DNA of 64,000 nt from Deltaproteobacteria bacterium (GTDB lineage Bacteria > Desulfobacterota > Syntrophia > Syntrophales > JACQWR01): positions 30,623 through 94,622 of the forward strand of contig JACQWR010000013.1 in assembly GCA_016209105.1 (NCBI GenBank). The letters run 5' to 3'. A program made the position numbers and the translations under genes. Position 1 is the stretch's first letter. The number at the start of each line of letters is the position of its first letter. The notes beneath the pieces were generated by a model. The model saw only the letters and a program-made list of their open reading frames with translations, ran no database searches and was not told the DNA's origin. This document shows positions 1 through 64,000 of the stretch, piece after piece.

Positions 1-45
1 TTCTCCAGCAAGGGAGACGGGGGGTCGGTAGTGAAGGAGGAACAC

Positions 46-2010
46 ATGTCAGATTTAGAAAAAAAGAGTATTGATCCGGCGACAATCAGCATGCTGAAAA
101 AGGCCGCGGCGGACGGATGCGAGACGATTTTCGATCGTGCCGAATCCATGAAACCCTGCCCCATCGGGGCAGAGGGCAGCTGCTGTAAGAATTGCGCCAT
201 GGGTCCCTGCCGGGTTCCAGCGCCCAAGAAAAAGGACGCCTCCGGTGATAAAGCTAAGCGAACGGGGCTCTGTGGCGCCACGGCGGAGACGATTTCTGCA
301 CGCAACTTTGCCAGGATGGTGGCCGCCGGAACCGCTGCCCATTCCGATCATGCGCGGGGCGTGGCCGAGGTTTTTCTGGCTGCCGCCAAAGGAGAGATCA
401 AGGAATTCTCCATCAAGGACGAGCAGAAACTGTACCAGGTTGCGGCCGACCTCGAAATCGAGATCGGTGAGCGTTCGATTCAGGAGATCGCCATTGAAGT
501 TGGTCGAAAAGCCATTGCGGAGTTCGGACGCCAGGAGGGGGAGATTCTGTTCACAAAAAGGGCCCCCGCCAAGCGACAGGATATCTGGAGGAAGCTTGGA
601 GTGGTCCCCCGCGGCGTCGATCGGGAAGTGGTGGAACTGATGCACCGCACCCATATGGGCGTGGATCAGGACTACAAAAGCATTCTCACCGCAGCGGCGC
701 GATGCGCCCTGGCCGACGGCTGGGGGGGATCAATGATTTCCACCGATTTACAGGATATCCTCTTCGGGAACCCCGTACCGGTACTGGGCGAGATCAACCT
801 TGGCGTGCTGAAAAAGGACCACGTAAACGTAGTCATGCACGGGCACGAGCCGCTTTTGCCCGAGGTGCTCGTCTCCGTGGTTAATGCCCCGGAGATTCAG
901 CAGGCGGCCGCAGCCGTCGGGGCCAAGGGGATCAACCTGGTGGGCATGTGCTGTTCCGCGAACGAGATCCTGATGCGCCACGGCCTGCCCGTGGCGGGCA
1001 ACTTCCTCCAGCAGGAACTGGCCATCGTCACCGGCGCGGTTGATGCGATGGTTGTGGACGTGCAGTGCGAGATGCAGTCGCTCGCGCAGGTGGCCAAATG
1101 TTACCACACCAAGCTGATCACGACCAACCCCCGCGCAAAGATTGACGGCGCTCTGCACATGGAGTTCGATGAGCACCATGCGTCAGACGTTGCCAAGACG
1201 ATATTGTTGGAGGCGGTGAGTAACTACAAAAACCGTAAGCCAAACATAGATATCCCCTCTAACACCACGGATCAGGTCGTGGGATTCAGCTACGAAACGA
1301 TCAACTACCTGCTGGGAGGCGTGTTCCGGGCCTCGTACCGACCGCTCAACGACAACATCATCAACGGCCGCATCCGCGGCATTGCCGGCGTCGTGGGCTG
1401 CAATAACGCCCGCGTTACGCACGACGATCCCAATCTGACGCTTATCAAGGAATTGATCAAGAACGACGTGATCGTGCTTGCCTCCGGCTGTGCGGCCATG
1501 ACCTGCGGGAAGGCGGGCCTGCTGACGCCGGAAGCGGCCAAAGCGTATGCCGGCTCGGGCCTTGCCTCCGTCTGCGAAGCCGTCGGCATTCCTCCGGTTC
1601 TCCATATGGGCTCTTGCGTGGACAACAGCCGCATCCTTATGGCGGCAACCGCGGTGGTCAAGGCCGGAGGACTGGGCGACGACATCAGCGATCTTCCCGC
1701 AGCCGGAGCGGCTCTGGAATGGATGAGTGAGAAGGCCGTGGCCATCGGCCATTACTTCGTTGCCTCAGGCGTGTACACCGTGTTCGGGGTTACCTGGCCG
1801 ACGACGGGAAGCGACGAGGTGACTAAGCTCCTCTTTGAGGATTTTGAAAACACCTTCAAGGGGAAATGGGGCTTTGAAGCGGATCCCCTGAAGGCAGCCA
1901 AGCTGATGATCGAGCATATTGACAAGAAACGGAAGGCGCTCGGCATTGATAAGGCCAGAGAGCGCGTGCTCTTCGATATGGCAAAACGCCGGGAAATTGA
2001 GGCTGCCTGA
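46..2010 (+). CDS. cooS: Anaerobic Ni-Fe-S carbon monoxide dehydrogenase catalytic subunit (CooS/AcsA type)
   Basis: ORF 31..2010. N-terminal cluster motif CPIGAEGSCCKNCAMGPC, and length typical of CooS. AGGAGG at 34-40 favours ATG 46 over GTG 31. Directly followed by acsB. Confidence 0.92.
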   Translation: MSDLEKKSIDPATISMLKKAAADGCETIFDRAESMKPCPIGAEGSCCKNCAMGPCRVPAPKKKDASGDKAKRTGLCGATAETISARNFARMVAAGTAAHSDHARGVAEVFLAAAKGEIKEFSIKDEQKLYQVAADLEIEIGERSIQEIAIEVGRKAIAEFGRQEGEILFTKRAPAKRQDIWRKLGVVPRGVDREVVELMHRTHMGVDQDYKSILTAAARCALADGWGGSMISTDLQDILFGNPVPVLGEINLGVLKKDHVNVVMHGHEPLLPEVLVSVVNAPEIQQAAAAVGAKGINLVGMCCSANEILMRHGLPVAGNFLQQELAIVTGAVDAMVVDVQCEMQSLAQVAKCYHTKLITTNPRAKIDGALHMEFDEHHASDVAKTILLEAVSNYKNRKPNIDIPSNTTDQVVGFSYETINYLLGGVFRASYRPLNDNIINGRIRGIAGVVGCNNARVTHDDPNLTLIKELIKNDVIVLASGCAAMTCGKAGLLTPEAAKAYAGSGLASVCEAVGIPPVLHMGSCVDNSRILMAATAVVKAGGLGDDISDLPAAGAALEWMSEKAVAIGHYFVASGVYTVFGVTWPTTGSDEVTKLLFEDFENTFKGKWGFEADPLKAAKLMIEHIDKKRKALGIDKARERVLFDMAKRREIEAA

Positions 2011-2089
2011 TTTTAACCATGAATCATTCTGAAGGCGGAGACAAGCCGCCTGCGGGACGAGCTACGATAGCTGGAAGGAGGTTTTTAAC

Positions 2090-4297
2090 GTGTCAAAAAT
2101 TATCTCATCTGCAGCGATACGGGGAGCCCACAAAATTGTGGAGCGGGCGGAAAAAAAATACCAGGAGGCCCTGGCGAAATGGGGACCTGAGCAGGACGTG
2201 GGGTTCCCCGATACGGCCTACTACCTGCCCGTTATTTACGCCATACTGGGCATTCCCGTTCAGAAATTGAAAGATATCAAACCGGTGCTTGAGCGCTGTC
2301 GGGCCCTGTTGCCGCCCCTGGTTAAAGAGAAGACGGCGCTTCCCTATCTTGCGCCCGCCCTCGACGCAGGCATGGCAACGTTTTTTGCCGAGGAGATTAC
2401 CGAAGCGATCCGCTACCTGGAGGATCCCAACTTTTACACGAAACAGGAAGACATCCTGCCGGATAACATCTGGCTCGGCGCTGCCAACGACGTTATCTTC
2501 CGGAAAAGGGGCGTAGAGTTCGTGGACGGCACGGCGCCCGGTTTTGCCGCCATTGTCGGGGCGGCGCCCACTCCGGAGATCGCCAAGAAGATCGCCATCG
2601 AGCTTCAGGAGAAAAACCTCTACATCTTCATGTGCGCCGAGAGCGGAGGGAAGCGCTTTTCGGAGCAGCTCGTGGAGGCTGACGTGCAGATCGGCTGGCC
2701 GACCCGTCTGGTTTCCTACGGGCCCGACATCAGCGCCGCCGTTTTCGCCATGGGGTTCGCCTGTCGCGTTGCCATGGCCTTTGGCGGCATCAAGCCGGGC
2801 GATTACCGAAAGAACCTGCTCTACAACAAGGATCGTACCTTCGCCTTCGTCATGCCCATGGGGTTCGTCACGGATGAATGGTATGCTAATGCCGCGGGGG
2901 CGATCAACTGGGGGTTCCCCACAATCGCCGATAGCCCCATCCCCGAAGTGCTCCCCACGGGTATCTGTACGTATGAGCACGTGGTTTCCAACATCCCCCA
3001 CGACCAGATCGTGCAGAAGGCGGTCGAGGTCCGGGGGCTCAAGGTTACGGTCGCCAACGTTCCGATTCCTGTTTCCTACGGTCCCGCCTTCGAGGGCGAG
3101 AGGGTTCGGGGAGAGGACATTTACCTTGAATGCGGCGGCGGGCGCACGCATGCGGTGGAATGGATCACTACGAAGAACATGGACGAGGTTGAAGACGGCA
3201 AGGTGGAGGTGATCGGCCCCGACGTTGATCAGGTGCAGCCGCCCGCCCAGCTTCCCCTGGCGATTGTGGCCGAAGTCGCGGGAAGGCAGATGCAGGAAGA
3301 TTTCGAACCCATCCTGGAGCGCCAGATTCACCACCTGATCAACTACGCCCAGGGGATCATGCACATCGGTCAGCGCGACATCGCCTGGCTCCGCGTCAGC
3401 AAGAGCGCCGTGCAGAAGGGATTCAAACTTTCCGACCTCGGCAAGATCCTCCATGCGAAACTGCATCAGGATTACGGCGCCATCTTCGACAAGGTCCAGG
3501 TCAAGGTATACACCGAACCGAAGGAAGTGGAAAAGAGGCTTGCCCAGGCGCGGGACGTGTACCATAAACGCGACGCCCGCATCGAAGGCATGACCGATGA
3601 AACGACGGAAACCTTTTACTCCTGCCTTCTGTGCCAGTCATTTGCGCCGAACCACGTGTGCGTCGTCAGTCCTGAACGGACGGGGCTTTGCGGCGCTTAC
3701 AACTGGATGGACTGCAAGGCCGCCTTCGAGATAAGCCCCACGGGTCCCAACCAACCCGTTGTCAAGGGGGACATTACCGACGCGAAACTGGGCCAGTGGA
3801 CGGGCATCAACAAATTCGTCTTCGACGCCTCCCGTCAGAAGATCAATCAGGTGAGCCTCTACAGCCTGATGGTTGATCCCATGACCACCTGCGGCTGCTG
3901 CGAATGCATTGCGGCGGTTCTTCCTACCTGCAATGGCATCATGACCGTCAACCGTGATTACATGGGCATGACCCCCTGCGGGATGAAGTTCACCACCCTG
4001 GCCGGGTCGGCGGGCGGCGGCGCCGTCACCCCGGGCTTCCTGGGCCACAGCAAATACAACATTACCCAGAGGAAGTGGATCGCTGGCGACGGCGGCATCA
4101 AGCGCCTGGTGTGGCTGCCCAAGATGCTGAAAGACGAAGTCCGGGAACGTCTGATCAAGCGCGGCGAGGAAATCGGCATTCCCAATTTCATAGACATGAT
4201 TGCCGATGAAACGATCGGGACCACGGAGGAGGAAATCCTTCCGTTCCTCACGGAAAAGAACCATCCCGCCCTGACGATGGAATCTATCCTCGGTTAA
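2090..4297 (+). CDS. acsB: Acetyl-CoA synthase (CO-methylating) subunit AcsB
   Basis: 735 aa with a GTG start 8 nt after AGGAGG (2076-2081). C-terminal A-cluster region CLLCQSFAPNHVCVVSPERTGLCGA and CGCCECI match the AcsB/CdhC family. Sits between cooS and acsC. Confidence 0.92.
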   Translation: MSKIISSAAIRGAHKIVERAEKKYQEALAKWGPEQDVGFPDTAYYLPVIYAILGIPVQKLKDIKPVLERCRALLPPLVKEKTALPYLAPALDAGMATFFAEEITEAIRYLEDPNFYTKQEDILPDNIWLGAANDVIFRKRGVEFVDGTAPGFAAIVGAAPTPEIAKKIAIELQEKNLYIFMCAESGGKRFSEQLVEADVQIGWPTRLVSYGPDISAAVFAMGFACRVAMAFGGIKPGDYRKNLLYNKDRTFAFVMPMGFVTDEWYANAAGAINWGFPTIADSPIPEVLPTGICTYEHVVSNIPHDQIVQKAVEVRGLKVTVANVPIPVSYGPAFEGERVRGEDIYLECGGGRTHAVEWITTKNMDEVEDGKVEVIGPDVDQVQPPAQLPLAIVAEVAGRQMQEDFEPILERQIHHLINYAQGIMHIGQRDIAWLRVSKSAVQKGFKLSDLGKILHAKLHQDYGAIFDKVQVKVYTEPKEVEKRLAQARDVYHKRDARIEGMTDETTETFYSCLLCQSFAPNHVCVVSPERTGLCGAYNWMDCKAAFEISPTGPNQPVVKGDITDAKLGQWTGINKFVFDASRQKINQVSLYSLMVDPMTTCGCCECIAAVLPTCNGIMTVNRDYMGMTPCGMKFTTLAGSAGGGAVTPGFLGHSKYNITQRKWIAGDGGIKRLVWLPKMLKDEVRERLIKRGEEIGIPNFIDMIADETIGTTEEEILPFLTEKNHPALTMESILG

Positions 4298-4367
4298 CGG
4301 ACAGTCTCCCACGGGGATGCACGGTTGAAATGATACGCACGTTTCTGTTTGGAAAGGAGAGTGAACA

Positions 4368-5714
4368 ATGGCATTAACGGGAATTCAGATTTTTAAACTG
4401 TTACCGAAAACGAACTGCGGCGAATGCGGTGTGCCGACGTGTCTTGCATTCGCCATGAACCTTGCCGCCGGCAAGGCGGAACTGGCTGCGTGCCGGTTTA
4501 TAACCGAAGAGGCAAAGGCGATGCTGTCCGAAGCATCAGCGCCGCCAATCCGGCCGCTCGCCATCGGTGCGGGAGAAAACGTGGTTAAAATCGGCGGGGA
4601 GACCGTGCTCTTCCGGCACGAGAAGACGTTCGTCAACAAGCCGGGCCTCGCCATGCTGATCACCGATGGCATGGCTGCGGCGGAGGTGGATGCGCGGCTC
4701 AAACGTTTCAAGGATCTGAAATACGAATGGGTCGGTCTTACCTTGCGAGCAGAAATGATCGCCGTAAAGAACGAATCGGGAGATGCAGGCAAGTTCGAGG
4801 CGCTGGTCAAAAAAATAAAGACAGAAACAGATGCCGCCCTGATCCTGATGAGCGACAAGGTTGATGCTATGACGGCAGCCGTGAAGGCTTCAGCCGATCG
4901 CGTGCCTCTTCTCTACGCCGCCACCGAGCCGAACTGCGATGCCATGGCTGCTCTGGCTAAGGAGAACAAGTGCCCCCTTGTCGCGAAGGCGGACAGCATG
5001 GAAAAACTGGCAGCCCTTTCCGACAAACTGAGTGCCGCCGGCGTAAAAGACATCGTTCTCGATTCAGGGGCACGGACGTTGCGCAGGGTATTCGAAGATC
5101 AGGTTTTCATCCGCCGGGCTGCGCTCAACCAGAAGAACCGTTCGCTGGGGTTTCCCACGATCACCTTCCCCTGTGAAATGACCGGCGATCTCATGAAGGA
5201 AACCCTTATTGCCTCGACACTCATCGCCAAGTACGCCGGCATCATCGTTCTGTCCGATTTCCAGGGGGAGAGCATCTTCCCGCTCCTGGTCGGTCGTCTC
5301 AATATCTACACGGACCCGCAGCGGCCGATGATGATGCAGCAGGGCATCTACCCGATCGGGAATCCCACGGAGGATTCACCCGTGCTCATCACAACCAATT
5401 TTGCGCTCACCTATTTCATTGTTTCCGGTGAAATCGAGGCAAGCCGTGTTCCGAGCTGGCTCTTGATCATGGATACGGAGGGTCTGTCCGTTCTCACCGC
5501 CTGGGCTGCGGGCAAGTTCGTCGGCGATGCCATGGGCCAGTTCATCAAGAAGTGCGGAATTACGGAGAAGGTGAAACACCGCAAAGTCTGCATCCCCGGC
5601 TTTGTCGCCGCGGTGAGCGGGGACTTGGAAGAGGAACTCGGTCCAGGCTGGGAGGTCAAAATCGGGCCTCGCGAAGCGGCTCATTTGTCCGCATTTCTTA
5701 AGATGGGGGCATAA
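4368..5714 (+). CDS. acsC: Corrinoid iron-sulfur protein large subunit AcsC (CdhE-like)
   Basis: 448 aa. The N-terminus MALTGIQIFKLLPKTNCGECGVPTCLAFAMNLA is the characteristic 4Fe-4S motif of AcsC. The C-terminal TTNFALTYF...GLSVLTAWAAGKF matches the family. Confidence 0.92.
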   Translation: MALTGIQIFKLLPKTNCGECGVPTCLAFAMNLAAGKAELAACRFITEEAKAMLSEASAPPIRPLAIGAGENVVKIGGETVLFRHEKTFVNKPGLAMLITDGMAAAEVDARLKRFKDLKYEWVGLTLRAEMIAVKNESGDAGKFEALVKKIKTETDAALILMSDKVDAMTAAVKASADRVPLLYAATEPNCDAMAALAKENKCPLVAKADSMEKLAALSDKLSAAGVKDIVLDSGARTLRRVFEDQVFIRRAALNQKNRSLGFPTITFPCEMTGDLMKETLIASTLIAKYAGIIVLSDFQGESIFPLLVGRLNIYTDPQRPMMMQQGIYPIGNPTEDSPVLITTNFALTYFIVSGEIEASRVPSWLLIMDTEGLSVLTAWAAGKFVGDAMGQFIKKCGITEKVKHRKVCIPGFVAAVSGDLEEELGPGWEVKIGPREAAHLSAFLKMGA

Positions 5715-5816
5715 CATTCATTCCGGGAACGAAGTGACGCTATTCGGTTTACCGCCAACGGAAACCGGATTTGCGCATTCTTCCCTTTTTGATTACCAAG
5801 AGGAGGTAGAGAGCGT

Positions 5817-6719
5817 ATGATTCGCATTGGCGAGAACCTCAACGTGATGGTGAAGAAAATCGGGGCAGCTATGAAGGACCGTGATCCAAAACCCATCCAG
5901 GAACTGGCAATTGCCGAGACAAAGGCCGGCGTTGATTACATTGACATTAATCTGGGACCGGCACGAAAAGAAGGCGGGCCACTGATGGAATGGGTCGTGA
6001 AAACGGTGCAGGAGGTGACGGACCTGCCTTTGTACCTCGACACGATCAATACAGAGGCCCTCGAGGCGGGGCTCAAGGTTTATAAGAACAAGAAGGGTAG
6101 GGCGGTGATCAATTCTATCATGGCGCGGCCCGAGAGCATGGAAGCAAAATTCCCCCTGGCAAAGAAGTACGATGCCGGTCTGGTTGCCCTTCTCTGGGGC
6201 CCCGCCGGCCTTCCGCGCGATGCGAGCGAGCGCGGCGTCCTGGCGGCGGAATTGATGCAAAAAGCCATGGAGTTTGGAATTCCCAACGAGGATGTCTGGA
6301 TTGATCCCATCGTCACGCCGGTTACCAGTCCGCAGAGCCAGGTACAGGTGCCCAGCCTGGTGGAGTTCATGATGATGTTCAATGACCTCCAGGAGATGAC
6401 ACCGGGACTCAGGTCCACCTGTGGCCTTTCCAACGTTTCCAATGGCGCCCCGGATCATCTCCGTCCCATCATCAATCAGACGTACTTAATGATGCTGCAA
6501 CGGTACGGGATGGCTTCGGCGATCGTGGATGCCTTTGACGATGAGTTGAAAACATTTGCCGACAGCAAGAGGCCCGATCTCTCCGCTCTGGTCTATCGCG
6601 TAATGGATGGCGAAGACATTGACGTAAAATCGCTGAAGAAGGAACAGGCGGATTACGTAAAAACAACCAAGGTGCTGATGGGGAATATCCTTTACTCGGA
6701 TTCCTGGCTGGAACTCTAA
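5817..6719 (+). CDS. acsE: Methyltetrahydrofolate:corrinoid/iron-sulfur protein methyltransferase AcsE (pterin-binding domain)
   Basis: 300 aa. MIRIGENLNVM...DPKPIQELA...DYIDINLGPA...LYLDTIN...GLSNVSNG aligns closely with my recollection of Moorella AcsE (MLIIGERING...). RBS GAGGAGG lies upstream. Confidence 0.88.
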   Translation: MIRIGENLNVMVKKIGAAMKDRDPKPIQELAIAETKAGVDYIDINLGPARKEGGPLMEWVVKTVQEVTDLPLYLDTINTEALEAGLKVYKNKKGRAVINSIMARPESMEAKFPLAKKYDAGLVALLWGPAGLPRDASERGVLAAELMQKAMEFGIPNEDVWIDPIVTPVTSPQSQVQVPSLVEFMMMFNDLQEMTPGLRSTCGLSNVSNGAPDHLRPIINQTYLMMLQRYGMASAIVDAFDDELKTFADSKRPDLSALVYRVMDGEDIDVKSLKKEQADYVKTTKVLMGNILYSDSWLEL

Positions 6720-6796
6720 ATAAAGCCCCCGGTACTTAACAATCGCAGAAACAACTCTTTACGAAGCCATCGTCATAAAGAAAAAGGGAAGTGTCT

Positions 6797-7720
6797 ATGA
6801 AATCAGGAAGCCGTCTTGAAAGAGTTCTCGAAGCCGGTCATTTTGCTTTCACTGGTGAACTTGGCCCGCCTCAGGGGGCCAATGTGGAGGCGATCCGGAA
6901 AAAAGCGAGTCACCTGAAAGGGATCACCGATGCGGTGAACATCACCGATAACCAAACCGCTGTCGTGCGAATGGCAAGCTGGGCGGCTGCCTTGGTTGCC
7001 ATTCAGGAAGGGTTGGAACCAAACTATCAGATGGTCTGTCGAGACCGTAACCGCATCGCCATGCAAAGCGATATCCTGGGAGCCTCTGCTCATGGTATCC
7101 GGAATATGCTCTGTCTGTCCGGTGACCACCAGCAATTTGGCAACCATCCTTCAACCAAGGGGGTCTTCGACATTGACTCCATTCAACTGATCCATATGGT
7201 GAAGGGGATGCGAGATGACAAAAAATTTCTAAACGGCGATGAGATTGACGGATCACCGCAGATCTTCATCGGCGCCGCAGCAAATCCTTTTGCCGAACCG
7301 TTTGAATGGCGGGTCCATCGGTTGGCTAAGAAAATAAGTGCGGGGGCGGACTTTATCCAGACTCAGTGTATTTATGACATGAAACTGTTTCGGGAATGGA
7401 TGAAACAGGCCAACGATATGGGACTGACCGAAAAGGTTCACATCCTGGCGGGAGTGACTCCCCTCAAATCAGGAGGTATGGCCCGATACATGGCGACGAA
7501 TGTCTCCGGCATCATCATTCCCCAGGAAATCATCGACCGCGTAGCGAATGCCCCAAAAGGAAAGGCCGCCGAAGAAGGAATTAAAATCTGCGTTGAGCAG
7601 ATTGAGGAATTGAAAGAAATTAAAGGAGTGCATGGGATTCATCTGATGGCCATTGAATGGGAACACCGGGTGCCGGAAATCGCTGAACGGGCGAAGCTTA
7701 TCCCCAGACCTCAGGTTTAG
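6797..7720 (+). CDS. metF: Methylenetetrahydrofolate reductase, acetogen/MetVF type (copy 1)
   Basis: ORF 6791..7720, with ATG 6797 preferred. Motifs TGELGPP, NITDNQTAVVRM, CRDRNR, LCLSGDH and FIQTQCIYD. At 307 aa it is the same length as copy 2. Confidence 0.88.
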   Translation: MKSGSRLERVLEAGHFAFTGELGPPQGANVEAIRKKASHLKGITDAVNITDNQTAVVRMASWAAALVAIQEGLEPNYQMVCRDRNRIAMQSDILGASAHGIRNMLCLSGDHQQFGNHPSTKGVFDIDSIQLIHMVKGMRDDKKFLNGDEIDGSPQIFIGAAANPFAEPFEWRVHRLAKKISAGADFIQTQCIYDMKLFREWMKQANDMGLTEKVHILAGVTPLKSGGMARYMATNVSGIIIPQEIIDRVANAPKGKAAEEGIKICVEQIEELKEIKGVHGIHLMAIEWEHRVPEIAERAKLIPRPQV

Positions 7721-7797
7721 AACAGGGGAGCAGCCGGCTGACGCCGCCAACCGGGGAGATTTGGCGTTCTTGAAAGAGACCGACTAAGGAGAGATTC

Positions 7798-8463
7798 ATG
7801 TACGATTTGATCGAGGGTCCGTTCTTATCCCTTGCTTTCATCATATTTGTTTTGGGGCTTCTCTACCAGGGGAGCCGATTTTTCCAATTGACGAGGAAAA
7901 AAGAATGGATCGCGCCGCCCCTTCCCGGGGCGGAAAAACGGGTAAAAAAAAGCGTGGGGCAATTCATCATTGATGGCCTTGCTTCCGTGAAAGGGACCCT
8001 GTGGAAAACCGATCCGCTGATGATGATTGTGACATCGGCATTCCATGTCTGTCTGATTCTCGCTCCCATTTTTTTGCTTGCACATAACGTGCTCTTGGAT
8101 CAGTCTTGGGGCATCGGCCTTTGGAGTTTTCCCGAATCGTTCACCGATTGGTTGACGATCGTGGTTCTGATCTGCGTTGCATTTTTCCTGATGCGGCGCC
8201 TTTTTCTGGCTCGGGTTCGGGCCATCACTTCGTTCTATGATTATTTTGTTCTGCTCATTGCAGCAGCCCCCTTCCTCACCGGATACCTGGCCTATCATCA
8301 GTGGTTTGACTATCGTACCGTGATGATCCTTCACATTCTCACAGCAGAGCTCATGCTCATCACCGTTCCATTCACGAAATTAGGTCACATGCTCTTCTTC
8401 TTCCTGTATCGTTTCTTGATTGGAAGCGAGTACAGTTTTACACGGGGAAGCCGAACGTGGTAA
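7798..8463 (+). CDS. Integral membrane NarI/DsrM/HdrE-like cytochrome b subunit
   Basis: 221 aa with about 5 hydrophobic helices. Conserved His residues lie in the helices (SAFHVCLILAPIFLLAHNV, MILHIL). The C-terminal PFTKLGHMLFFF is typical of the nitrate-reductase-gamma-like family. RBS AAGGAGAG. Confidence 0.68.
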   Translation: MYDLIEGPFLSLAFIIFVLGLLYQGSRFFQLTRKKEWIAPPLPGAEKRVKKSVGQFIIDGLASVKGTLWKTDPLMMIVTSAFHVCLILAPIFLLAHNVLLDQSWGIGLWSFPESFTDWLTIVVLICVAFFLMRRLFLARVRAITSFYDYFVLLIAAAPFLTGYLAYHQWFDYRTVMILHILTAELMLITVPFTKLGHMLFFFLYRFLIGSEYSFTRGSRTW

Positions 8464-8516
8464 TGTAGTGGTAATGTAAATGAGATTTCTGAAATAGGGA
8501 ATACGGGGAGAACAAA

Positions 8517-8918
8517 ATGTCCAACCAGAATATAAAGCCCATCAACACCGGAGAGATCAAAGAAATGCTGAATCGCCAAAAAGGCAAAATGAAGCGATAT
8601 TTGTCTTTTTGCGCCCACTGCAGTCTTTGTGCAGATAGCTGTTTCTTATACAGGGCTCATAACAGAGACCCCCAATACATGCCCTCATACAAGGTCATTC
8701 AATCGTTAGGGAAATTATATAAAAAACGGGGTGAAGCGGATCGCCGACTCTTAACAGAGATCAAGGGGATCGTGTGGAGAAACTGTGTTCTCTGTGGCCG
8801 TTGTTATTGCCCGATCGGCATTCATATTCCCAGTATGATTGCTTTTGCCCGCAGCATCTGCCGATCCCAGGATGTCTATCCGCAAGGTGATGAGGCATCT
8901 TCGGAAAGCTGGTTATAA
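8517..8918 (+). CDS. Small 4Fe-4S protein resembling only the N-terminal ferredoxin domain of HdrD/DsrK (no CCG domains)
   Basis: 133 aa. The first cluster motif is CAHCSLCADSC. The second is irregular, CVLCGRCYCPIGI (C-x2-C-x2-C-x1-C-P instead of C-x3-C-P). The ORF ends at TAA with no CCG domain in any downstream frame. Confidence 0.55.
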   Translation: MSNQNIKPINTGEIKEMLNRQKGKMKRYLSFCAHCSLCADSCFLYRAHNRDPQYMPSYKVIQSLGKLYKKRGEADRRLLTEIKGIVWRNCVLCGRCYCPIGIHIPSMIAFARSICRSQDVYPQGDEASSESWL

Positions 8919-8995
8919 ATCCGAACGAGGCTTGAGGGACAGATTTGAAATTTGTCCCCAAGCACCGATGAAGGCTTTTTTGCAGGAGAATGAAC

Positions 8996-9406
8996 ATGAA
9001 ATTGGATTGCATCAGGGTTCTGATGATAATCATGTTGACGACGATGATCGCCTTAACCGGCTCCGTGCTCATGGCGCAGCAGGACAAGATGATTTTAGAT
9101 TCTTCGAATGCCTCTCAGAATAAAGGACGGCCGGCAGTAACGTTTTTCCATAACCGGCATGTTGAAGCAGGATTGGACTGTAAGGCGTGTCATCATCTTT
9201 ATCAAAAGGGGAAAAATATTCTCGACGAAAGTCAACTGGTGGAGGGAAATCCGGCAATCCGTTGTTCTCAGTGCCATGCTGCACAGTTGCGTCTCAATGT
9301 GCAACAGGCCTTTCATAGCCAGTGCATCGGTTGCCACGTAACATACCAGAAGGAAAAGAAAAAAACAGTCCCCCGGTATTGTGGGGAATGCCATGCCCGG
9401 AAATAA
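8996..9406 (+). CDS. Periplasmic tetrahaem cytochrome c (cytochrome c3/class III-like)
   Basis: Four CxxCH motifs (CKACHH, CSQCH, CIGCH, CGECH). Hydrophobic signal peptide LMIIMLTTMIALTGSVLMAQQ, plus the c3-like VTFFHNRH. ATG 8996 sits 7 nt after AGGAG (8984-8988), so it is preferred over ATG 8990. Confidence 0.8.
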   Translation: MKLDCIRVLMIIMLTTMIALTGSVLMAQQDKMILDSSNASQNKGRPAVTFFHNRHVEAGLDCKACHHLYQKGKNILDESQLVEGNPAIRCSQCHAAQLRLNVQQAFHSQCIGCHVTYQKEKKKTVPRYCGECHARK

Positions 9407-9435
9407 ATTTCTCAACATTTACCTGGAGGGGAAAA

Positions 9436-10110
9436 ATGATCGTTGCGGAGAGAAAGCCTATTGATGAAATCAAGGAGATGGTGAAATCGTTCAAGAGAGT
9501 GTTGAATGTTGGTTGTGGAGGGTGTACTTCCATTTGTCATTCTGGTGGTCAAAAGGAAGTTGATCTCTTAAATGAAGAACTAAATAAAGCTTTTGAACTC
9601 GACCATATTCCACTCCAGATCGATAGCTTTACGATTGAGAGGCAATGCAATGCCGATTTTTATCTCCTGTTGGATGAGAAGATGCAATCCTATGACGCTG
9701 TCCTTTCGATGGCGTGCGGCGCCGGGGTCCAATTTCTCTCTGACCGAATTCCTGAAAAACCTGTCTTTCCGGCTTTAAACACTATTTTTGTCGGAGTGGA
9801 TCGTGATCTTGGATGGTTTGAGGAAAACTGCCGTTCCTGTGGAGAATGTGTTCTTGGAAAAACAGGAGGAATATGCCCGGTAACAAGATGTGCCAAGAGT
9901 CTGTTCAACGGACCCTGCGGAGGAACTGCTCATGAAGGTAAATGTGAAGTGAGCAAAGATACCCCCTGTGCCTGGTATGAGATTCATAAACGCTTAAAGC
10001 AACAAAACAGGTTGGAAAACATTCTCCTCATAACACCTGCACGAGAATGGCGAAATCAAACTCGGGGCACTCTGGTTCAGGAAGCGTATAAGGAACGATA
10101 TGCCAAATGA
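9436..10110 (+). CDS. metV: MetV, small Zn/FeS subunit of MetVF-type methylene-THF reductase (MTHFR C-terminal-like domain), copy 1
   Basis: Motifs VGCGGCTSICHSGG, MACGAGVQ, CRSCGECVL and CPVTRCAKSLFNGPCGG. The start was moved from ORF 9322 to ATG 9436, which follows GGAGGGG. The upstream extension overlaps the cytochrome gene. 224 aa against 222 aa for copy 2. Confidence 0.8.
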   Translation: MIVAERKPIDEIKEMVKSFKRVLNVGCGGCTSICHSGGQKEVDLLNEELNKAFELDHIPLQIDSFTIERQCNADFYLLLDEKMQSYDAVLSMACGAGVQFLSDRIPEKPVFPALNTIFVGVDRDLGWFEENCRSCGECVLGKTGGICPVTRCAKSLFNGPCGGTAHEGKCEVSKDTPCAWYEIHKRLKQQNRLENILLITPAREWRNQTRGTLVQEAYKERYAK

Positions 10111-10151
10111 ATAGAGTGGCGCAGAACGTAAGGGAAAAGGTCTGAGTAACG

Positions 10152-11714
10152 ATGTATCAATCCATTATTGAACTGGCGAATGACGGCATACTGGTCTTCA
10201 ATGACCGGCTGCAGGTGGAATATGCAAATCGCGCCATCTCGCAGATCACTGGGTATGACCATGCCAGAATAATGGGAATGAACATTGCCCGGCTCCTCGG
10301 CGACAAAAGCCGAGCGCTGCTGGAAGACATATTTTCCCATCCGGAAACGTACGGCGAAAAGACCTGCACGGAAATTCAGTTTAGCACCGCAGCCGGCAAT
10401 ATCAGATATGCGGAAATCTGCATTGCTCTTTCAATTCCTTCCGACGGCTCCGACAAAGCCAACGCCTATATCCGTGATATAACGGATCAGAAACGGATAG
10501 AGAATGAGCTCCGTGAGGCCAATGAATTTTTTCAGAATCTGATTTCCAGTTCCGTGGACGGGATCATAGCCGCCGATATGAAGGGAAATATCTTTATATT
10601 CAATCAAGCGGCGGAGCAGCTAACGGGTTATTCCGCGGACGAGGTTATCGGCAAAGTGCACATAACACAGCTCTATCCCGAGGGCGTAGCCAGTGATATC
10701 ATGAAGAAACTCCGCAGTTCCAACAATGGGGGTGTCGGTAAATTAAATCCCTCTCAGCTCAATCTGATCAGTAAAACCGGCGAGAAAATTCCCTTTCAGC
10801 TTTCCGCAACATTGATTTATGACGGCACCGGCAGTGAAATTGCAAGCGTGGGGATATTTACCGATTTACGGAAACGCCTCGACATGGAACGCAAGCTTCA
10901 GGAAACGCATATGCAACTCGTCAGTTCCGAGAAGCTCGCATCGTTAGGAAAGCTTGCTGCCGGCATTGCCCACGAGATTAACAATCCTCTCGGCGGGATA
11001 CTTATTTACGCGAGTCTCATGATAGAAGATATTCCCGACGATGACCCCAAACGGCAGGATTTGGTCCGTATCGTTCAGGAAGCGGGCCGTTGCAAGGACA
11101 TCGTGAAAAGTCTTCTTGAGTTTGCGCGCCAGAACGAACCGACGATGGAGCCGGTGGATATCAACCGCGCCATAACCGAAGGGTTATTTTTTCTGGAAAA
11201 CCAGGCTCTTTTTCATAATATCAAGATTGTGAAAAAACTATTGCCGTCACTTCCCTTTGCGCGCGGCAATGCGGGTCAGCTCAAGCAGGTCTTTATGAAT
11301 ATTATCGTCAATGCGGCGGAAGCCATGCACGGTAACGGCACCTTAACGATTTCCACCTCCTTTAATCAGGAACGCAAGCACATAGCCATTGAATTCACCG
11401 ATACCGGCGAAGGCATCCCCGAAGAAAACCTTACCCGGATTTTCGACCCATTTTTTACTACGAAGGAAATCGGCAAGGGAACGGGATTGGGGTTAAGCAC
11501 GTCTTATGGTATCATAGAAGCTCATGGAAGCAAGATAGAGGTGAGAAGCAAAGTGGGTGTCGGCAGTACCTTTGCCATTTTGCTCGCACCGTACCCCGAG
11601 ATACAGCCGATCATCGAAAATTCCTTAAACAATGTGCTCGGCACTCTGGGTAAGCATGACAGGTTTGAGGACGTTAAAGGACACCACGAGCAGACGCAAC
11701 ATCCACCCCTGTGA
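10152..11714 (+). CDS. Cytoplasmic PAS-PAS sensor histidine kinase (paralog 1)
   Basis: Two PAS-like segments, H-box AAGIAHEINNPLGG, N box NIIVNAAEAM, G boxes DTGEGI and GTGLGLS. No transmembrane segments. Confidence 0.85.
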   Translation: MYQSIIELANDGILVFNDRLQVEYANRAISQITGYDHARIMGMNIARLLGDKSRALLEDIFSHPETYGEKTCTEIQFSTAAGNIRYAEICIALSIPSDGSDKANAYIRDITDQKRIENELREANEFFQNLISSSVDGIIAADMKGNIFIFNQAAEQLTGYSADEVIGKVHITQLYPEGVASDIMKKLRSSNNGGVGKLNPSQLNLISKTGEKIPFQLSATLIYDGTGSEIASVGIFTDLRKRLDMERKLQETHMQLVSSEKLASLGKLAAGIAHEINNPLGGILIYASLMIEDIPDDDPKRQDLVRIVQEAGRCKDIVKSLLEFARQNEPTMEPVDINRAITEGLFFLENQALFHNIKIVKKLLPSLPFARGNAGQLKQVFMNIIVNAAEAMHGNGTLTISTSFNQERKHIAIEFTDTGEGIPEENLTRIFDPFFTTKEIGKGTGLGLSTSYGIIEAHGSKIEVRSKVGVGSTFAILLAPYPEIQPIIENSLNNVLGTLGKHDRFEDVKGHHEQTQHPPL

Positions 11715-11722
11715 GGTCATAG

Positions 11723-12286
11723 ATGAACATGAACGAATCAGGAATGCAAACAGGCAGTTCTTTTCTTGAGGAAATAATCAGAGAGAGCAATGTGGATATT
11801 CGGGCATGCTATCAGTGCCAGAAGTGTTCTGCAGGGTGTCCTGTTGTCTCCGCCATGGATATGTATCCCAACCAGGTCATCCGCCAAATTCAGTATGGAC
11901 GGCGTGAAAAGGTGCTCGGCTCAAAAAGTATCTGGGTGTGCGCGTCCTGCCATACCTGCAGTGTCCGCTGTCCCAACGATATTGATTTTGCCAAGGTCAT
12001 GGACACCTTGAGACATATTGCGCTCCGATCAGGCATTATCGCCGGTGAGAAGGACGTGCCTGTTTTTCACATGGTATTTCTGGAGAGCATTAAACGTACG
12101 GGCCGCATCCACGAGTTGTCCCTCATTCTCCGATTCAAATTAAAAACGAGAGATTTCCTCAAGGATGCAGGACTGGGATGGCAGATGTTTCGTCGCGGGA
12201 AAATAAAAATTCTGCCTCAAGTTTATTCCGCTCGAAGGGAGATAAAAGAGCTATTCAACACCTATGAGAAAGGGGCTGCACAGTGA
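11723..12286 (+). CDS. hdrC: Heterodisulfide reductase subunit C-like 4Fe-4S protein
   Basis: CYQCQKCSAGCPV and CASCHTCSVRCPNDID. Its stop overlaps the hdrB start (GTGA). Confidence 0.85.
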   Translation: MNMNESGMQTGSSFLEEIIRESNVDIRACYQCQKCSAGCPVVSAMDMYPNQVIRQIQYGRREKVLGSKSIWVCASCHTCSVRCPNDIDFAKVMDTLRHIALRSGIIAGEKDVPVFHMVFLESIKRTGRIHELSLILRFKLKTRDFLKDAGLGWQMFRRGKIKILPQVYSARREIKELFNTYEKGAAQ

Positions 12287-13134
12287 AAGAAGCAACCTAC
12301 TATCCCGGGTGCTCCCTCCACGGGACAGCCCGCGAATATGACGAATCATTCCGGGGGGTATCGAAACTGCTGGAGGTGAATCTTCACGAATTGGAGGATT
12401 GGACCTGCTGCGGCTCCACCTCCGCGCACTGCACCGACGAGGCATTGTCCGTTGCGCTCCCGGTTCGGAATTTAAATCTTGCCGGGAAATATGACCGGGA
12501 GATGATCGTGCCCTGCGTGGCATGTTACAGTCGCTTTAAAGCCGCCCAACAGGGTGCAAAGGAACACCCGGAATATCTCCCTACTCCTTATGAAGAAAAA
12601 GTTGCCGTCCACTACGCGCTTGACTTTTTTTGTGATTCCTCCATGATTGAAGCGCTGAAAACGAAAACGGCAAAGCCGCTTTCCGGCCTGAAGGTTGCCT
12701 GCTACTACGGCTGCCTTGCCGTCCGGCCTCCCGACCTGACCGGCGTGAAGCAGTATGAAAATCCTGATCATATGGATCGTCTGATGGAGATACTGGGCGC
12801 CGAAGCGGTGCCTTGGTCATACAAAACCGATTGCTGCGGTGCGAGTCTTGTCATGACACGGACCGACATTGTGATCACCCTTAGTCAAAAAATCCTCTCT
12901 ATGGCGCTGGAAGCGGGCGCTGATTGCATCGTAACGGGCTGTACCATGTGTCATGCCAATCTCGATACGCGACAGGCCAGCCTTTCCGATGCTTCAGGCA
13001 ACAAAAATAAAATTCCCGTCTTTTATTTTACTGAACTTATGGGTTTGGCAATGGGGCATCGGGAAGTGAAAAAGTGGCTCAGTCGCCACGTTACTGATCC
13101 GATTAAGCTCCTTTCAAGCAAAGGATTGCTGTAA
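12283..13134 (+). CDS. hdrB: Heterodisulfide reductase subunit B-like protein (two CCG domains)
   Basis: WTCCGSTSAH and KTDCCGASL CCG motifs. YYPGCSLHG N-terminus. GTG start coupled to hdrC. Confidence 0.85.
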   Translation: MKEATYYPGCSLHGTAREYDESFRGVSKLLEVNLHELEDWTCCGSTSAHCTDEALSVALPVRNLNLAGKYDREMIVPCVACYSRFKAAQQGAKEHPEYLPTPYEEKVAVHYALDFFCDSSMIEALKTKTAKPLSGLKVACYYGCLAVRPPDLTGVKQYENPDHMDRLMEILGAEAVPWSYKTDCCGASLVMTRTDIVITLSQKILSMALEAGADCIVTGCTMCHANLDTRQASLSDASGNKNKIPVFYFTELMGLAMGHREVKKWLSRHVTDPIKLLSSKGLL

Positions 13135-13314
13135 AATAAGAGATCTCTTCTCATGAGCAGAAATCGAGCTTTATGCGGACGTGTCAAGCCGGATGGTGAA
13201 CGTGCTGCGTAACCCCGCTCTGATTTTTGAAAAATGATATCCGCATTATACATCACCAAGATTTAGCTATACGACGACATTGTAAGCAACATCTGAGGCG
13301 CATTTTTTCGCCGT

Positions 13315-13335
13315 CGCCCCTATTAAACGGGGGCG
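13315..13335 (+). terminator. Candidate intrinsic terminator / hairpin after hdrB
   Basis: Stem CGCCCC (13315-13320) pairs with GGGGCG (13330-13335), followed by CGTTTCTTT. A second hairpin is TGAGCCC (13344-13350) with GGGCTCA (13363-13369). The T-tract is imperfect. Confidence 0.3.
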
Positions 13336-13448
13336 CGTTTCTTTGAGCCCCGCTTGGTAGACGGGCTCAATGGCGCAAGAGAAGCAATGATATCCTCACA
13401 GGGAAGCTTTGCCCTCAAGGGAGGGGAGCTTCATAAAAGGAAACGGGT

Positions 13449-16400
13449 ATGGATGTGAAAGTCGGGGCAGTGATGGTTGTGGGCGGAGGGATAGCCGGCA
13501 TTCAGGCTTCCCTCGATCTGGCGGAATCCGGTTACTACGTTTATCTCATCGAATCTTCCCCTGCCATTGGCGGCCGCATGGCGCAGTTGGACAAGACGTT
13601 TCCGACGAACGATTGCGCCATGTGTATCGTATCTCCGAAGTTGGTAGAGGCGGGTCGTCATTTAAACATCGAGATTCTCACCAATTCCGAATTAATTTCC
13701 TTAGGAGGAGAGCCGGGCCGCTTTACGGCGCGCGTGCGTCGTGCACCCCGTTATGTGGATACGGCGAAATGTACGGGTTGCGCCGATTGCGTAGCGGTAT
13801 GCCCGGTCGGGTTATCGAACGAATTTAATGAGGGATTGGATGAGCGGAAGGCAATCTATCGTCCCTATCCACAGGCGGTTCCCAATTCATTTTTGGTGAC
13901 GAAGCGCGGGACGAGTCCCTGCAAGGCTGCGTGCCCTGCGGAGACGAGCGCCCAGGGGTACGTTGCGTTGATCCAGGCCGGTCACTACGAGGAGGCGCTG
14001 GAGGTAATACGGGAATACAATCCCTTTCCCGCTTCGGTGGGGAGGGTATGCACGCATCCCTGTGAGAGGGAATGCAGTCGCGGGAAGGTTGATGCGCCGG
14101 TATCAATATGCGCTTTGAAGCGGTTTACCGCGGACTGGGTGTACGAGCACGGCAGCTCATTGAACAAGGCGGCAGGTGTCGGCGACGGCATTTCGGGGAG
14201 GCCCGAGGCAAAGGTGGCGGTAGTTGGTTCCGGACCCGCCGGTTTGAGTTGCGCGCATCATCTGGTTCGAATGGGGTACGGGGCAGTGGTATTCGAGTCA
14301 TTGCCGGTTGCTGGCGGCATGATGCGGGTAGGGATACCGGCATACCGTTTACCGCGAGAGGTGTTGCAGCGGGAGATTGATGTCATCGTTTCCGAGGGCG
14401 TGGAGATACGCCTGAACAGCCCCGTTCGGGACATAAACGGGTTATTTGCTGAGGGATACAGCGCGGTATTTTTGGCAATAGGCGCGCATGAGCCGCAACG
14501 TTTGGGCATCGAGGGAGAGGATGCGATCGGGGTATATCACGGCGTTCCTTTTTTACAGTCGGTGAGCTTGGGCGGTAAGGGGGGGACATTGCCCACCGTG
14601 GGCGATCGGGTGGTGGTCGTCGGAGGCGGCAACACGGCGGTGGATGCGGCGCGCACCTCACTTCGTTTGGGAGCCCGCGAGGTGGTGATGCTCTATCGTC
14701 GTTCCCGGGAGGAGATGCCGGCGAGCGGCTGGGAGATAGAACAGGCCGAGCAGGAGGGCGTCAAACTGGAATTGCTGACAGCTCCCGTGGCGGTAGAGGT
14801 AAAGGAGGGCCGGGTCGTCGGGGTAACGTGTCAGCGCATGGAGTTGGGCGAGCCTGACGAGAGCGGGCGCAGGCGTCCCGTGCCGGTGGCTGGTTCGGAA
14901 TTTTCCATTGGAGCGGACACGATGATCGCAGCGGTCGCGCAGGCGCCTGAGATATCGTTTTTGGATTCATCCCACGGTTTGGAGGTAAGTTCCCGTGGCA
15001 CCTTTGTGGTTGATCAAAAGACGCTGGCCACGAAGCGTGCGGGTGTTTTTGCCGGGGGCGATGTCCATCGCGGCCCGGGGATACTGATCGAGGCAATCGC
15101 GGATGGCAGGCGAGGCGCCCTTTCCATTGATCGCTATTTGAGAGGGGTTGATCTCCTCACCGCTCGTGAGGAGGTTCCCCTGCCGGTAGTCGCACTTACG
15201 GACGATGAGATAGACCATATCATTGAGGCGGGGAAGGTGGATTTATCTTCGCGGGTGTCCGTGGCCACGGCGCCGATTTCGGAACGCGTGCAAGATTTCC
15301 GCGAGGTGGAACTCTCATTGACGGAGGAGGAAGCAAAGCGTGAAGCTGCGCGTTGTCTTGAATGCGGGATCTGTTCGGAGTGCCATTTGTGTGTTCGGGT
15401 TTGCAAGGCAGGTGCGATAGATCACCAGGAGGCGGCTCGTGAGGATGAACTTCTGGTGGGGTCGGTGATTTTGGCGCCGGGGTATTCCTTATATGATCCC
15501 GGGTTGTCGCCGGAGTTGGGGTACGGCCGCTACGCGAACGTGGTGACGAGCATGGAGTTCGAGCGGATCCTCTCCGCCTCCGGACCTTTTGCGGGTCATG
15601 TGACCCGACCTTCGGATCATCGGGAGCCGAAGAAGATCGCCTTTTTGCAGTGCGTCGGCTCCCGGAACAAGGACAATGACTACTGCAGCTCGGTGTGCTG
15701 CATGTACGCCACAAAGGAAGCGGTTATTCTGAAAGAGCACCTGCCCGCTGCGGAGCCCACCATCTTCTATATGGACATCCGCGCCCAGGGAAAAGATTTT
15801 GATCTTTATTACGAACGGGCAAAAAAGGATTACGGCGTCCGTTACGTCCATTCCCATATCTCCCGCATCGCGGAGAAACCGGCGAGCGGTAATCTTCTGA
15901 TCAGGTATATAGATGCCGAGAAGGGGATACAGGAAGAAGAGTTCGACATGGCGGTTCTTTCCGTGGGCATGAAACCGGCGCCGCAGGCGCGGGAGCTTGC
16001 CGGGAGGCTCGGCGTCTCCCTCGACGGGAACGGGTTCTGCCTCTCCGATGGCTTTTCACCGCTCAACACCTCGGTGCCGGGCGTCTTTGCCTGCGGGGTA
16101 TTTCAAGGTCCCAAGGATATTCCGGAAACGGTCGTTCAGGCAGGCGCTGCGGCCGAGGCCGCTTCTGCCTTCCTTGCCGAGGCGAGAGGAACCCTCACGA
16201 GAAAGAAAGAGTATCCACCGGAGCGCGATGTAACCGCCCAGGAGGCCCGTATCGGCGTCTTCGTATGCCATTGCGGGATCAACATTGGGGGCATTGTCAA
16301 CGTTCCGGAGGTGAAGGAGTATGCACGAACGCTTCCCAACGTGTTCCATGTTGACGAGAACCTCTACACCTGTTCTCAGGACACGCAGGAGAAGATCAAG

Positions 16401-17927
16401 AAGGCCGTAGATGAATACCATTTAAATCGCGTCGTGGTGGCTTCCTGTTCGCCCCGCACCCATGAACCGCTCTTTCGGGAAACCATCCGGGAGATTGGCC
16501 TGAATAAATATCTTTTCGAGATGGCGAACATCCGCGATCAGTGTTCCTGGGTGCACATGAAACTTCCCCTCGAGGCCACTCAGAAGGCAAAAGAGTTGCT
16601 CAGCATGACGGTGGCAAAAGCCCGCTTGATCAGGGCGCTGGACGAGCCGCTTATGGAAATTAACAAGAAAGCCCTCGTCATCGGCGGCGGCCTGGCGGGA
16701 ATGAAGGCGGCTCTCGGTCTGGCGGAACAGGGTTTTGCCTCCGTCCTGGTGGAGCGGGAGAAAGAGCTTGGGGGAAACCTACGCCATATTTATCATACCC
16801 TGGAAGGAAAGGACGTTCAGCAATTTCTCGAGAGTTCCGTCCGGGAAGTTTTATCCAATCCCCTGATAGAAGTTGTAACGGACGCAGAGATAAAGAGCAT
16901 CAACGGCTACCTGGGCAACTTCCACACGGCGATATCGGCGGGAGGCAGCGAACGGGAATATGAACATGGGGTCGTGATCGTTTCTGTAGGAGCGCAGGAA
17001 AGCCGCCCGTCCGAATATCTCTATGGAAAGGACAACCGCGTCGTCACGCAGAGCGAACTGGAAGAGCGGATTGCCCGCCGGCCTGAAGAAGTAAAGACCT
17101 ATCGAAATATTGTGATGATCCAGTGCGTCGGTTCCCGCATTCCCGAACGACCCAATTGCAGTCGCATCTGTTGTTCCGTGGCGGTGAAAAACGCCCTCGC
17201 GCTCAAGGAGATTTCCCCTGATGCGAATATAACCGTCATCTACCGGGATATGCGCACCTATGGGCTCATGGAGCAGTATTACACGCTGGCTCGAAAAAAA
17301 GGCGTCACCTTTATCCCCTACGACGTGGAGGCAAAGCCGGAACTGAGTGCCGCCGGGGGTGATCTGAATCTGAGCGTGCGGGACAGGATGGTGAACGAGG
17401 AACAGCTCATCACCCCCGATCTTGTCGTGCTCTCCAGTGCGGTTGTGCCCTATGAGAATGACACTTTGGCAAAGATGCTGAAGGTGCCTCTGACGGCAGA
17501 TAAATTCTTCCTCGAAGCGCATATGAAACTGCGGCCGGTGGATTTTGCCACCGATGGCGTATTTCTTGCCGGCATGGCGCACTTCCCCAAGACCATCAGC
17601 GAGACAATAGCGCAGGCAGGAGCGGCCGTGTCGCGGGCTACCGCTGCCATCGCCAAAGGCTTTGTAAGCGTCCTTCCCACGATCTCCTGCGTAGACCAGA
17701 GCCGTTGCGTCGGCTGCGGCCTTTGCGAATCCCTCTGTCCGTTCAATGCCATCCGGGTGGGCGAGACGGAAAAAGGGAAGAAGGCCGAGACGATTGCGGC
17801 ATCGTGCAAAGGCTGCGGCATCTGCGCTGCCAGTTGCCCCCAGAAGGCAGCCGCTATACATCATTTTACGGACGAAGAGTTATACGCTCAAATAGAGGCA
17901 TTGAAAGATATCGCGGTAATGCAGTGA
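13449..17927 (+). CDS. Giant HdrA-class flavoprotein with inserted NfnB/GltD-like NAD(P)H oxidoreductase module and a second HdrA-like half (HdrL-type), copy 1
   Basis: 1492 aa.
- HdrA start: VVGGGIAGIQASLDLA, FPTNDCAMCI, CTGCADCVAVCP.
- GltD/NfnB-like part: SPCKAACPAETSAQGY, VAVVGSGPAGLSCAHHL, VVVVGGGNTAVDAART, GVFAGGDV.
- Then CLECGICSECHLCVRVC.
- Second half: GVFVCHCGINIGG, ALVIGGGLAGMKAAL.
- C-terminal 2x4Fe-4S: CVGCGLCESLCP, CKGCGICAASCP. Confidence 0.85.
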   Translation: MDVKVGAVMVVGGGIAGIQASLDLAESGYYVYLIESSPAIGGRMAQLDKTFPTNDCAMCIVSPKLVEAGRHLNIEILTNSELISLGGEPGRFTARVRRAPRYVDTAKCTGCADCVAVCPVGLSNEFNEGLDERKAIYRPYPQAVPNSFLVTKRGTSPCKAACPAETSAQGYVALIQAGHYEEALEVIREYNPFPASVGRVCTHPCERECSRGKVDAPVSICALKRFTADWVYEHGSSLNKAAGVGDGISGRPEAKVAVVGSGPAGLSCAHHLVRMGYGAVVFESLPVAGGMMRVGIPAYRLPREVLQREIDVIVSEGVEIRLNSPVRDINGLFAEGYSAVFLAIGAHEPQRLGIEGEDAIGVYHGVPFLQSVSLGGKGGTLPTVGDRVVVVGGGNTAVDAARTSLRLGAREVVMLYRRSREEMPASGWEIEQAEQEGVKLELLTAPVAVEVKEGRVVGVTCQRMELGEPDESGRRRPVPVAGSEFSIGADTMIAAVAQAPEISFLDSSHGLEVSSRGTFVVDQKTLATKRAGVFAGGDVHRGPGILIEAIADGRRGALSIDRYLRGVDLLTAREEVPLPVVALTDDEIDHIIEAGKVDLSSRVSVATAPISERVQDFREVELSLTEEEAKREAARCLECGICSECHLCVRVCKAGAIDHQEAAREDELLVGSVILAPGYSLYDPGLSPELGYGRYANVVTSMEFERILSASGPFAGHVTRPSDHREPKKIAFLQCVGSRNKDNDYCSSVCCMYATKEAVILKEHLPAAEPTIFYMDIRAQGKDFDLYYERAKKDYGVRYVHSHISRIAEKPASGNLLIRYIDAEKGIQEEEFDMAVLSVGMKPAPQARELAGRLGVSLDGNGFCLSDGFSPLNTSVPGVFACGVFQGPKDIPETVVQAGAAAEAASAFLAEARGTLTRKKEYPPERDVTAQEARIGVFVCHCGINIGGIVNVPEVKEYARTLPNVFHVDENLYTCSQDTQEKIKKAVDEYHLNRVVVASCSPRTHEPLFRETIREIGLNKYLFEMANIRDQCSWVHMKLPLEATQKAKELLSMTVAKARLIRALDEPLMEINKKALVIGGGLAGMKAALGLAEQGFASVLVEREKELGGNLRHIYHTLEGKDVQQFLESSVREVLSNPLIEVVTDAEIKSINGYLGNFHTAISAGGSEREYEHGVVIVSVGAQESRPSEYLYGKDNRVVTQSELEERIARRPEEVKTYRNIVMIQCVGSRIPERPNCSRICCSVAVKNALALKEISPDANITVIYRDMRTYGLMEQYYTLARKKGVTFIPYDVEAKPELSAAGGDLNLSVRDRMVNEEQLITPDLVVLSSAVVPYENDTLAKMLKVPLTADKFFLEAHMKLRPVDFATDGVFLAGMAHFPKTISETIAQAGAAVSRATAAIAKGFVSVLPTISCVDQSRCVGCGLCESLCPFNAIRVGETEKGKKAETIAASCKGCGICAASCPQKAAAIHHFTDEELYAQIEALKDIAVMQ
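13480..15720 (+). repeat. Dispersed repeat, copy A (5' ~2.2 kb of HdrL-type gene 1), highly similar to 30780-33040
   Basis: Line-by-line comparison gives 55/60 identical nt for 13561-13620 vs 30871-30930 and again for 13621-13680 vs 30931-30990. An 82-nt stretch has one mismatch. Boundaries are approximate. Confidence 0.75.
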
Positions 17928-17968
17928 ATAGTTAGTAGTGAATAGTTCATTGAACACAGGGTGCAACC

Positions 17969-18724
17969 ATGAGTTTTGAGCCGAAGATATTGACGTTCCT
18001 GTGCAACTGGTGCGCATATGCCGGCGCCGATCTTGCCGGCATTTCCCGCTTCCAGTATCAGCCGAACACCCGCGTCATACGGGTGATGTGTTCCGGCCGG
18101 ATTGACCCGGTGTTTATCCCCCGCGCTTTTCTTGCCGGCTTTGACGGGGTCATGATTCTCGGCTGCCATCCCGGCGATTGCCACTACTTGAGCGGCAACA
18201 TCCAGGCGGAACGCAAGATAAACCTTCTCAAGAAACTCCTGACCGACGAAGGGGTAGGCAGCGAGAGGCTCCTTCTGGACTGGGTTTCTGCCGGTGAAGC
18301 GCAACGGTTCGCCCTGCTTGTCAACCAGTTTACGGAGCAGATACGGGCTTGCGGACCGCTGCCTCAGGCAAAAGATTTTGAAGAGCGGCTGCGGGCTGTC
18401 GCCGCATCGCTTGAAGGAGAAAAGATCCGCTGGATGGCGGGCAAGGGGCCCGAACTCCTGGAGAAGGAAAACGTGTACGGCGAGCGCGTTGATCCGGAAA
18501 AGATCAATGCGGTTATGGAAAGTACCGTCAGAGAGGAGTTGGCGAAGAACCGCATCCTTATTCTGCTCGAAACGACCCCCCTCACGGCTAAAGAAATCAG
18601 TATGAAACTTGAGCTTCCCCTGAAGCAAACACTCTCCTATACCGTTTCTCTGGTCGGCGAGGGCAGGATCGGGTTCGATCCCTCAGAGGAAACTCATTAT
18701 CCGCGCTATGTAAGGAGTGCGTAA
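17969..18724 (+). CDS. mvhD: MvhD/FlpD-like protein fused to a C-terminal winged-helix-like domain (Cys form)
   Basis: The N-terminal 130 aa carry the MvhD motifs LCNWCAYAGADLAG, VMCSGRIDP and GCHPGDCHY. The C-terminal ~110 aa include NRILILLETTPLTAKEISMKLELPLKQTLSYTVSLVGEGRI, which resembles an ArsR/TrmB-type wHTH. Confidence 0.82.
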   Translation: MSFEPKILTFLCNWCAYAGADLAGISRFQYQPNTRVIRVMCSGRIDPVFIPRAFLAGFDGVMILGCHPGDCHYLSGNIQAERKINLLKKLLTDEGVGSERLLLDWVSAGEAQRFALLVNQFTEQIRACGPLPQAKDFEERLRAVAASLEGEKIRWMAGKGPELLEKENVYGERVDPEKINAVMESTVREELAKNRILILLETTPLTAKEISMKLELPLKQTLSYTVSLVGEGRIGFDPSEETHYPRYVRSA

Positions 18725-18741
18725 AAGTTAATGAGGAAAGA

Positions 18742-21700
18742 ATGAATACTGTTCCGGACAAACCCGTTGGCGCCGTACTGGTGGTAGGCGGCGGCATCGG
18801 CGGCATGCAGGCCTCCCTCGATCTGGCGGAATCGGGCTTTTATGTGTATCTCGTAGACAGCGCGCCGACCATCGGCGGCGTCATGTCGCAACTCGACAAG
18901 ACCTTTCCCACGAACGACTGCGCCATGTGCATCATGTCGCCGAAGCTGGTGGGTACGGGCTCTCACCGGAATATCCGCCTGATCACGAACGCCTCCGTGA
19001 AGGAAATCGTCGGTCCCGCCGGCAATTTCGAGGCCCGGATCACCAGAAAAGCCCGGTATATCCGTCCCGACAAGTGCACCGGCTGCGGAGAATGCGCCAA
19101 ACACTGCCCCGTTATCGCCGGTGATGATTATAACGTGGGAATGAGCAGAAGGTCGGCGGTGTACCTGCGCTATCCCCAGGCCATCCCCAAGGTGTTTCTC
19201 ATCGACCGGGAGGCCTGTATCGGCTGCGGTCTCTGCGAGCGGGTTTGCCTCGCCAACGCCGTGGACTATGCCGATCAGGATACGGAAGAGACCCTGTCCG
19301 TCGGTTCCGTCATCTTGGCGCCCGGCTTCGAGGTATTTGATGCGAGGCGCCGCCCGGAGTTCGGCTATGGCGTCTATCCCAACGTCCTGACGAGTATCGA
19401 GTTTGAGCGGATCCTGAGCGCCACCGGCCCCCATCGGAGTCACCTGCTTCGTCCCTCCGACGGTTCCATCCCCGAAAGGATCGCCTTTATCCAGTGCGTC
19501 GGCTCCCGTGATACGAGCTGCGGCAATGACTACTGTTCTTCCATCTGCTGCATGTACGCGACCAAAGAGGCCATCATCGCCAAAGAGCATGTCCACTTCG
19601 TCAAGCCGACGATCTTCTATATGGATATCAGGGCCTACGGCAAGGGATTCGATGCCTATTATGAACGCGCCAAGGCCGACTATGGCGTCCGGTTCATCAA
19701 GTCCATGGTCTCGAAGGTCAGGGAAGATCCGCGGACCGATAATCTCCTGATTACCTATCTGAATGAGGAGGGGGAGAGGCTCGAAGAGGAATTCGAGCTG
19801 GTGGTTCTTTCCGTCGGCGTGGTTCCCTCGACGTCCGTTCGCGAGATGGCGAAGCGTCTGGACGTGGATGTGGACCGCTTCGGTTTCTGTGAGACGGATA
19901 CCTTCGCTCCCGTCGCCACGTCGAGAGAGGGAATCTACGTCTGCGGCGCCTTCGAGAGTCCCCGGGATATTCCGGAAACCGTTTCCCAGGCCAGCGGCGC
20001 GGTTGCCGCGGCCACGGGCATCATCGCCTCGGCGCGGGGAACCCTGGCGTTAAAAAAAGAATACCCGCCCGAGGATGAGGTCAAGCCGGAAGAGGAACCG
20101 CGGATCGGCGTCTTCGTCTGCCACTGCGGCATCAATATCGGGGGCGTGATCAATGTCCCGTCGGTCAAGGAGTACGCCGGGACGCTGCCCAACGTGGTCC
20201 ACGTGGATGAGAACCTCTACACCTGCTCGCAGGACACGCAGGAAAAGATAAAAAATGCCGTCAAGGAACGGGGCTTGAACCGGGTCATCGTCGCCTCCTG
20301 TTCCCCGCGAACCCATGAGCCCATGTTCCGGGAAACCATCCGGGATGCCGGGCTGAATAAGTTTCTCTTCGAGATGGCCAATATCCGCGACCAATGCTCC
20401 TGGGTGCACATGCGGCAGAAGGCGGAGGCAACGGAGAAGGCCAAGAAGCTTGTCCGGATGGCCGTGGGCAATGTGCGCTTGAACCAGGCATTGACGGAGA
20501 CATCCGTGCCGGTGGTCCAGCGGGGCCTGGTAATCGGCGGCGGCGTTGCGGGCATGACGGCCGCCCTCCAGCTTGCTGAACAGGGGTTTGAAGTGTTTCT
20601 GGTGGAAAAGGAAAGCCGGCTGGGAGGCAACCTCTGGAACCTCCATTATACTCTCGACGGCAAAGACATCGAGGCCTTCCTCCTCGATTTGATTGCGAAG
20701 GTCTCAAACAATCCGCTGATCCGGGTGCTGCTGAACAGCCTGATTGTGGATTTTACCGGTGTCCGGGGAAACTTCACCACCGGTGTCATGACGGCGCCTG
20801 CCATGTACTATCAGAAGATCGAGCACGGCATCACCGTCATGGCAACGGGCGCCGAAGAGGAGAAGCCGCATGAATACGGTTACGGCGAGGACGAGCGCGT
20901 CCTGACGCAGCTTGAACTGGAAGGCCGTATCGCGGGGGCGGATACGGGGATAAGTGGGATCAAAGAAGTGGTCATGATCCAGTGCGTGGGTTCCCGGAAT
21001 GAGCAGCACCCCTCCTGCAGCCGCACCTGCTGCGCCACGGCCATCAAGAACGCGCTCAAGCTCAAAGAACTGAACCCTGCGATCCGCATTCACATTCTCT
21101 ATCGTGATATCCGCACCTACGGCCTGATGGAGCCGTACTATGCCCGGGCGCGCAAGGAAGGCATCCTGTTTGTCCGCTATGAGCCGGCGGAAGGTCCTGA
21201 AGTAACGGTGAACGAAAACAAGCTCTCGGTATCCTATGACGATAAAATGTTAAAGGAACGGATCACCATTACCCCTGATCTTCTCGTTCTGTCATCGGCA
21301 ACCGTCCCGCGGGAAAACAAGGAACTTGCCAATCTCTTGAAGGTGCCCCGGACGGCAGAAGGCTTCTTCCTCGAGGCTCACATGAAGCTGCGCCCCGTGG
21401 ATTTCGCCAGTGACGGCATCTACCTTTGCGGGGGCGCCCATGCCCCGAAATTGATCAGTGAGACCATATCCCAGGCAGGCGCCGCAGTGGCGAGGGCCTG
21501 CACCATCCTTTCGAAGGAAAACCTCTCCGTTGGCGGGGTCGTGGCCGTGGTTACGGGTGAGCAATGCGCCGCCTGTCTTACCTGTGTGCGGGTATGCCCC
21601 TACGATGTGCCGGTTATCAATATCCGGGGAGAGGCGGAGATAGATATCATCAAGTGCAAAGGATGCGGCACCTGTGCGGCGGAATGCCCGGCCCGGGCGA

Positions 21701-21774
21701 TAGATTTGATGCATTTTCGCGGCAGTCAACTCGAGGCGAAGATCGGAGCCTTGATCAGCGCGCAGGTTAGTTAG
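18742..21774 (+). CDS. hdrA: Double-length HdrA-like heterodisulfide reductase subunit A flavoprotein (no NfnB-like insert)
   Basis: 1010 aa. LVVGGGIGGMQASLDLA, FPTNDCAMCI, CTGCGECAKHCP, CIGCGLCERVC, GVFVCHCGINIGG, LVIGGGVAGMTAAL, CAACLTCVRVCP, CKGCGTCAAECP. RBS GAGGA. Confidence 0.88.
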   Translation: MNTVPDKPVGAVLVVGGGIGGMQASLDLAESGFYVYLVDSAPTIGGVMSQLDKTFPTNDCAMCIMSPKLVGTGSHRNIRLITNASVKEIVGPAGNFEARITRKARYIRPDKCTGCGECAKHCPVIAGDDYNVGMSRRSAVYLRYPQAIPKVFLIDREACIGCGLCERVCLANAVDYADQDTEETLSVGSVILAPGFEVFDARRRPEFGYGVYPNVLTSIEFERILSATGPHRSHLLRPSDGSIPERIAFIQCVGSRDTSCGNDYCSSICCMYATKEAIIAKEHVHFVKPTIFYMDIRAYGKGFDAYYERAKADYGVRFIKSMVSKVREDPRTDNLLITYLNEEGERLEEEFELVVLSVGVVPSTSVREMAKRLDVDVDRFGFCETDTFAPVATSREGIYVCGAFESPRDIPETVSQASGAVAAATGIIASARGTLALKKEYPPEDEVKPEEEPRIGVFVCHCGINIGGVINVPSVKEYAGTLPNVVHVDENLYTCSQDTQEKIKNAVKERGLNRVIVASCSPRTHEPMFRETIRDAGLNKFLFEMANIRDQCSWVHMRQKAEATEKAKKLVRMAVGNVRLNQALTETSVPVVQRGLVIGGGVAGMTAALQLAEQGFEVFLVEKESRLGGNLWNLHYTLDGKDIEAFLLDLIAKVSNNPLIRVLLNSLIVDFTGVRGNFTTGVMTAPAMYYQKIEHGITVMATGAEEEKPHEYGYGEDERVLTQLELEGRIAGADTGISGIKEVVMIQCVGSRNEQHPSCSRTCCATAIKNALKLKELNPAIRIHILYRDIRTYGLMEPYYARARKEGILFVRYEPAEGPEVTVNENKLSVSYDDKMLKERITITPDLLVLSSATVPRENKELANLLKVPRTAEGFFLEAHMKLRPVDFASDGIYLCGGAHAPKLISETISQAGAAVARACTILSKENLSVGGVVAVVTGEQCAACLTCVRVCPYDVPVINIRGEAEIDIIKCKGCGTCAAECPARAIDLMHFRGSQLEAKIGALISAQVS

Positions 21775-21820
21775 CAGGAAACCAATATAGTCTTTTATTA
21801 CATTTGGCATTGGTATTACT

Positions 21821-23548
21821 ATGAAATTACAAGCAATTTCTGTTTCGCAATATAGAAGCATCTCTTCTGCTAAACGAATTCGTCTAGAACGTTCAACTAT
21901 TTTAATTGGACCGAATAATGAAGGTAAATCAAACATTCTTCGTGGATTAGTTCTTGCGATGACAGTTTTGACTAGAGGTCGTCACCGCATGATGTTGAGG
22001 GACCGATTTCGGGCAACTTATAATGCACTTGGATACAATTGGGAGAAGGATTATCCTATTAATCTTCAAAAAAAGAACCCGAACGGGGAGACAGAAATAG
22101 TCCTAGAATTTGCGCTTGAGAATGAAGAATATGAAGAATTTTATAGGGAGGTCAAGAGTAGAATAACTGGGAGTTTGCCGATTCGAATAGGAATTGGCAA
22201 GAATGATGTATCAATTAAATTCAATAAAAAAGGCAAAGGCTCTGCAGCATTATCTAAGAAGTCTGCTGTAATTGCTGATTTCGTTTCCAGTAGAATTGAG
22301 TTTGAGCATATACCGGCTGTGCGAACCGCCCAATCTGCACAAAATATTGTATCAGATCTCGTTAGTCGTGAATTATATGGATTAGAAAATAATCCTGATT
22401 ATAAATTAGCGTTACAAAAAATTGAGGAACTTCAAACGCCGATTTTAAAAACGCTTTCAGATAGTATATTTAATACACTCAAACAATTTTTACCTCAGGT
22501 TAAAAAGGTAAAAATAGAATTACCACAATCAGAGAGGATTCAGGCATTTCGTAGAGGCACCGAAATTTCGGTTGATGATGGAACGATGACACCTTTGCAG
22601 TACAAAGGTGATGGAGTGCAAAGTTTAGCGGCCTTAGGAATAATTCGCCATGCATCTGATAAATCCGCAAAAGGCAAGAAGTTTGTTATTGCTATAGAGG
22701 AGCCAGAATCTCATCTACATCCCAATGCGATCCATGAACTAAAGGAAGTCATCGATGGGCTCAGTGAGAAACATCAAATTATTATTACATCACATAACCC
22801 ACTATTTGTGGATAGGCGGATTATATCCAACAATATAATTGTTAATGATCGCAAAGCAAAGCCAGCCAAGAATGTTGAAGAAATAAGAAAGATATTAGGT
22901 GTTCGTGCATCTGACAATCTTAGAAATGCCGAGATGGTCTTGGTGGTCGAGGGCGAAGATGACATTATTAGCCTAAAAGCTATTATTCAAGAATATTCTG
23001 GATATTTGAAGGACGCTATTAAAAATGGATCACTTGCTTTCGATTCATTGAATGGCGGCACAAACCTGTCATATAAAATATCCTTACTCCGCGATGCAAT
23101 TTGTCTGTACCATGTATTCATAGACGATGATCGCTGCGGAAGGGAATCCTATAAGAAAGCTAAAGATAGTGGCTTGCTTGAAGATGGCCAGATTAATTTT
23201 GCAAAAGCTCACGGTAGGAACGAAAGCGAAATCGAAGATTTGTTTAATCCAGATGTGTATAAGGCAGCAATCGAAAATAAATATCGTATTAAACTTTCAA
23301 TTCCCAAATTTCGGGGGAATAAGAAGTGGTCCGAAAGAGTGAAAGATGTTTTTGGTGCGCATGGTAAACCTTGGGATGATTCCATTGAGAAAGATTTAAA
23401 GTATATAGTTGCCAAGCTAGTTTCATCAAATCCACAGGACGTGATAAATAACCATGACAAAATGATCATTGATTCACTTATAATGGCATTGGAAGGCAGA
23501 TTAAAGGAAAGGGCAGAGGCCCAACGAGCCGCTTCAGTGGATGACTGA
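21821..23548 (+). CDS. OLD-family nuclease (N-terminal ABC-like ATPase + C-terminal TOPRIM), orphan / class-1-like
   Basis: 575 aa. Walker A GPNNEGKSN, signature-like YKGDGVQSL, Walker B FVIAIEEPESHLHP, SHNPLF. TOPRIM MVLVVEGEDDIISLK and VFIDDDRCG. AT-rich: sampled 60-nt lines give 28-37% G+C. No adjacent helicase gene. Confidence 0.8.
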   Translation: MKLQAISVSQYRSISSAKRIRLERSTILIGPNNEGKSNILRGLVLAMTVLTRGRHRMMLRDRFRATYNALGYNWEKDYPINLQKKNPNGETEIVLEFALENEEYEEFYREVKSRITGSLPIRIGIGKNDVSIKFNKKGKGSAALSKKSAVIADFVSSRIEFEHIPAVRTAQSAQNIVSDLVSRELYGLENNPDYKLALQKIEELQTPILKTLSDSIFNTLKQFLPQVKKVKIELPQSERIQAFRRGTEISVDDGTMTPLQYKGDGVQSLAALGIIRHASDKSAKGKKFVIAIEEPESHLHPNAIHELKEVIDGLSEKHQIIITSHNPLFVDRRIISNNIIVNDRKAKPAKNVEEIRKILGVRASDNLRNAEMVLVVEGEDDIISLKAIIQEYSGYLKDAIKNGSLAFDSLNGGTNLSYKISLLRDAICLYHVFIDDDRCGRESYKKAKDSGLLEDGQINFAKAHGRNESEIEDLFNPDVYKAAIENKYRIKLSIPKFRGNKKWSERVKDVFGAHGKPWDDSIEKDLKYIVAKLVSSNPQDVINNHDKMIIDSLIMALEGRLKERAEAQRAASVDD

Positions 23549-23694
23549 CGTTGCCCTTAAGCTTATTGTTCACTGCTTTTTATCGGTAATCTGCGTTTCT
23601 AATTGTACCTTGGCAGTCAACAGTGCTAGGTGAACGAGAGAAAAGTACGCAAGAACCGGATGAAACGGGTATAATCACAGGGAGGATAGCAAAT

Positions 23695-24132
23695 ATGGCG
23701 GACAGTGCAGGGAACGGATTTGAGCCTGAGGTTATTGCAATCTGCTGTGAGCATTGAGCTTACAGCGCTGCGGACCTGGCAGGTTCGATGAGACTGAGTT
23801 ATCCCAGTAATGTGAAGGTGGTGAAAGTACCCTGCACCGGCCGTGTGGATATTTTGTTGATCTTGCACGCCTTTGAAAATGGGGTGGACGGCGTTTACCT
23901 GGCCGGATGCCTGGAGGGCGAGTGCCATTTTTTGAAGGGAAACCTGCGGGCAAAAAAGCGGGTGCAGTATGTGAAAGGTTTGCTGGAAGAGGTCGGCATA
24001 GGCGGTGAACGGGTGGAGATGTTTAACATGAGCGCATCCCAGGGTCAGCGGTTTGCACAGTGTGCGCAGGAAATGACGGAACGCGTGCGTTCGTTGGGAC
24101 CGTCGCCGGTAAAGGGAGGTTCAAAAAAATGA
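23695..24132 (+). CDS. mvhD: MvhD/FlpD-like protein, predicted selenoprotein (in-frame UGA at 23755-23757)
   Basis: RBS GGAGGA (23681-23686) lies 8 nt before ATG 23695. Read-through gives MADSAGNGFEPEVIAICCEH-U-AYSAADLAGSMRLSYPSNVKVVKVPCTGRVD. This aligns with paralog 1, FEPKILTFLCNWCAYAGADLAG...VMCSGRID, with U opposite the second Cys. The track ORF 23788..24132 is the in-frame continuation and would lack the Cys motif. Confidence 0.75.
23755..23757 (+). other. Putative selenocysteine (UGA) recoding site in mvhD copy 2
   Basis: The TGA is in frame between ATG 23695 and ATG 23788. It aligns with Cys of CNWCAY in the paralog at 17969. I could not confidently fold a SECIS hairpin by eye. Confidence 0.65.
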
Positions 24133-24797
24133 TCGTAGGTAATCGCAAGGAATTTCAGGAGATCGTGGGGATGCTGGGCTCCAACAGGCGGGTGCTTCTG
24201 TTGGGGTGCAATGAGTGCGTGACGGTTTGCGGCGTGGGCGGCGAGAAGGAAGTAGGGGTGCTCGCATCGGAATTGCGCATTCACTGGAAGACAGCCGGGG
24301 AGACCTTCGAGGTCAAAGAGCATACGCTGGAGCGGCAGTGTGATTACGAGTACATAGATCAGGTGCGCGGTTTTGTCGGCGATTATGACGTCATTTTATC
24401 GATGGCCTGCGGGGCTGGGGTTCAATATGTCGCGGAGGCCTATAAGACAAAACTGGTGATGCCGGCGGTGAATACGACCTTTCTGGGAGTCACCCTGGAG
24501 CAGGGGGTATGGAGTGAGCGCTGCCAGGGCTGCGGCGCCTGCATCCTCGATATGACGGGGGGAGTCTGTCCCATCGCACGCTGCGCGAAGAGTCTCATGA
24601 ACGGCCCCTGCGGCGGTTCGTCGGGAGGGAAGTGCGAGGTGGACAAGGAGGTGGATTGCGGCTGGCAGTTGATAATTGACCGTCTCACGGAGCTTGGACA
24701 GTTGGATCGTTACGAAGATATCATACCGGTAAAGGATTGGCGCAGCAGCCGCGAAGCAGGTCCGCGCAAGAGAATAAGGGAGGATTTGAGACTGTGA
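24129..24797 (+). CDS. metV: MetV small subunit of MetVF-type methylene-THF reductase, copy 2
   Basis: LGCNECVTVCGVGG, MACGAGVQ, CQGCGACIL and CPIARCAKSLMNGPCGG. ATG 24129 overlaps the mvhD stop (ATGA), so the ORF 24060 extension was rejected. Confidence 0.82.
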   Translation: MIVGNRKEFQEIVGMLGSNRRVLLLGCNECVTVCGVGGEKEVGVLASELRIHWKTAGETFEVKEHTLERQCDYEYIDQVRGFVGDYDVILSMACGAGVQYVAEAYKTKLVMPAVNTTFLGVTLEQGVWSERCQGCGACILDMTGGVCPIARCAKSLMNGPCGGSSGGKCEVDKEVDCGWQLIIDRLTELGQLDRYEDIIPVKDWRSSREAGPRKRIREDLRL

Positions 24798-25717
24798 AGA
24801 CGAATTCAAAAATAGAGAAGATATGGGACTCCGGTGGGTTCATCGTCACGTCGGAATGCGGCCCCCCGCGTGGGGCGGACGCTGAGATTGTTCGTAAAAA
24901 GGGAGAGTATTTACGGGGTGTGGTAGATGGCGTGAACGTCACGGACAATCAGACCTCGGTGGTGCGCATGTCTTCCCTTTCCGCCTGTGCGATATTGAAG
25001 GGTATGGGCCTGGAGCCCATTTTACAGATGGTCTGCCGCGACCGGAACCGGATCGCCTTGCAGAGCGACATTTTGGGCGCCGCCGCCCTGGGGATAAACA
25101 ACATGCTCTGTTTATCCGGCGATCATCAAAAGTTCGGCGATCATCCCCAGGGCAAGAATGTCTATGATATTGATTCCATGCAGTTGATACAGACGGTCCG
25201 TCAGATGCGTGATGAGGGAAAATTTCTGGGCGGCGACGAGATAAAGGGAAAGCCGGTGATCTTTATCGGCGCGGCGGAAAATCCCTTTGCCGATCCCTTC
25301 GAGATACGGGCGGCCAGGCTGGGAAAAAAGGTAAAGTCGGGTTGCCAGTTTATTCAGACGCAATGCATCTATAATTTAGAGAAGTTCAGCCGCTGGATGC
25401 AGATGGTCTGCGACCGCGGCTTGCATGAGAAGTGCGCCATTCTGGCCGGGGTAACGCCGATGAAATCGGCGGGCATGGCGAATTATATGAAAAAAAATGT
25501 TCCCGGAATGGATGTCCCTGACGCCCTGATTGAACGAATGAAAGGGACGCCCAAAGAGAAGCAGGCGGAAGAGGGGATCAATATCTGTGTAGAGTCCATA
25601 CAGCAGTTGAGGGAAATGCCGGGTGTGCGGGGCATTCACATCATGGCGATAGAATGGGAAGAGAAGGTAGCGGAAATCGTCAAAGCTGCCGGATTATTTC
25701 CGAGACCGGAAGTGTAA
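24794..25717 (+). CDS. metF: Methylenetetrahydrofolate reductase MetF, copy 2
   Basis: TSECGPP, NVTDNQTSVVRM, CRDRNR, LCLSGDH and FIQTQCIYN. GTG 24794 overlaps the metV stop (GTGA) and follows GGGAGGA. 307 aa, like copy 1. Confidence 0.87.
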   Translation: MKTNSKIEKIWDSGGFIVTSECGPPRGADAEIVRKKGEYLRGVVDGVNVTDNQTSVVRMSSLSACAILKGMGLEPILQMVCRDRNRIALQSDILGAAALGINNMLCLSGDHQKFGDHPQGKNVYDIDSMQLIQTVRQMRDEGKFLGGDEIKGKPVIFIGAAENPFADPFEIRAARLGKKVKSGCQFIQTQCIYNLEKFSRWMQMVCDRGLHEKCAILAGVTPMKSAGMANYMKKNVPGMDVPDALIERMKGTPKEKQAEEGINICVESIQQLREMPGVRGIHIMAIEWEEKVAEIVKAAGLFPRPEV

Positions 25718-25795
25718 CAACAAAATGCCGCAGTGAGAATGCAGAATACAGAATAGAAAGTGTTTCTTACGTCCTTTTGTGAAAAGGAGCTGCCG

Positions 25796-27232
25796 ATGAA
25801 TTTAGCAATAAGTTCCGATCTGGCCAGTCAGATCCGCAGGCAGTGCGGTGAAAACGTCTTCTTGTGTTATCAGTGCCAGAAGTGCTCCTCCGGGTGTCCT
25901 GTCGCCGAATATTTCGACCTTGCCCCCAACCAGCTTATGCGTGCCCTTCAACTGGGACAGAAAGACATGGTTCTGAAGTCAAGGACCTTATGGCTTTGCG
26001 CCATGTGCGAGACCTGCGCCGTTCGGTGTCCTCATGACATAAATATCACCAGGATCATGGATGTCCTCAAGATCATGGCCCAGCAGGAAGGACTCTCTTC
26101 GCCCCTTCCCTCCGCGGTGCTGTTGAATCAAGCTGCCATGAGAGGCATCCGCCTCTTCGGGCGGATGTATGAAGCAGGCCTCATGGGTGAAATCTATTTC
26201 CGTCAGATGCTCTCAGGCACGCTCGACTTCCGCCGGCTCCTTCGAATAGATCTTCCCTTGGCGTCAAAAATGATCCGGAAAAGGAAACTGAAGCTCCTTC
26301 CGTCCTTCGGGAAGACCGCCTTATCGAAGAAAAACACGAAACAAGGAGAAGGGATCGCCTATTACCCCGGCTGCAGCCTCCACGGCACATCGAGTGAATA
26401 CGATCTTTCCACCCGCGCGGTACTTTCCCGGCTGGGCGTTACGCTTCAGGAACCACAGAGCTGGAACTGCTGCGGAAGCACCCCCGCCCACTCAACGGAT
26501 CACTATCTTTCCGTACTGCTTCCCCTGAGGACCCTGCAGACCATTGATAAGGCGGGATTCGACACCCTAACCACACCGTGTCCTTCCTGTTTTATTCGCC
26601 TGAGAACAGCGCAGAGAGAATGTCGGGATGAAGGGATCAAACAGCGGCTTCAAGCCGAAGTAGGAGAACTCCCCTCAGCGGATTTGAAGATTGAACATCT
26701 CCTGCAGACCGTCTCGGAAAGGATCGGATACGAGAAGGTAAGGGAAGCTGTCGTTCGTCCCCTCAGGGGATTAAAGGTAGTCTGCTACTATGGCTGCATC
26801 ATCACCAGGCCTCCGAAAATTACCGGGGTTCAGGATTATGAATATCCTACCGCCATGGAACGGATAATGAAAACAGTGGGCGCTACTCCTCTTGACTGGT
26901 CGTACAAAACCCGCTGTTGCGGTGCAACCCTCAGTATTTCAAAACCGGCAATCGCTCTTAACCTTACCGGGAAAATCCTCCAAAACGCAAAAAACGTGGG
27001 CGCCGACGCCATTGTTGTAGCCTGTCCGCTGTGCCAAATAAACCTCGATGTCCGTCAGCAACAGATCAGCGAAGAGGGGGGAAAGCCGTTTTCTATCCCT
27101 ATTATGTATTTTACCCAGTTGATGGGACTGGCTTTCGACATGAGTGCTTCAGAACTGGGACTTGGAAAACATTTTGTCGATGCCGGGACCATAGTCGCTC
27201 AAAGCGCACCTGCTCAATTCTCATGCCCTTAA
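25796..27232 (+). CDS. Fused HdrC-HdrB-like protein
   Basis: The N-terminal part has CYQCQKCSSGCPV and CAMCETCAVRCPHDIN. The C-terminal part has YYPGCSLHG, WNCCGSTPAH and KTRCCGATL. ATG 25796 follows AAAGGAG. Confidence 0.85.
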   Translation: MNLAISSDLASQIRRQCGENVFLCYQCQKCSSGCPVAEYFDLAPNQLMRALQLGQKDMVLKSRTLWLCAMCETCAVRCPHDINITRIMDVLKIMAQQEGLSSPLPSAVLLNQAAMRGIRLFGRMYEAGLMGEIYFRQMLSGTLDFRRLLRIDLPLASKMIRKRKLKLLPSFGKTALSKKNTKQGEGIAYYPGCSLHGTSSEYDLSTRAVLSRLGVTLQEPQSWNCCGSTPAHSTDHYLSVLLPLRTLQTIDKAGFDTLTTPCPSCFIRLRTAQRECRDEGIKQRLQAEVGELPSADLKIEHLLQTVSERIGYEKVREAVVRPLRGLKVVCYYGCIITRPPKITGVQDYEYPTAMERIMKTVGATPLDWSYKTRCCGATLSISKPAIALNLTGKILQNAKNVGADAIVVACPLCQINLDVRQQQISEEGGKPFSIPIMYFTQLMGLAFDMSASELGLGKHFVDAGTIVAQSAPAQFSCP

Positions 27233-27244
27233 GGAGGCATTCCT

Positions 27245-29185
27245 ATGGCACGGGAGCGAGACCGTACAGCGTTGGAACGCAAGATCGTTGCCCTTGAGAA
27301 ACGCTTGGCGAAATATGAGCAGGAAAAAGGCGGCGATGACATGCGGGGGATCGCCGAACGCCTTGAAAAAATAGTCGAGATGGGAGACGACGGCATTATC
27401 GTTTTCGATGAAGATTCCCGGATCGATTTTGCCAATCAGATGGCTTCCGATATTCTCGGCGTTTACAAAGGGAGCATAATCGGCAGCGAATTTTATCGGC
27501 TTATCGGAAAAAGCGACCAGGAGTTTCTGAAGGACATGGTGACACGCGGCAAGGGCGTCGGCCAGAAGTTCTGTACGGAAATGGCAATCAAAACACCCCG
27601 CGGAGACCTTATACAAACGGAAGTGTGCATAGCCCCGTCGCATACGGATGATGGAAAGAGTGTAACGTACGCCTATATCAGGGACATAACGGAGAGAAAA
27701 AAATATGAAAAGGATTTAAAAGAGTCGGAAGAGAAATATCGCAATCTTTTTGAACGGGTGCGGCACGGTATTTACGGAAGCAGCAAAGAAGGACGATTCA
27801 TAGACTGCAACCCAACCCTCCTGGAGATGCTGGGTTATGAAACCAGGGAAGAATTCCTGAAGATAGACATAGTCCATGACCTTTACACAAAACCGGAAGA
27901 CCGGGTTGCTTTTCAAAAGCTCATAGAAAAACAAGGATTTGTAAAAGATCTGGAGGTGGAATTTAAAAAGAAAAATAAGGAAACGATTACCGTGCTCCTG
28001 ACAGCCCATGTCAAGATGGACGACCGCAGGTCGATTACCGGCTATGAAGGCCTCATCATCGATATTTCCGACAGAAAACGGATGGAAAAGGAGCTGCGGG
28101 AGGCGAACGAATTTTTGACCAGACTGATTGAAAGCTCTGTGGACGGCATCATTGTGGCGGATACGGAGGGGAAGGTGCTCATCTTCAACAGGGGCGCCGA
28201 AAATATGCTTGGTTACAAAGCGGAAGAGGTGGTGGGGAAAATGAACATCCGCGGCATCTACCCGACCGGTGTGGCCAGGGAGGTTATGCAGAAGCTCAGG
28301 AGCAATGACTTCGGCGGTGTGGGAAAGCTTACCTCGTTTCCCCTTCTTGTCCGCAGAAAAGACGGCGAGCTTATCGAAGGCGACCTTTCCGCTACGCTCA
28401 TTTATGATGAAATGGGGAACGAGCTGGTGAGTGTCGGGATATTCAAGGATTTGCGGGAAAGGCTGGGAATTGAGCGGGAACTCAGGAAAACGCAGGAAGC
28501 GCTTCTTCAGGCAGAGAAGCTCGCCGCCATGGGAAGACTTACCTCGCAGATCGCACACGAGTTGAATAATCCGATCTACGGAATTATGAATACCCTGGAG
28601 TTGCTCAAATCCGAGGTTCCGCTGGAGAGCAAACGGAGACGCATATTGGAGTTGTCTCTTTCCGAAACGGTCAGACTTTCCGAAATGCTCCGCAGCATGC
28701 TCAGTTTTTCCAAGCCGGAAGAGGAGAAAAGAACGCCGACAAAAATTAACGAGCTCATTGAGGGAATCCTGCTCGTTATGGAAAAGCAGATGCGGGAAGA
28801 GAATATCCGGGTAACAACGGCTTTTGCCAAAAACGTTCCCGAAGTCATGGCTTCCACCAATCAAATCAGGCAGGTCATGCTCAACATGATCAAGAATGCA
28901 AAGGAAAGCATGCCTACGGGGGGAGTCCTGAACATCAGGACGATGCATAACACCGGGAAAATCCTTATTATTATCCGTGATACGGGGGCTGGAATACCCG
29001 AGGATATCCGCGATAAGATATTTGAAGCTTTCTTCACCACCAAGCAAAAAGTAAAGGGCGTGGGATTGGGATTGTCCGTCTGTTACGGCATCATCAAAGA
29101 CCACGGTGGCGAAATCAGTGTAGAGAGCGAAGTCGGCAAGGGCACAACCTTTATCATCAGTTTGCCTGTTCAGGGGAAAACGTAG
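27245..29185 (+). CDS. Cytoplasmic multi-PAS sensor histidine kinase (paralog 2)
   Basis: Three PAS-like segments. H-box TSQIAHELNNPIYG, then NMIKNAKESM, DTGAGIP and GVGLGLS. The PAS-HK core is clearly paralogous to 10152..11714 (RMEKELREANEFLTRLIESSVDGIIVAD vs RIENELREANEFFQNLISSSVDGIIAAD). Confidence 0.85.
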   Translation: MARERDRTALERKIVALEKRLAKYEQEKGGDDMRGIAERLEKIVEMGDDGIIVFDEDSRIDFANQMASDILGVYKGSIIGSEFYRLIGKSDQEFLKDMVTRGKGVGQKFCTEMAIKTPRGDLIQTEVCIAPSHTDDGKSVTYAYIRDITERKKYEKDLKESEEKYRNLFERVRHGIYGSSKEGRFIDCNPTLLEMLGYETREEFLKIDIVHDLYTKPEDRVAFQKLIEKQGFVKDLEVEFKKKNKETITVLLTAHVKMDDRRSITGYEGLIIDISDRKRMEKELREANEFLTRLIESSVDGIIVADTEGKVLIFNRGAENMLGYKAEEVVGKMNIRGIYPTGVAREVMQKLRSNDFGGVGKLTSFPLLVRRKDGELIEGDLSATLIYDEMGNELVSVGIFKDLRERLGIERELRKTQEALLQAEKLAAMGRLTSQIAHELNNPIYGIMNTLELLKSEVPLESKRRRILELSLSETVRLSEMLRSMLSFSKPEEEKRTPTKINELIEGILLVMEKQMREENIRVTTAFAKNVPEVMASTNQIRQVMLNMIKNAKESMPTGGVLNIRTMHNTGKILIIIRDTGAGIPEDIRDKIFEAFFTTKQKVKGVGLGLSVCYGIIKDHGGEISVESEVGKGTTFIISLPVQGKT

Positions 29186-29262
29186 GTTTCTTCCCTGACG
29201 GTAATATAAATGTAATGTCATGGGGAAAAGGTGACGTAAACAATTTCAATGAGGATAACACC

Positions 29263-29835
29263 ATGGAAATGTTAACGGTATCCCAGGCAAGCAAGTACTG
29301 TTCTGTTCCAACGAAAACGATACTGAGCTGGATTGAATCGGGCGATCTTTCCGCCCAGAAAACCGTCGGCGGCCATCGCCGCATCAGGAAGGAAGACCTT
29401 GACACCGTTCTGGTGAAGAAGGGCATCCCGCTCCCTGGTAATGCAAAAAAAGAGGCGAGAAAAAAAATACTGGTGGTTGATGACGATAGAATTATCGTGG
29501 AGACGATCGTTCAAGCGCTGGAGGAAGATGAATACGGATACGAGATGATTTCGGCATCCGACGGTTTCGAGGCGGGTCTGCAGGTCAGTCATTTCAAACC
29601 CGATCTCCTTATCCTTGACATCATGATGCCCGACATAAACGGATACGAGGTCTGCAGAAGAATCAAAGAGAATGCCGCGATAAAGGATATTAAGATTATT
29701 GTGTTATCGGCCTATCTCAATGAAGAGGCATTTGATCAGATGAAGACGTATGGGGCGGACGCCTGTTTTTCCAAACCCCTGCCGCTCGCCCAGTTGAAGC
29801 ATGAGGTTGCAAAGCTTTTAGGACTGAAAACGTGA
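29263..29835 (+). CDS. Response regulator with N-terminal excisionase/MerR-type HTH and C-terminal receiver domain
   Basis: The HTH is LTVSQASKYCSVPTKTILSWIESGDLSAQKTVGGHRRIRKEDL. The receiver is KILVVDDD...LLILDIMMPDINGYEVCRRIK...KIIVLSA. ATG 29263 follows GAGGA (29251-29255). Confidence 0.75.
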   Translation: MEMLTVSQASKYCSVPTKTILSWIESGDLSAQKTVGGHRRIRKEDLDTVLVKKGIPLPGNAKKEARKKILVVDDDRIIVETIVQALEEDEYGYEMISASDGFEAGLQVSHFKPDLLILDIMMPDINGYEVCRRIKENAAIKDIKIIVLSAYLNEEAFDQMKTYGADACFSKPLPLAQLKHEVAKLLGLKT

Positions 29836-29842
29836 GGAGATT

Positions 29843-30724
29843 ATGCGGTTAGCAGAAAATCTGAAAAAGAAAAAGTTTGTCGTTACCTCGGAACTTCAGC
29901 CTCCTATCGGCATGGGAGCGGGTGAGTTCGTCCAAAATGTGGAGCGGGCACGGGGAAGGGTGGATGCCTTTACCGTGCCCGAACTGAAAATTGAAGGGCT
30001 GGTTGCCGATACGATGGGGACCTGCAAGATACTGAGGGAGCATCAATTCGATCCGATCCTGCAAACCGCCTGCCGCGACAGGAACAGGGTGGAACTCCAA
30101 GAGTACCTTCTCAAGGCATCGGAGGCGGGCATAGAAAATATCCTTACCTTTACGGAGGACTACCGTATCACCGGTGACAGCCTGCAGGAAATTATGTTCT
30201 TTCATGTGGATTCGGGCAAGCTTTTTTCCGTTGTGGAGAATATGAGCCGGGGACAGGATATTTCCGGGAAGGAATTGCCCGCCAAGGCCACTTTCTGCAT
30301 TGGTTCCGGCATTGATTCCCGATGGGGCAGACAAGTGCCGGATATGCAACTCAAGGAAATGGAATCGCTGGCGGGTTTTGGCGCCCAGTATTTCCTCTCC
30401 ACGCCGGTGTTTGATCTCGATTCCTTCAATCAATTCATGAAACGCCTGGCGCCTCTCCGGGTTCCGGTCATCGCCGAAATCATACTCGTGAGAACCGCCG
30501 AGATGGGGATCTTTCTTAACAAACACATGAGGAGTGGGATCGTCCCCCCGCATATCATTGAGAAATTAGCCAAGGCTCCGGACAAGGAAAAAGCGAGCAT
30601 CGAAATCGTCAGCGATCTGGTGAAAGGGCTGAAGGATCTCTGTCAGGGGGTGCACCTCATCCCCTTCGGCGCGGAGGACCGGATTGCAAAGTACCTTGAG
30701 GCTGCAAAACTTTCATCCCTGTAA
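29843..30724 (+). CDS. Divergent MetF/MTHFR-family protein (copy 3, motifs altered)
   Basis: Retains TSELQPP and CRDRNR. NITDNQ is replaced by TVPELK, LCLSGDH by LTFTEDY, and FIQTQCIYD by YFLSTPVFD. RBS GAGGAG. Lies immediately upstream of HdrL-type gene 2. Confidence 0.7.
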   Translation: MRLAENLKKKKFVVTSELQPPIGMGAGEFVQNVERARGRVDAFTVPELKIEGLVADTMGTCKILREHQFDPILQTACRDRNRVELQEYLLKASEAGIENILTFTEDYRITGDSLQEIMFFHVDSGKLFSVVENMSRGQDISGKELPAKATFCIGSGIDSRWGRQVPDMQLKEMESLAGFGAQYFLSTPVFDLDSFNQFMKRLAPLRVPVIAEIILVRTAEMGIFLNKHMRSGIVPPHIIEKLAKAPDKEKASIEIVSDLVKGLKDLCQGVHLIPFGAEDRIAKYLEAAKLSSL

Positions 30725-30747
30725 CGGGAAGGGGAACCTTTGACGGT

Positions 30748-33700
30748 ATGAATTTGCGGGAAAACCAAAAAATAGGAGCCGCCCTGGTTATCGGTGGGGG
30801 GATAGCGGGCGTTCAGGCGTCTCTGGACCTGGCCAATTCGGGCATCAAGGTTTATCTTCTCGAATCTTCGCCTGCCATTGGCGGTCGGATGGCTCAGTTG
30901 GACAAGACGTTTCCTACGAACGATTGCGCCATGTGCATTGTATCGCCGAAGTTGGTAGAGGCGGGTCGTCATCTGAACATCGAGATTCTCACCAATTCCA
31001 AGTTAGTATCATTATCGGGCATTCCGGGTTCATTTCGGGCGCGTATTCGTCATTCGCCGCGGTACATTGATGTGGGGAAGTGCACGGGTTGTGCCGATTG
31101 CGCGGAGGTTTGTCCGGTTGTGTTGTCGAACGAGTTCAATGAGGGGTTGGACGAGCGGAGGGCCATTTATCGTCCTTACCCCCAGGCGGTTCCGAATTCA
31201 TTTTTAGTAACGAAGCGGGGGACAAGTCCCTGCAAGGCGGCCTGTCCTGCGGAGACGAGCGCACAGGGGTATGTTGCCTTGATTGGCGCCGGTCGGTATG
31301 AGGAGGCATTGGAGGTAATTCGGGAGTACAATCCCTTTCCTGCCTCGGTGGGGAGGGTATGCACGCATCCGTGTGAGGAGGAGTGCAGTCGGGGGAAGGT
31401 TGATTCTCCCGTGGGGATTTGCGCCTTGAAGAGATTTGTTGCGGACTGGGTATATGAGCACGGCGGTTCATCGGAGAAGGCGATAGGGATTGGTGACGGG
31501 ATTACGGGGAGGCCCGAGGCGAAGGTAGCGGTGGTCGGTTCCGGTCCTGCTGGCATGAGTTGTGCTCATCATCTGGTTCGGATGGGATATGGGGTTACGG
31601 TTTATGAGTCATTGCCGGTAGCGGGGGGGATGATGCGGGTGGGGATACCTGCGTACCGGTTGCCGCGGGAGGTATTGCAGCGGGAGATAGACGCCATTGT
31701 AGCCGAGGGTGTGGAGTTGAGGTTAAACACTCCGGTTCGGGACATAAACGGGTTATTTGAGGAAGGCTACCGCGCGGTATTTCTGGCGATGGGCGCTCAT
31801 GAGCCTCAGCGCCTGGGGATTGAGGGCGAGGATGCCAGGGGGGTATATCATGGCGTTCCTTTTTTGCAGTCGGTGAGCTTGGGTGACGGCGGCGGGGAGT
31901 TGCCCCGGACGGGTGAGCGGGTAGTAGTGATTGGCGGCGGCAACACGGCGATTGACTCGGCGCGCACGGCACTTCGTCTGGGGGCGAGGGAGGTGATGCT
32001 GGTTTATCGTCGTTCGCGGGAGGAGATGCCGGCGAACGACTGGGAGGTAGAAGAGGCGGAGCGTGAGGGCGTCAAGCTTGAGTTGTTGACGGCGCCGGTG
32101 TCGGTGGAGACGCGGGAGGGCAGGATTGTCGGCGTTCGGTGTTTGCGTATGGAGTTGGGGGAGGCGGACGCGAGCGGGCGGAGGCGTCCGGTTCCGGTTC
32201 CCGGTTCTGAGTTTGTGATTGCGGCGGACACGATGATTGCGGCGGTTGCTCAGGCGCCGGAGATATCTTTTTTGGATGAGTCGCACGGTTTGGAGATAAG
32301 TTCGCGGGGGACATTTGTCGTTGATCAAAAGACTCTGGCCACGAAGCGTGCGGGGATATTTGCCGGGGGCGATGTTCACCGGGGCCCGGGGATATTGATT
32401 GAGGCCATAGCGGACGGTCGGCGGGGCGCGCTTTCGATAGACCGGTATTTACGGGGGGTTGATCTCCTCACCGCTCGTGAGGAGGTTCCCCTGCCGGTAG
32501 TCGCGCTTACGGACGATGAGATAGACCATATCATTGCGGCGGGGAAGGTGGATTTATCGCCGCGGGTGACGGCACCGACCTCGCCAGTTTCGGAGCGTAT
32601 TCGTGATTTTCGCGAGGTTGAGCTGTCGTTGACGGAGGCCGAGGCAAGGCGAGAGGCTGCTCGTTGTCTCGAATGCGGGATCTGTTCGGAGTGTCATTTA
32701 TGCGTGCGGGTGTGCAAGGCGGGTGCGATAGATCACCAGGATGCGGCGCGGGAGGAAGAGCTTTCGGTGGGATCGGTGATAGCGGCGCCGGGGTACTCGT
32801 TATATGACCCGGGGTTGTCTCCGGAGCTGGGATATGGTCGTTATGCCAATGTGGTCACGAGCATGGAGTTTGAGCGGATGCTTTCCGCCTCCGGCCCGTT
32901 CGGGGGACACGTGACCCGTCCCTCGGATCACCGGGAGCCGAAGAAGATCGCTTTTCTCCAGTGCGTCGGCTCCCGCGACAAGGACCATGATTACTGTAGC
33001 TCCGTATGCTGCATGTACGCCACAAAGGAAGCTGTGCTTGCCATGGAGCACATACCGGGTGTGGAGTGCATAATATTTCAGATGGACATGCGTGCCTTCA
33101 GCAAGGGGTTTGACGCCTATTACGAGAGAGGGAAGGAAAAAGGCGTACGCTATATTCCCTGCAGGATTTCCGCTCTGGAGGAGGACCCCCGGACAAAGGA
33201 AATTCTTATTCGCTACCGCAATGGAAGCGAAGATCCCTCCATTCGTGAGGAACGGGTTGATATGGCGATACTGAGTATCGGCATGTCGCCGCCTTCCCGG
33301 ATCGGGGAATTTGCGGAGATCGCAGGCATTGAACTCAACGCCCACCGGTTTTGCTCGACCCGTGACTTTTATCCCCTCGAAACAAGCCGTCCCGGTGTTT
33401 ATGTGTGCGGTACTTTTGCTGAACCAAAGGACATCCCGGACACCGTCATCCAGGCAAGCGGCGCGGCGGCAAAAGCCCTTGCCCTGCTGGGGGAATCCCG
33501 CGGAACCCTGATTCGCAAAAAAGACTATCCTCCCGAGCAGGAATGTCCTGCCGGTGAAGAGCCGCGGATCGGCGTATTTGTTTGCAGTTGCGGTTCAAAT
33601 ATTGCGGGAACGGTAGCGGTAAAAGATGTGGTGAACTATGTGGGCGCTCTTCCCGGCGTCGTCCATGTGGAAAACACAACCTATACCTGTTCGGCCGATT

Positions 33701-35253
33701 CGCTGGTTCTGATCCAGAAAAGGATGCGGGAGTTGAACTTGAACCGGCTGGTGGTCGCTTCCTGCTCGCCGCGCACCCATGAACCGCTTTTCCGGGAAAC
33801 GATCCGGGAGGTTGGCATCAACCCTTACCTTTTCGAGATGGCAAATATCCGCGATCAGTGCTCCTGGGTGCATATGGGCAGAAATGAAGAGGCTACGGAA
33901 AAGGCAAAACACCTCACCGGGATGGCTGTTGCCTGCGCGTCCAATCTGGAGCCCCTCCACCGCACGGAGCGGAGTCTGATCAACAAGTGCCTTGTGGTAG
34001 GGGGCGGTTTGGCCGGAATGACGAGCGCAGTAAATCTGGCGGATCAGGGCTTCTTCGTTTATCTGCTCGAACGGGAAAAAGAACTTGGCGGTGCGCTCAG
34101 GCATATTCATTTCAGCGCGGAAGGAGGCGATCCACAGCTTTTCTTGACGGATTTGATCAACCGCGTTGAAACCCATCCGCTCATAGAGGTCCTGCCCGGT
34201 TACCAGGTGGCGGACCATTCGGGAGGAGTGGGAAACTTTCAGACGAAAGTTGCCGAGGTAAACGGTCCCCGCCAGATGGTCATCGAACATGGAACCACGA
34301 TCATTGCCACCGGCGGTAGAGAGTACCGCGGAAGGAGTTCCCGCCTGAATGACGACAAACAAGTCATGACCCAAATGGACTTGGAGGCGAAAATCGCCGG
34401 CCAAGATCAAACCGTTGCCGAAGCGAAATCGGTGGTGATGATACAGTGCGCAGGCCCCTGGGACGATGATCCGACGATTCCCTTTTATTGCAGCCGCATT
34501 TGCTGCACACTGGCGCTCAAGAATGCCTTGAAGCTGAAGGAATTGAATCCGGAGCTTTCCCTTGTCATTTTATACAAAGATATGAGAACCTATGGATTCA
34601 AAGAAAGCATCTACACCCGGGCCAGAGAGAAGGGCATACTGTTCGTCCGTTTTGACGACATGCATAAACCAAAAGTCACGTCTTCAGACGGCAGAATTTC
34701 AGTCGAGGTACTGGAGCCTATGCTCCGCCTGCCGCTGATTCTGACGCCGGATATTCTCGTGCTTTCCCAAGCTATCGTCCCCCAGGAGGACAGCAAAGAA
34801 TTGGCCAATATCTTTAAATTCCCTCGCAGCGCCGAGGGCTTCTTTCTGGAAGCGCACATGAAGCTCCGGCCCGTGGATTTTGCCGCCGACGGCCTTTATC
34901 TCTGTGGTATGGCACATTATCCGAAAACGATAAATGAAAGCATTGCCCAAGCCCAAGCCGCCGCAGCCAGATCTGCCACCGTCCTTTCCCGTGATTCGCT
35001 TCTCGTCGGAGGGGTTGTGGCCGTTGTTTCCGGTGAGCGTTGCGCCGCCTGTTTGACCTGTGTTCGCCTGTGTCCTTACGGAGTTCCCGTAATAAATGCC
35101 CAGGGAGAAGCGGAGATTGACGTGGGGCTGTGCAAGGGATGCGGCACCTGCGTCGCGGAGTGTCCCGCTCGTGCCATTGATTTGATGCATTTTCGCTTCA
35201 GTCAGCTTGAAGCAAAAGTGGGGGCATTGGCGGCAGGTACCGGGGGAGGGTAG
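30748..35253 (+). CDS. Giant HdrA-class flavoprotein with NfnB/GltD-like insert (HdrL-type), copy 2
   Basis: 1501 aa with the same architecture as 13449..17927. The N-terminal ~745 aa are nearly identical to copy 1. The C-terminal end (CAACLTCVRLCPYGVPVINAQGEAEID..CKGCGTCVAECPARAIDLMHFR) resembles the hdrA gene at 18742 instead. Confidence 0.85.
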   Translation: MNLRENQKIGAALVIGGGIAGVQASLDLANSGIKVYLLESSPAIGGRMAQLDKTFPTNDCAMCIVSPKLVEAGRHLNIEILTNSKLVSLSGIPGSFRARIRHSPRYIDVGKCTGCADCAEVCPVVLSNEFNEGLDERRAIYRPYPQAVPNSFLVTKRGTSPCKAACPAETSAQGYVALIGAGRYEEALEVIREYNPFPASVGRVCTHPCEEECSRGKVDSPVGICALKRFVADWVYEHGGSSEKAIGIGDGITGRPEAKVAVVGSGPAGMSCAHHLVRMGYGVTVYESLPVAGGMMRVGIPAYRLPREVLQREIDAIVAEGVELRLNTPVRDINGLFEEGYRAVFLAMGAHEPQRLGIEGEDARGVYHGVPFLQSVSLGDGGGELPRTGERVVVIGGGNTAIDSARTALRLGAREVMLVYRRSREEMPANDWEVEEAEREGVKLELLTAPVSVETREGRIVGVRCLRMELGEADASGRRRPVPVPGSEFVIAADTMIAAVAQAPEISFLDESHGLEISSRGTFVVDQKTLATKRAGIFAGGDVHRGPGILIEAIADGRRGALSIDRYLRGVDLLTAREEVPLPVVALTDDEIDHIIAAGKVDLSPRVTAPTSPVSERIRDFREVELSLTEAEARREAARCLECGICSECHLCVRVCKAGAIDHQDAAREEELSVGSVIAAPGYSLYDPGLSPELGYGRYANVVTSMEFERMLSASGPFGGHVTRPSDHREPKKIAFLQCVGSRDKDHDYCSSVCCMYATKEAVLAMEHIPGVECIIFQMDMRAFSKGFDAYYERGKEKGVRYIPCRISALEEDPRTKEILIRYRNGSEDPSIREERVDMAILSIGMSPPSRIGEFAEIAGIELNAHRFCSTRDFYPLETSRPGVYVCGTFAEPKDIPDTVIQASGAAAKALALLGESRGTLIRKKDYPPEQECPAGEEPRIGVFVCSCGSNIAGTVAVKDVVNYVGALPGVVHVENTTYTCSADSLVLIQKRMRELNLNRLVVASCSPRTHEPLFRETIREVGINPYLFEMANIRDQCSWVHMGRNEEATEKAKHLTGMAVACASNLEPLHRTERSLINKCLVVGGGLAGMTSAVNLADQGFFVYLLEREKELGGALRHIHFSAEGGDPQLFLTDLINRVETHPLIEVLPGYQVADHSGGVGNFQTKVAEVNGPRQMVIEHGTTIIATGGREYRGRSSRLNDDKQVMTQMDLEAKIAGQDQTVAEAKSVVMIQCAGPWDDDPTIPFYCSRICCTLALKNALKLKELNPELSLVILYKDMRTYGFKESIYTRAREKGILFVRFDDMHKPKVTSSDGRISVEVLEPMLRLPLILTPDILVLSQAIVPQEDSKELANIFKFPRSAEGFFLEAHMKLRPVDFAADGLYLCGMAHYPKTINESIAQAQAAAARSATVLSRDSLLVGGVVAVVSGERCAACLTCVRLCPYGVPVINAQGEAEIDVGLCKGCGTCVAECPARAIDLMHFRFSQLEAKVGALAAGTGGG
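30780..33040 (+). repeat. Dispersed repeat, copy B (5' ~2.2 kb of HdrL-type gene 2)
   Basis: See copy A at 13480-15720. It is a direct repeat about 17.3 kb away. Confidence 0.75.
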
Positions 35254-35312
35254 GCAGAAAAGCAGAGGTATTTTCAAGCGACCAACGAATAAACCCTATA
35301 CGGAGGATTACC

Positions 35313-35699
35313 ATGGCAAAAAAGATTTTGGTGGTTGACGATGATCCGGATCTTGTGGAAGCGACAACAATGATTTTAAAATCAAAAAATTATGACGTTA
35401 TTGCCGCATATGGCGGCGTCGAAGGACTTGCGAAGGCAAAATCAGAAAAACCGAACCTCATCGTCCTGGACGTCATGATGCCCGATAAAGACGGGTATAG
35501 GGTTTGCAGGGAGATGAAGGCCGATCCTGTTCTCAGCGAGATCCCGATCTTGCTGCTGACGGCGGTGGTATCTCACATCTCCACCACCCGTTACACCCAC
35601 CAGATGGGGATGGAGACCGAGGCCGATGATTACATGGACAAGCCGGTTGAACCCGCAGAGCTCGTAAAGCGTATTGAAGCTCTTCTTTCCAGGGAGTAG
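35313..35699 (+). CDS. Single-domain response regulator (CheY-like receiver)
   Basis: KILVVDDDPD, LIVLDVMMPDKDGY, PILLLTA and DDYMDKP. RBS GGAGGA. Confidence 0.85.
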   Translation: MAKKILVVDDDPDLVEATTMILKSKNYDVIAAYGGVEGLAKAKSEKPNLIVLDVMMPDKDGYRVCREMKADPVLSEIPILLLTAVVSHISTTRYTHQMGMETEADDYMDKPVEPAELVKRIEALLSRE

Positions 35700-35760
35700 A
35701 CCCTAACAGCATGGGGACAAGATTGCGCTTGTCTGCGCTTTGCCTCCTGAAGGAGGAGTG

Positions 35761-37269
35761 ATGCCTGAGCAGGTAAAAATACTGGTTATTGATGACGAGC
35801 AGATCATGCGGGATGGGTGCATCCGCATCCTGTGTAAAAAAGGCTGTTCCGTGGTTCCGGCAGAAAACGGAGCTGACGGCCTGAAAGAGCTTGAAAAGTC
35901 ACCGGAGGCGTTCGACATTATCCTGCTTGACCTGATGATGCCCGGGATGAGCGGCATGGAAGTCCTGGAAAAAATCCGGGTTCTGGATGACTCGCTGCTC
36001 GTCATCGTCATTACCGGTTATGCCACGGTGGAATCGGCCGTCGAGGCGATGAAAAAAGGGGCCTATGATTTTATCGCCAAACCCTTTGCTCCCGATCAAC
36101 TGCGCATTGTCGTAAAAAGAGCCCTGGAGCGGAGGATGCTGCAGAAGGAGGCAGAATTCCTGCGCAGTGAACGGGAGCGCTCCCTCCGGGACGTGGCAAC
36201 GGAAAAATCCCGGGTCAAAACGATCATCAATTGCATGGGTGACGGAATACTCGTCTGCGACCGGGACAGCTGCATCGTCCTTACGAACCCCGCAGCCAGC
36301 CGTATGCTTGAAATTCCCGAATCACGTCTGCTGGGGAACCATGTTTCGCGATCCAACCTGCATCGGGATTTATCCGAAACAATTGAAGGCAGTCTCAGGA
36401 CCGAAGGCAGCGCCTACTCCTCCATATCGCAGGAATTCAGCATAGGCGAATCAGGGAAAATGTTTCTCCGCGCCCATACGGCACCGGTGCGTAATGATCG
36501 GGGCGAGATCATGGGGGCCGTCACTGTTTTGCAGGATATCAGCTACCTGAAAGAACTGGATAAGATGAAGTCGGAGTTTATCGCCATGGTGGCACATGAG
36601 CTACGGGCGCCCATCGCCACGGTAGAACAGCAATTGACGGTTATCTTGAGCAGCATGGCTGGTGAGCTGAACAATACGCAGGGACAGCTTATTGCCCGTG
36701 CCAAGGAGAGGACGCGGGGCGTGCTGACGCTGATTAAAGATCTGCTTGATCTTTCCAAGATCGAGGCAGGAAAAATGGTGCAGTACAAGGAACCCCTGTC
36801 GCTTGCCGAAGTGATCACCCGCGTGGCGGAAATGATGAAAACGGATGCCGAGGTAAAAAACATCCGCATTGATTTTTTGTTTCCGGAGAATATTCCCACA
36901 ATTCATGCCGACCGGAACAGCATGGAAGGCATCTTTACCAACCTTATTTCAAATGCCGTCAAATATACGCCCGACGGGGGAAAGGTAACGATCGCTCTCA
37001 ACGATCATAGCGGTTTTGTGAAGGTTTCCGTTGCCGATAACGGTATCGGCATCAAGAGCGAGGATATTCCTCGGATATTCGATAGATTTTACCGGGTAAA
37101 ATCATCGGAAACACGCCAGATCGTCGGGACCGGTTTGGGGCTCTCCATCGTAAAAAGCATCGTGGAAGCGCATCTCGGGACGATTTCCGTGGAAAGCGCG
37201 GAGGGGCAGGGAACAACCTTCAACGTCTTGTTGCCGAAGGCGGTAGGCTTGGCAAGCTGCGGGGAATAA
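35761..37269 (+). CDS. Hybrid receiver-PAS-histidine kinase
   Basis: Receiver: ILVIDDE, IILLDLMMPGMSG, VIVITGY, AYDFIAKP. Followed by a PAS segment and H-box MVAHELRAPI. Then NLISNAVKYTP, DNGIGI and GTGLGLS. ATG 35761 follows AGGAGG. Confidence 0.85.
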   Translation: MPEQVKILVIDDEQIMRDGCIRILCKKGCSVVPAENGADGLKELEKSPEAFDIILLDLMMPGMSGMEVLEKIRVLDDSLLVIVITGYATVESAVEAMKKGAYDFIAKPFAPDQLRIVVKRALERRMLQKEAEFLRSERERSLRDVATEKSRVKTIINCMGDGILVCDRDSCIVLTNPAASRMLEIPESRLLGNHVSRSNLHRDLSETIEGSLRTEGSAYSSISQEFSIGESGKMFLRAHTAPVRNDRGEIMGAVTVLQDISYLKELDKMKSEFIAMVAHELRAPIATVEQQLTVILSSMAGELNNTQGQLIARAKERTRGVLTLIKDLLDLSKIEAGKMVQYKEPLSLAEVITRVAEMMKTDAEVKNIRIDFLFPENIPTIHADRNSMEGIFTNLISNAVKYTPDGGKVTIALNDHSGFVKVSVADNGIGIKSEDIPRIFDRFYRVKSSETRQIVGTGLGLSIVKSIVEAHLGTISVESAEGQGTTFNVLLPKAVGLASCGE

Positions 37270-37286
37270 CAGGAACCTGCCAAGGG

Positions 37287-37916
37287 CTACCCTCTCGCCA
37301 ATGCCATCAGTTTATAGACAAGGTTTCCCGACAGGAAGGCAATTTCCTCCGCGTTGAAAAAAGCGGCAATGCTTGCATCGTACAGAATATTCCCCTCCGG
37401 CGGAAATTCCGCGTCTCCGCGCCACAGCACAAGGGTTATGGGAACTTTCGGGAAGAAGGGGAATGTCATTGACACGTCCCCCATGTCGGCTTTTTCTCCG
37501 CCCACTGTTTTACCAATAGTCAGCAGCTGTTCCGGCGCTGCCCCGAATGTATTCACCAGGGGCAGCTGCGCCCGCTTGCGAAACGGTTCGTAGTAAAAGT
37601 CGCCGGAGGGTATCTCCCGGAATGTTATTGTCCTGCCGCTGAGCGCCGCCCCTGTCGTATTCGAAAGATAATGCAGAAGTGAAACCTGTTCCTGGAGCGA
37701 CGGCTCCTCTCCGGTATCTATGTAACGCACGACACCTTCTGGCAAGGTTATTCCGACTTTCCGGTTGAGCAGGCTTAAGATAATTTTCTTTTCCGCTCCC
37801 GCGGTATCCAATACGCCTCCTGCATAAAGGGCAATATCAGTGGGATTCTTCTGAAGCAACGTTTCGCGGGCTATGCTGCGTGCATTGAGGTAATCATCGG
37901 TCTTCGGCACAAACAA
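37287..37916 (-). CDS. DUF3786-like protein (function unknown)
   Basis: 209 aa. ITFREIPSGDFYYEPFRKRA and VLWRGDAEFPPEGNILYD resemble my recollection of the DUF3786 family. No database check was done. Confidence 0.55.
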   Translation of the reverse strand: MFVPKTDDYLNARSIARETLLQKNPTDIALYAGGVLDTAGAEKKIILSLLNRKVGITLPEGVVRYIDTGEEPSLQEQVSLLHYLSNTTGAALSGRTITFREIPSGDFYYEPFRKRAQLPLVNTFGAAPEQLLTIGKTVGGEKADMGDVSMTFPFFPKVPITLVLWRGDAEFPPEGNILYDASIAAFFNAEEIAFLSGNLVYKLMALARG

Positions 37917-37978
37917 TCTCCTTCCGCTTTTCCCTGGTCATCGTCTTCCCGCCTGCGCGGGGAAAACCTCGGCGAGAA

Positions 37979-38566
37979 TCACGACGGGGCTTCAATCCTT
38001 TCCAGATCCTCTTTCGTATTCACATTAAGGAACATCTGATCCTGGGGGTCAAACTCTTTCACCGTCTTCTCCGGAATCAGCCGGACGTTCAATCCCCGGT
38101 AAAGAGCACTGATTTTCAGTTCATTCTTCTTAAGAAGATTCCTGATCGGGGGCAGGCAGTTCCTGGAATATACGGCATGCAGAGGCTCCATCCATCCTAT
38201 CGGTTTACTAACCTTTTCCGGCACGACGATATCGTAGTGCTCAATGTTCTCGACCATATACTTGATGAATGCTTCATTTAAAAACGGCATGTCACAGGCG
38301 GCAATGAAGCAATGGCTGGAGGCGGCATAAAAAATTCCGGAATAGATTCCCCCCAAGGCACCCTTTCCCTTGATAACGTCGCTGACAATGGTGACGTTCA
38401 GATCGAGATAGGGCAGGGGGGCATTGGTTACAATGATGACCTCGTCGAAAATCCCCTTAAAGAGCTTCACGGTTCTATCAATCAAGCGCTCGCCATTGAT
38501 CTCGATGAAGGCCTTGTTTGTGCCCATCCTTGTGTTTTTGCCGCCTGACAAGATTACACCCGTCAT
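37979..38566 (-). CDS. mobA: Molybdenum cofactor guanylyltransferase
   Basis: MTGVILSGGKNTRMGTNKAFIEINGERLIDR and CDMPFL are typical of MobA. Confidence 0.85.
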   Translation of the reverse strand: MTGVILSGGKNTRMGTNKAFIEINGERLIDRTVKLFKGIFDEVIIVTNAPLPYLDLNVTIVSDVIKGKGALGGIYSGIFYAASSHCFIAACDMPFLNEAFIKYMVENIEHYDIVVPEKVSKPIGWMEPLHAVYSRNCLPPIRNLLKKNELKISALYRGLNVRLIPEKTVKEFDPQDQMFLNVNTKEDLERIEAPS

Positions 38567-38593
38567 CTAACATCACTCCCTTGGTTATGTGTT

Positions 38594-38950
38594 TTACGCG
38601 CCAAATATCCTGCTGCGAAAGAGGAAAAAGACTGCGCCGAGCAGGCACAGTCCCGCCCACAAGTAATCCAGAGACAATTTCTCTTTCATGTACACCAGTG
38701 AAAATGGAACAAACACGGAAAGCGTGATGACCTCCTGCAGAATCTTCAATTGACCAATGCTCATGACATGATGGCCGATTCGATTTGCAGGAACTTGGAG
38801 TAAGTATTCAAAGAAGGCTATTCCCCAGCTCAGGAGAGCTGCCAGAATCCATGACTTGTGAGACAGATTCCTCAAATGGCCGTACCACGCAAACGTCATA
38901 AAAACGTTGCTCAAGAAAAGTAAAATAATAGTAAGCAAATAGCGATCCAT
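38594..38950 (-). CDS. Small DMT-superfamily membrane protein (DUF486-like)
   Basis: SNVFMTFAWYGHLR, WGIAFFEYLLQVPANRIG and QLKILQEVITLSVF. ATG at 38950 is preferred over the TTG at 38965. Confidence 0.75.
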   Translation of the reverse strand: MDRYLLTIILLFLSNVFMTFAWYGHLRNLSHKSWILAALLSWGIAFFEYLLQVPANRIGHHVMSIGQLKILQEVITLSVFVPFSLVYMKEKLSLDYLWAGLCLLGAVFFLFRSRIFGA

Positions 38951-39110
38951 ACTGTTCTCACGCAAAAATAGGTCTACAGTCTCCGTGCAACAATGGGGGG
39001 TACCATATCATTTTTGCCTTCCTTTGTGAATGTCATACATGTAATATTCTGCCGCTCGTTCGATCATCTGCGAATACCGAGCAGACCGTAATTATCCTGA
39101 TGAATTTACT

Positions 39111-39138
39111 TTGACAAATTCGTCTGAACTGATATAGA
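39111..39138 (+). promoter_or_regulatory. Candidate sigma70-type promoter upstream of hom
   Basis: TTGACA (39111-39116), a 16-nt spacer, then TATAGA (39133-39138). It lies about 60 nt upstream of the hom ATG. Confidence 0.3.
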
Positions 39139-39196
39139 AACGGGGCTCACCGGGTATGGGTTATTCAACGTAAATCCAGCTACGAGGCATGGCATC

Positions 39197-40507
39197 ATGA
39201 AAGAAATATCGGTAGGCCTGATAGGCTTCGGCACCATCGGCGCCGGGGTGGTGAAACTGCTCGAGGACAATCGGGAATTAATCGCGGGGAGGCTGGGGGC
39301 GCGGCTGAATTTAAAGAAAATAGCCGATCTCGATATAACGACGCCGCGGGTTGTCGCAGTCAGGAAAGAGATGTTGACCACGAATGTCGAAGAAATACTA
39401 AAGGACCCCGGTATCGAGATTGTCATTGAACTCATGGGCGGCTACGAACCTGCGCGTTCATTCCTCCTGGAGGCTATGCGCCATAAGAAACAGGTGGTTA
39501 CGGCCAACAAGGCGCTGCTTGCCACGCATGGGGATGAGATATTTCGGACCGCCGAGGCTGAAGGGGTGAATATCGGATTTGAAGCGAGCGTTGGCGGCAC
39601 CATACCGATTATCAAGACCCTGCGGGAAAGCCTGACGGGAAACGGAATAAAGTCCATCTTCGGCATCATGAACGGCACGGCAAACTTCATCCTTACGAAG
39701 ATGTCGGATGAGGGAAAACCGTTCGATGTAGTGCTGAAAGAGGCGCAGTCCCTCGGTTTTGCCGAGGCAGACCCCACCTTCGACATAGAGGGGATTGACA
39801 CAGCCCATAAGCTGGCCATCGTGCTCTCACTGGCATACGGGAAACGGGTGAATCTGAAAGACATTTACCGGGAAGGTATTTCGGGCATCAGTAGGCTGGA
39901 CATCGAATTTGCGCGGGAACTGAACTACCGGATTAAACTTCTGGCTATTGCCATCGCCAGGGGAGACAGTGTCGAGGCGAGAATCCATCCCACCATGATT
40001 CCCCTGGATAACCTGCTTGCAAACGTGAACAGCAATTATAACGCCTTTCATATCGTCGGCGATGCATCGGGTTCAATTTTCCTCTATGGCCAGGGCGCCG
40101 GCATGATGCCCACAGCGAGCGCGGTAGTGGGCGATCTTACGGATATCTCGCGGCAACTCCTGAAGGGGGTGTCGGGGTGTGTTCCCGCGCGGGCCTTACG
40201 GGAAGACCTCATTCAGAATATCGCGCTGATGCCCCAGGAGGACATGGTTACGAGCTACTATTTCCGGTTTTCTGCGGTGGATCGTCCCGGCGTTCTTTCC
40301 CGCATATCGGGTATTTTGGGGACAAACAATATCAGCATCGCTGCGGTGATCCAGAAGGGCAGGAAGGAAAGCGGGGCCGTACCCGTCGTTATCACGACCT
40401 ATAAGTCGCGGGAAAAAGATGTGCGAAATGCCCTGCAGGAGATAGATAAGCTTGACGTGGTCCTCGACAAGACCGTGGTTATTAGGATAGAGGACGATAA
40501 ACTCTGA
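39197..40507 (+). CDS. hom: Homoserine dehydrogenase
   Basis: VGLIGFGTIGAGVVKLL, NKALLA, GIMNGTANFIL, EADPTFDIEGID and a C-terminal ACT-like domain. Confidence 0.92.
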   Translation: MKEISVGLIGFGTIGAGVVKLLEDNRELIAGRLGARLNLKKIADLDITTPRVVAVRKEMLTTNVEEILKDPGIEIVIELMGGYEPARSFLLEAMRHKKQVVTANKALLATHGDEIFRTAEAEGVNIGFEASVGGTIPIIKTLRESLTGNGIKSIFGIMNGTANFILTKMSDEGKPFDVVLKEAQSLGFAEADPTFDIEGIDTAHKLAIVLSLAYGKRVNLKDIYREGISGISRLDIEFARELNYRIKLLAIAIARGDSVEARIHPTMIPLDNLLANVNSNYNAFHIVGDASGSIFLYGQGAGMMPTASAVVGDLTDISRQLLKGVSGCVPARALREDLIQNIALMPQEDMVTSYYFRFSAVDRPGVLSRISGILGTNNISIAAVIQKGRKESGAVPVVITTYKSREKDVRNALQEIDKLDVVLDKTVVIRIEDDKL

Positions 40508-40530
40508 ATAGGTGTTAAGGTATTGCGCTG

Positions 40531-41757
40531 ATGAAATATCTGATTTTGCTCGGTGACGGCATTGCCGACTATCCGCTGGAAAAATTAGGCAACAAGACAC
40601 CCCTTGAATACGCCCATACCCCCAATATGGACCGCATGGCGGGGGAGGGGACAATCGGATTGATTGACACAGCCGCAGCCGGCCTTGCTCCCGGCAGTGA
40701 CGTGGCGAACCTGACCGTACTGGGATATGACGCGGGCAAGATTTACTCCGGCCGCGGCCCTCTCGAAGCGGCTAACATGGGGGTAAAGCTGGGTCCCGAC
40801 GATGTTGCCTTCCGGTGCAACCTGATCACGCTTGGCGGCGGCGATATCTCTGTCATGGAGGACTTTACCGCGGGACACATATCATCCGGAGAAGCCAAGG
40901 AGATAATCGAGCATATTGGAAAGAATCTGGGGTCGGATGAGTTTCAATTCTACCCCGGCGTCAGCTACCGACACCTCCTCGTGTGGAGAAATGGAAAGGA
41001 CTTGCTGAAAACAGTCCCTCCGCACAATATTACGGGCCGCACGGTCGGGGAGCATCTGCCCCGGGGAGAGGGAGCAGACCGGATCCGCCAGTTGATGAAG
41101 GATGCGGAGGGCGTTCTGCAGGCCCATCCCGTCAATAAGGCGCGCCAGGCTGCGGGGAAGAAGATTGCCAATGCCATCTGGCTCTGGGGGCAGGGCAAAG
41201 CGCCGAATATCCTGCCCATCACCAATCAATACCGGTTGCGGGGTGGAATGATATCGGCGGTAGATCTTTTAAACGGCATCGCCATCTATGCAGGGCTTGA
41301 AGTTCTCAATGTGGCGGGCGCAACAGGATATACGGATACAAACTACGTGGGGAAGGCGCATAAAGCGCTGGAGGCGCTAACAAGACTGGATTTCGTCTTC
41401 CTGCACGTGGAAGCGCCCGACGAAATGGGGCATGAGGGGAATATCGAGGGAAAGGTCCGCGCCATCGAGGATTTCGACGAGAAGGTAGTGGGAACCGTCT
41501 TGAAGGGCATGGATACCCTAAAACCCATGCGGGTAATGGTTTTAAGCGATCACCCCACACCGGTCACCCTGATGAACCATGCCAGCGATCCCAGCCCCTT
41601 TGCCGTGCTCTCTTCCATTAAGGGGGAAAACCGCAGGTCCGGGGCGTTTTTCGGGGAGGAAGCGGCGCGGAGGGCGGGAATACTTGTCTCGCCCGGACAC
41701 CTGCTTATGAATATCTTTATCAATAACTGGGGGAGTTTTATTGAAAAATATCGCTAA
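40531..41757 (+). CDS. Cofactor-independent phosphoglycerate mutase family protein (archaeal ApgM-like)
   Basis: MKYLILLGDGIADYP...TPNMDRMA, FRCNL and HVEAPDEMGHEG, characteristic of the ApgM/metalloenzyme superfamily. Located directly after hom. Confidence 0.82.
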   Translation: MKYLILLGDGIADYPLEKLGNKTPLEYAHTPNMDRMAGEGTIGLIDTAAAGLAPGSDVANLTVLGYDAGKIYSGRGPLEAANMGVKLGPDDVAFRCNLITLGGGDISVMEDFTAGHISSGEAKEIIEHIGKNLGSDEFQFYPGVSYRHLLVWRNGKDLLKTVPPHNITGRTVGEHLPRGEGADRIRQLMKDAEGVLQAHPVNKARQAAGKKIANAIWLWGQGKAPNILPITNQYRLRGGMISAVDLLNGIAIYAGLEVLNVAGATGYTDTNYVGKAHKALEALTRLDFVFLHVEAPDEMGHEGNIEGKVRAIEDFDEKVVGTVLKGMDTLKPMRVMVLSDHPTPVTLMNHASDPSPFAVLSSIKGENRRSGAFFGEEAARRAGILVSPGHLLMNIFINNWGSFIEKYR

Positions 41758-42184
41758 AGTGCGCGTGACGTACGCGGAAACCGATGCCATGGCCGTAGTT
41801 TATCACACCAATTACATAAAATGGTTTGAATTTGGCCGGGCGGAATTGATGCGCGCAATGGGCGTCGTCTATGCCGATTTGGCAAAGCAGGACTACCACC
41901 TGCCCCTGACGGAAGTGCATTGCTATTATTTGGCGCCCGCCCGATATGATCAGCTTTTGCTTGTGGAAACAGAGATTGAGTATGTGAGAAGGGCAAGCAT
42001 AAAGTTTCTTTCCACCATATGGGATGAAAAGAAAGAAACGATCTATGTAGAGGGATATACCGTTCATGCCTGCACCAACGGGCAGGGAAAGATCGTCCGG
42101 CTTCCGCTGGATGTTGTTGAGAAAATCAAACCCCATTCAAGAGCTGTATCTGGAGGAGGAGTTGTTCATGGCGGGAAAACGTGA
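41741..42184 (+). CDS. YbgC/4HBT-family acyl-CoA thioesterase
   Basis: VRVTYAETDAMAVVYHTNYIKWFEFGRAELMRAMG. TTG start after GGGAG. Overlaps the end of the previous gene. Confidence 0.78.
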   Translation: MKNIAKVRVTYAETDAMAVVYHTNYIKWFEFGRAELMRAMGVVYADLAKQDYHLPLTEVHCYYLAPARYDQLLLVETEIEYVRRASIKFLSTIWDEKKETIYVEGYTVHACTNGQGKIVRLPLDVVEKIKPHSRAVSGGGVVHGGKT

Positions 42185-42836
42185 TGACATTGTGAATAAA
42201 CCGGACCCATTCCGCGTTTTTTTTGAGCGGGTAATCCGCTATTTTACCGTAAATATCATGCAGGCCTATGCCTTGTTGGGAGTGATTGCTCTATTGTTTG
42301 TCGGCTCAGCGGGCTGGTATCTCTACAGCGCTAATTATGAAAATAGCGCCCGTATCCTTTATGATAAAGCGCTTACCGCCAGCATAACGGGGACAATGGA
42401 CCGGAAGGCTATTCTAAAGGTGTATCAGGACGTGGTGGGGGAGTATCCCCGTAGCAAGGCCGCAGTCATTGCGTCCTATCTTATAGGGAACCTGTACTAC
42501 AATCTCAATGATATTGACGCGGCAATCAAGTCCTATAAGGAATTTCTGAAGAGAGCGCCATCAGACAACACCCTTACTGCCTTTGTTTATAGCGGTCTTG
42601 GCTACTGCTACGAAGCAAAAAAGGATTATAAAAATGCCCTCTCTGCTTACGAGGATGCCCTTAAAAACACCGGAAGCAGTCAGTTCGCAGTAATGAATTA
42701 CCGGAATGCAGCCCGCATCTGCGAATCCCTGAATAATCCCGCAAAGGCGTTGGAATACTACAAGAAAGCGCTTATGAATAACACGGACCCAGCGCTTGAT
42801 ATACTCATAAAAAAGAAGATGTCAACACTCGGTTGA
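42168..42836 (+). CDS. Membrane-anchored TPR protein (YfgM-like)
   Basis: ATG 42168 follows GGAGGAGG. One transmembrane segment (AYALLGVIALLFVGSAGWYLY), then TPR-like repeats. Confidence 0.6.
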   Translation: MAGKRDDIVNKPDPFRVFFERVIRYFTVNIMQAYALLGVIALLFVGSAGWYLYSANYENSARILYDKALTASITGTMDRKAILKVYQDVVGEYPRSKAAVIASYLIGNLYYNLNDIDAAIKSYKEFLKRAPSDNTLTAFVYSGLGYCYEAKKDYKNALSAYEDALKNTGSSQFAVMNYRNAARICESLNNPAKALEYYKKALMNNTDPALDILIKKKMSTLG

Positions 42837-42860
42837 TGCACGCAACCCTTATCGAGGCCA

Positions 42861-43793
42861 ATGCCTGGAAAAATCCTCCTATTCCTGCTCGTGTTCTTGA
42901 CTCTCTCCCTTACCTGTTTTGTTTGGGAGGCAAGAGGGGAGGGGAGCAACGATGCAGAAATGCAGTTCGCATTTGCGGAGAGGCTTTTCGAGGAAGGAGA
43001 TTATTACCGGGCTATCGGGGAGTACAAGCGCTATATTTTCCTCTACCCGCAAGAGAAATCCACGGAAAAGGCTTTTTTCCGCATAGCGGAATCCTATTAT
43101 CGGGCGGAAAAATGGAAAGAGGCGACGGATGCCTTTAAAAAGTTTGTCGCCAAGTATCCGGCAAGCACTCTTTGCCCCGACACCCTCTATCAACAGGGGC
43201 TTTCCGAAAAGCAGCTCCATCGCTTCGATGATGCCTTTTTAACCTTTGAAATCCTCTCAAAAATTCAAGCGGGGCGTTACTTCGACAAGGCGATTTACGA
43301 GATGGCCCTGATTTTGGTTGAGAAAGAAGACTGGTCGGGGGCGAGAAATCTCTTCACGCTGGTGCCGGGAAAGAGCGCGCTCTATGGACCTGCGCAACGC
43401 TATTATATAGAATTGGATGAGATCGAGAATCTTCCCCGGAAATCTCCCGCGGCAGCAGGAACCCTGGCAGCGATCCTTCCCGGGGCAGGGCACCTTTACG
43501 CGGAAAGACCGAGAGATGCGCTCGTTGCCTTTCTCCTGAATGCCTCATTCATCTGGGCATCCATCGAACTATTTAATAATGGCAACGAGGTGGCCGGGGG
43601 TATTGTTGCTTTTTTTGAACTGGGATGGTACACCGGCAACATCTACAGCGCCGTCGGCAGCGCACACAAATACAACGAGCGTAACAAGAAGGACTTCCTT
43701 CAGAACTTGAAAGACATGAGCAGTTTGTCTTTTTATAAAGACGGGAAAAGTGCTGAGCATTACCTAATGTACTGTGTAAGATATCAATTTTAA
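42861..43793 (+). CDS. TPR-repeat protein with signal peptide and C-terminal membrane segments
   Basis: N-terminal hydrophobic LLFLLVFLTLSLTCFVW, followed by TPR-like repeats. C-terminal GTLAAILPGAGHLY...FLLNASFIWASIELF. Confidence 0.55.
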   Translation: MPGKILLFLLVFLTLSLTCFVWEARGEGSNDAEMQFAFAERLFEEGDYYRAIGEYKRYIFLYPQEKSTEKAFFRIAESYYRAEKWKEATDAFKKFVAKYPASTLCPDTLYQQGLSEKQLHRFDDAFLTFEILSKIQAGRYFDKAIYEMALILVEKEDWSGARNLFTLVPGKSALYGPAQRYYIELDEIENLPRKSPAAAGTLAAILPGAGHLYAERPRDALVAFLLNASFIWASIELFNNGNEVAGGIVAFFELGWYTGNIYSAVGSAHKYNERNKKDFLQNLKDMSSLSFYKDGKSAEHYLMYCVRYQF

Positions 43794-43794
43794 C

Positions 43795-44211
43795 ATGCGG
43801 CAATATTTAACGATATTTATTATTGTCTCTTTCTGCAATCTCTTCGCCGTAACAGGGGAGGCTGCCGAGTTTGTCCCCTGGAACTTTAATCGCCCTGCGT
43901 TAGGGGAGGCGCTTGACTCACCCAGGGAGCTGTCATTGGCCGCATACCTGATGTACCAGGGATCCCTTTTCTTCAGCAGATACATCTCGCCGGTGGATGG
44001 AGACCGATGCGCCATGTACCCCACATGCAGCGCCTATAGTCGGCAGGCAATTGCCAAGCACGGATTCTTTATCGGCTCTATCATGACTGCGGACAGATTA
44101 ATCCATGAAAATAATGAGATAGATATGGCACAGGAGGTAGAGATAGGAAAATCATACCGCTATAGCGATTCTGTGGCGGAGAATGATTTCTGGTGGTATA
44201 AACACCGTTAA
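43795..44211 (+). CDS. yidD: YidD-family membrane protein insertion efficiency factor-like protein (extended)
   Basis: The core FSRYISPVDGDRCAMYPTCSAYSRQAIAKHG matches YidD/DUF37. It carries an N-terminal signal-like extension. Confidence 0.7.
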   Translation: MRQYLTIFIIVSFCNLFAVTGEAAEFVPWNFNRPALGEALDSPRELSLAAYLMYQGSLFFSRYISPVDGDRCAMYPTCSAYSRQAIAKHGFFIGSIMTADRLIHENNEIDMAQEVEIGKSYRYSDSVAENDFWWYKHR

Positions 44212-44347
44212 TATTGACAAAATCAAGGTGATTAGTATCATAAAGTAAATTAGAATTCATTCCAAGGAAACTACAAGCCGGTATTTACGAGTATTTGCTT
44301 GATTCCTGCCTATGCGGGGATAGCGATAATGACGGGTGAGGGGCATA

Positions 44348-45280
44348 ATGGCCGAAGATTATTACAAAGTACTGGGTGTTGCTAAAGATGCCTCGCAGGA
44401 GGCAATAAAGAAAGCCTATCGGAAGCTTGCCCTTAAATATCACCCGGATAAAAATCCTGGAAACAAAGAAGCGGGAGAAAAATTCAAAAAAATCAGCGAG
44501 GCCTACGCAGTTCTCAGTAGTGCTGAAAAACGCAAGCAATACGATAACTTTGGATCTGACAATTTCAGCCAGCACTACAGCCAGGAAGACATCTTCCGCG
44601 GTTTTGATATAAACGAGATATTGCGGGATTTGGGCTATGGCGGAGGAGGTTTCCGGAGTGGCGGGCGGAGACGCACCTATACAAGTCAGGGCGGCATGGA
44701 TCCCTTTGCCGATCTTTTCGGCGGGGGTCATCAGCAACATCCCCGAAATATGCCGCAACAGGGTCATGATCTTCAATATAATCTGGCGATAACCCTGGAA
44801 GAATCGGTATTCGGAGCGGAGAAGAAACTTGCCCTCCAGAAGGAGGACAGCGTAGATGAGGTTAGTATAAAGGTTCCTGCGGGAATTAACACCGGCAAGA
44901 AGCTGAGACTTACCGGGAAGGGCGGTCCCGGCATAAACGGCGGACCTCCCGGAGATTTATATTTGAACATTAATGTTCTTCCTCATCCTATTTACGCGAG
45001 GGATGGAAACGACGTCTATGTGGACAAGACGATTACGTACACCCAAGCTGTTCTCGGGACCACGATCGAGGTTCCCGTCCTTGAAGGCGTAACGAAAAGG
45101 ATCAAGATACCGGCCGGCACTCAGAATAATACAAAGATCCGGATGAAGGGTTATGGTGTCCCCGGTTTCAAAGGCAGCGCCAAAGGGGATCAGTACGTAA
45201 AAATCCTGGTAGATGTTCCTCGCAAGCTTACGGACAAACAAACACAGCTCATCAAAAAATTATCTGAAGAGGGGCTTTAA
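44348..45280 (+). CDS. J-domain co-chaperone without zinc finger (CbpA-like DnaJ homolog)
   Basis: DYYKVLGV...[16 protein letters not shown]...EAYAVL, followed by a G-rich linker. The C-terminal DnaJ_C domains lack a CxxCxGxG region. Confidence 0.85.
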
Positions 45281-45373
45281 TGCGGGGCTCTTTACAGATG
45301 ATTGTCTTATAAGATATGTTATGTAAACTTTAAAGAACAATATGAGGGGGAACACCTGGATAAAGTATAAATC

Positions 45374-48300
45374 CTACAGGAACCGCGTGGAACCAGCTCC
45401 GAGTATGTGGTCGGCTTCTTTTTTTATGGCGGGTGTAATATTGATTTGGATATCTCTGCCGAGATAGACAACCGTTTCGCTTTTCTCATCCATCAGGTGA
45501 ATGTATCCATCGCATTTGCCACGGTGCTGTGCGAACAGCGAGTAAAGTGATTCAATATCGGCAGATGATGTTTTGGTTATATCCACCGTAAAATGAACCG
45601 CGCTTAATACGCTCCCTTCAGCGAGCGTCAACGCACTTATCTCGTTGGCAATTACCTTTACACTGTCTTCCCCCACGTCCAGTGTCCCCTGTATCAAAAT
45701 CGGTTCCTCATCATGCAGTAAGGAGTAGGCTTTTTTATAAAGTTCGGGGAAGATTATGACCGTCACCGATCCCTTGAGATCTTCAATTGTCGCGTAGGCC
45801 ATGATTTCTTTTCTTCTCGTGGTAACTTCGCGTATACCGCTTACAACCCCTCCGAACAGCACTGTTTCCTTGTCGTTTTTGTCTGACATACCCGCGGAAT
45901 CCGTGTTGGCAATCATGGCCAGCCTGTCTGCATAACGTAAAAGCGGGTGCCCGGTGATATAAAAACCCAACGTTTCTTTCTCATAACCGAGGAGTTCCTT
46001 GTGGTCCCATTCGGAAATATCCGGGATCCGGTTGTATTGCGAGAGAGTTTCCCCGATCTTATCGTGAGCGGAAGAACCTCCCGCCAGATCGAAGAGGCTG
46101 GTTTGACCGTTTGACTCCTCTTTATGGCGTTTCTGTACCGCCTCCATTATTTCCTCGCAGCAGGTCATCAGTTGGCGTCGATTATGCCCCATGGAATCGA
46201 AGGCACCGCATTTGATAAGACTTTCCACTACCCTTTTGTTGACCTTCCGCATGTCTACACGGTTACAAAAATCATGAAACGAAAGAAATTTTCCGTCTTT
46301 ATCCCTTGCAGCGATAATTGTTTCGATGGCGCCGACACCGACATTTTTTACTGCGGCCAGTCCGAACCGTATCCTGTCACCGCTTACACTGAAGTCACTG
46401 AGAGATTCGTTGATATCGGGGGGCAGGACATCAATCCCCATATCCTTGCATCCGCTGATATGTTTGATTATTTTATCCCTGTTGTCCTTTTCACTGGTGA
46501 GGAGCGCCGCCATAAATTCTACGGGATAATGGGCTTTAAGGTAGGCAGTCTGGTATGAAATCATTGCATAGGCGGTGCTATGCGACTTGTTGAAGCCATA
46601 TTCCGCAAATGTTTCCATCTGTTCCCAGATTTTCCTGGTCTTGACCTCAGAGACCTTATTTTTTTTGGCCCCTTCGAGAAATTTTGGCTTCTCCTTTTCC
46701 ATTTCGGAAGTTTTTTTCTTGCTCATAACCTTCCGCAGGGTATCCGCTTCCGCCATCGAGTAGTTGCCGATGGTCACAGCTATCTGCATCACCTGCTCCT
46801 GGTAAAGAATGACGCCGTATGTTTCTCGCAGAATATCTTCCAGTTCCGGAGTTTCGTAGATAATTTTTGTCTTGCCCTGCTTGCGGGTAATAAATTCCGG
46901 CACCATGTTCATAGGACCGGGCCGATACAGGGCAATCAGGGCGATGACATCCTCGATACGGTCCGGCTTCATGCGCAGCAGGATATCCTTCATCCCGGAG
47001 CTTTCCAATTGGAATACGCCGTCCGTATCCCCCCTCATAAGTAGTTGATACGCCTTAGCATCATTCAGCGGGAGGTTCTTAATGTCAATTTCTTCTTTTC
47101 TGTTTAGTTTTATAAAAATAAGGGTATTCTTTATGACGGTAAGGGTCTTTAAGCCCAGAAAGTCAAATTTTGTGAGTCCCAGTTTCTGGATGTCGTTCAT
47201 GGGATACTGGGTGACAACGTCCTTATTAGGAGCACACAGCGGCACCCTCTCTACCAGAGGAACGTCCGATATAACGACGCCCGCGGCATGCGTCGAGGCA
47301 TGGCGGTTCAGACCCTCAAGGGCACGGGAGAGATCCAGGAGCTTTTTTATCTTCGGATTCTTCCTCTCCTCTTCTTGGAGACGGGGTTCCTTCTTTATGG
47401 CATCCTCAAGTGATATATTAAGAATGTTTGGTATCATCTTGGCGATACTGTCCACCTCGCCATAGGAGATATTGAGCGCCCGTCCCACATCCCGGATAAC
47501 CGCCCTCGCCTGCATTTTCCCGAAGGTGATTATCTGGGCAACTTTATCGCTGCCGTATTTTTCGGTAACATATCGAATGATTTCATCACGCCCTTCAGGA
47601 CAGAAATCAATGTCTATATCGGGCATGCTTATCCGGTCCGGATTAAGAAACCTCTCAAAGAACAAACTGTACCGTATCGGATCTATTTCCGTAATGCCGA
47701 TCGCATAGGCAACCAGGCTCCCGGCGGCAGAACCGCGTCCGGGCCCCACGGGTATATTTTTTTGCTTTGCGTAACTGACAAAATCGGAAACGATCAGGAA
47801 ATACCCGGCAAACCCCATGGACTTGATGATTTCTAATTCACGGTGCAGCCGCTGTTCATATTTTGTGCGCAGATCGGGACTGCCGTCCTTAAGTATACTG
47901 GACATTAATTTTTGAAGCCCTTGCTCGGCTGCCTTCTTCAGGCGCTCATCAAGGGTCTCATCGGGATCGATCTCAAAATGGGGGAGGAAAAAACTGCCGA
48001 AGTCCAGCGTCAGGTTACATCTCTCAGCAATATTTATTGTATTTGCAATAGCTTCTGGGCAGTAGCTGAACAATTGCTTCATGTCTTCCGGCGAACGCAC
48101 GTAGAATTGATCCGTAGCGAAACGCATCCGGTCCTGGTCTTCGATGGTCTTACCCGTCTGGATGCAAAGCAGCACTTCATGGGCCTCCGCGTCTCCACGG
48201 TTCAGGTAATGGCAATCGTTCGTAGCGACCAGAGGAATGGAGAGCTCCCCGCTGATTTCGATTAAACCGGTGTTTGCCTTCTTCTGCTCAGGCAGGCCGT

Positions 48301-48844
48301 TTTCCATAATTTCAAGATAAAAATTGTCCTCTCCCCCAAAGATGTCACGGTATTCTGCGGCCACCCTTTTCGCGGCATCGCGGTTTCCCTTGAGCAGAAG
48401 GTCGGATATTTCACCGTGGAGACAGGCGCTCATCGCAATAAGCCCCTCATGATGTTTCTTGAGGATTTCTTTATCAACGCGGGGACGGTAGTAAAAACCT
48501 TCCAAATAACCGGCGGTGGTGAGCTTCATCAGATTCTTGTATCCCTGCATGTTCTTCACCAGAAGCACTAGGTGTCTCGTGGCGTCCCTGGCTCTTTCGG
48601 TCGTCTTGTCCAGGCGGCTGTTGGGAGCGACGTATATTTCACAACCAATAATGGGCTTGATGCCGTATTTATATGCATGCTGGAAAAAGTCTATAGAGCC
48701 GAACATATTGCCATGATCGGTCATGGCGATAGCAGGCATTCGATATTCCTTGGCTTTTTTGAAAAGGTCATCCAGACGTACGGTCCCGTCTAAGAGACTG
48801 TACTGTGTATGTAAATGCAGATGAACGAAATCGGCGTGTTTCAT
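45374..48844 (-). CDS. dnaE: DNA polymerase III alpha subunit
   Basis: 1156 aa. The PHP domain is FVHLHLHTQYSLLDG. Also GPGRGSAAGSLVAYAIGIT, PDIDIDF and NKSHSTAYA. Confidence 0.95.
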   Translation of the reverse strand: MKHADFVHLHLHTQYSLLDGTVRLDDLFKKAKEYRMPAIAMTDHGNMFGSIDFFQHAYKYGIKPIIGCEIYVAPNSRLDKTTERARDATRHLVLLVKNMQGYKNLMKLTTAGYLEGFYYRPRVDKEILKKHHEGLIAMSACLHGEISDLLLKGNRDAAKRVAAEYRDIFGGEDNFYLEIMENGLPEQKKANTGLIEISGELSIPLVATNDCHYLNRGDAEAHEVLLCIQTGKTIEDQDRMRFATDQFYVRSPEDMKQLFSYCPEAIANTINIAERCNLTLDFGSFFLPHFEIDPDETLDERLKKAAEQGLQKLMSSILKDGSPDLRTKYEQRLHRELEIIKSMGFAGYFLIVSDFVSYAKQKNIPVGPGRGSAAGSLVAYAIGITEIDPIRYSLFFERFLNPDRISMPDIDIDFCPEGRDEIIRYVTEKYGSDKVAQIITFGKMQARAVIRDVGRALNISYGEVDSIAKMIPNILNISLEDAIKKEPRLQEEERKNPKIKKLLDLSRALEGLNRHASTHAAGVVISDVPLVERVPLCAPNKDVVTQYPMNDIQKLGLTKFDFLGLKTLTVIKNTLIFIKLNRKEEIDIKNLPLNDAKAYQLLMRGDTDGVFQLESSGMKDILLRMKPDRIEDVIALIALYRPGPMNMVPEFITRKQGKTKIIYETPELEDILRETYGVILYQEQVMQIAVTIGNYSMAEADTLRKVMSKKKTSEMEKEKPKFLEGAKKNKVSEVKTRKIWEQMETFAEYGFNKSHSTAYAMISYQTAYLKAHYPVEFMAALLTSEKDNRDKIIKHISGCKDMGIDVLPPDINESLSDFSVSGDRIRFGLAAVKNVGVGAIETIIAARDKDGKFLSFHDFCNRVDMRKVNKRVVESLIKCGAFDSMGHNRRQLMTCCEEIMEAVQKRHKEESNGQTSLFDLAGGSSAHDKIGETLSQYNRIPDISEWDHKELLGYEKETLGFYITGHPLLRYADRLAMIANTDSAGMSDKNDKETVLFGGVVSGIREVTTRRKEIMAYATIEDLKGSVTVIIFPELYKKAYSLLHDEEPILIQGTLDVGEDSVKVIANEISALTLAEGSVLSAVHFTVDITKTSSADIESLYSLFAQHRGKCDGYIHLMDEKSETVVYLGRDIQINITPAIKKEADHILGAGSTRFL

Positions 48845-48868
48845 TATAAGATAAATCGGTTTCTCCGG

Positions 48869-50329
48869 TTAGTCGAGCCAATAGTTGGGGGCTTCTTTGG
48901 TGATAATAACGTCGTGCACATGACTTTCACGGAGACCGGCGGAAGTGATGCGGACAAATTTAGTCTTCTCTCTCAATTCTTTTATCGCCTTACAGCCGAC
49001 ATACCCCATACCTGCCTTCAAACCACCGACCAACTGATGGATGCTTGCCGACAGCGAGCCCCGGAACGGCACCCTGCCCTCAATCCCCTCCGGCACCAGC
49101 TTGAGATTGCTTTCAATGTCGTCTTGATAATATCTGTCCTTGCTCCCCGCCTTCATGGCCTCAAGTGACCCCATACCCCGGTATACCTTGTAACTTCGAC
49201 CTTGGAACAGGATGGTTTCTCCGGGGCTTTCCTCGGTCCCGGCAAAAAGGCCGCCTATCATGACGGCATAAGCACCGGCGGCAAGCGCTTTTACGATGTC
49301 GCCGGAAAACTTGATGCCCCCGTCGGCGATCACCGGGATACCGGAGCGTGAGGCGATCTTGAAAGAGTCTCTGATGGCGCTCATCTGGGGTACACCGATA
49401 CCGGCAATGACGCGGGTGGTACATATCGAGCCCGGCCCCACCCCTACTTTGACGGCGTCAACACCCGCATCAATCAGTGCCTTGGCGCCTTCAGAGGTGG
49501 CCACGTTGCCAGCAATAAGCTCACATTTCGGGAAATTCTTCTTGGTGTCCCGTATAGCATCGAGAACGGTATGCGAATGTCCATGCGACGTATCAATGAC
49601 AATTACGTCGGCGCCGGCAGTCAGCAGCGCATCAACCCGTGCTTCACGATCAAGTACGCCGACCGCCCCACCTACCCGCAATCTCCCCATCGGGTCCTTA
49701 CAGGCATGGGGATATTTCTTGATCTTTTCGATGTCCTTAATGGTAATCAATCCCTTGAGATTGTAATCGCTGTCCACTACCAAAAGCTTTTCGATACGGT
49801 GTTTATGAAGCAGTTTCTTCGAGTCTTCCAGCGAAATGCTCGATGATACCGTAACCAGATTATCCTTGGTCATGACATTGGCTACGGGTTGATCAAGGTT
49901 TGTTTCAAAGCGGAGATCGCGGTTTGTGAGGATGCCCGCCAGTTTGTTTTTTTTAACGACCGGAACCCCCGATATCTTGTACCGGTGCATCAGCTCAAGG
50001 GCGGCCTGCACCTTTTGTTCCGGTTCAATGGTAATAGGATCAACGATCATACCGCTTTCTGATTTCTTGACCTTATCCACTTCGATAGCCTGTCTCTCAA
50101 TGCTCATGTTACGGTGGATTATCCCAATGCCGCCTTCCTGTGCCAGGCATATGGCCGTGCTGGATTCGGTCACCGTATCCATGGCCGCGCTTATGATCGG
50201 AATATTAAGAGCGATATTCTTCGTAAGCAGCGTCGTTGTTTCCACCTCTTTGGGATGGATGGCGGATTCTGCCGGTACCAGAAGAAGATCGTCAAAGGTA
50301 AGCGCCTCTTTTACATTATCATCCAACAT
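48869..50329 (-). CDS. guaB: IMP dehydrogenase
   Basis: [10 protein letters not shown], a CBS pair, [11 protein letters not shown] and [11 protein letters not shown] at 50329 follows GGAGG, so the longer ORF extension was rejected. Confidence 0.93.
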
Positions 50330-50393
50330 GATTGCCTCCGTTTGGTGTGCGTATGAATTGCTGGTGCATATCGAGGTTGTTCCGCGCATTTGT

Positions 50394-50846
50394 TCATATG
50401 CGTGCCTTGTCCACATGATATGAACGTCCGTTTATTACGACATAATACCGGCCATCGTTGTCGTCGTGCGTTATATAGTTTGCCAGTTGGTAATACGCCG
50501 GACGTGAAAAACGGGCCCTAAATTTATTGTTCTTTACCCTACAATAGAGAATATTGGCGTCGGAAATGCTCAGGCTGTTCAGATCGAGATCCTCAATACT
50601 GTCGTCAGACAAAAGGATGGAGAAAAAATCCCTGCCGGTATTTTCAGTGAATGATACTTTTTTAACTACAAAAGGAGTGTCTTCAACCTCAACGGGAGAT
50701 CGTTCATTATTCAATTCGATCAGGTAGTTGCCCGCCTCATCGCACGTGAGATTCTGGGCAAAAAACATAATAATATCTTTCCTGATCATCTCAGCGTTGT
50801 TATAATACCATACTCCTTCCTTGTCAATCCGGATGCCGGATCCCAT
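50394..50846 (-). CDS. DUF1285-like protein
   Basis: [25 protein letters not shown]...[11 protein letters not shown] resembles the DUF1285 family signature as I recall it. Confidence 0.6.
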
Positions 50847-51322
50847 TACTCGCCGTCCTGAAGACGCTTCCGGCTGTCTATCAACATGGTTACCGGACCG
50901 TCATTGATGAGCGCCACTTTCATCATGGCTTGAAATTCTCCCGCTGCAACCCGCCGAATCCTGGCTGACGCACTCTTTAAAAAATAATCGTATAGCACCC
51001 TCGCCCGTGCCGGTTCCTCCGCATCCGTAAAGGAAGGCCTCCTGCCCTTCGCCGTATCGGCAAGAAGTGTGAATTGCGATACAAGAAGCATTTCACCCGG
51101 CACTTCAACTAAGGAACGGTTCATTTTCCCGGCATCATCTTCGAATATGCGCAGATTGATGATCTTATTGAGGAGATACTCGGCATCGGCTCGTTCATCT
51201 CCCTTCGCAACACCAAGGAATACAAGCACTCCCCTGTCAATGGCGGCCACCACATTCCCGTCAATGGTTACGCTTGCACACTCAACTCTCTGCACTACCG
51301 ATCGCACGCTTTTTAACTCCAT
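50846..51322 (-). CDS. dtd: D-aminoacyl-tRNA deacylase
   Basis: RSVVQRV, LVFLGV, LLVSQFTLLADT.KGRRPSF and GPVT. The start is uncertain: ATG 51322, or the GTG at 51307. Confidence 0.87.
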   Translation of the reverse strand: MELKSVRSVVQRVECASVTIDGNVVAAIDRGVLVFLGVAKGDERADAEYLLNKIINLRIFEDDAGKMNRSLVEVPGEMLLVSQFTLLADTAKGRRPSFTDAEEPARARVLYDYFLKSASARIRRVAAGEFQAMMKVALINDGPVTMLIDSRKRLQDGE

Positions 51323-51453
51323 TTTTATGATTAGTACTTCTACCAACAAATATTCTCTCCTTCAAGTTATTTTATGAATTTGGTGGTTGTTGCAGAGTAG
51401 CGACAGCAATGCTATTATGCGCGCTCAGTGAAAAGACCGTTTTCAGGAGGGGT

Positions 51454-52845
51454 ATGCACGTTACGGGAAACACAAATATCCTGTTCATCAATCCATGGAT
51501 ACATGATTTTGCCGCTTATGATTTCTGGATCAAACCGCTGGGGCTTCTCTCTATAGCCTCTTTGCTTCGCGCCAACAATTATAACGTCGCGCTGATTGAT
51601 TGCCTTAATCCCCTGCACCCCCAACTTGCCCAGGAGCCGGGGATTCTTCTCTCTAAGCGAAAATCTTCCGGACACGGCAAGTTTCCGAAGGCAGTTATCC
51701 CCAAGCCGGAGCCGTTGCAGCACATACCCAAACGATATCATCGCTACGGCATTACCCCCCGTTTATTCAGGCAAGCGCTTGATGATCATCCGCGACCGTC
51801 GCTTGTCTTGGTGACATCCATGATGACCTACTGGTATCCGGGGGTGTTTGAAGCGATCCGCATCGTGCGGGAAGCCCTTCCGGGAGTACCGATTGTACTG
51901 GGCGGCAACTACGTCAACCTCTGTCCGGACCATGCAACGGCGTCTGGCGCGGATTTTACGGTCCAGGGCGCCGGCGAAAAGGTTATCCCCTCGCTCTTAC
52001 GCACCATATTGGGGAGAGGGGATTTATCCTTTATGCCGGATTATAAAAATCTCGATACCTATCCTTACCCTGCTTTCGATCTCCTGGATTTGAAGGATCA
52101 GGTCCCGATTCTTACCTCCCGGGGATGTCCCTATTGTTGTACCTACTGCGCTTCTCATCTTTTGAATGAGACGTTTCTCAGGCGAGATCCCGGCAAGGTG
52201 GCAGATGAAATATCCTACTGGCACAAAAGATTTGGTATCCGTCACTTCTCCTTTTATGATGATGCCCTTCTGGTCAATCCCCATGAAATGATAATTCCCC
52301 TTCTGAAAGAAGTAATCAGACAAAACCGGGACTGCCAGTTTCATTGCCCCAACGGCATGCATTTGCGGGAGATTACGCCGGAAATAAGCAAATTGATGTT
52401 CCGGGCCGGATTCAAAACAATCCGTTTTGGTTTCGAGACCTCGGATGAAAACAATCAGGAAAAAACAGGGGGCAAGGTAAACAATGCACATTTCATTCAA
52501 GCAGTGTCATACCTGAAAGAGGCCGGTTATGAACGTTCGGATATCGGGATTTATATCCTGTGCGGTCTGCCGGGACAGGCATGCCGTGAGGTGCGCGATA
52601 CCATAGAGTACGTCCATGCAAAGGGGGCAAAACCTGTTATCGCCGAGTATTCGCCTATCCCGGGAACAGCCTTGTGGCCGGAGGCTGTCAAGAGTTCCCG
52701 GTACGACATCTCCTCTGACCCTTTATTTCACAACAATTCCCTCCTTCCCTGTCAGGGGGAGGCCCTGACCTTTGATATGTACAACGATTTAAAATCCCTG
52801 ACCAGAACACGTTCAGAACGGCAGGGAATGCGCTCGCTCCCCTAA
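51454..52845 (+). CDS. B12-binding-domain radical SAM protein
   Basis: The N-terminal Rossmann-like ILFINPW...LGLLSIASLL is followed by radical SAM SRGCPYCCTYC (CxxxCxxC). ATG 51454 follows AGGAGG. Confidence 0.78.
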   Translation: MHVTGNTNILFINPWIHDFAAYDFWIKPLGLLSIASLLRANNYNVALIDCLNPLHPQLAQEPGILLSKRKSSGHGKFPKAVIPKPEPLQHIPKRYHRYGITPRLFRQALDDHPRPSLVLVTSMMTYWYPGVFEAIRIVREALPGVPIVLGGNYVNLCPDHATASGADFTVQGAGEKVIPSLLRTILGRGDLSFMPDYKNLDTYPYPAFDLLDLKDQVPILTSRGCPYCCTYCASHLLNETFLRRDPGKVADEISYWHKRFGIRHFSFYDDALLVNPHEMIIPLLKEVIRQNRDCQFHCPNGMHLREITPEISKLMFRAGFKTIRFGFETSDENNQEKTGGKVNNAHFIQAVSYLKEAGYERSDIGIYILCGLPGQACREVRDTIEYVHAKGAKPVIAEYSPIPGTALWPEAVKSSRYDISSDPLFHNNSLLPCQGEALTFDMYNDLKSLTRTRSERQGMRSLP

Positions 52846-52881
52846 CATCCCCGGCGTTCTCCTCTTTGGGAAAAATCGGCC

Positions 52882-52910
52882 TTGACAGACGGTCATGAGC
52901 ATCCTATATT
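52882..52910 (+). promoter_or_regulatory. Candidate strong sigma70 promoter
   Basis: TTGACA (52882-52887), a 17-nt spacer, then TATATT (52905-52910). It lies about 60 nt upstream of the zinc-ribbon gene. Confidence 0.45.
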
Positions 52911-52971
52911 CGGACACGTATAACGGGATTGAGTCAAAGGCATATGCTTTAAATAAGGAAAGGGAAAGGCG

Positions 52972-53178
52972 ATGCCCATATACGAATTTGCATGCAAGAA
53001 ATGCGGGCACAACTTCGAGGTTCTATACCGTGCGAGCGATGGGACCTCTATGCCTTTCTGCCCCGCCTGTAAGTCGAAGAAAACGGAAAAGCTGATGTCC
53101 ATCTTTGGCGGAAAGTTCGGCAACGCCTCCGCGGGAGGCGGTAAATCCTGCAGCGCCACGTCCTGTCCGCCGTCCTGA
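52972..53178 (+). CDS. FmdB-family zinc-ribbon protein
   Basis: MPIYEFACKKCGHNFEVL....CPACKS is the CxxC...CxxC FmdB signature. Confidence 0.8.
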   Translation: MPIYEFACKKCGHNFEVLYRASDGTSMPFCPACKSKKTEKLMSIFGGKFGNASAGGGKSCSATSCPPS

Positions 53179-53298
53179 TCTTGCTAAATCACGCGGCAGG
53201 TTGCCGTGGCGGCAAACAAGCACATCCAGCACTTGACCAATGCGCCGGGAAACTGTTAATCTTCTAACTGAACTTCTATCAATCATTCGAGGTGCATT

Positions 53299-53973
53299 AT
53301 GAACATACTTATTTTCGGTCCCAACGGCAGCGGCAAGGGTACGCAAGGAGCTATTGTACAGAAGAAATTCGGCGTACCCCATATCGAAACGGGAGTGATT
53401 TTTCGGGAGAACATTTCCAAGGGAACAGAACTGGGCACAAAGGCAAAATCTTACATTGACAAGGGGGAGTTGGTTCCTGATGGAATCACCATACCCATGA
53501 TCCTCAACCGTCTTAAGGCAGATGATTGTCTGAAGGGTTGGCTCCTCGACGGTTTTCCCCGCAACCTGGCGCAGGCAGAGGCCCTCTGGCAGGCCCTGCA
53601 AAAGGAGAAGATCAAACTGGACTACGTAATTGAAATAGTGCTGGACAGGAAAACGGCGAAGAAGCGGATCATGGGACGGAGGCTCTGCGCCACCGACAAT
53701 AACCACCCCAACAACATATTCATTGACGCCATCAAGCCGACCGAAAAGGACGGAAAGATAGTTTGCCGAGTCTGCGGCAGCGATAAGCTGACCACCCGCG
53801 CTGATGACCAGGATGAGGCCGCAATTGACAAAAGGCACGGCATTTACTACGACTCTCAAACGGGAACCATGGCCGCTGTTAATTTCTTCAGGGATAAGAC
53901 ACGGGTGATCGAGATAAGCGGTCTCCCCGGCGTCAAGGAGGTGACTGAAGATCTCCTCAAGAAGCTTAAGTAA
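53299..53973 (+). CDS. adk: Adenylate kinase
   Basis: ILIFGPNGSGKGTQ and GWLLDGFPRN, with a lid carrying CxxD....CxxCG. Confidence 0.93.
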   Translation: MNILIFGPNGSGKGTQGAIVQKKFGVPHIETGVIFRENISKGTELGTKAKSYIDKGELVPDGITIPMILNRLKADDCLKGWLLDGFPRNLAQAEALWQALQKEKIKLDYVIEIVLDRKTAKKRIMGRRLCATDNNHPNNIFIDAIKPTEKDGKIVCRVCGSDKLTTRADDQDEAAIDKRHGIYYDSQTGTMAAVNFFRDKTRVIEISGLPGVKEVTEDLLKKLK

Positions 53974-53996
53974 CACCGGCACACTTCTGTCTCAAA

Positions 53997-54027
53997 AGCC
54001 TTCCTTTGCTTGCGGAGGGCTTTTTTT
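53997..54027 (+). terminator. Rho-independent terminator after adk
   Basis: Stem AGCCTTCC (53997-54004) pairs with GGAGGGCT (54014-54021), giving 8 bp with one G-U. The loop is 9 nt and is followed by TTTTTTT (54021-54027). Confidence 0.65.
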
Positions 54028-54052
54028 ATAAACCAGGACGCGATCGTTTAAG

Positions 54053-55849
54053 ATGGACAACATCCGTAATTTCAGCATCATCGCCCATATAGACCACGGC
54101 AAATCTACGCTTGCCGATCGGCTGATCCAATTTACGGGTGTGTCTAATGAGCGCACCTTCAAGGATCAGATCCTCGATAACATGGATATCGAGCGGGAGC
54201 GGGGCATTACGATCAAGAGCCAGGCAGTTGCCCTGCCCTATCGCGCGCTTGATGGAAAAGAGTACACGCTCAACCTGATTGACACGCCGGGTCATGTGGA
54301 TTTCTCCTACGAAGTTTCCCGCTCGCTTGCGTCCTGCGAGGGGGTTCTCCTTCTCATTGACGCCGCCCAGGGCGTACAGGCGCAGACCCTTGCCAACCTC
54401 TACCTTGCAATGGAGCACTCACTGGAGGTCATCCCCGTCATCAACAAGATAGACCTTCCGTCCGCCGATGTGGAACGGGTGCTGGAGCAGATAGATGCGG
54501 AGCTGGGGCTTGACCCCGACACCCATCTGAAGTGTTCCGCTAAAGAAGGCACGGGCATTGAAGAGATTCTGGAGGCGATTGTGGAGCGTATCCCTCCTCC
54601 GAAGGGAAGTACGGAAGCGCCGCTCGCCGCCTTGATATTCGACGCGCAGTACGATTCCTACCGGGGCACGGTCATCCACTGCCGCGTCTTCGACGGCACC
54701 GTGAAAAGCGGCGATATTATACGCTTCATGTATAACAACTCCACCTACAAGGTGGAGGAAGTGGGTCATTTTCTGCTCTTACGGCAAAAACGGGAAAGTC
54801 TCTCCGCCGGAGAGGTTGGCTACATCATCGCCGGCGTGAAAACCGTTTCCGATGTCCGCACGGGCGATACGATCACCCTCAATGAACGTCCCTGCAGTGT
54901 TCCCCTGCCGGGCTTTAAGGAAATAAAGCCCGTTGTCTTCGCATCCATCTACCCGATCGCCTCCGACGATTACGAAGACCTGGCTTCCTCGCTGGAAAAA
55001 TACACGCTTAACGACGCCTCCTTCGTTTATCAAAAGGATTCTTCTGTAGCACTCGGACAGGGATTCCGCTGCGGCTTTCTGGGGCTTCTCCATCTTGAGA
55101 TCGTTCAGGAGCGGCTGGAACGGGAGTATGACCTCTCCATCATTCTGTCCGTGCCCAGCGTCCGTTTCCGTTTCACGCTGAGAGACGGGAGCCTCATAGA
55201 AGTGGATAACCCGGCGCACTACCCCGATCCCTCATCCATTCAGGAATCGGAGGAACCCTATATCCGGGCCGCCATGATGCTGCCCGAACGCTATCTGGGC
55301 GCCGTCATGAAACTCTGCATGGACAAGCGGGGGGTAAATTCCACCCTCAACTACCCGGCGCCCGGAAGGGCGGAGCTTACCTACGAGATGCCGCTTGCCG
55401 AGGTGATCTATGACTTCTACGACCGCTTCAAGTCCGTGACCCAGGGCTACGGCTCCTTCGACTATGACCTGATTGATTACCGGTTGAGCAATCTTGTTCT
55501 GCTGGATATACTGGTAAACGGCGAAAAGGTGGATGCCCTCTCCCAGATCGTGCACCGCGAACGGGCGCGGGCGCGGGGTCTGCAGGCCTGCGAACGGCTC
55601 AAGGAGGAAATCCCCCGGCAGATGTTCAAGATCGCGATCCAGGCGGCCATCGGGGGCGAGATCATCGCCCGGACAACGGTCAACGCCTTCCGCAAGGACG
55701 TTATCGCCAAATGTTACGGCGGCGATATCAGCAGGAAGCGAAAACTCCTGGAAAAACAGAAAAAGGGCAAAAAGCGGATGAAGATGATCGGGTCGGTAAG
55801 CATTCCGCAGAGCGCCTTCCTGGCCGTCCTCAAGTCCGACGGGGATTAA
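54053..55849 (+). CDS. lepA: Elongation factor 4
   Basis: IRNFSIIAHIDHGKSTLADR, DTPGHVDF, NKID, and the LepA-specific C-terminus KCYGGDISRKRKLLEKQKKGKKRMK. Confidence 0.95.
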   Translation: MDNIRNFSIIAHIDHGKSTLADRLIQFTGVSNERTFKDQILDNMDIERERGITIKSQAVALPYRALDGKEYTLNLIDTPGHVDFSYEVSRSLASCEGVLLLIDAAQGVQAQTLANLYLAMEHSLEVIPVINKIDLPSADVERVLEQIDAELGLDPDTHLKCSAKEGTGIEEILEAIVERIPPPKGSTEAPLAALIFDAQYDSYRGTVIHCRVFDGTVKSGDIIRFMYNNSTYKVEEVGHFLLLRQKRESLSAGEVGYIIAGVKTVSDVRTGDTITLNERPCSVPLPGFKEIKPVVFASIYPIASDDYEDLASSLEKYTLNDASFVYQKDSSVALGQGFRCGFLGLLHLEIVQERLEREYDLSIILSVPSVRFRFTLRDGSLIEVDNPAHYPDPSSIQESEEPYIRAAMMLPERYLGAVMKLCMDKRGVNSTLNYPAPGRAELTYEMPLAEVIYDFYDRFKSVTQGYGSFDYDLIDYRLSNLVLLDILVNGEKVDALSQIVHRERARARGLQACERLKEEIPRQMFKIAIQAAIGGEIIARTTVNAFRKDVIAKCYGGDISRKRKLLEKQKKGKKRMKMIGSVSIPQSAFLAVLKSDGD

Positions 55850-56001
55850 TCAGCAGGCTGCTGAAAAGTGCCATCTGCTGCGTTTCCCTCATCCTTTGGC
55901 ATTCGACGTACGAACCAGTACGCCTCATGGCTCAGGATTTCTGGGGCCTTGCAGCTGGACACTTTTGAACCGCCTGCAAAAACGACTTTTTCAGCTGAAG
56001 G

Positions 56002-57138
56002 ATGGCATCCAACATGAATGAGCCTGCCGGCCTCTATGTCCATATTCCTTTCTGCAAGAGCAAATGCGGCTACTGCAATTTCTATTCGATTCCCTCTACC
56101 GCCGATATGCCCTTTTTTATCAATGCCCTGAGCGCGGAATTAAAGATGTATGCTGAAACCTTCAGCCGCTTTGACACCCTGTATATCGGCGGAGGCACGC
56201 CTTCCCTGCTCGCTCCCATTGACTTGGCGAGAATCATCTCGGAGCTTGATGATGTCTTTGCCTTCAGCACGGACAGCGAGGTCACCCTGGAGGTGAATTC
56301 CGCGGACTGTACGCCTATTTATCTCCGCGGTGCCCGCCGGATGGGGATCAACCGCCTCAACATCGGCGTGCAGGCCTTTGATGGCGCCATCCTGGATTTC
56401 CTGGAACGGAGACACAGTCCCGAACAATCGCTTCGTGCGTTCGAGATCGCCCGCGGGGCGGGTTTTGATAATATCGGACTTGATTTGATATACGGCATTC
56501 CTGGACAGGAAATGGAGTCGTGGCTTGCCGGACTTGACTTGGCAGTCTCTCTTAACGTCGAACATCTCTCCTGCTATCAGCTCACACTTGAACCCGGAAC
56601 TCCTCTGGGCAAACGGCACGCAGACGGAGAATTCGCCCTGCCTGATGGGGATCGTCAGGCGGAGTTTTTTCTCAAAACCTCGAAAACGCTTGAAGACTCC
56701 GGCTATATCCACTACGAGGTTTCCAACTTCGCCAGAAATGAAGGCCTGATATCACGACACAACAGCAAATATTGGGACCATACCCCTTACCTCGGCCTCG
56801 GTCCCTCGGCACATTCGTTTCAAGACAACAGACGTTGGGAGAATCACCCCTCTCTCCCGCTTTACCTGGAAGAGATCAAGATGGGGAAGGCACCGGTTGC
56901 TTCCTCCGAAACACTGACGGGTGAAGAATTGCAGCTTGAATCTCTCTACCTTGGCCTCCGTACGAAAAAGGGCATCCATCTGGAGGATTTCAAGAAGCTC
57001 CATGGATACGATCTTATGTTGGAAAAGGGCAAGACCCTTGCGGCGCTGGAAAAAGAAGGACTGGTAGAGGTGTCCGGCGGTTACTTACGACCTACACGGG
57101 CAGGGCTCGCCGTCGCCGACAGCCTGGCATTGATATAG
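56002..57138 (+). CDS. hemW: Radical SAM haem chaperone HemW (HemN-like)
   Basis: LYVHIPFCKSKCGYCNF and LYIGGGTPS, plus a HemN_C-like C-terminus. The start is ATG 56002 or 56014. Confidence 0.87.
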   Translation: MASNMNEPAGLYVHIPFCKSKCGYCNFYSIPSTADMPFFINALSAELKMYAETFSRFDTLYIGGGTPSLLAPIDLARIISELDDVFAFSTDSEVTLEVNSADCTPIYLRGARRMGINRLNIGVQAFDGAILDFLERRHSPEQSLRAFEIARGAGFDNIGLDLIYGIPGQEMESWLAGLDLAVSLNVEHLSCYQLTLEPGTPLGKRHADGEFALPDGDRQAEFFLKTSKTLEDSGYIHYEVSNFARNEGLISRHNSKYWDHTPYLGLGPSAHSFQDNRRWENHPSLPLYLEEIKMGKAPVASSETLTGEELQLESLYLGLRTKKGIHLEDFKKLHGYDLMLEKGKTLAALEKEGLVEVSGGYLRPTRAGLAVADSLALI

Positions 57139-57144
57139 ACTCCA

Positions 57145-58149
57145 TCAAACATTTTCCCGAAAGGTCTCCATCGCCTCATCGGACAGGATATCGCCTTCGC
57201 CCTTGTATTTCGGGGAATAGTGGAACGGCACCATGCGTTTTGCCTCCGCGCTCTTTGCCAGGACTCCCGCCTGCCGTGCCGTGAGGTGGCATTTCCTTGC
57301 GGCTGTATCGGCATCCTCCTCGATAAATGACGCCTCGATAAATATCAGCTCCGAACCGCGGGCAAGCTCGATGATCCGGCGGGCATTCTCCTCACTATAG
57401 AGGACATCGGTTATATAGGATATCTTCTGCCCCGGCGTGATCTTTACGACCTTGTCCCTCAGGATGCCGAGAGGGATCATTTTCTCGTCCGTTCGCCCCT
57501 CGCCTTGGCGCCACCAGACCCGCACGGGCAAATCGTCGGGCTCTCCCCTCATAATGTGCGCCTTTAAGTCCAGCAACCAGGGCCCCGTGGGTAGTCCCAT
57601 CTCCTGCAACACATTCTTCTTGATATTGATCCGGGTGTTTTCCTCGAAACTAAACGCGAGACAGGGCGTGCCATGGTCAAGGAATGCCGCCCGGACGGAA
57701 AAGGATTCCCCTCGAACGAGCGTGCCGTCAAAATCGCCCCGTTCCTCGTCCTCCGGCTTAAAGGCGTTCCGGCAACGGTACCGTCTACAGATACTGTAAG
57801 TCGGATGGACTTCCGTCACCTGTATTTCGAAGTCGTTGGTATAATTGCCGACCAGGTTCCAGGTATAGGAGCGGAGTTTATCCTCAACGTTCTGCAGGAA
57901 ATTGGGTGGTCCATAGAGACAAATACGCCGGTCCCTTCCCAGGGAAACCCTGAGCAGATGATCAAATCCGATGAAATGGTCCATGTGCGTGTGGGAAACG
58001 AAGATATAATCTATTTTCAGGAGCTGGCGCGGCGGCAGCCGATGCAAATCGCCGAGATCAAAAAGCAGCGCCGCACGCCGGTACTTGATGGATACATATA
58101 CGCCGGGATCTCCGAAGGGGTCATTGATTAAAAAGGCGCTGTGAATCAT
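57145..58149 (-). CDS. MBL-fold metallo-hydrolase (RNase Z-like)
   Basis: The VSHTHMDHFIGFDHLLR motif, at 334 aa. Confidence 0.78.
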   Translation of the reverse strand: MIHSAFLINDPFGDPGVYVSIKYRRAALLFDLGDLHRLPPRQLLKIDYIFVSHTHMDHFIGFDHLLRVSLGRDRRICLYGPPNFLQNVEDKLRSYTWNLVGNYTNDFEIQVTEVHPTYSICRRYRCRNAFKPEDEERGDFDGTLVRGESFSVRAAFLDHGTPCLAFSFEENTRINIKKNVLQEMGLPTGPWLLDLKAHIMRGEPDDLPVRVWWRQGEGRTDEKMIPLGILRDKVVKITPGQKISYITDVLYSEENARRIIELARGSELIFIEASFIEEDADTAARKCHLTARQAGVLAKSAEAKRMVPFHYSPKYKGEGDILSDEAMETFRENV

Positions 58150-58252
58150 GATTCACCATCCGCTTATTCCTGTTTTGAGTCTCCTCTATCCTATCATCTC
58201 CGCCTCCCCCGCCTTCGCGGCGGTAAATACCGGCGAGAATCCATCCCTCAGC

Positions 58253-58306
58253 CATACCGCGTACGCAAGAATCAATCCTGTTGTCATTCCCACGTAGGCA
58301 GGAATC
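58253..58306. repeat. Two tandem REP-like imperfect palindromes
   Basis: CATACCGCGTACGCAAGAATC (58253-58273) and CATTCCCACGTAGGCAGGAATC (58285-58306). The minus-strand translation gives the junk-ORF peptides SCVRGM / SCLRGND seen in many genomes. Confidence 0.4.
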
Positions 58307-58402
58307 CATTATGAAATAGTATAGCATTCCCAGTATAGCATTGAGCACCGATTTCCGCTAATATGATGAGCATCAAATGATGATCACTTTAGGGAGGAAT
58401 AT

Positions 58403-58690
58403 ATGAAGTCATACCGGAAGGAGCTTTTTTTAACCTGCCCTCAAGGCGGGACTTCGTAAATACTACACCGCAGGTGGAACAGTGTCTGAGGGAAAGCGAC
58501 GTCGCGTAAGGCCTCGTGCTTGTGAATGCCATGCACATCACGGCATCGGTGTTCATCAATGACGATGAATCCGGACTCCACCAGGACTACGAAGAGTGAC
58601 TCGAAGGGCTTGCGCCGCACGAGCCCGTATCCCGCTATCGCCACAACCGCATCGGCGAAGACAACGGCGACGCCCTCCTCAAGGGTAGTG
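58403..58690 (+). pseudogene. YjbQ/UPF0047-family gene remnant (frameshift, in-frame TGA, 3' truncation)
   Basis: RBS GGGAGG, then ATG 58403 giving MKSYRKELF... with TAA at 58457. Homology continues in another frame: [73 protein letters not shown]. The stop at 58597-58599 falls where the family has Trp. Homology is lost near 58690, next to the IS remnant. Confidence 0.65.
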
Positions 58691-58731
58691 TCAAGATTCT
58701 TTCGCTTTTTTTTGCAGTGCCCCTTTGGGTA

Positions 58732-59395
58732 TTAGATTGCCTCCTCCAGTTCAAATTTCTGATTCAGTTCCTGTTCCCTGAGCAGATCCATGTTCAGGTA
58801 CCGTTTCGATCCCCACCGAGTTCCGGCAACGTGCCGAAGCTGGGCTGCACCCAGCATCAGTGCCGAGGGCCCGTCCGGGAATGCTCCGACCACCTTCGTG
58901 CGACGCCGTATCTCCTTCATGATCCGTTCCAGGGCATTATTCGTCCTGATCCTGATCCGGTGTTCGTGGGGAAAATCATAATAGGTTAGCGTCTCTCCAA
59001 TTGATTCCCGTACCTTCCTCGCCGCATCTCTCAGTACGGGAAAAGTGCACCATGCAACGCTGCCACCTGGCCTCGGGATAAAAATCGGCAAGAGACTCCA
59101 CCAGCCCCATGCAGGCGTCCGTGATGAACAACCTCACCCCCCAGGACCGCTTCAATACAATTCCATCCAGGTAAACATAGGGGAACACCCCCCTCAAGAG
59201 GCTGGTTCCGCCATGCCTCATCTTCTTGTAGACCTTCTTGTGGAGATTGCTGATCGTGCCCGGGCTCACCCGCGTACCCCAGAGGGCATCCGTTATCCCT
59301 TCCACCCGACGCACCGACACTCCCGCCAGATACATCTCGATCAGAGCCTCTTCAACTGACGCCTCCCGGCGCCGGCACCGCTCGATTATTGTGCC
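58732..59395 (-). mobile_element. IS256-family (mutator-type) transposase remnant, pseudogene
   Basis: Two overlapping out-of-frame ORFs. One carries EEALIEMYLAGVSVRRVEGITDALWG..., FPYVYLDG and ARWQRCMVHF. The other carries [38 protein letters not shown]. The N-terminal ~130 aa are missing, and an internal deletion follows YLDGIVLK. Confidence 0.7.
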
Positions 59396-59830
59396 CCACC
59401 CCCGAAACAGTGGATACACCGAAGAGCAAATGATGATAGAGAGGCAAAGGAGGTGTGTCCATGGCAAGGAAGTATGATCGAGAATTTAAGGTAGCGGCGG
59501 TTCGGATGGCCTCGGAACCGGGGGTAACGGCAAGCGAGGTAGAGGCACGGCTGGGGATCGGCCAGGGGATTCTGTCCCGGTGGAAGAGGCAGCTTCGGGA
59601 GAGAGGCAACAAGGCATTTCCGGGGAAGGGGCATATGCCGGCCCCGGAGGAGCGGGTTCGGCGGTTAGAGCGGGAATGTGAGCGACTTCGCCGGGAGCGA
59701 GACATCTTAAAAAAGCAGTAGCCATCTTCTCGAAGGACCCGCATCGATATTCGGGTTCATAAGGGAGCACCGCATGATGTTTCGCGTTGGGGAGCTGAAA
59801 ACGTCCGCCGCATGCTCCATGCGTGTTGTC
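59390..59830 (+). mobile_element. IS3-family element remnant (intact orfA 59455..59721, slippery A6G, truncated orfB)
   Basis: OrfA is MARKYDREFKVAAVRM...SEVEARLGIGQGILSRWKRQL, with a leucine-zipper-like end. AAAAAAG lies at 59709-59715. The -1 frame gives KKAVAIFSKDP, then FGFIREHRMMFRVGEL in yet another frame. Homology ends at about 59830, and no DDE domain is present. Confidence 0.72.
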
Positions 59831-60317
59831 ACTTTTTTATCGCTTCCATTTTTTCTTTTAATTGGATGAGTTCCTCGCTGGTTTCCCTGAGTCGTTCGGC
59901 CAAGACCATGGATAGAAGATTGTAAAATATGGCGCTGAATGTCAATTTGTCTTCGGGATTCATGCTGTCTACAAAGGAAACGTCCGTTGCGAGACACGTC
60001 GTATCATCAACGGCAATAACCGTTGCCGACCGGGCGGATCCGTCAATAACGGACATTTCACCAAAAATATCGCCCGTACGGTGAAGGATGATAATTTCTT
60101 CGCCATGCTTCACGACTTTTACCTTCCCCATAATGAGGAAATACACCCAATTGTCAAAACTGCCCTCTTCAATAATGCAGTCGCCTGGTTTGTAATTTTT
60201 GATCTTGCTGTAACATAATATCTTGCTAAGATCCTTTTTTTCAAAAAATCGCAGCGTTGGAATTTCCTTCAACTTTGTAATTAAATCCAAATTTTCATTT
60301 ATGGCTTCCATGTCCAT
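59829..60317 (-). CDS. Stand-alone cyclic-nucleotide-binding domain protein (no HTH)
   Basis: FFEKKDLSKIL...YKPGDCIIEEGSFDNWVYFLIMGKVKV...GDIFGEMSVIDGSARSATVIA. AT-rich: one sampled line gives 32% G+C. ATG 60317 follows AGGAGGG. Confidence 0.75.
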   Translation of the reverse strand: MDMEAINENLDLITKLKEIPTLRFFEKKDLSKILCYSKIKNYKPGDCIIEEGSFDNWVYFLIMGKVKVVKHGEEIIILHRTGDIFGEMSVIDGSARSATVIAVDDTTCLATDVSFVDSMNPEDKLTFSAIFYNLLSMVLAERLRETSEELIQLKEKMEAIKK

Positions 60318-60340
60318 ATGATTCCCTCCTGACAAAAAGG

Positions 60341-61003
60341 TTAGTTTTCAAATCTCACATCATCAAAGTTAATGTGCCCCCAGCCTCCACCCGATGCGTC
60401 AATAAGCCGGAGCTGCGCTGACCGTCCCAAAAACTGAAAAACGTTCAAACGGACCCGTTCCATGGTTTCCGTGCATTTCCCCGTGGCCTTCAGGACAGGC
60501 TGCCCGTCTATCAACAACTCAACGCGCTCGGTATTGAGATCGCACCCCCCGCCCAGAAGAAAACTGATGTACTGAGAAGAAATGACGAATGGTTGTGAGG
60601 TCAGCGTCCCTTGCGGTCCGTCACCCTGAATTTGGCCCGGGGGATCAGAAGAAGAGTGCCTCTTCTCATAACCGCCGATCCAATAATCTCCCTGATGATT
60701 GGATGGCTGTCCCCGGTGCCGGGCAGTTGGGTTATCGCCCAAGGTGGGCTGAAAATTAAAAGCATTGCCTGTTTTGGTCCACCCCTCCAAGTTCCCAGTC
60801 TCGAAATTCCAATCGATCCCTCCTGATGTCGCAAGAGAATCTTCAAAAGAGATACTCAGGATATCCTGCTTGTTTACCGGCACGCTGATGACCTTTCCAT
60901 CCTTTAACTCGATTTTCACCTCAGCCTGAGCTCCGGTAAACGTAAAAAAGAAAAATATTCCTATAAGAACCACCATAACGGACATCCTTCTGTACTTGAC
61001 CAT
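60341..61003 (-). CDS. Secreted protein with a lectin/LamG-like beta-sandwich domain (function unknown)
   Basis: Signal peptide MSVMVVLIGIFFFFTFTGAQA. GWTKTGNAF...GDYWIGGYE...GTLTSQPFVISSQYISFLLGGG resembles an uncharacterised beta-sandwich seen at the N-termini of some GH32-type proteins. This rests on recollection only. ATG 61003 follows AGGAGG. Confidence 0.45.
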   Translation of the reverse strand: MVKYRRMSVMVVLIGIFFFFTFTGAQAEVKIELKDGKVISVPVNKQDILSISFEDSLATSGGIDWNFETGNLEGWTKTGNAFNFQPTLGDNPTARHRGQPSNHQGDYWIGGYEKRHSSSDPPGQIQGDGPQGTLTSQPFVISSQYISFLLGGGCDLNTERVELLIDGQPVLKATGKCTETMERVRLNVFQFLGRSAQLRLIDASGGGWGHINFDDVRFEN

Positions 61004-61077
61004 TTGATCCTCCTGAACACGGATTTTGCTCCGGTTCAATATGCAACATTGAACCCGCCTTGTCCAAAATTTCTCAG

Positions 61078-61201
61078 GTAGTGTTTCAGTTATATGATGT
61101 CATATCGACCAAAGGGAGATATTTTTTAATGGTTTATTCTCGTTAAGATTTCTCGCTTTGCTCGAAATGACGGCATTGTAAAGTCTTTACTGAAACACTA
61201 C
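61078..61201. repeat. 124-bp element bounded by perfect 13-bp inverted repeats (MITE-like or structured RNA)
   Basis: GTAGTGTTTCAGT (61078-61090) and ACTGAAACACTAC (61189-61201) are exact reverse complements. The interior holds the palindrome ATATGATGTCATAT and a REP-like hairpin, ATTTCTCGCTTTGCTCGAAAT. Confidence 0.5.
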
Positions 61202-61319
61202 ACTATCAATCTTAAGTTTTTCTCCGAAGTGCCGATAACTTATATGTAAGTTCAGAAATTTCCCCTCATGGGGAACATGCTAAAACAGCAAAACTGTAGA
61301 AAAAACAGTAGGAAAGAAC

Positions 61320-61457
61320 ATGCATACCATCGTTTATCCCCGGTACACCCTGGTGGAAAAAGTTATCATGGGCATTCTATCCCTCATCACCTGGCCACTC
61401 CAGTGGGTGGTTGACAAAGCGAGGGAGAAAATGCACGAACTGGAAATCGAGGAATAA
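61320..61457 (+). CDS. Possible 45-aa small hydrophobic protein
   Basis: ATG follows AGGAAAG. The product is MHTIVYPRYTLVEKVIMGILSLITWPLQWVVDKAREKMHELEIEE. No recognisable family, and it is below the ORF-track cutoff. Confidence 0.2.
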   Translation: MHTIVYPRYTLVEKVIMGILSLITWPLQWVVDKAREKMHELEIEE

Positions 61458-61481
61458 GAAAAAGGATTGACAAGGGGAAAA

Positions 61482-62930
61482 TCATTTTTCCCCGACAACC
61501 AATGCCAGTCTTTTTAAAAGCTTTTCCCTGCCCAGGATGGAAAATATCCGATCCAGCTCAGGCCCCTGCGTCGAACCGGTAATTGCCGCCCTCAACGGCA
61601 TATAAAGCTCCCGTCCCTTAGCCCCCGATTCTTTGCGCACCTTCTGCACTACGGCGTTATATAAATCGTCATCAGGCAGATTGCCGGGCAGCAGGGCATT
61701 GTAAAACAATTTTATCACCTCTGGCGCCCTGCCCTGCCGGAGAAGCTCCGCTGCCTCATCGGAAATTACACATCGCTGACCGTAAAAGAGATCAAGGTAT
61801 CCTCCTATATCGGCCAATAGCGTCAGGTTCCCCTGCACAGCCGCCACAACGGAATGCAGCCATCCCCGCTCAAATAAATTCGGATCGTAACCGGCTTTCC
61901 GGACAAAAGGCGCCAGAGCCTCGGTCAGTTCCTCGACGCTGTAACTCCTTATGTAGGCACCGTTGATCCATTTGAGTTTATCCTCATCAAATACGGCGGA
62001 AGCTTTGCCAGTTTTCTCCAGCGAAAACTCGCGGATAATCCGGTCGGGCGGAAATATCTCCTGCCCCTCGCCAAAGGAACTGCCCAGCAGGGACAGGTAA
62101 TTTATGATCGCCTCCGGTAGAAATCCCCGTTCTCGGAATTCACGGACAGAAACCGACCCGTGACGTTTGCTGAGCTTGGCGCGGTCTTTGCCCGTTATCA
62201 GAGAATGATGGGCAAAAACAGGAGGTTCAAAACCAAGTGCCTTGTACAGCAGAATCTGAGACGCCGTGTTGGAAAGATGATCTTCCCCCCGGATGACATG
62301 GGTTATCTTCATGAGATGATCATCCACCACTACGGCAAAATTATAGGCGGGCGTACCGTCGGAGCGCATAATGATGAAATCGCCGAGGGCACCGCAATCA
62401 AATTTCATGGCGCCGCGGATCAAATCGCTGAATTCTGCCTGGCCTTCCCCCACCTTGAAACGGAAAGCGGGTTGCCCGCACACCCGTTCCTTTTCTTTCC
62501 TTTCCTCATCAGTCAGGTTCCGGCATTTCCCGCCGTAACGGGGCGGCATTTTCCCCGCTATCAGCCCCATCCTCTCCGCCTCCAGTTCATCAGCCGTACA
62601 GTAGCAGGGATAGGCCAAACCGGCCTGACGTAATTTATTCAGATAGGGTTCATACATGCCCGCCCGCTGTGACTGGTGATAGGGACCGAACTGGCCTTCT
62701 TTCCCCGGCCCCTCGTCCCAGTCGAGGGACAGCCACTTCAGGTCTGCCAGGATGTTCTTTTCATAAACCGCGGACGTCCGCACCTGATCCGTGTCCTCGA
62801 TCCGGAGAAGAAACGCCCCTCCGTTATGCCTGGCAAAAAGCCAGTTGAAGAGAGCTGTTCTTGCATTGCCGATGTGAAGTTCGCCTGTGGGCGATGGGGC
62901 AAACCGGACCCGCAGTTTCAACCCTGTCAT
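61482..62930 (-). CDS. gltX: Glutamate--tRNA ligase
   Basis: RFAPSPTGELHIGNARTALFNW and KLSKRHG (HIGH and KMSKS motifs). 482 aa. Confidence 0.95.
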   Translation of the reverse strand: MTGLKLRVRFAPSPTGELHIGNARTALFNWLFARHNGGAFLLRIEDTDQVRTSAVYEKNILADLKWLSLDWDEGPGKEGQFGPYHQSQRAGMYEPYLNKLRQAGLAYPCYCTADELEAERMGLIAGKMPPRYGGKCRNLTDEERKEKERVCGQPAFRFKVGEGQAEFSDLIRGAMKFDCGALGDFIIMRSDGTPAYNFAVVVDDHLMKITHVIRGEDHLSNTASQILLYKALGFEPPVFAHHSLITGKDRAKLSKRHGSVSVREFRERGFLPEAIINYLSLLGSSFGEGQEIFPPDRIIREFSLEKTGKASAVFDEDKLKWINGAYIRSYSVEELTEALAPFVRKAGYDPNLFERGWLHSVVAAVQGNLTLLADIGGYLDLFYGQRCVISDEAAELLRQGRAPEVIKLFYNALLPGNLPDDDLYNAVVQKVRKESGAKGRELYMPLRAAITGSTQGPELDRIFSILGREKLLKRLALVVGEK

Positions 62931-64000
62931 GGAGTACCCCGCTTGTTGACGGTAACGACGGCAAAGGCGGCGATGCCCTCCTTGCGTCCCACAAATCCCA
63001 TGCCTTCATTCGTTTTGGCTTTGATATTGATCTGTTCTGAAGGAATCGCCAGTGAACGGGAAATATTTAGAACCATGCTCTCCACGTATTCCCTCATCCG
63101 CGGCTCTTCCATCACTACCGTCGCATCCAGGTTATTGACGGAAAATCCCCGCTCTTTTACCAAAACCGCTATTCGGTCCAGCAATTTCAGACTGGAAATG
63201 TTTTTATAGGCGGGGTCCGTATCAGGAAAAAAAGCCCCGATATCGCCGGCGCCGATGGCGCCGATCAGCGCATCACCGATGGCATGGAGAAGCACGTCGG
63301 CATCCGAATGACCGAGAAGCCCCTTCTCATACGGCACTTTCACCCCGCCCAGTATCAAAGCCCTGTCCCCCACCAGCCGGTGGCTGTCGTAGCCAAAACC
63401 AGTGTGCATGAGCTTCTCACCTCCCTTTTTCCTCATAAGCGCCTCGCCTATCAGGAGATCGTTCTGTGTTGTTATTTTGATATTATCAGAGGAGCCGGGG
63501 ATCATCTTCACCGGCACCCCCATTCTTTCCACAAGAACTGCGTCATCGGTACCGATAAAATTGTCCTCATAGGCTTTTTCATAGGCCTTTTTTATCACCT
63601 GCCGTTGAAAGGCCTGCGGTGTCTGTACCAGCCAAATAGAATCACGGTTGAGTGTCTCGCTCACCAAATCATCACCACCGGCCCGCTTAACCGTGTCTTT
63701 CGCCGTCATTCCAATGGCCACTGCCCCTGCAACCCTCGCACCTTCGACGGCAAGGCGGATCAAGTCGCCGGTTATAAAGGGCCGGACGGCATCATGGATG
63801 ACAACGATATCATGGTTATCGTCCACCATCCGGAGGCCATTTCGCACAGAATCTTGCCTTTCCCTGCCTCCTGCCAGCACGCGGCTGACCTTAGAGATGC
63901 GGCACTCATTCTCGAGCATGGAACGGACTACGGCAACGTCATCAGGGGGAACAATAAGAAATATCTCATCAATATAGGGAGATTCATGGAATATCTTCAG
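62927..64000 (-). CDS. ispDF: Bifunctional IspD/IspF (MEP cytidylyltransferase / MEcPP synthase), 5' end beyond window
   Basis: The C-terminal IspF part has GFGYDSHRL and GHSDADVLLHAIGDA. The upstream IspD part has VIHDAVRPF. The frame stays open to position 64000 (..LKIFHESPYIDEIFLIVPPDD..). Its stop overlaps the gltX start. Confidence 0.9.
   Translation of the reverse strand: MKIFHESPYIDEIFLIVPPDDVAVVRSMLENECRISKVSRVLAGGRERQDSVRNGLRMVDDNHDIVVIHDAVRPFITGDLIRLAVEGARVAGAVAIGMTAKDTVKRAGGDDLVSETLNRDSIWLVQTPQAFQRQVIKKAYEKAYEDNFIGTDDAVLVERMGVPVKMIPGSSDNIKITTQNDLLIGEALMRKKGGEKLMHTGFGYDSHRLVGDRALILGGVKVPYEKGLLGHSDADVLLHAIGDALIGAIGAGDIGAFFPDTDPAYKNISSLKLLDRIAVLVKERGFSVNNLDATVVMEEPRMREYVESMVLNISRSLAIPSEQINIKAKTNEGMGFVGRKEGIAAFAVVTVNKRGTP

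What the first reader, a model, noticed from the sequence alone, without database searches (positions are those of the whole stretch)
7798..9406. Membrane quinone-type redox module (cytochrome b + FeS + tetrahaem cytochrome c) inserted between metF and metV
- In copy 2, metV and metF overlap (GTGA) as in acetogens. In copy 1 they are separated by three genes.
- Those genes are a NarI/DsrM/HdrE-like polytopic cytochrome b, a small HdrD/DsrK-like ferredoxin-domain protein, and a signal-peptide tetrahaem cytochrome c with four CxxCH motifs.
- All have the same orientation, short spacers and good RBSs.
- The arrangement resembles a miniature DsrMK / Hme / Tmc-type transmembrane complex.
- Inference: it suggests a link between methylene-THF reduction or oxidation and the menaquinone pool or periplasmic cytochromes. 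That would differ mechanistically from the soluble HdrABC-MvhD-MetVF route encoded a few kb downstream.
Basis: partly seen in the sequence, partly recalled or inferred. Interest (0 to 1): 0.62.

Follow-up and report, generated by a model that had tools for sequence, protein, structure and literature searches.

The report
Membrane-anchored methylene-THF reductase gene cluster
Between the two genes of a folate-pathway enzyme (methylene-tetrahydrofolate reductase, MetF and MetV) lie three genes for a cross-membrane electron wire. The five genes travel together in at least four bacterial phyla, so this is probably the long-sought membrane-bound form of the enzyme, though no experiment has shown it.

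Summary
Between metF (6791-7720) and metV (9436-10110) lie three same-strand genes:
- a five-helix dihaem cytochrome b (7798-8463);
- a 133-aa two-[4Fe-4S] protein (8517-8918);
- a Sec-exported tetrahaem cytochrome c3 (8990-9406).

They are closest to TmcC, the N-terminal third of TmcB/HmcF, and TmcA. None reaches the curated family cut-offs, and the FeS protein lacks the CCG domains that define TmcB.

The arrangement is neither a misassembly nor a one-off.
- In 58 of 80 genome loci found with the cytochrome b, a short FeS protein sits beside metV and metF, in several gene orders. The record titles place these loci in Desulfobacterota/Syntrophales, Myxococcota, Planctomycetota and Spirochaetota.
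- All 16 loci with a full-length TmcB lack metFV.
- The short FeS proteins share a private CxxCxxCxC motif.
- The cytochrome b tree and the MetV tree give the same groups.
- Some relatives carry an Hmc-type version (16-haem cytochrome, HmcB-like and NrfD-like genes).

Best reading: a Tmc/Hmc-type transmembrane module in which MetVF has replaced the disulfide-reducing CCG domain. It would link methylene/methyl-THF to periplasmic cytochromes and possibly to quinone. No biochemistry exists, and I found no published description.

The parts
6791..7720 (+). metF copy 1: flavin-binding catalytic subunit of methylene-THF reductase, the module-linked type
   Evidence: PF02219 at 135 bits. It is 59% identical to MetF copy 2. 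It is adjacent to the cytochrome b/FeS pair in 58 genome loci.
7798..8463 (+). Dihaem cytochrome b membrane anchor, TmcC/HmcE-like (NarI superfamily)
   Evidence: NCBIfam TmcC 201 bits (cut-off 240) and HmcE 178 bits (cut-off 275). It has five TM helices, positive-inside topology and five invariant His. The top five Foldseek hits are NarI chains, but the model is poor.
8517..8918 (+). Short cytoplasmic 2x[4Fe-4S] protein, equivalent to the N-terminal domain of TmcB/HmcF without CCG domains
   Evidence: Fer4_17/Fer4_8. It aligns only to the first third of the TmcB and HmcF models. There are 458 homologues, and the best 120 are all 133-145 aa. The motifs CxxCxxCxxxC and CxxCxxCxCP are conserved.
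8990..9406 (+). Periplasmic tetrahaem cytochrome c3, TmcA-like (type II c3)
   Evidence: It has four CxxCH motifs, four further His and a signal peptide. Cytochrom_CIII E = 1.3e-11 and TmcA 76 bits against a cut-off of 114. The best PDB match is 3cao.
9436..10110 (+). metV copy 1: FeS/zinc subunit of MetVF, the module-linked type
   Evidence: PF12225 at 121 bits. It is 43% identical to MetV copy 2, with all Cys aligned. Module-linked MetVs form their own group, which mirrors the cytochrome b tree.
10152..11714 (+). PAS-domain histidine kinase 41 nt downstream. It is a possible redox-responsive regulator, and its membership in the unit is uncertain.
   Evidence: PAS, HisKA and HATPase_c domains. 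A PAS kinase also follows the cluster in L001. It is absent from the Spirochaetota and Myxococcota versions.

Best explanation
The five genes metF, cytochrome b, short FeS, cytochrome c3 and metV most likely encode one membrane-bound methylene-THF reductase / methyl-THF dehydrogenase.

**Architecture.** It is a Tmc/Hmc-type transmembrane electron conduit in which the cytoplasmic thiol/disulfide (CCG) module of TmcB/HmcF has been lost and MetV-MetF takes its place.

**Inferred electron path.** Periplasmic tetrahaem c3 <-> distal haem b <-> proximal haem b <-> two [4Fe-4S] clusters of the short FeS protein <-> FeS clusters of MetV <-> flavin of MetF <-> methylene-THF/methyl-THF.

**Reductive direction.** Electrons from periplasmic H2, formate or external donors would cross inwards to methylene-THF (E0' about -200 mV). 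That builds a proton-motive force through charge separation and scalar protons.

**Oxidative direction.** In acetyl-CoA oxidation or syntrophy, the membrane potential would help push methyl-group electrons out to low-potential periplasmic cytochromes.

**Shown versus inferred.**
- Shown: the gene content, the domain content, the predicted topology, the strict co-occurrence and the matching groups in the two trees.
- Inferred: physical association, the electron path, the direction of flow and coupling to the proton-motive force.
For: 1. **Domain logic.** The FeS protein keeps only the ferredoxin domain that in TmcB/HmcF/DsrK connects the cytochrome b to the catalytic CCG domains. It ends about 35 residues after the second cluster motif, exactly where TmcB continues.
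2. **Co-occurrence.** In 58 of 80 genome loci (plus L001 and L002), a short FeS protein sits next to both metV and metF. Four of the remaining loci (L014, L033, L041, L060) are cut by contig ends. Among the 16 loci with a 423-439-aa TmcB, none has metFV.
3. **Linkage survives rearrangement.** There are at least five gene orders, across Syntrophales/Desulfobacterota, Myxococcota, Planctomycetota and Spirochaetota. In L002 and L053 the cluster stands alone among unrelated genes.
4. **Separate lineage.** MetFV-linked cytochrome b sequences fall outside the canonical Tmc clade. They score 167-209 bits against the TmcC model, while a canonical Desulfacinum infernum TmcC passes at 252 (cut-off 240).
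5. **Private signature.** All 61 short FeS proteins have CxxCxxCxC (60 of them followed by Pro). All 16 long ones have CxxCxxCxxxCP.
6. **Same groups in both trees.** Module-linked MetVs form a group separate from the Hdr-linked MetV2 type, and its sub-groups match those of the cytochrome b tree.
7. **Natural fusions.** Cytochrome b-FeS fusion proteins exist (P0244, P0248).
8. **Periplasmic link.** Hmc-type relatives add a 16-haem HmcA-like cytochrome, an HmcB-like protein and an NrfD-like protein right after metV/metF.
9. **Expression.** A peat metatranscriptome has contigs on all five genes of L023. Pieces bridge cytochrome b to FeS and FeS to cytochrome c.
10. **Precedent.** Tmc and Hmc are believed to carry electrons between periplasmic c3 and a cytoplasmic acceptor (PMC4215793). 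Membranes of Sporomusa ovata catalyse H2-dependent methylene-THF reduction, but no transmembrane subunit was identified there (PMC9430772).
Against: - There is no biochemical, proteomic or genetic datum for any member of the family. All loci carrying the cluster are uncultured MAGs.
- No FeS-MetV or cytochrome b-MetV fusion appeared among the listed hits: the best 120 MetV homologues and the best 150 FeS cluster representatives.
- Some clusters lack a cytochrome c gene (L002, L046 and about half of the Spirochaetota loci). The periplasmic cytochrome therefore cannot be an obligatory partner.
- The shortened CxC spacing in the second cluster motif is unusual, and its cofactor is unknown.
- Both structure models were of low confidence (pLDDT 58.7 and 49.0). 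No multimer prediction was possible.
- The loci are phylogenetically non-independent, so the 58-versus-0 contrast overstates the number of independent events.
- The metatranscriptome contigs may include DNA. The cytochrome c to metV junction was not bridged on this reference.
Confidence: 0.72

Rival explanations
1. The complex is a methyl-THF:menaquinone oxidoreductase. In this reading the cytochrome b is a NarI-like quinone/quinol site, electrons from methyl-THF (-200 mV) reduce menaquinone (-74 mV), and the cytochrome c is an accessory branch. This overlaps with the best explanation and differs only in the membrane-side partner.
For: - The cytochrome b belongs to the NarI/HdrE/DsrM superfamily. 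Its Pfam Nitrate_red_gam score is 21.9 bits against a cut-off of 22.9, and its top Foldseek hits are NarI chains.
- Several clusters carry no cytochrome c gene (L002, L046 and many Spirochaetota loci).
- The Hmc-type versions include an NrfD-like subunit, and that family is proposed to interact with quinone (PMC4215793).
- Quinone-analogue-dependent MTHFR activity is reported for Thermacetogenium phaeum and S. ovata (PMC6895022, PMC9430772).
Against: - Most clusters co-encode a periplasmic cytochrome c, tetrahaem or 16-haem, immediately beside the module.
- The closest characterised relatives, Tmc and Hmc, are described as exchanging electrons with Tp1-c3. Their quinone reactivity is unresolved (PMC4215793).
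- No quinone-site residues could be tested here.
- In the reductive direction, menaquinol is too positive to reduce methylene-THF without energy input.
Confidence: 0.2
2. The three genes are an ordinary, independent Tmc-like complex (for DsrC or another thiol/disulfide or ferredoxin acceptor). It merely happens to sit between metF and metV and has no functional tie to them.
For: - The best family matches are TmcC, TmcB/HmcF and TmcA.
- The module and metV have lower GC (0.45-0.49) than the acs genes upstream (0.54-0.59), which could suggest an insertion.
Against: - The FeS protein lacks the CCG domains needed for disulfide chemistry.
- Linkage to metV and metF is conserved through several gene orders and at least four phyla. 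It is absent from all 16 canonical Tmc loci.
- MetV and the cytochrome b give the same groups in their trees.
- In L053 and L002, metFV are the only redox genes near the module.
Confidence: 0.04
3. The module feeds the downstream Hdr-type machinery (HdrC, HdrB, HdrL, MvhD) rather than MetVF directly. This would anchor a bifurcating Hdr-MetVF supercomplex to the membrane.
For: - In the window and its Syntrophales relatives, hdrC-hdrB-hdrL-mvhD follow within 2-4 kb on the same strand.
- In S. ovata, MvhD/HdrCBA were proposed to link MetVF to the membrane (PMC9430772).
Against: - The Hdr genes are absent from the neighbourhood in the Spirochaetota, Myxococcota and Planctomycetota loci and in L002. 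MetV and MetF are always present.
- A histidine kinase gene separates metV from hdrC in the window.
Confidence: 0.04

Closest known systems
TmcABCD transmembrane complex of Desulfovibrio (type II cytochrome c3 complex)
   Same: It has the same three-layer design. A periplasmic tetrahaem c3 (TmcA-like) sits over a NarI-type dihaem cytochrome b (TmcC-like, full-length match), which sits over a cytoplasmic two-[4Fe-4S] domain homologous to the N-terminus of TmcB.
   Different: - The gene order is C-B'-A, embedded between metF and metV.
- The TmcB homologue has no CCG domains and has a shortened second cluster motif (CxxCxxCxCP).
- There is no TmcD.
- All three proteins fall below the NCBIfam equivalog cut-offs, whereas a canonical Desulfacinum TmcC passes.
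- The mature cytochrome is basic (16 K+R against 9 D+E), not acidic.
- The inferred cytoplasmic partner is MetVF, not DsrC.
HmcABCDEF complex (high-molecular-weight cytochrome complex)
   Same: The FeS protein scores slightly better against HmcF than against TmcB (104.6 against 88.8 bits). The cytochrome b also matches HmcE (178 bits). Relatives in Myxococcota, Planctomycetota and some Desulfobacterota carry a 16-haem HmcA-like cytochrome, an HmcB-like protein and an NrfD (HmcC)-like protein next to the same cytochrome b/short-FeS/metVF set.
   Different: The window itself has no HmcA, HmcB, HmcC or HmcD. As with Tmc, the HmcF homologue is reduced to its ferredoxin domain.
MetVF-type methylene-THF reductases, types II-IV of Oppinger et al. 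(PMC8760232)
   Same: The MetF (PF02219) and MetV (PF12225) subunits are present. MetV keeps every Cys found in the Hdr-linked copy 2.
   Different: Known types add nothing (II), RnfC2 (III) or HdrCBA-MvhD (IV), and all of these partners are soluble. Here the added partners are an integral-membrane cytochrome b, a dicluster FeS protein and a periplasmic cytochrome c. In addition, metF and metV are split by those genes instead of overlapping.
Membrane-associated MTHFR activity of Sporomusa ovata and Thermacetogenium phaeum
   Same: The proposed physiology is the same: methylene-THF as the end point (or methyl-THF as the start point) of a membrane electron-transport chain involving cytochromes and quinones (PMC9430772, PMC6895022, PMC8578096).
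   Different: In those organisms no transmembrane subunit is encoded with metVF. The link to the membrane was assigned to MvhD/HdrCBA or left open. Here a dedicated membrane anchor is encoded inside the metF-metV cluster.
NarGHI nitrate reductase gamma subunit (NarI), DsrMK and HdrDE
   Same: All use a five-helix dihaem b anchor with a cytoplasmic FeS subunit docked on it. The His pairs in helices 2 and 5 are conserved.
   Different: There is no detectable sequence match to any PDB chain, and the Pfam match is marginal. The catalytic partner is a folate enzyme rather than a molybdoenzyme or a CCG disulfide reductase.

Membership tests
Tmc complex (TmcABCD) | TmcC cytochrome b reaches the NCBIfam equivalog cut-off (NF045723, 240 bits) | tested here: not met
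   The window protein scores 201.1 bits over its full length. Other MetFV-linked examples score 167-209 bits, while the canonical Desulfacinum infernum TmcC scores 252.2 and passes.
Tmc complex (TmcABCD) | TmcB has a ferredoxin dicluster domain plus C-terminal CCG domains (about 430 aa) | tested here: not met
   The protein is 133 aa and aligns only to model positions 24-136 of 430, at 88.8 bits against a cut-off of 735. There is no CCG Pfam hit, and no CCG tripeptide in any of 61 short homologues.
Tmc complex (TmcABCD) | TmcA is an acidic tetrahaem type II cytochrome c3 with a signal peptide | tested here: inconclusive
   It has four CxxCH motifs, bis-His ligation potential and a signal peptide, and its best PDB hit is 3cao. 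However, NF045722 scores 76.1 bits against a cut-off of 114, and the mature protein is basic.
Tmc complex (TmcABCD) | A TmcD subunit is encoded in the operon | tested here: not met
   Every ORF of 50 aa or more on the + strand between metF and the histidine kinase is accounted for, leaving no fourth Tmc-type gene. No TmcD profile was searched explicitly.
Hmc complex (HmcABCDEF) | A 16-haem HmcA plus HmcB (periplasmic FeS) and HmcC (NrfD) are encoded with HmcE and HmcF | tested here: not met
   These genes are absent from the window. They are present in related MetFV-linked loci L032-L052, L059 and L077.
NarI/HdrE/DsrM-type dihaem cytochrome b | Five TM helices, with two His in helix 2 and two in or after helix 5 as haem ligands | tested here: met
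   Hydropathy gives five helices with positive-inside loops. H83 and H96 (TM2) and H179 and H197 (TM5 and after) are invariant in 11 and 19 relatives. Haem binding itself was not tested.
NarI/HdrE/DsrM-type dihaem cytochrome b | Pfam Nitrate_red_gam (PF02665) at or above the gathering score, or a confident fold match to NarI | tested here: inconclusive
   The Pfam score is 21.9 bits against a cut-off of 22.9. The top five Foldseek hits are NarI chains (probability 0.89-0.97), but with E = 0.13-0.28 and TM about 0.44, on a model of pLDDT 58.7.
MetVF-type MTHFR | MetF (PF02219) and MetV (PF12225) are both present | tested here: met
   The scores are 135.1 and 121.2 bits.
MetVF-type MTHFR, type IV (HdrCBA-MvhD-MetVF) | hdrCBA and mvhD lie contiguous with metVF | tested here: inconclusive
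   For copy 1, hdrC, hdrB, hdrL and mvhD lie downstream but behind a histidine kinase gene. They are absent around the same module in other phyla.
Proposed MetFV-linked cytochrome b/short-FeS module (this report) | A short (about 130-160 aa) FeS protein with CxxCxxCxxxC plus CxxCxxCxC, next to a TmcC-like cytochrome b, metV and metF | tested here: met
   The window has all four elements. So do 58 genome loci and L001/L002.

The most novel reading that the evidence does not exclude
This would be a fifth, respiratory type of methylene-THF reductase: MetVF hard-wired to a Tmc/Hmc-type transmembrane conduit.

In one direction, methylene-THF would serve as a terminal electron acceptor for periplasmic H2, formate or extracellular electrons, and the process would conserve energy chemiosmotically.

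In reverse, it would give syntrophs and complete oxidisers an exit, assisted by the proton-motive force, for the thermodynamically awkward methyl-THF electrons.

It would be the missing membrane-integral link between the Wood-Ljungdahl pathway and the respiratory chain, and it is spread across at least four phyla of uncultured anaerobes.
Probability: 0.5. Interest if true: 0.85.

Novelty: new variant of a known kind. Interest (0 to 1): 0.72.

Why it matters
Whether methylene-THF reduction, the most exergonic step of the Wood-Ljungdahl pathway, is coupled to the membrane has been debated for decades.

A 2021 review states that genome sequences gave no evidence for a membrane-localised MTHFR. 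It adds that any quinone-linked scheme needs an unidentified membrane-integral protein (PMC8578096). Work on Sporomusa ovata showed membrane-dependent H2:methylene-THF activity but found no transmembrane subunit (PMC9430772).

This cluster names concrete candidate genes for that link. It defines a sequence signature for finding them: a short FeS protein with CxxCxxCxC next to metV. It also shows they are common in groundwater, peat, sediment and landfill anaerobes.

If the cluster is functional, ATP-yield estimates for acetogenesis, CO2 fixation, syntrophic acetate oxidation and complete oxidation would change for these lineages.

Tried and rejected
- **Truncated or pseudogene TmcB: rejected.** The FeS protein has 458 homologues, the best 120 are all 133-145 aa, and it is short in all 61 short-FeS sequences examined (window plus 60 loci). 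The 71-nt spacer after the gene leaves no room for CCG remnants.
- **Misassembly: rejected.** Independent assemblies are identical across all junctions, and the synteny is seen in dozens of MAGs.
- **Recent horizontal insertion, suggested by the GC dip (0.45-0.51 against 0.57-0.59): not supported as a recent event.** The same arrangement is shared by the whole Syntrophales clade. It remains open for the deeper past.
- **Sequence search of the PDB.** Nothing was found for the cytochrome b, FeS protein or MetV.
- **AlphaFold2.** The cytochrome b model had pLDDT 58.7 and the FeS model 49.0. Both are too poor for fold-based membership. The Foldseek run on the cytochrome b gave NarI on top but was not significant. 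No fold search was run on the FeS model.
- **RNA runs for the window.** None exist. A related locus had one peat metatranscriptome, which shows expression and two bridged junctions but does not prove a single transcript.
- **Rosetta-stone fusions of FeS or cytochrome b with MetV.** None appeared among the listed hits. Only cytochrome b-FeS fusions were found.
- **Literature.** Eight full-text searches and 14 papers opened gave no description of metF-cytochrome b-FeS-metV. The key Pereira et al. 2011 review is not held. Subscription journals are not covered, so an earlier mention cannot be excluded. The HRM2 genome paper lists two 'TmcBCA' clusters and an unexplained 'MetF-ABC' label, but draws no link between them.
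Full report
**1. The observation**

ORF listing and direct reading of the sequence confirm three same-strand genes between metF (6791-7720) and metV (9436-10110). They are a 221-aa protein (7798-8463), a 133-aa protein (8517-8918) and a 138-aa protein (8990-9406). Spacers are 77, 53, 71 and 29 nt. Each start is preceded by a purine-rich RBS-like sequence. No terminator-like hairpin lies in a spacer on the + strand.

- MetF and MetV are secure: PF02219 at 135 bits and PF12225 at 121 bits.
The GTG start is at 24794 and the TGA stop at 24795-24797.
- The wider window is a Wood-Ljungdahl/Hdr island. It holds CODH, ACS, the CFeSP large subunit, a methyltransferase, three MetF paralogues, two MetV, HdrC/B, an HdrD-like protein, MvhD, and two roughly 1500-aa HdrL-type proteins. 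Housekeeping genes follow.

**2. What the three proteins are**

*Cytochrome b.*
- It gives full-length matches to the NCBIfam TmcC model (201 bits, cut-off 240) and the HmcE model (178 bits, cut-off 275). It gives only a marginal Pfam NarI match (21.9 against 22.9).
- Hydropathy gives five helices. The lysine/arginine-rich loops are on one side, so the N-terminus is predicted outside.
- All five His (83, 96, 167, 179, 197) are invariant in relatives. This fits two bis-His b haems stacked across the membrane.

*FeS protein.*
- It has two cluster motifs and hits Fer4_17/Fer4_8.
- It aligns only to the first third of TmcB, HmcF and DsrK. It stops about 35 residues after the second motif, where TmcB continues into its CCG domains.

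*Cytochrome c.*
- It has a hydrophobic signal sequence, four CxxCH motifs and four extra His.
- It matches Cytochrom_CIII and TmcA (76 bits, cut-off 114). Its best solved relative is the cytochrome c3 in entry 3cao, followed by HmcA structures.
- Unlike the 'acidic' TmcA, the mature protein is basic.

**3. Not an artefact**

The window comes from a groundwater metagenome.
- Two independent runs each hold one contig that covers 6500-10400 with no differences.
- Related strains from a different study have contigs bridging the metF-cytochrome b junction and the cytochrome b-FeS-cytochrome c-metV junctions.
- The short FeS protein is a real family. It has 458 database homologues, and the best 120 are all 133-145 aa and at least 74% identical.

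**4. The decisive evidence: neighbourhoods**

Two look-ups of homologues showed the pattern first.
- L001 has the same five-gene order in a different upstream context.
- L002 has metF-cytochrome b-FeS-metV without any cytochrome c, among unrelated genes such as queF and dodecin.

A scan of one genome per GTDB species with a cytochrome b alignment then returned 80 loci. I searched their ORFs with the window's proteins.

| Locus class | Number | metV and metF adjacent? |
|---|---|---|
| Short FeS next to cytochrome b | 58 genome loci | both, in all 58 |
| Cut by a contig end (L014, L033, L041, L060; L029 has only a partial cytochrome b at its end) | 5 | what remains fits the short-FeS pattern |
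| Full-length TmcB (423-439 aa after trimming) | 16 | none |
| No FeS protein detected (L070; its cytochrome b groups with the canonical Tmc clade) | 1 | none |

The linkage survives at least five gene orders:
- metF-b-FeS-c4-metV (Syntrophales-type, often preceded by acsB-acsC-acsE);
- b-FeS-metV-metF-16-haem cytochrome;
- metF-b-FeS-metV-16-haem cytochrome;
- b-FeS-(c4)-metV-metF;
- versions without any cytochrome c.

By record title the loci span Syntrophales and other Thermodesulfobacteriota, Myxococcota, Planctomycetota and Spirochaetota. There are also single MAGs labelled Thermodesulfovibrionia and Acidobacteriota. In the Leptospirales locus L053 the five genes stand alone between unrelated genes.

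The loci are not phylogenetically independent. Even so, conservation through rearrangement across phyla is the classical signature of a functional unit.

**5. A distinct lineage, not ordinary Tmc**

- In a neighbour-joining tree, the cytochrome b sequences of the 16 canonical loci form one clade and every MetFV-linked sequence lies outside it.
- The canonical Desulfacinum infernum TmcC passes the equivalog cut-off (252 bits). MetFV-linked sequences from four lineages do not (167-209 bits).
- All 61 short FeS proteins have CxxCxxCxC in the second motif, followed by Pro in 60. All 16 long ones have the usual CxxCxxCxxxCP. 14 of the 16 long proteins contain a CCG tripeptide, and none of the 61 short ones does.
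- MetV behaves the same way. Module-linked MetVs form a group apart from the Hdr-linked MetV2 type, with sub-groups that mirror the cytochrome b tree. MetV1 and MetV2 keep the same Cys set.
- An exhaustive profile search of 1.8 billion cluster representatives found only 10 clusters at E <= 1e-30. These include natural cytochrome b-FeS fusions that carry the signature motif.

**6. Hmc-type relatives**

In the Myxococcota, Planctomycetota and some Desulfobacterota loci, metV/metF are followed by more genes. These are a 16-haem HmcA-like cytochrome, an HmcB-like Fer4_11 protein and, where the locus reaches far enough, an NrfD-like protein.

The family therefore exists in a 'Tmc-type' form, as in the window, and an 'Hmc-type' form. 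In both, the CCG domain is missing and MetVF is present.

**7. Expression**

No RNA run holds the window sequence. For the related peat locus L023, one metatranscriptome has contigs on metF, cytochrome b, FeS, cytochrome c and metV. Pieces span the cytochrome b-FeS junction (6542-6744) and the FeS-cytochrome c junction (7020-7242).

This shows that the cluster is expressed in the environment and is compatible with co-transcription. The cytochrome c-metV junction was not bridged on this reference, and DNA carry-over cannot be excluded.

**8. Mechanism**

In NarGHI, DsrMK, HdrDE, Tmc and Hmc, a cytoplasmic FeS subunit docks on a dihaem cytochrome b. It relays electrons to a catalytic module (established knowledge of these families). 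[quoted passage not shown]

Here the relay domain is kept, the CCG catalytic domain is gone, and the only constant neighbours are MetV and MetF. MetV is an FeS/zinc subunit reported to stimulate MetF-catalysed methylene-THF reduction strongly (PMC8760232).

The most economical reading is a chain from cytochrome c3 through the two b haems, the two [4Fe-4S] clusters and MetV to the MetF flavin.
- **Inward flow.** Electron flow from periplasmic donors to methylene-THF (-200 mV) would be electrogenic and energy-conserving. This is the scheme proposed for S. ovata (PMC9430772).
- **Outward flow.** Flow from methyl-THF would be assisted by the membrane potential. That suits syntrophic or complete oxidation, as in the reversed electron transport proposed for T. 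phaeum (PMC6895022).

Which direction operates in this groundwater Syntrophales-like organism cannot be told from the window. It also has two other MetF systems next to Hdr-type genes.

The main rival differs only in the membrane-side partner: quinone instead of, or in addition to, cytochrome c. Clusters without a cytochrome c gene and the NrfD subunit of the Hmc-type forms keep that rival alive.

**9. Comparison and novelty**

Against Tmc and Hmc, the module fails the defining features that could be tested: the CCG domain, the equivalog scores, TmcD, and HmcA-D in the window.

Against the four described MTHFR types (MetF; MetVF; MetVF-RnfC2; MetVF-HdrCBA-MvhD; PMC8760232), it adds membrane-integral and periplasmic partners.

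Eight full-text searches found no description of this arrangement. A 2021 review states that genomes gave no evidence for a membrane-localised MTHFR (PMC8578096). Coverage of subscription literature is incomplete, so I rate it as a new variant of known kinds rather than categorically new.

**10. Limits**

- Everything about function is inferred from sequence and synteny.
- Both structure models were poor, and no multimer modelling was available.
- No isolate carrying the cluster was identified.
- The cofactor bound by the shortened motif is unknown.

Noticed in passing
window 21821-23548 (and the 511-nt gap to 24059): An AAA_15/AAA_21 (AbiEii/OLD-like) ATPase gene with GC 0.38 (GC3 0.31) sits between the hdrA-like gene and metV2, in a region of about 0.57 GC. 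It looks like a recently acquired defence or mobile gene interrupting the Hdr-MetVF cluster.
   Followed up: no
window 10152-17927 and 27245-35253: Two similar units occur, each running from a PAS histidine kinase to a roughly 1500-aa HdrL-type protein. In relatives (L001, L009-L012 and others) a MetF3-like gene follows metV1 directly. In the window that gene is at 29843-30724, behind a second kinase and a response regulator. This suggests a duplication or rearrangement.
   Followed up: partly
window 8784-8813 (FeS residues 90-99): The second cluster motif is CxxCxxCxCP, two residues shorter than the canonical CxxCxxCxxxCP of TmcB, HdrC and HdrD. It is invariant in the MetFV-linked family and absent from all full-length TmcB proteins. 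The cofactor it binds is unknown.
   Followed up: yes
P0244 (375 aa) and P0248 (220 aa, partial), from the representative library: These are natural fusions of the cytochrome b with the short FeS domain, and they carry the CxxCxxCxCP signature. Their genomic context could not be looked up with the tools allowed.
   Followed up: partly
L032, L034, L036-L039, L042-L044, L046-L048, L051, L052, L059, L077: This is the Hmc-type version of the cluster. A 16-haem cytochrome, an HmcB-like FeS protein and (where the locus extends far enough) an NrfD-like membrane protein directly follow metV/metF. L046 has the HmcB-like and NrfD-like genes but no cytochrome.
   Followed up: partly
window 9436-10110 compared with P0483 and other hits: Module-linked MetV is fixed at 224 aa and stays 65-87% identical across phyla (71% to a Polyangia protein). 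The partner cytochrome b falls to about 46% identity. This indicates either very strong constraint on MetV or lateral spread of the cluster.
   Followed up: no
window 6791-12286: GC and GC3 dip across metF1, the module, metV1 (GC3 0.40), the kinase and hdrC, relative to the acs genes upstream and hdrL downstream. The cause was not determined.
   Followed up: no
window 13135-13448: A 314-nt gap without an assigned gene lies between hdrB and the hdrL-type gene. It was not examined for small ORFs, RNA elements or recoding.
   Followed up: no
L008 and L015 (MAGs with the 'MFD' isolate prefix): The acsB, FeS, cytochrome c and metV genes appear split into two ORFs in these loci. These are probably frameshift errors in the assemblies rather than biology.
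   Followed up: no

What the first reader, a model, noticed from the sequence alone, without database searches (positions are those of the whole stretch)
13449..35253. Two ~1500-aa HdrA-NfnB-like fusion genes as 17-kb-spaced direct repeats with mosaic C-termini
- The proteins at 13449..17927 and 30748..35253 share the same unusual architecture. An HdrA N-terminus is interrupted by a GltD/NfnB-like NAD(P)H module, followed by a second HdrA-like half.
- Their first ~745 aa are near-identical, and about 2.2 kb of DNA matches at roughly 9 of 10 positions in the lines I compared.
- Similarity drops sharply after ATKEAV.
- The extreme C-terminus of copy 2 (CAACLTCVRLCPYGVPVINAQGEAEID...ARAIDLMHFRFSQLEAK) matches the C-terminus of the separate hdrA gene at 18742 (CAACLTCVRVCPYDVPVINIRGEAEID...ARAIDLMHFRGSQLEAK), not that of copy 1.
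- This pattern indicates domain shuffling or partial duplication among three HdrA-class genes.
- It also creates a substrate for recombination that would delete or invert the 17 kb between them.
Basis: seen in the sequence. Interest (0 to 1): 0.6.

Follow-up and report, generated by a model that had tools for sequence, protein, structure and literature searches.

The report
Two HdrL genes sharing a converted half
Two large NADH-linked redox genes of a known type share a similar front half because that half has been copied between them repeatedly over evolution. The enzyme design itself is already known.

Summary

- **Similarity and breakpoint.** Genes A (13449-17927) and B (30748-35253) are 86% identical in protein and 81% in DNA over the first ~758 residues. 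Identity then falls to 49% at a sharp breakpoint just after the motif CSSVCCMYATKEAV.
- **Architecture.** It is not unusual. It matches the published Moorella thermoacetica HdrA, also called "HdrL", of the Hdr-type methylene-THF reductase. The gene at 18742 is the Sporomusa-type double HdrA.
- **Two old lineages.** A and B belong to two old HdrL lineages with different back halves. Both lineages, and the whole gene order, recur in other Syntrophales-like assemblies.
- **Conflicting histories.** The back halves form two clean clades. The front halves group by organism lineage, not by paralogue. Flanking paralogues are only 35-59% identical.
- **Best explanation.** Gene conversion between the paralogues has repeatedly homogenised the NAD(P)H-input half. 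It is old here (dS ~0.9), but an 82-nt tract with one mismatch shows a recent event.
- **B's C-terminus.** Its likeness to hdrA's fits shared ancestry of the B and H back halves, not a separate swap.
- **Deletion risk.** It is weak: the longest exact match is 50 nt and the layout is conserved. Inversion is impossible for direct repeats.

The parts
13449..17927 (+). HdrL copy A (1492 aa): Moorella-type HdrA with a GltD/NfnB-like insert and an A-type back half
   Evidence: ORF. Pfam and NCBIfam domains. Full-length orthologues at 70-82%. Cofactor motifs intact.
13449..15722 (+). Shared N-terminal NAD(P)H-input module of A (aa 1-758), the homogenised tract
   Evidence: 86% aa and 81% nt identity to B, dS 0.89, dN 0.09. 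Breakpoint test.
15684..15722 (+). Junction motif CSSVCCMYATKEAV, where similarity to B ends (B: 32995-33033)
   Evidence: Maximum chi-square breakpoint at nt 15720. The G298 pair breaks at the same place. The position lies inside a continuous HdrA-homologous stretch, A 641-857 matching 5odc_A 292-511.
15144..15225 (+). 82-nt tract with one mismatch to 32455-32536: a recent short gene-conversion tract
   Evidence: Permutation P < 1/5000. It covers the variable peptide ALTDDEIDHII, which differs between the copies in G298 and G292.
30748..35253 (+). HdrL copy B (1501 aa): the same N-module with a B-type back half
   Evidence: B-type orthologues at 68-84% in the back half. Motifs intact.
30748..33033 (+). 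Shared N-terminal module of B (aa 1-762)
18742..21774 (+). H: 1010-aa double HdrA without a GltD insert (Sporomusa-type). Its C-terminal ferredoxin domain is the same type as B's.
   Evidence: Architecture as described in PMC9430772.
11723..13134 (+). HdrC (11723-12286) and HdrB (12283-13134), upstream of copy A
   Evidence: Pfam Fer4_17 and CCG. Conserved neighbours of A-type genes.
17969..18724 (+). MvhD1 (251 aa, FlpD domain plus a C-terminal extension), downstream of copy A
   Evidence: Pfam FlpD. Conserved.
23695..24132 (+). MvhD2 with an in-frame TGA at 23755-23757, opposite a Cys of MvhD1
Evidence: Translation. Conserved after H in related loci.
24060..27232 (+). MetV2, MetF2 and the HdrCB fusion
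   Evidence: Pfam DUF5981, MTHFR and Fer4_17+CCG. Only 44%, 59% and 35-43% identical to MetV1, MetF1 and HdrC/HdrB.
27245..30724 (+). PAS histidine kinase 2, HTH-response regulator and the divergent MetF3, directly upstream of copy B
   Evidence: Pfam. RR-MetF3-HdrL_B linkage seen in all 8 B-type loci examined.
6791..11714 (+). MetF1, intervening genes, MetV1 and PAS histidine kinase 1, upstream of the HdrC-HdrB-HdrL_A unit
   Evidence: Pfam. Synteny in L141 and L071.
21821..23548 (+). AAA_15/AAA_21 ATPase gene between H and MvhD2. It is an insertion, not part of the conserved locus.
   Evidence: Pfam. H and MvhD2 are adjacent in L141, L143-L145, L153 and L140.

Best explanation
A and B are two anciently diverged paralogues of the Moorella-type HdrA ("HdrL"). 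They sit in neighbouring paralogous gene sets of the Hdr-type methylene-THF reductase (MetF/MetV, HdrC/HdrB or an HdrCB fusion, MvhD).

Each protein has two parts. The N-terminal input module is the start of a thioredoxin-reductase-like FAD domain, split by a GltD/NfnB-like unit that binds [4Fe-4S], FAD and NAD(P)H. The C-terminal output module is the rest of that domain, an MvhD-like part, a second FAD domain and a 2x[4Fe-4S] ferredoxin domain.

The output modules of A and B are old and different. They presumably dock with different partner sets.

The input module, about 2.27 kb, has been copied between the two genes by homologous recombination (gene conversion). This happened more than once in different lineages, and the exchange always ends in the highly conserved block CSSVCCMYATKEAV.

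In this genome the main homogenisation is old (dS ~0.9). A short tract (15144-15225) was converted recently.

- **Shown:** the mosaic, the breakpoint, the conflicting trees, the conserved synteny and the recent tract.
- **Inferred:** the mechanism (conversion within the genome), its likely direction (B-type to A-type), and the idea that one NAD(P)H-input module serves two complexes.
For: 1. **Divergence.** dS is 0.89 and dN 0.09 in the N-half. In the C-half dS is saturated and dN is 0.50.
2. **Breakpoint.** Chi-square is 343 against a permutation maximum of 13.8.
3. **C-half tree.** A-type and B-type are clean clades with 100% support.
4. **N-half tree.** The two types interleave by lineage.
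5. **AU tests.** They reject a single clade of B-type N-halves (p = 5e-37). On 11 genes from named genomes they also reject the orthology topology (DNA p = 7e-6, protein p = 9e-4).
6. **DNA tree.** G000_A and G000_B are sisters in the N-half (97/96) and far apart in the C-half.
7. **Other genomes.** G298 and G292 show the same pattern and the same breakpoint.
8. **Flanking paralogues.** They are only 35-59% identical.
9. **Recent tract.** The 82-nt tract has P < 1/5000 and is specific to this genome.
10. **Unconverted state exists.** One MAG carries P0101 (N2 front half + A-type back half) and P0130 (N1 + B-type back half). The front halves of these two types are only ~50% identical. Among 197 full-length hits the combinations are N1+B 105, N2+A 64, N1+A 28 and N2+B 0.
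11. **Architecture and context.** They match the published Moorella HdrA (PMC9430772 section 5).
Against: - The margins between same-genome and cross-genome identity in the N-half are small (0.80 against 0.77 nt).
- dS near 1 is noisy.
- Base composition differs in G000_B and G292. That could pull same-genome DNA sequences together.
- The protein tree places G000_A and G000_B as successive basal branches rather than sisters.
- The direction of conversion is not settled.
- Exchange of N-halves between organisms cannot be fully excluded.
- The function of either complex is untested.
Confidence: 0.7

Rival explanations
1. A recent duplication of the whole gene, or of its front half, happened in this genome. 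The back half of one copy was then replaced or diverged quickly. This is the first reader's partial duplication or domain shuffling among the three local genes.
For: A and B are each other's nearest relatives in the N-half DNA tree. B's C-terminal domain resembles the local H gene.
Against: - Both back-half types have orthologues at 70-87% in other organisms.
- Other genomes carry the same A/B pair with the same breakpoint.
- dS of ~0.9 is not recent.
- B to H synonymous sites in the C-terminal domain are near saturation (pS 0.67).
- Flanking genes are old paralogues.
Confidence: 0.08
2. There was no exchange. The two genes are equally old along their whole length, and the front half is simply under much stronger purifying selection.
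For: dN is very low in the N-half (0.09). The GltD-like module is conserved across the family.
Against: - Synonymous divergence also differs (0.89 against saturated).
- Trees of the two halves are incompatible (AU p = 5e-37, 7e-6 and 9e-4).
- N-halves of A-type genes come in two types that are ~50% identical, while their back halves are ~70% identical.
Confidence: 0.03
3. The front halves, or whole genes, were exchanged between organisms by horizontal transfer rather than by conversion inside one genome.
For: The N1-type locus is patchy. It occurs in families f15 and f19 and in this genome, but not in the same-genus or same-family relatives G001-G004.
Against: - Same-genome pairs share the tract, and in G000 they are sisters.
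- The 82-nt tract is identical only between the two copies of this genome.
- The locus order is conserved.
Confidence: 0.12
4. The arrangement is an assembly artefact, such as duplicated or chimeric contig parts in a metagenome-assembled genome.
For: The genome is a 29-contig draft that is 92% complete. Reads could not be examined.
Against: - The copies are only 81% identical, with different back halves and different neighbours.
- The same gene order appears in independent assemblies: L141, L152, L148 and L143-L146.
Confidence: 0.02

Closest known systems
Moorella thermoacetica HdrA (Moth_1194, 1487 aa) of the HdrCBA-MvhD-MetVF methylene-THF reductase
   Same: - Same length class.
- Same domain order as described in PMC9430772: an extra ferredoxin part and a TrxR-like domain interrupted by a GltD domain that binds [4Fe-4S], FAD and NAD(P)H. 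[quoted passage not shown]
- Same neighbours: hdrC, hdrB, mvhD, metV and metF.
   Different: - Two copies with different back halves sit in one locus.
- PAS kinases and response regulators are interleaved with the metabolic genes.
- Copy B is paired with a divergent MetF3 and an HdrCB fusion.
- No direct sequence comparison with Moth_1194 was possible here.
- Activity is untested.
HdrL of Desulfobacterium autotrophicum HRM2 and Syntrophobacter fumaroxidans (Sfum_0824)
   Same: - A large HdrA/glutamate-synthase fusion with an NADH site.
- It occurs in several copies per genome.
- It is followed by mvhD.
- One locus has hdrL and hdrA in tandem (PMC2702500, PMC5947623).
   Different: - Those copies were linked to Dsr, formate dehydrogenase or HdrABC contexts, not to MetFV.
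- The order-wide HdrL of this organism's relatives sits in such a MetF-free context and is only ~50-55% identical.
Sporomusa ovata HdrA (942 aa, two TrxR-like domains, no GltD)
   Same: Gene H (1010 aa) has this architecture and lies before mvhD-metV-metF (PMC9430772).
   Different: H coexists with two GltD-bearing HdrAs. Related genomes have HdrLs whose back half is H-type.
Archaeal HdrA of the MvhAGD-HdrABC complex (PDB 5ODC)
   Same: It is the best solved relative. Four matched stretches include A 641-857 against chain 292-511.
   Different: - It has no GltD insert and a single TrxR-like domain.
- NCBIfam HdrA and HdrA2 scores for A and B are below the curated cut-offs.
Concerted evolution of bacterial paralogues by gene conversion (for example tuf genes and rRNA operons; from general knowledge)
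   Same: Co-resident copies stay more alike than orthologues. Boundaries are sharp and short tracts are identical.
   Different: - Only one half of the gene is homogenised.
- The copies remain 19% divergent in DNA, so conversion is rare rather than continuous.

Membership tests
Moorella-type HdrA / HdrL (HdrA with a GltD/NfnB-like insert) | N-terminal TrxR-like FAD domain interrupted by a GltD-like module that binds [4Fe-4S], FAD and NAD(P)H | tested here: met
   - Fer4_20 plus Pyr_redox_2 at aa 155-553.
- PRK12771 scores 559 (A) and 569 (B), above the cut-off of 516.
- HdrA stretches lie on both sides of the insert.
- GxGxxG motifs at aa 12 and 260, and GGGNTA at 392.
Moorella-type HdrA / HdrL (HdrA with a GltD/NfnB-like insert) | [quoted passage not shown] Total length about 1490 aa. 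| tested here: met
   - HdrA model stretches at 1174-1485.
- FAD motif at 1079 (A) and 1085 (B).
- Two CxxCxxCxxxCP motifs at the C-terminus.
- Lengths of 1492 and 1501 aa.
Moorella-type HdrA / HdrL (HdrA with a GltD/NfnB-like insert) | Encoded next to hdrC/hdrB, mvhD, metV and metF | tested here: met
   Pfam on neighbours. The order is conserved in related loci.
Moorella-type HdrA / HdrL (HdrA with a GltD/NfnB-like insert) | NADH oxidation and NADH-dependent methylene-THF reduction by the complex | not testable with these tools
   This needs an enzyme assay. Activity is known only for M. thermoacetica (cited in PMC9430772).
Canonical ferredoxin:CoB-CoM heterodisulfide reductase subunit HdrA (NCBIfam NF041778 / NF040770) | Whole-protein score above the curated cut-off | tested here: not met
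   A scores 963.8 (cut-off 1100) and 715.7 (cut-off 1400). B scores 888 and 675.
Interparalogue gene conversion (concerted evolution) | The tract and its flank have incompatible phylogenies, and co-resident copies group together in the tract | tested here: met
Interparalogue gene conversion (concerted evolution) | Lower synonymous divergence inside the tract, with a sharp boundary | tested here: met
   dS is 0.89 against saturated. Breakpoint chi-square is 343.
Interparalogue gene conversion (concerted evolution) | Runs of identity longer than chance | tested here: met
   The 82-nt tract with one mismatch has P < 1/5000. The 50-nt exact run has P = 0.005.
Interparalogue gene conversion (concerted evolution) | Exchange occurs within the genome rather than between organisms | tested here: inconclusive
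   Supported by the genome-specific 82-nt tract and by the G000 sister pair. The locus has a patchy distribution.

The most novel reading that the evidence does not exclude
The ~758-aa NAD(P)H-input module of HdrA-type flavoproteins behaves as an exchangeable cassette. Homologous recombination at conserved sequence blocks joins it to different HdrA output modules: CSSVCCMYA(T/I)KEA here, and the block around aa 935 in G044 and G035. This has produced at least four front-by-back combinations (N1+B, N1+A, N2+A, N2+H).

Where two complexes coexist, conversion keeps their input modules alike. One cell would then run two methylene-THF-reductase-like complexes from a common NAD(P)H entry point but with different partners.
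Probability: 0.55. Interest if true: 0.45.

Novelty: new member of a known kind. Interest (0 to 1): 0.35.

Why it matters
The Hdr-type methylene-THF reductase is the least understood step of the Wood-Ljungdahl pathway. Its second electron acceptor is still unknown, and no structure of the large HdrA exists.

- **Dissecting the enzyme.** One locus carries two large HdrAs with the same NAD(P)H-input half and different output halves, plus a third HdrA without the insert. This is a natural experiment for working out which part of HdrA determines partner and acceptor choice.
- **Annotation and phylogeny.** Whole-protein trees of HdrL are misleading, so the two halves should be analysed separately.
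- **Limits.** The finding does not reveal a new enzyme type or a new mechanism of genome change.

Tried and rejected
- **Sequencing reads.** Coverage, assembly correctness and deletion variants were therefore not tested.
- **Searching contig records.** Searching the records behind L140-L142 for the B-type gene failed because those records are not held. The same-contig A/B pair in L141 was inferred only from synteny up to the response regulator.
- **Separate swap of B's C-terminal ferredoxin domain with H.** Not required. The middle-region and ferredoxin-domain trees both give B and H as neighbours, and the AU test does not reject B-type monophyly (p = 0.055).
- **Recent A-H conversion at aa 941-1041.** Rejected, because dS there is ~1.4.
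- **The order-wide ~1480-aa HdrL of relatives as an orthologue of A.** Rejected. It is ~50-55% identical and sits in a MetF-free context.
- **Deletion products joining A's front to B's back.** None found. All 8 B-type loci keep RR-MetF3 upstream.
- **Literature.** A search for gene conversion in HdrA found nothing relevant.


Full report
**1. What is there**

The window holds two intact same-strand ORFs. A is 13449-17927 (1492 aa) and B is 30748-35253 (1501 aa). A third HdrA-class gene, H, lies at 18742-21774 (1010 aa).

Pfam and NCBIfam give A and B the same layout:
- an HdrA-like FAD start (aa 1-150);
- a GltD/NfnB-like module (Fer4_20 plus Pyr_redox_2, aa ~155-565; PRK12771 above its cut-off);
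- the rest of an HdrA thioredoxin-reductase-like domain (aa ~640-915);
- a second HdrA-like half (aa ~1070-1490) ending in a 2x[4Fe-4S] ferredoxin domain.

All flavin, NAD(P)H and cluster motifs are present in both proteins. H is a double HdrA without the GltD module.

**2. Check of the observation**

A codon-aware alignment gives 86% amino-acid and 81% nucleotide identity over the first ~758 residues, and 49% and 55% afterwards.

Nei-Gojobori estimates are dS 0.89 and dN 0.09 in the front half. In the back half dS is saturated (~2.3) and dN is 0.50.

A maximum chi-square scan places the breakpoint at A nt 15720 and B nt 33031 (aa 758), directly after CSSVCCMYATKEAV. Chi-square is 343, against a maximum of 13.8 in 200 permutations.

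B's last ~100 residues are 69-84% identical to H and 33-39% identical to A.

The pattern is therefore real. "Near-identical" and "9 of 10" are overstatements. The repeats are direct, and no inverted repeats were found.

**3. The architecture is known**

PMC9430772 (section 5) describes the M. thermoacetica HdrA of the HdrCBA-MvhD-MetVF methylene-THF reductase. It is 1487 aa and has an extra TrxR-like domain interrupted by a GltD domain that binds [4Fe-4S], FAD and NAD(P)H. [quoted passage not shown]

The same paper describes the 942-aa S. ovata HdrA with two TrxR-like domains, which corresponds to H.

The name HdrL was coined for such fusions in D. autotrophicum. That genome has three copies and one tandem hdrL/hdrA locus (PMC2702500). 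The name was reused for S. fumaroxidans (PMC5947623).

Proteins of about 1480-1540 aa with this layout are very common. Each of two database searches returned its maximum of 8000 scored candidates, all with E <= 1e-50. Named genomes from Thermodesulfobacteriota, Chloroflexota, Acidobacteriota, Bacillota and Thermoplasmatales carry them. No structure of this type has been solved; archaeal HdrA 5ODC is the closest.

**4. Context**

Pfam scans give this gene order:
- MetF1 (6791);
- MetV1 (9322);
- PAS kinase 1;
- HdrC;
- HdrB;
- A;
- MvhD1;
- H;
- an AAA_15/21 ATPase;
- MvhD2 (23695, with an in-frame TGA);
- MetV2;
- MetF2;
- HdrCB fusion;
- PAS kinase 2;
- HTH-response regulator;
- MetF3;
- B;
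- a response regulator;
- a hybrid kinase.

The paralogous neighbours are far more diverged than the front halves of A and B:
- MetF1/MetF2 59%
- MetV1/MetV2 44%
- kinase 1/kinase 2 47%
- HdrB/HdrCB 43%
- HdrC/HdrCB 35%

The order HdrC-HdrB-HdrL_A-MvhD1-H-MvhD2-MetV2-MetF2-HdrCB-kinase-RR recurs without the ATPase in a JGI contig (L141). In parts it also recurs in several species genomes. All eight B-type loci examined have RR-MetF3 directly upstream. The layout is therefore conserved and is not an assembly artefact.

**5. Two lineages, one shared half**

A has full-length relatives at 70-82%. B's back half has relatives at 68-84%.

Identity by segment shows two back-half types, A-type and B-type, that are ~47-56% identical to each other. 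Front halves are 70-93% identical regardless of type.

- The back-half tree splits the types cleanly (100/100).
- The front-half tree interleaves them by lineage: (A, B, P0028_B), (P0003_A, P0053_B), and (P0031-33_B with P0001/2/4/9/13_A).
- The AU test rejects a single clade of B-type front halves (delta lnL 419, p = 5e-37).

Two species genomes carry both genes. They are G298, and G292 whose genes are P0009 and P0033. They show the same numbers as this window: front 82-86% aa with dS 0.8-0.9, back 49% aa. They also share the breakpoint.

With DNA of 11 genes from named genomes:
- G000_A and G000_B are sisters in the front half (97/96) and lie in separate clades in the back half (100/100);
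- the orthology topology for the front half is rejected (DNA p = 7e-6, protein p = 9e-4).

**6. Recent tract**

Positions 15144-15225 and 32455-32536 differ at one of 82 positions. The tract includes the peptide ALTDDEIDHII, which varies between genomes and between the copies of G298 and G292.

Permuting differences within codon positions never reached this length in 5000 trials. The 50-nt exact run has P = 0.005. An earlier first-stage note had seen the same tract (e1-3215375).

**7. Direction and wider shuffling**

Among 197 full-length database hits the combinations are N1+B 105, N2+A 64, N1+A 28 and N2+B 0.

Positional equivalents of A in Syntrophaceae loci (L061, L064) have the N2 front half, which is ~51% identical to A's front. 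Their A-type back half is ~70% identical. One MAG has both N2+A (P0101) and N1+B (P0130).

This suggests that N1 belongs originally to the B-type and overwrote the front of the A-type in the lineage of this genome. The direction is not proven.

In G044 and G035 an HdrL with an N2 front and an H-type back half sits in HdrC-HdrB-HdrL-MvhD2-MetV2-MetF2. The crossover is near aa 935. This looks like a fusion of an HdrL and the downstream HdrA with loss of the DNA between them, or like the ancestral state.

**8. B's C-terminus**

In both the middle-region tree and the ferredoxin-domain tree the unrooted arrangement is (B, H | A, order-wide HdrL). The AU test does not reject monophyly of the B-type ferredoxin domains (p = 0.055). 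B to H synonymous sites in that domain are near saturation.

Shared ancestry plus strong conservation is sufficient. A tip-specific swap is not needed.

**9. Recombination risk**

The longest exact matches are 50, 31, 27 and 26 nt within 81% overall identity.

The two-copy layout has survived divergence of dS 0.8 or more in several lineages. No A-front/B-back fusion was seen.

A deletion is possible in principle but is not supported. Inversion is excluded by the orientation of the repeats.

**10. Verdict**

These are known enzyme genes in a conserved locus, with a real and well-supported mosaic history caused mainly by conversion of the NAD(P)H-input half between the paralogues.

The finding is useful for specialists in electron-bifurcating flavoenzymes and for annotation. 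It is not a new kind of system.

The organism is probably a Syntrophales-like member of the Thermodesulfobacteriota. This is judged only from the names of the nearest homologues.

Noticed in passing
In six related loci H and MvhD2 are adjacent, so this is an insertion specific to this genome.
   Followed up: partly
window 23695-24132: MvhD2 has an in-frame TGA (23755-23757) opposite the second Cys of the CNWC motif of MvhD1. It is a candidate selenocysteine. MvhD2 homologues follow H in all related loci.
   Followed up: partly
window 17969-18724: MvhD1 is 251 aa: a FlpD domain (aa 7-129) plus a ~120-aa C-terminal extension. Related loci conserve it at 68-78% identity.
   Followed up: no
window 29843-30724 and loci L148, L149, L151, L152, L062, L063, L068, L133: The divergent MetF3 is 24-27% identical to MetF1 and MetF2 and has no MetV next to it. 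With a response regulator before it, it sits directly upstream of every B-type HdrL examined. This suggests a dedicated MetF3-HdrL_B pair.
   Followed up: partly
L156 (G044) 7971-12473; L040 (G035) 7968-12431: These HdrLs have an N2-type front and an H-type back half, with the crossover near aa 935. They sit in HdrC-HdrB-HdrL-MvhD2-MetV2-MetF2. This is the arrangement expected if an HdrL and the downstream HdrA had recombined with loss of the DNA between them.
   Followed up: partly
genomes G001-G004 against G285, G292, G298, G299, G304, G306, G041 and G043: The N1-type HdrL locus is absent from the same-genus and same-family relatives of this genome. It is present in two other families of the order. 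G000 in turn lacks the order-wide MetF-free HdrL. The cause is either patchy inheritance or transfer of the locus.
   Followed up: no
G295:C10:399976-401574: An N1-type HdrL front half, 82% identical to A, has two in-frame TGA codons and an open frame of only 555 aa. It is either a pseudogene or uses selenocysteine.
   Followed up: no
window 13449-13600 against 30748-30910: The first ~35 residues come in two variants, AESGYYVYL and ANSGIKVYLL. Both variants occur in A-type and in B-type genes of different genomes. This points to smaller conversion tracts inside the shared half.
   Followed up: no
window 7798-9406: The 221-aa ORF at 7798-8463, between MetF1 and MetV1, had no Pfam hit. L071 has a homologue of the ORF (66%) in the same position.
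   Followed up: no

Follow-up and report, generated by a model that had tools for sequence, protein, structure and literature searches.

A gene for a 575-aa protein, predicted to be an OLD-family ATPase-nuclease, was found inserted between hdrA and mvhD in the window analysed here (the whole 64-kb stretch of DNA). The analysis established the family of this gene, its intactness, its foreign origin, its exact insertion point and the recurrence of insertion at the site. It is a known kind of gene (a Class 1 OLD) in an unusual place. Taken together, we consider it probable that a functional, horizontally acquired OLD gene of the Class 1 type was inserted here by illegitimate recombination, is transcribed by read-through and likely acts in defence.

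Boundaries and foreign origin of the insert

The preliminary description of this DNA reported an operon interrupted between the hdrA stop at 21774 and the mvhD ATG at 23695 by one plus-strand ORF of 575 aa, and this layout was recovered. On the left side, hdrA (18742..21774, + strand, 1010 aa; Pfam Pyr_redox_2, Fer4 and FAD_oxidored) ends in a TAG stop codon at 21772-21774. Position 21774 is the final native base ahead of the insert: the hdrA-side homology to the relatives L095, L097 and L098 continues to this base and ends there. Based on the empty-site spacers of close relatives, the inserted foreign segment was mapped by blastn to 21775..23667 (+ strand, 1893 nt), with left homology stopping at 21774 and right homology restarting at 23667; its ends are uncertain by 1 nt because a single G is common to both junctions. 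The segment comprises an AT-rich leader (21775..21820, + strand, 46 nt, GC 30%), the solitary OLD gene (21821..23548, + strand) and a 3' tail (23549..23667, + strand, 119 nt). Immediately 3' of it, the native 27-nt hdrA-mvhD spacer is kept (23668..23694, + strand, as aligned to the L095 and L098 spacers). This spacer is a base-for-base match to the L095 spacer GATACAATCACAGGGAGGGTAGCGGAT and to the right-hand spacer of L098 GATATAATCACAGGGAGGGTAGCGGAT, and carries the mvhD Shine-Dalgarno sequence AGGGAGG plus a TATAAT hexamer at 23670-23675. The downstream native gene mvhD (23695..24132, + strand; FlpD family, Pfam FlpD 1.2e-38) starts at the ATG at 23695, preceded by AGGGAGG. The remainder of the interrupted gene string (24129..25717) consists of metV (24129..24797, + strand; Pfam DUF5981, MTHFR C-terminal) and metF (24794..25717, + strand; Pfam MTHFR), both placed with the help of gene calls on identical contigs. 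Both the hdrA stop codon and the mvhD ribosome-binding site were left intact by the insertion.

The preliminary description had also regarded hdrA and mvhD as normally contiguous, and comparison with other genomes agrees. In the close relatives L095 and L096 (~88% nucleotide identity in hdrA), the hdrA TAG is followed by the 27-nt spacer and the mvhD ATG, and the empty-site junction reads TTAGTTAGGATATAATCACAGGGAGG. The site is also empty in eight distant relatives (including L010), and in a census of ~150 more distant loci the distance from hdrA to mvhD was nearly always -30 to +250 nt. One 1.6-kb gap, in L087, was rejected as an insert since it contains native hdrC/B-like genes with host composition.

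The abrupt change in composition noted earlier was reproduced by sliding-window analysis. In 300-nt windows, GC falls from 0.56-0.61 to 0.33-0.41 within the ORF and recovers by ~23750, and the bin 22001-23000 has the lowest 1-kb GC of the 64-kb window (0.374 vs 0.44-0.61 elsewhere). The OLD ORF has a GC content of 38% and a GC3 of 0.31, the latter being the lowest among all 47 long ORFs of the window and well below that of eight neighbouring genes (0.59-0.75). As this GC3 is still strongly foreign, little amelioration has taken place. An ancestral operon member that was lost elsewhere is rejected by the foreign composition and the empty outgroups. Thus, the OLD gene was horizontally acquired and inserted at the junction, as had been proposed in advance of the empty-site comparison: relatives lack the gene at this junction, and its composition is not host-like.

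An assembly or binning chimera fusing foreign DNA to the operon has next to no chance of being the correct explanation. Such an artefact would be in keeping with a metagenome-assembled source and with the abrupt change in composition; however, both junctions recur at 100% identity in six Logan runs (SRR12113399-406) that were assembled separately, with native flanks of up to ~3.5 kb on the left and 7 kb on the right, and the native spacer resumes in register 3' of the insert. The junctions are also present in the NCBI MAG contig, in which the OLD protein is MBI4633206.1. The ORF is intact, has a dN/dS of 0.06-0.10 against its relatives L090 and L007, and its product has more than 3200 homologues. 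With these homologues and the low dN/dS, the gene is judged to be real and intact.

Family and class of the encoded protein

Profile searches place the ORF in the OLD family, in line with the assignment first made from its motifs. Among the PADLOC models, Old scores best (4.7e-34), above AriA and GajA. Pfam AAA_15 (4.2e-24, full-length profile) and AAA_21 (2.8e-20) match the ATPase part, and P2 Old matches with an E-value of 7e-8 (27% identity over residues 220-427). The Pfam Toprim match alone is sub-threshold: OLD-like_TOPRIM is covered over profile positions 3-67 of 67, with an E-value of 0.031 and 15.2 bits vs a cut-off of 23.2. The AlphaFold model of the protein (pLDDT 82.8) has Thermus scotoductus (Ts) OLD, 6P74, as its top Foldseek match (5e-17, aligned over 597 columns) and GajA structures second (2.6e-16). 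These two fold scores are almost equal. In the structural alignment, the identity of the ORF to Ts OLD and to GajA is ~16% each, and its sequence is only distantly similar to every characterised OLD.

All motifs quoted in the preliminary description (GPNNEGKSN, FVIAIEEPESHLHP, SHNPLF, VLVVEGEDDI and FIDDD) are present in the translation. Walker A (the P-loop; G30-S37, GPNNEGKS; 21908..21931, + strand) corresponds in the alignment to GPNGAGKT, the P-loop of Ts OLD. The Walker B region FVIAIEEPESHL (residues 288-299; 22682..22717, + strand) is aligned to the Ts OLD segment viiEEPEmyLHP in the family and Ts OLD alignments; its acidic position is a glutamate, like that of Ts OLD, in which the role of E276 has been described (PMC7049728). 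In a 56-sequence family alignment, GPNNEGKS, EEPE and H325 (taken as the H-loop histidine) are invariant, as are A291, E293-E296 and H298-H300 of the Walker B region. The Toprim nuclease core spans approximately residues 370-475 (22928..23245, + strand; family, Ts OLD and GajA alignments) and includes E377 and D381 in EGEDD (22949-22963), D435 and D437 in DDD (23123-23131), and E470 and E472 (23228-23236), all six of which are invariant in the same alignment. The family profile aligns EGEDD with E377/D381 of Ts OLD, and the GajA alignment spans both EGEDD and DDD. By analogy with the structural work on OLD proteins (PMC7049728), these acidic residues would be metal ligands. The protein thus combines an ABC-type ATPase at its N-terminus, complete with Walker A, Walker B and H-loop, with a C-terminal set of Toprim acidic residues, and, judged by sequence and predicted fold, the ORF encodes an OLD-family ATPase-nuclease.

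A Class 1 OLD is a single isolated gene with no helicase of the UvrD/PcrA/Rep type directly downstream (PMC7049728, PMC12392090). The present gene is directly flanked by hdrA and mvhD. No helicase was detected among the profile-searched flanking genes (13449-27232), and none was recognised among the other long ORFs of the window, which were inspected without profile search. Moreover, the neighbours of eight homologues are mutually unrelated and reveal no conserved partner gene. Since the solitary gene agrees with the published definition, it is by context a Class 1 OLD, a populous known kind. The label "orphan" given to it previously is right insofar as it is the sole gene with no helicase or partner; however, solitary OLDs are an established category, and the gene is no incomplete Gabija system.

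Other OLD-containing systems were considered and rejected. Class 3 systems have a reverse transcriptase and an msr/msd ncRNA adjacent to the OLD gene, and PARIS (Class 4) consists of separate ATPase and Toprim proteins or an AriA/AriB-related fusion. A retron-associated OLD such as the Eco8 effector is discounted by the lack of an adjacent reverse transcriptase and by a retron_eff_Eco8 (NCBIfam) score of 29.6 bits vs a cut-off of 250; in addition, no Rfam family reached threshold across the window. PARIS (AriA + AriB) is discounted because the gene is a single fused ORF whose ATPase part only is matched by AriA models, below Old. Gabija (GajA + GajB) requires an adjacent UvrD-like helicase gene, and there is no helicase beside this OLD or any of the eight homologues; thus the defining gene pair of Gabija is absent. 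The L007 homologue does have a UvrD-like gene 540 nt upstream, which was dismissed as a partner because an opposite-strand gene intervenes and no such gene was seen at other homologues.

In comparison with known Class 1 proteins (P2 Old, Ts OLD, Vibrio cholerae (Vc) OLD and YbjD/OldB), the window protein shares the single-gene arrangement, the N-terminal ABC-type ATPase with a glutamate-type Walker B (EEPE) and the C-terminal Toprim domain with E...D, DxD and ExE acidic ligands. With 575 aa it is near the length of P2 Old; Ts OLD is its best PDB match by both sequence and fold, and Old its best PADLOC model. It differs in location, being inside a metabolic operon and not in a prophage or defence island, and in its C-terminus. 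Class 1 OLDs lack the C-terminal helical domain of Class 2 and are ~50 aa shorter; Ts OLD, without that domain, ends in a short tail (PMC7049728). The model of the window protein has four helices (481-570) beyond the Toprim core, with ~100 residues of helices past the last acidic ligands. With GajA it has in common the same two-domain architecture (GajA models match residues 248-517) and an invariant lysine, K527, 55 residues past E472. E508 and K562 in B. pseudomallei OLD have a spacing similar to that of E472 and K527, a likeness in sequence distance.

Recurrent insertion and its possible routes

An insertion inside this operon was described as unusual, which holds insofar as the junction is contiguous elsewhere; however, it is no one-off, as sister lineages have different cargo within the same 10 nt. 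At the same point, L098 has three toxin-antitoxin-like pairs (HicA, DUF4258 and PBECR2/DUF2283 cargo) with an exact 9-nt direct repeat, AGGATATAA, on either side, and L097 has the 3' end of a broken type I hsdM together with an ORF6N gene. The insertion points of these two inserts and the window insert are no more than 10 nt apart, all cargo runs in the direction of the operon, and no sequence is common to the three inserts, even at their ends. According to hdrA identities, the window lies outside the group of L095, L097 and L098, and the empty L095 lies inside it. Different cargo within 10 nt in sister lineages indicates that the junction is a small recurrent insertion hotspot. In the case of L098 at least, the repeat suggests that the insert may have entered site-specifically or by transposition.

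For the window insert, the preliminary description reported no integrase and no visible flanking repeats, and we likewise found repeats at chance level only. There are no terminal inverted repeats and no target duplication around the insert beyond the single G. No tRNA gene was found, and no integrase or transposase was recognised among the long ORFs of the window (judged by size and N-terminal sequences). A 10-nt pair of GGCAGTCAAC (21721 and 23612) was rejected as a target duplication because its first copy is part of native hdrA, and relatives have continuous sequence there. We suggest that a 1.9-kb piece of low-GC DNA with only the OLD gene joined the chromosome by illegitimate, non-site-specific recombination, entering within the opening bases of the 27-nt spacer, directly behind the stop codon of hdrA. 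In this lineage, that short stretch is a place where inserts repeatedly land or are retained.

A possible though unlikely alternative is that the insert is what remains of a larger defence island that had integrated site-specifically, i.e., an integrase-bearing element or trans-mobilised satellite with an attB over TTAGGATATAA just past hdrA; the OLD gene, the L098 toxin-antitoxin array and the L097 restriction-modification fragment would then be leftovers of deletion and cargo turnover. It would account for three distinct cargos no more than 10 nt apart, for the L098 repeat (which resembles an att core or target duplication), for the truncated hsdM with which the L097 cargo begins and which indicates decay, and for the defence- or toxin-antitoxin-type nature of all the cargo, which is also seen at defence hotspots flanked by core genes (PMC10121019, PMC10250203). 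Nevertheless, the visible parts of the three inserts contain no integrase, recombinase or transposase, the repeat at the window insert is one G only, the inserts have no common sequence, ends included, and the deletions would need to have ended exactly at both native boundaries.

It is highly improbable that the gene is self-propagating in the manner of a free-standing homing endonuclease, with the OLD protein cutting the empty junction and its gene being copied by repair. The unit common to relatives is approximately the ORF alone, the homologue forms a one-gene low-GC islet in four of the six contigs checked, and the window gene sits between two highly conserved genes, all of which fit homing. 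However, homologues occur at unrelated sites with no conserved target, the other occupants of the junction are not OLD-like nucleases, and no OLD protein is known to home. Similarity to L090 (83% nt) and L007 (76%) is indeed confined to the ORF, from ATG through stop, without shared flanks to define a mobile unit. With dS of 0.8-2.1 this limit is uninformative on such a unit, since loss of flank similarity is expected regardless even at the dS of 0.8 to the nearest homologue. Potential vectors gave few matches: no relative was found in IMG/VR, the only matches among GenBank phages were P2 Old and two fragments (<30% identity), and the best plasmid matches, in Ralstonia megaplasmids, were 46% identical. 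A 45% identical homologue in E. coli proved to be an accessory gene beside an IS3 transposase, and not ybjD.

Junction cargo resembles integron cassettes in being promoterless, co-oriented, often of toxin-antitoxin or defence type, and added at one point 3' of a host promoter. It differs in that no attC-like imperfect palindrome was found at the 3' end of the insert (fold z-score -0.47), the insert start lacks TT after G (G|TT crossover), and no intI gene was seen. An integron attC or secondary-site model was rejected on these grounds, the tail having no significant structure, the flanks no inverted repeats and the junctions misfitting G|TT. A distinctly doubtful extension is that the first ~10 nt after the hdrA stop form an operon-internal docking site that repeatedly captures promoterless, sense-oriented defence or toxin-antitoxin genes and has them expressed from the Wood-Ljungdahl operon transcript, integron-like without integron machinery; an unrecognised recombination route might operate, with the L098 repeat as its footprint.

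Core-gene defence hotspots of the E. coli pan-genome and of Pseudomonas aeruginosa are similar in having fixed core flanks, mostly empty sites and strain-dependent defence cargo (PMC10121019, PMC10250203). In contrast to those hotspots, the present junction has cargo of one to seven genes, all co-oriented with the operon, landing within a 10-nt stretch of a 27-nt spacer inside a co-directional Wood-Ljungdahl gene string and not between transcription units.

Expression and likely function

A scan for sigma-70 consensus matches detected no plus-strand promoter-like site on either side of the OLD ORF, and a consensus scan of 23549-23694 detected no terminator-like site; folding of 23540-23700 gave no significant RNA structure (z-score -0.47). 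As had been remarked earlier, the OLD ATG has no obvious Shine-Dalgarno sequence, none being visible in TTGGTATTACTATG. The TATAAT at 23670-23675 was considered as a compensatory post-insertion promoter and rejected: a convincing -35 element was not seen, and the hexamer is also present in the L098 spacer, its duplicated copy included, and thus did not arise as a promoter after the insertion. Given the lack of a detectable promoter, Shine-Dalgarno sequence or terminator in these scans, co-transcription with the operon is likely. The OLD gene would most likely be transcribed within the hdrA...mvhD-metVF message, mvhD-metVF would be expressed by read-through, and translation of the nuclease would probably be weak.

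The protein most likely provides single-gene anti-phage defence, as judged by analogy to P2 Old, Vibrio cholerae OLD and E. coli YbjD; such a role has been reported for solitary OLDs (PMC7049728, PMC12392090, PMC13261556). The ATPase may sense or gate, and the Toprim site may nick or cleave nucleic acid during infection. P2 Old reportedly cleaves tRNA (PMC13261556), Vc OLD nicks DNA, and the Toprim domain of YbjD is dispensable (PMC12392090, PMC13261556). Because these three proteins differ in activity, no substrate can be assigned to the window OLD by comparison.

A domesticated host gene with a cellular role (DNA repair or cell-cycle control), kept for co-expression with hdrA-mvhD-metVF, is very unlikely. 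Such a gene would be expected to have an intact ORF with every family-invariant residue and to be identical across the population, as it is in seven assemblies, and a non-defence role has been published for an OLD ATPase, namely a reported part in DNA repair or cell-cycle control for archaeal Cran1 (PMC12796447). On the other hand, the GC3 remains strongly foreign, the gene is missing at the junction in the closest relatives and all other lineages, and homologues occur in unrelated contexts, mostly as the one-gene islets described above.

Most descriptions of defence genes place them in islands, in prophages or in hotspots that separate transcription units. At the present locus, a potentially toxic nuclease lies between two genes of a co-directional energy-metabolism string. 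If the cargo does share the operon transcript, essential and strongly expressed operons can carry immunity genes along and stay unbroken, and the locus would be a natural test case both for polarity and dosage control of toxic cargo (an OLD without a Shine-Dalgarno sequence) and for the origin of hotspots without visible mobile-element genes. The window OLD belongs to a large uncharacterised clade of ~575-aa solitary OLD enzymes. Class 1 OLDs have been called rare and little studied, occurring in 0.45% of genomes (PMC12392090).

As to the host genes on either side, they encode the HdrA-MvhD-MetVF module, which has been proposed as an electron-bifurcating methylene-tetrahydrofolate reductase system for the Wood-Ljungdahl pathway, here in an anaerobe with a limited energy supply. 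Separately, mvhD contains an in-frame TGA at 23755-23757, which probably encodes selenocysteine; this TGA is conserved within the motif FCCE[HF]*[AG]Y in eight relatives.

Locus and boundaries of the insert

The preliminary description gave the gene order and positions correctly: hdrA (18742-21774, + strand; 1010 aa with Pyr_redox_2, Fer4 and FAD domains, TAG stop at 21772-21774) is followed on the same strand by a single 575-aa ORF, the OLD gene (21821-23548), and then by mvhD (+ strand, ATG at 23695, end at 24132), which is preceded by AGGGAGG. The string of hdrA, mvhD, metV and metF was recognised by Pfam matches; from these and from ORF N-termini, the region around the OLD gene resembles Wood-Ljungdahl (acs) genes. 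HdrA and the OLD protein are annotated as MBI4633205.1 and MBI4633206.1 on a 113-kb contig in the MAG of this Deltaproteobacteria bacterium. Six runs, each assembled on its own, reproduce both insert junctions with 100% identity; thus, the insert is not a chimera. On three of these six contigs, gene calling started at an internal ATG (21989-23548; 519-aa product P0001, without Walker A), so automated annotation can miss the ATPase P-loop of this gene. Full-length homologues identify the 575-aa start as the correct one. Elsewhere in the window, paralogous modules lie at 13449-18724, upstream of hdrA (a 1492-aa GltD/HdrA-type fusion and a 251-aa MvhD-like protein), and at 29843-35253 (a second MTHFR-family gene, 29843-30724, then a 1501-aa ORF, 30748-35253, whose N-terminus is HdrA-like), with a PAS histidine kinase and a response regulator between the two.

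The abrupt change in base composition noticed earlier is sharp and extreme. GC content per 300-nt window falls from 0.56-0.61 outside to 0.33-0.41 inside the OLD gene, and 22001-23000 is the lowest-GC 1-kb bin of the whole window. GC3 of the gene is 0.31 versus 0.59-0.75 for eight neighbours, the lowest among the 47 long ORFs of the window.

Close relatives were drawn from the HdrA cluster at ≥90% identity, and the proposed comparison of orthologous junctions revealed empty sites. In two of these loci, L095 and L096 (HdrA protein 92.8% identical; last 2.4 kb of hdrA DNA about 88% identical to the window), TAG is followed by a 27-nt spacer, GATACAATCACAGGGAGGGTAGCGGAT, and then by ATG, without any insert. 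Compared with them, homology of the window stops at 21774 and restarts at 23667/23668; therefore, the insert spans 21775-23667 (1893 nt), with 46 nt of leader before the ORF and 119 nt of tail after it. Downstream of the insert (23668-23694), the native spacer is complete and still contains the Shine-Dalgarno sequence of mvhD. The distance between hdrA and mvhD is 8-160 nt in eight distant relatives, and almost always -30 to +250 nt in a census of some 150 loci, drawn from scans of genomes and metagenomes. These empty sites in close and distant relatives show that the OLD gene is a recent acquisition, in line with the horizontal transfer proposed earlier, and rule out its being an ancestral operon member lost elsewhere. 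No terminal inverted repeats and no duplication beyond one shared G were found at the insert, and no integrase was recognised among the long ORFs of the window by size and N-terminal sequence; the preliminary description had likewise seen neither flanking repeats nor an integrase. No tRNA gene was found either.

Family, gene context and origin of the OLD gene

All motifs quoted previously were found in the translated 575-aa ORF, and several searches agree on the OLD-family assignment. PADLOC placed the Old model first (4.7e-34), followed by AriA, GajA and HEC-01A. Pfam detected AAA_15 (matched over the whole length) and AAA_21, while the OLD-like TOPRIM model aligned end to end with an E-value of only 0.031. 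P2 Old matches the protein at an E-value of 7e-8. In the PDB sequence search, the best match was Thermus scotoductus (Ts) OLD (6P74), with GajA next; a family profile built from 56 homologues strengthened these matches and aligned EGEDD to E377/D381 of Ts OLD. An AlphaFold model computed from the alignment (pLDDT 82.8) had 6P74 as its first fold match (5e-17), followed by GajA and then by retron Eco8 or PtuA ATPases. Family-invariant residues (the P-loop, EEPE, H325, E377, D381, D435, D437, E470 and E472) are counterparts of the ATPase and two-metal Toprim machinery defined in Ts OLD (PMC7049728). Against two relatives, dN/dS is 0.06-0.10. The gene thus encodes an intact member of the OLD family, a predicted ATPase-nuclease, and is under purifying selection.

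The gene was described as an orphan, and its context bears this out. Its immediate neighbours are hdrA and mvhD, and no common neighbour was found in the contexts of eight homologues, whose flanking genes are mutually unrelated. A UvrD-like gene lies near only one of the eight, with an opposite-strand gene standing between. The published definition goes by gene context (PMC7049728, PMC12392090), and under it the gene is a Class 1 OLD. One reservation is that helices of about 90 residues follow the Toprim core in the AlphaFold model, a tail that may resemble the Class 2 helical domain, and that the model scores almost equally against the folds of Ts OLD and GajA.

The family is large: the search scored more than 3200 homologues, many of which are about 575 aa long and 50-85% identical, from Planctomycetota (Rubinisphaera, Phycisphaerae), Thermodesulfovibrionia, Bryobacterales and many metagenome contigs. 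Close homologues are also low in GC (0.36-0.37). At four loci with unrelated flanks, the homologue stands alone as a low-GC islet of one gene amid DNA of higher GC content (L007, 3105-4832; L090, 58-1788; L091, 8001-9728; L092, 8001-9722), for example, 0.36 versus 0.53 in L007 and 0.49 versus 0.58 in Rubinisphaera margarita (L091). At L008 and L094, the GC content of the homologue fits its low-GC contig. This distribution suggests that the family has moved repeatedly out of low-GC hosts, and single-gene transfer appears to be a family-wide pattern. Searches for a viral or plasmid vector of the OLD gene identified none. An 84%-identical homologue resides on the low-GC contigs L008 (120-1712, SDBV01046211.1) and L009, with a resolvase gene 1.9 kb downstream. 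Its similarity is lost upstream of window position 21956, so that it lacks 45-64 residues at the N-terminus and, with them, Walker A; this copy may have been truncated and may sit on a mobile element.

Reuse of the hdrA-mvhD junction in relatives

The observation and interpretation in the preliminary description are thus supported. The gene itself is of a known kind, a solitary OLD; its context is the interesting part, namely a base-precise insertion inside a core operon, at a spot filled by other defence or toxin-antitoxin cargo in sister lineages. In the close relative L098 (hdrA 88% identical in nucleotides to the window), the same junction carries a 2.35-kb low-GC insert (2483-4831, ORJL010457481.1) flanked on both sides by the exact 9-nt direct repeat AGGATATAA. 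Its seven sense-strand ORFs encode a 211-aa protein and toxin-antitoxin-like pairs (HicA and partner, DUF4258 and partner, PBECR2 and DUF2283). A third insert, in the close relative L097 (8167-8932; JGI 3300063034, Ga0598253_0010514), starts after TAGGATATA; the contig stops inside it, leaving only its left part visible. This part contains the 3' portion of a type I R-M hsdM gene, broken by a stop (identity to HsdM C-termini 62-64%, E-value 3e-11), followed by an ORF6N-domain gene (PF10543, 1.9e-34). No sequence shared among the three inserts was found, and their insertion points all lie within 10 nt.

Over the last 2388 nt of hdrA, the window is 0.881, 0.887 and 0.875 identical to L098, L097 and L095, respectively, whereas identities are 0.921 (L098 versus L097), 0.912 (L097 versus L095) and 0.904 (L098 versus L095) among the latter; the more distant L010 is about 0.69 identical to any of the four. 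These values place the window outside the group that holds the empty L095 and the occupied L097 and L098. Hence, the empty state is ancestral and at least two independent insertion events are required; from the sequences compared, there were probably three. In the more distant L124 (hdrA C-terminus 75% identical), a fourth insert, foreign-looking and 1.04 kb long (6930-7971, Ga0082212_10001848; GC 0.43 versus 0.52-0.54), also separates hdrA and mvhD. It has three sense-strand ORFs (76, 144 and 80 aa), and a Pfam search of the 144-aa and 80-aa ORFs gave no match. Every cargo gene seen points the same way as the operon. DNA entering the spacer leaves both the stop codon of hdrA and the ribosome-binding site of mvhD unharmed only within about the first 12 nt, and selection may account for part of the apparent insertion precision. 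The junction fits the known idea of hotspots for defence genes between core genes, but is far smaller.

Expression and the mvhD reading frame

A consensus scan detected no promoter-like site on the + strand of either the leader (46 nt) or the tail (119 nt), and no terminator-like hairpin in 21775-23694; folding of the tail is not significant (z = -0.47). In the simplest reading, one transcript would run from hdrA through the OLD gene into mvhD-metVF, and the lack of a Shine-Dalgarno sequence before the OLD gene would hold nuclease dosage low. A defence role of the protein may be proposed by analogy: P2 Old excludes lambda, Vibrio cholerae OLD, a nickase, blocks the replication of ICP1, and induced E. 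coli YbjD confers anti-phage phenotypes (PMC7049728, PMC12392090, PMC13261556). A perfect TATAAT lies at 23670-23675 in the native spacer, 19 nt before the mvhD ATG (TATAAT in L098, TACAAT in L095), and no convincing -35 element was seen for it.

An in-frame TGA was also observed in mvhD at 23755-23757 (motif ICCEH*AYSAADLAG). It occurs at the same position in eight relatives (FCCE[HF]*[AG]Y), followed by the highly conserved nucleotides GCGGACCTGGCAGGTTCGATGAG, and a hairpin begins at it (-17.2 kcal/mol, z = -1.16). Probably, this TGA encodes selenocysteine and is accompanied by its SECIS element. In automated gene calls, mvhD is split and only the 114-aa remainder is reported.
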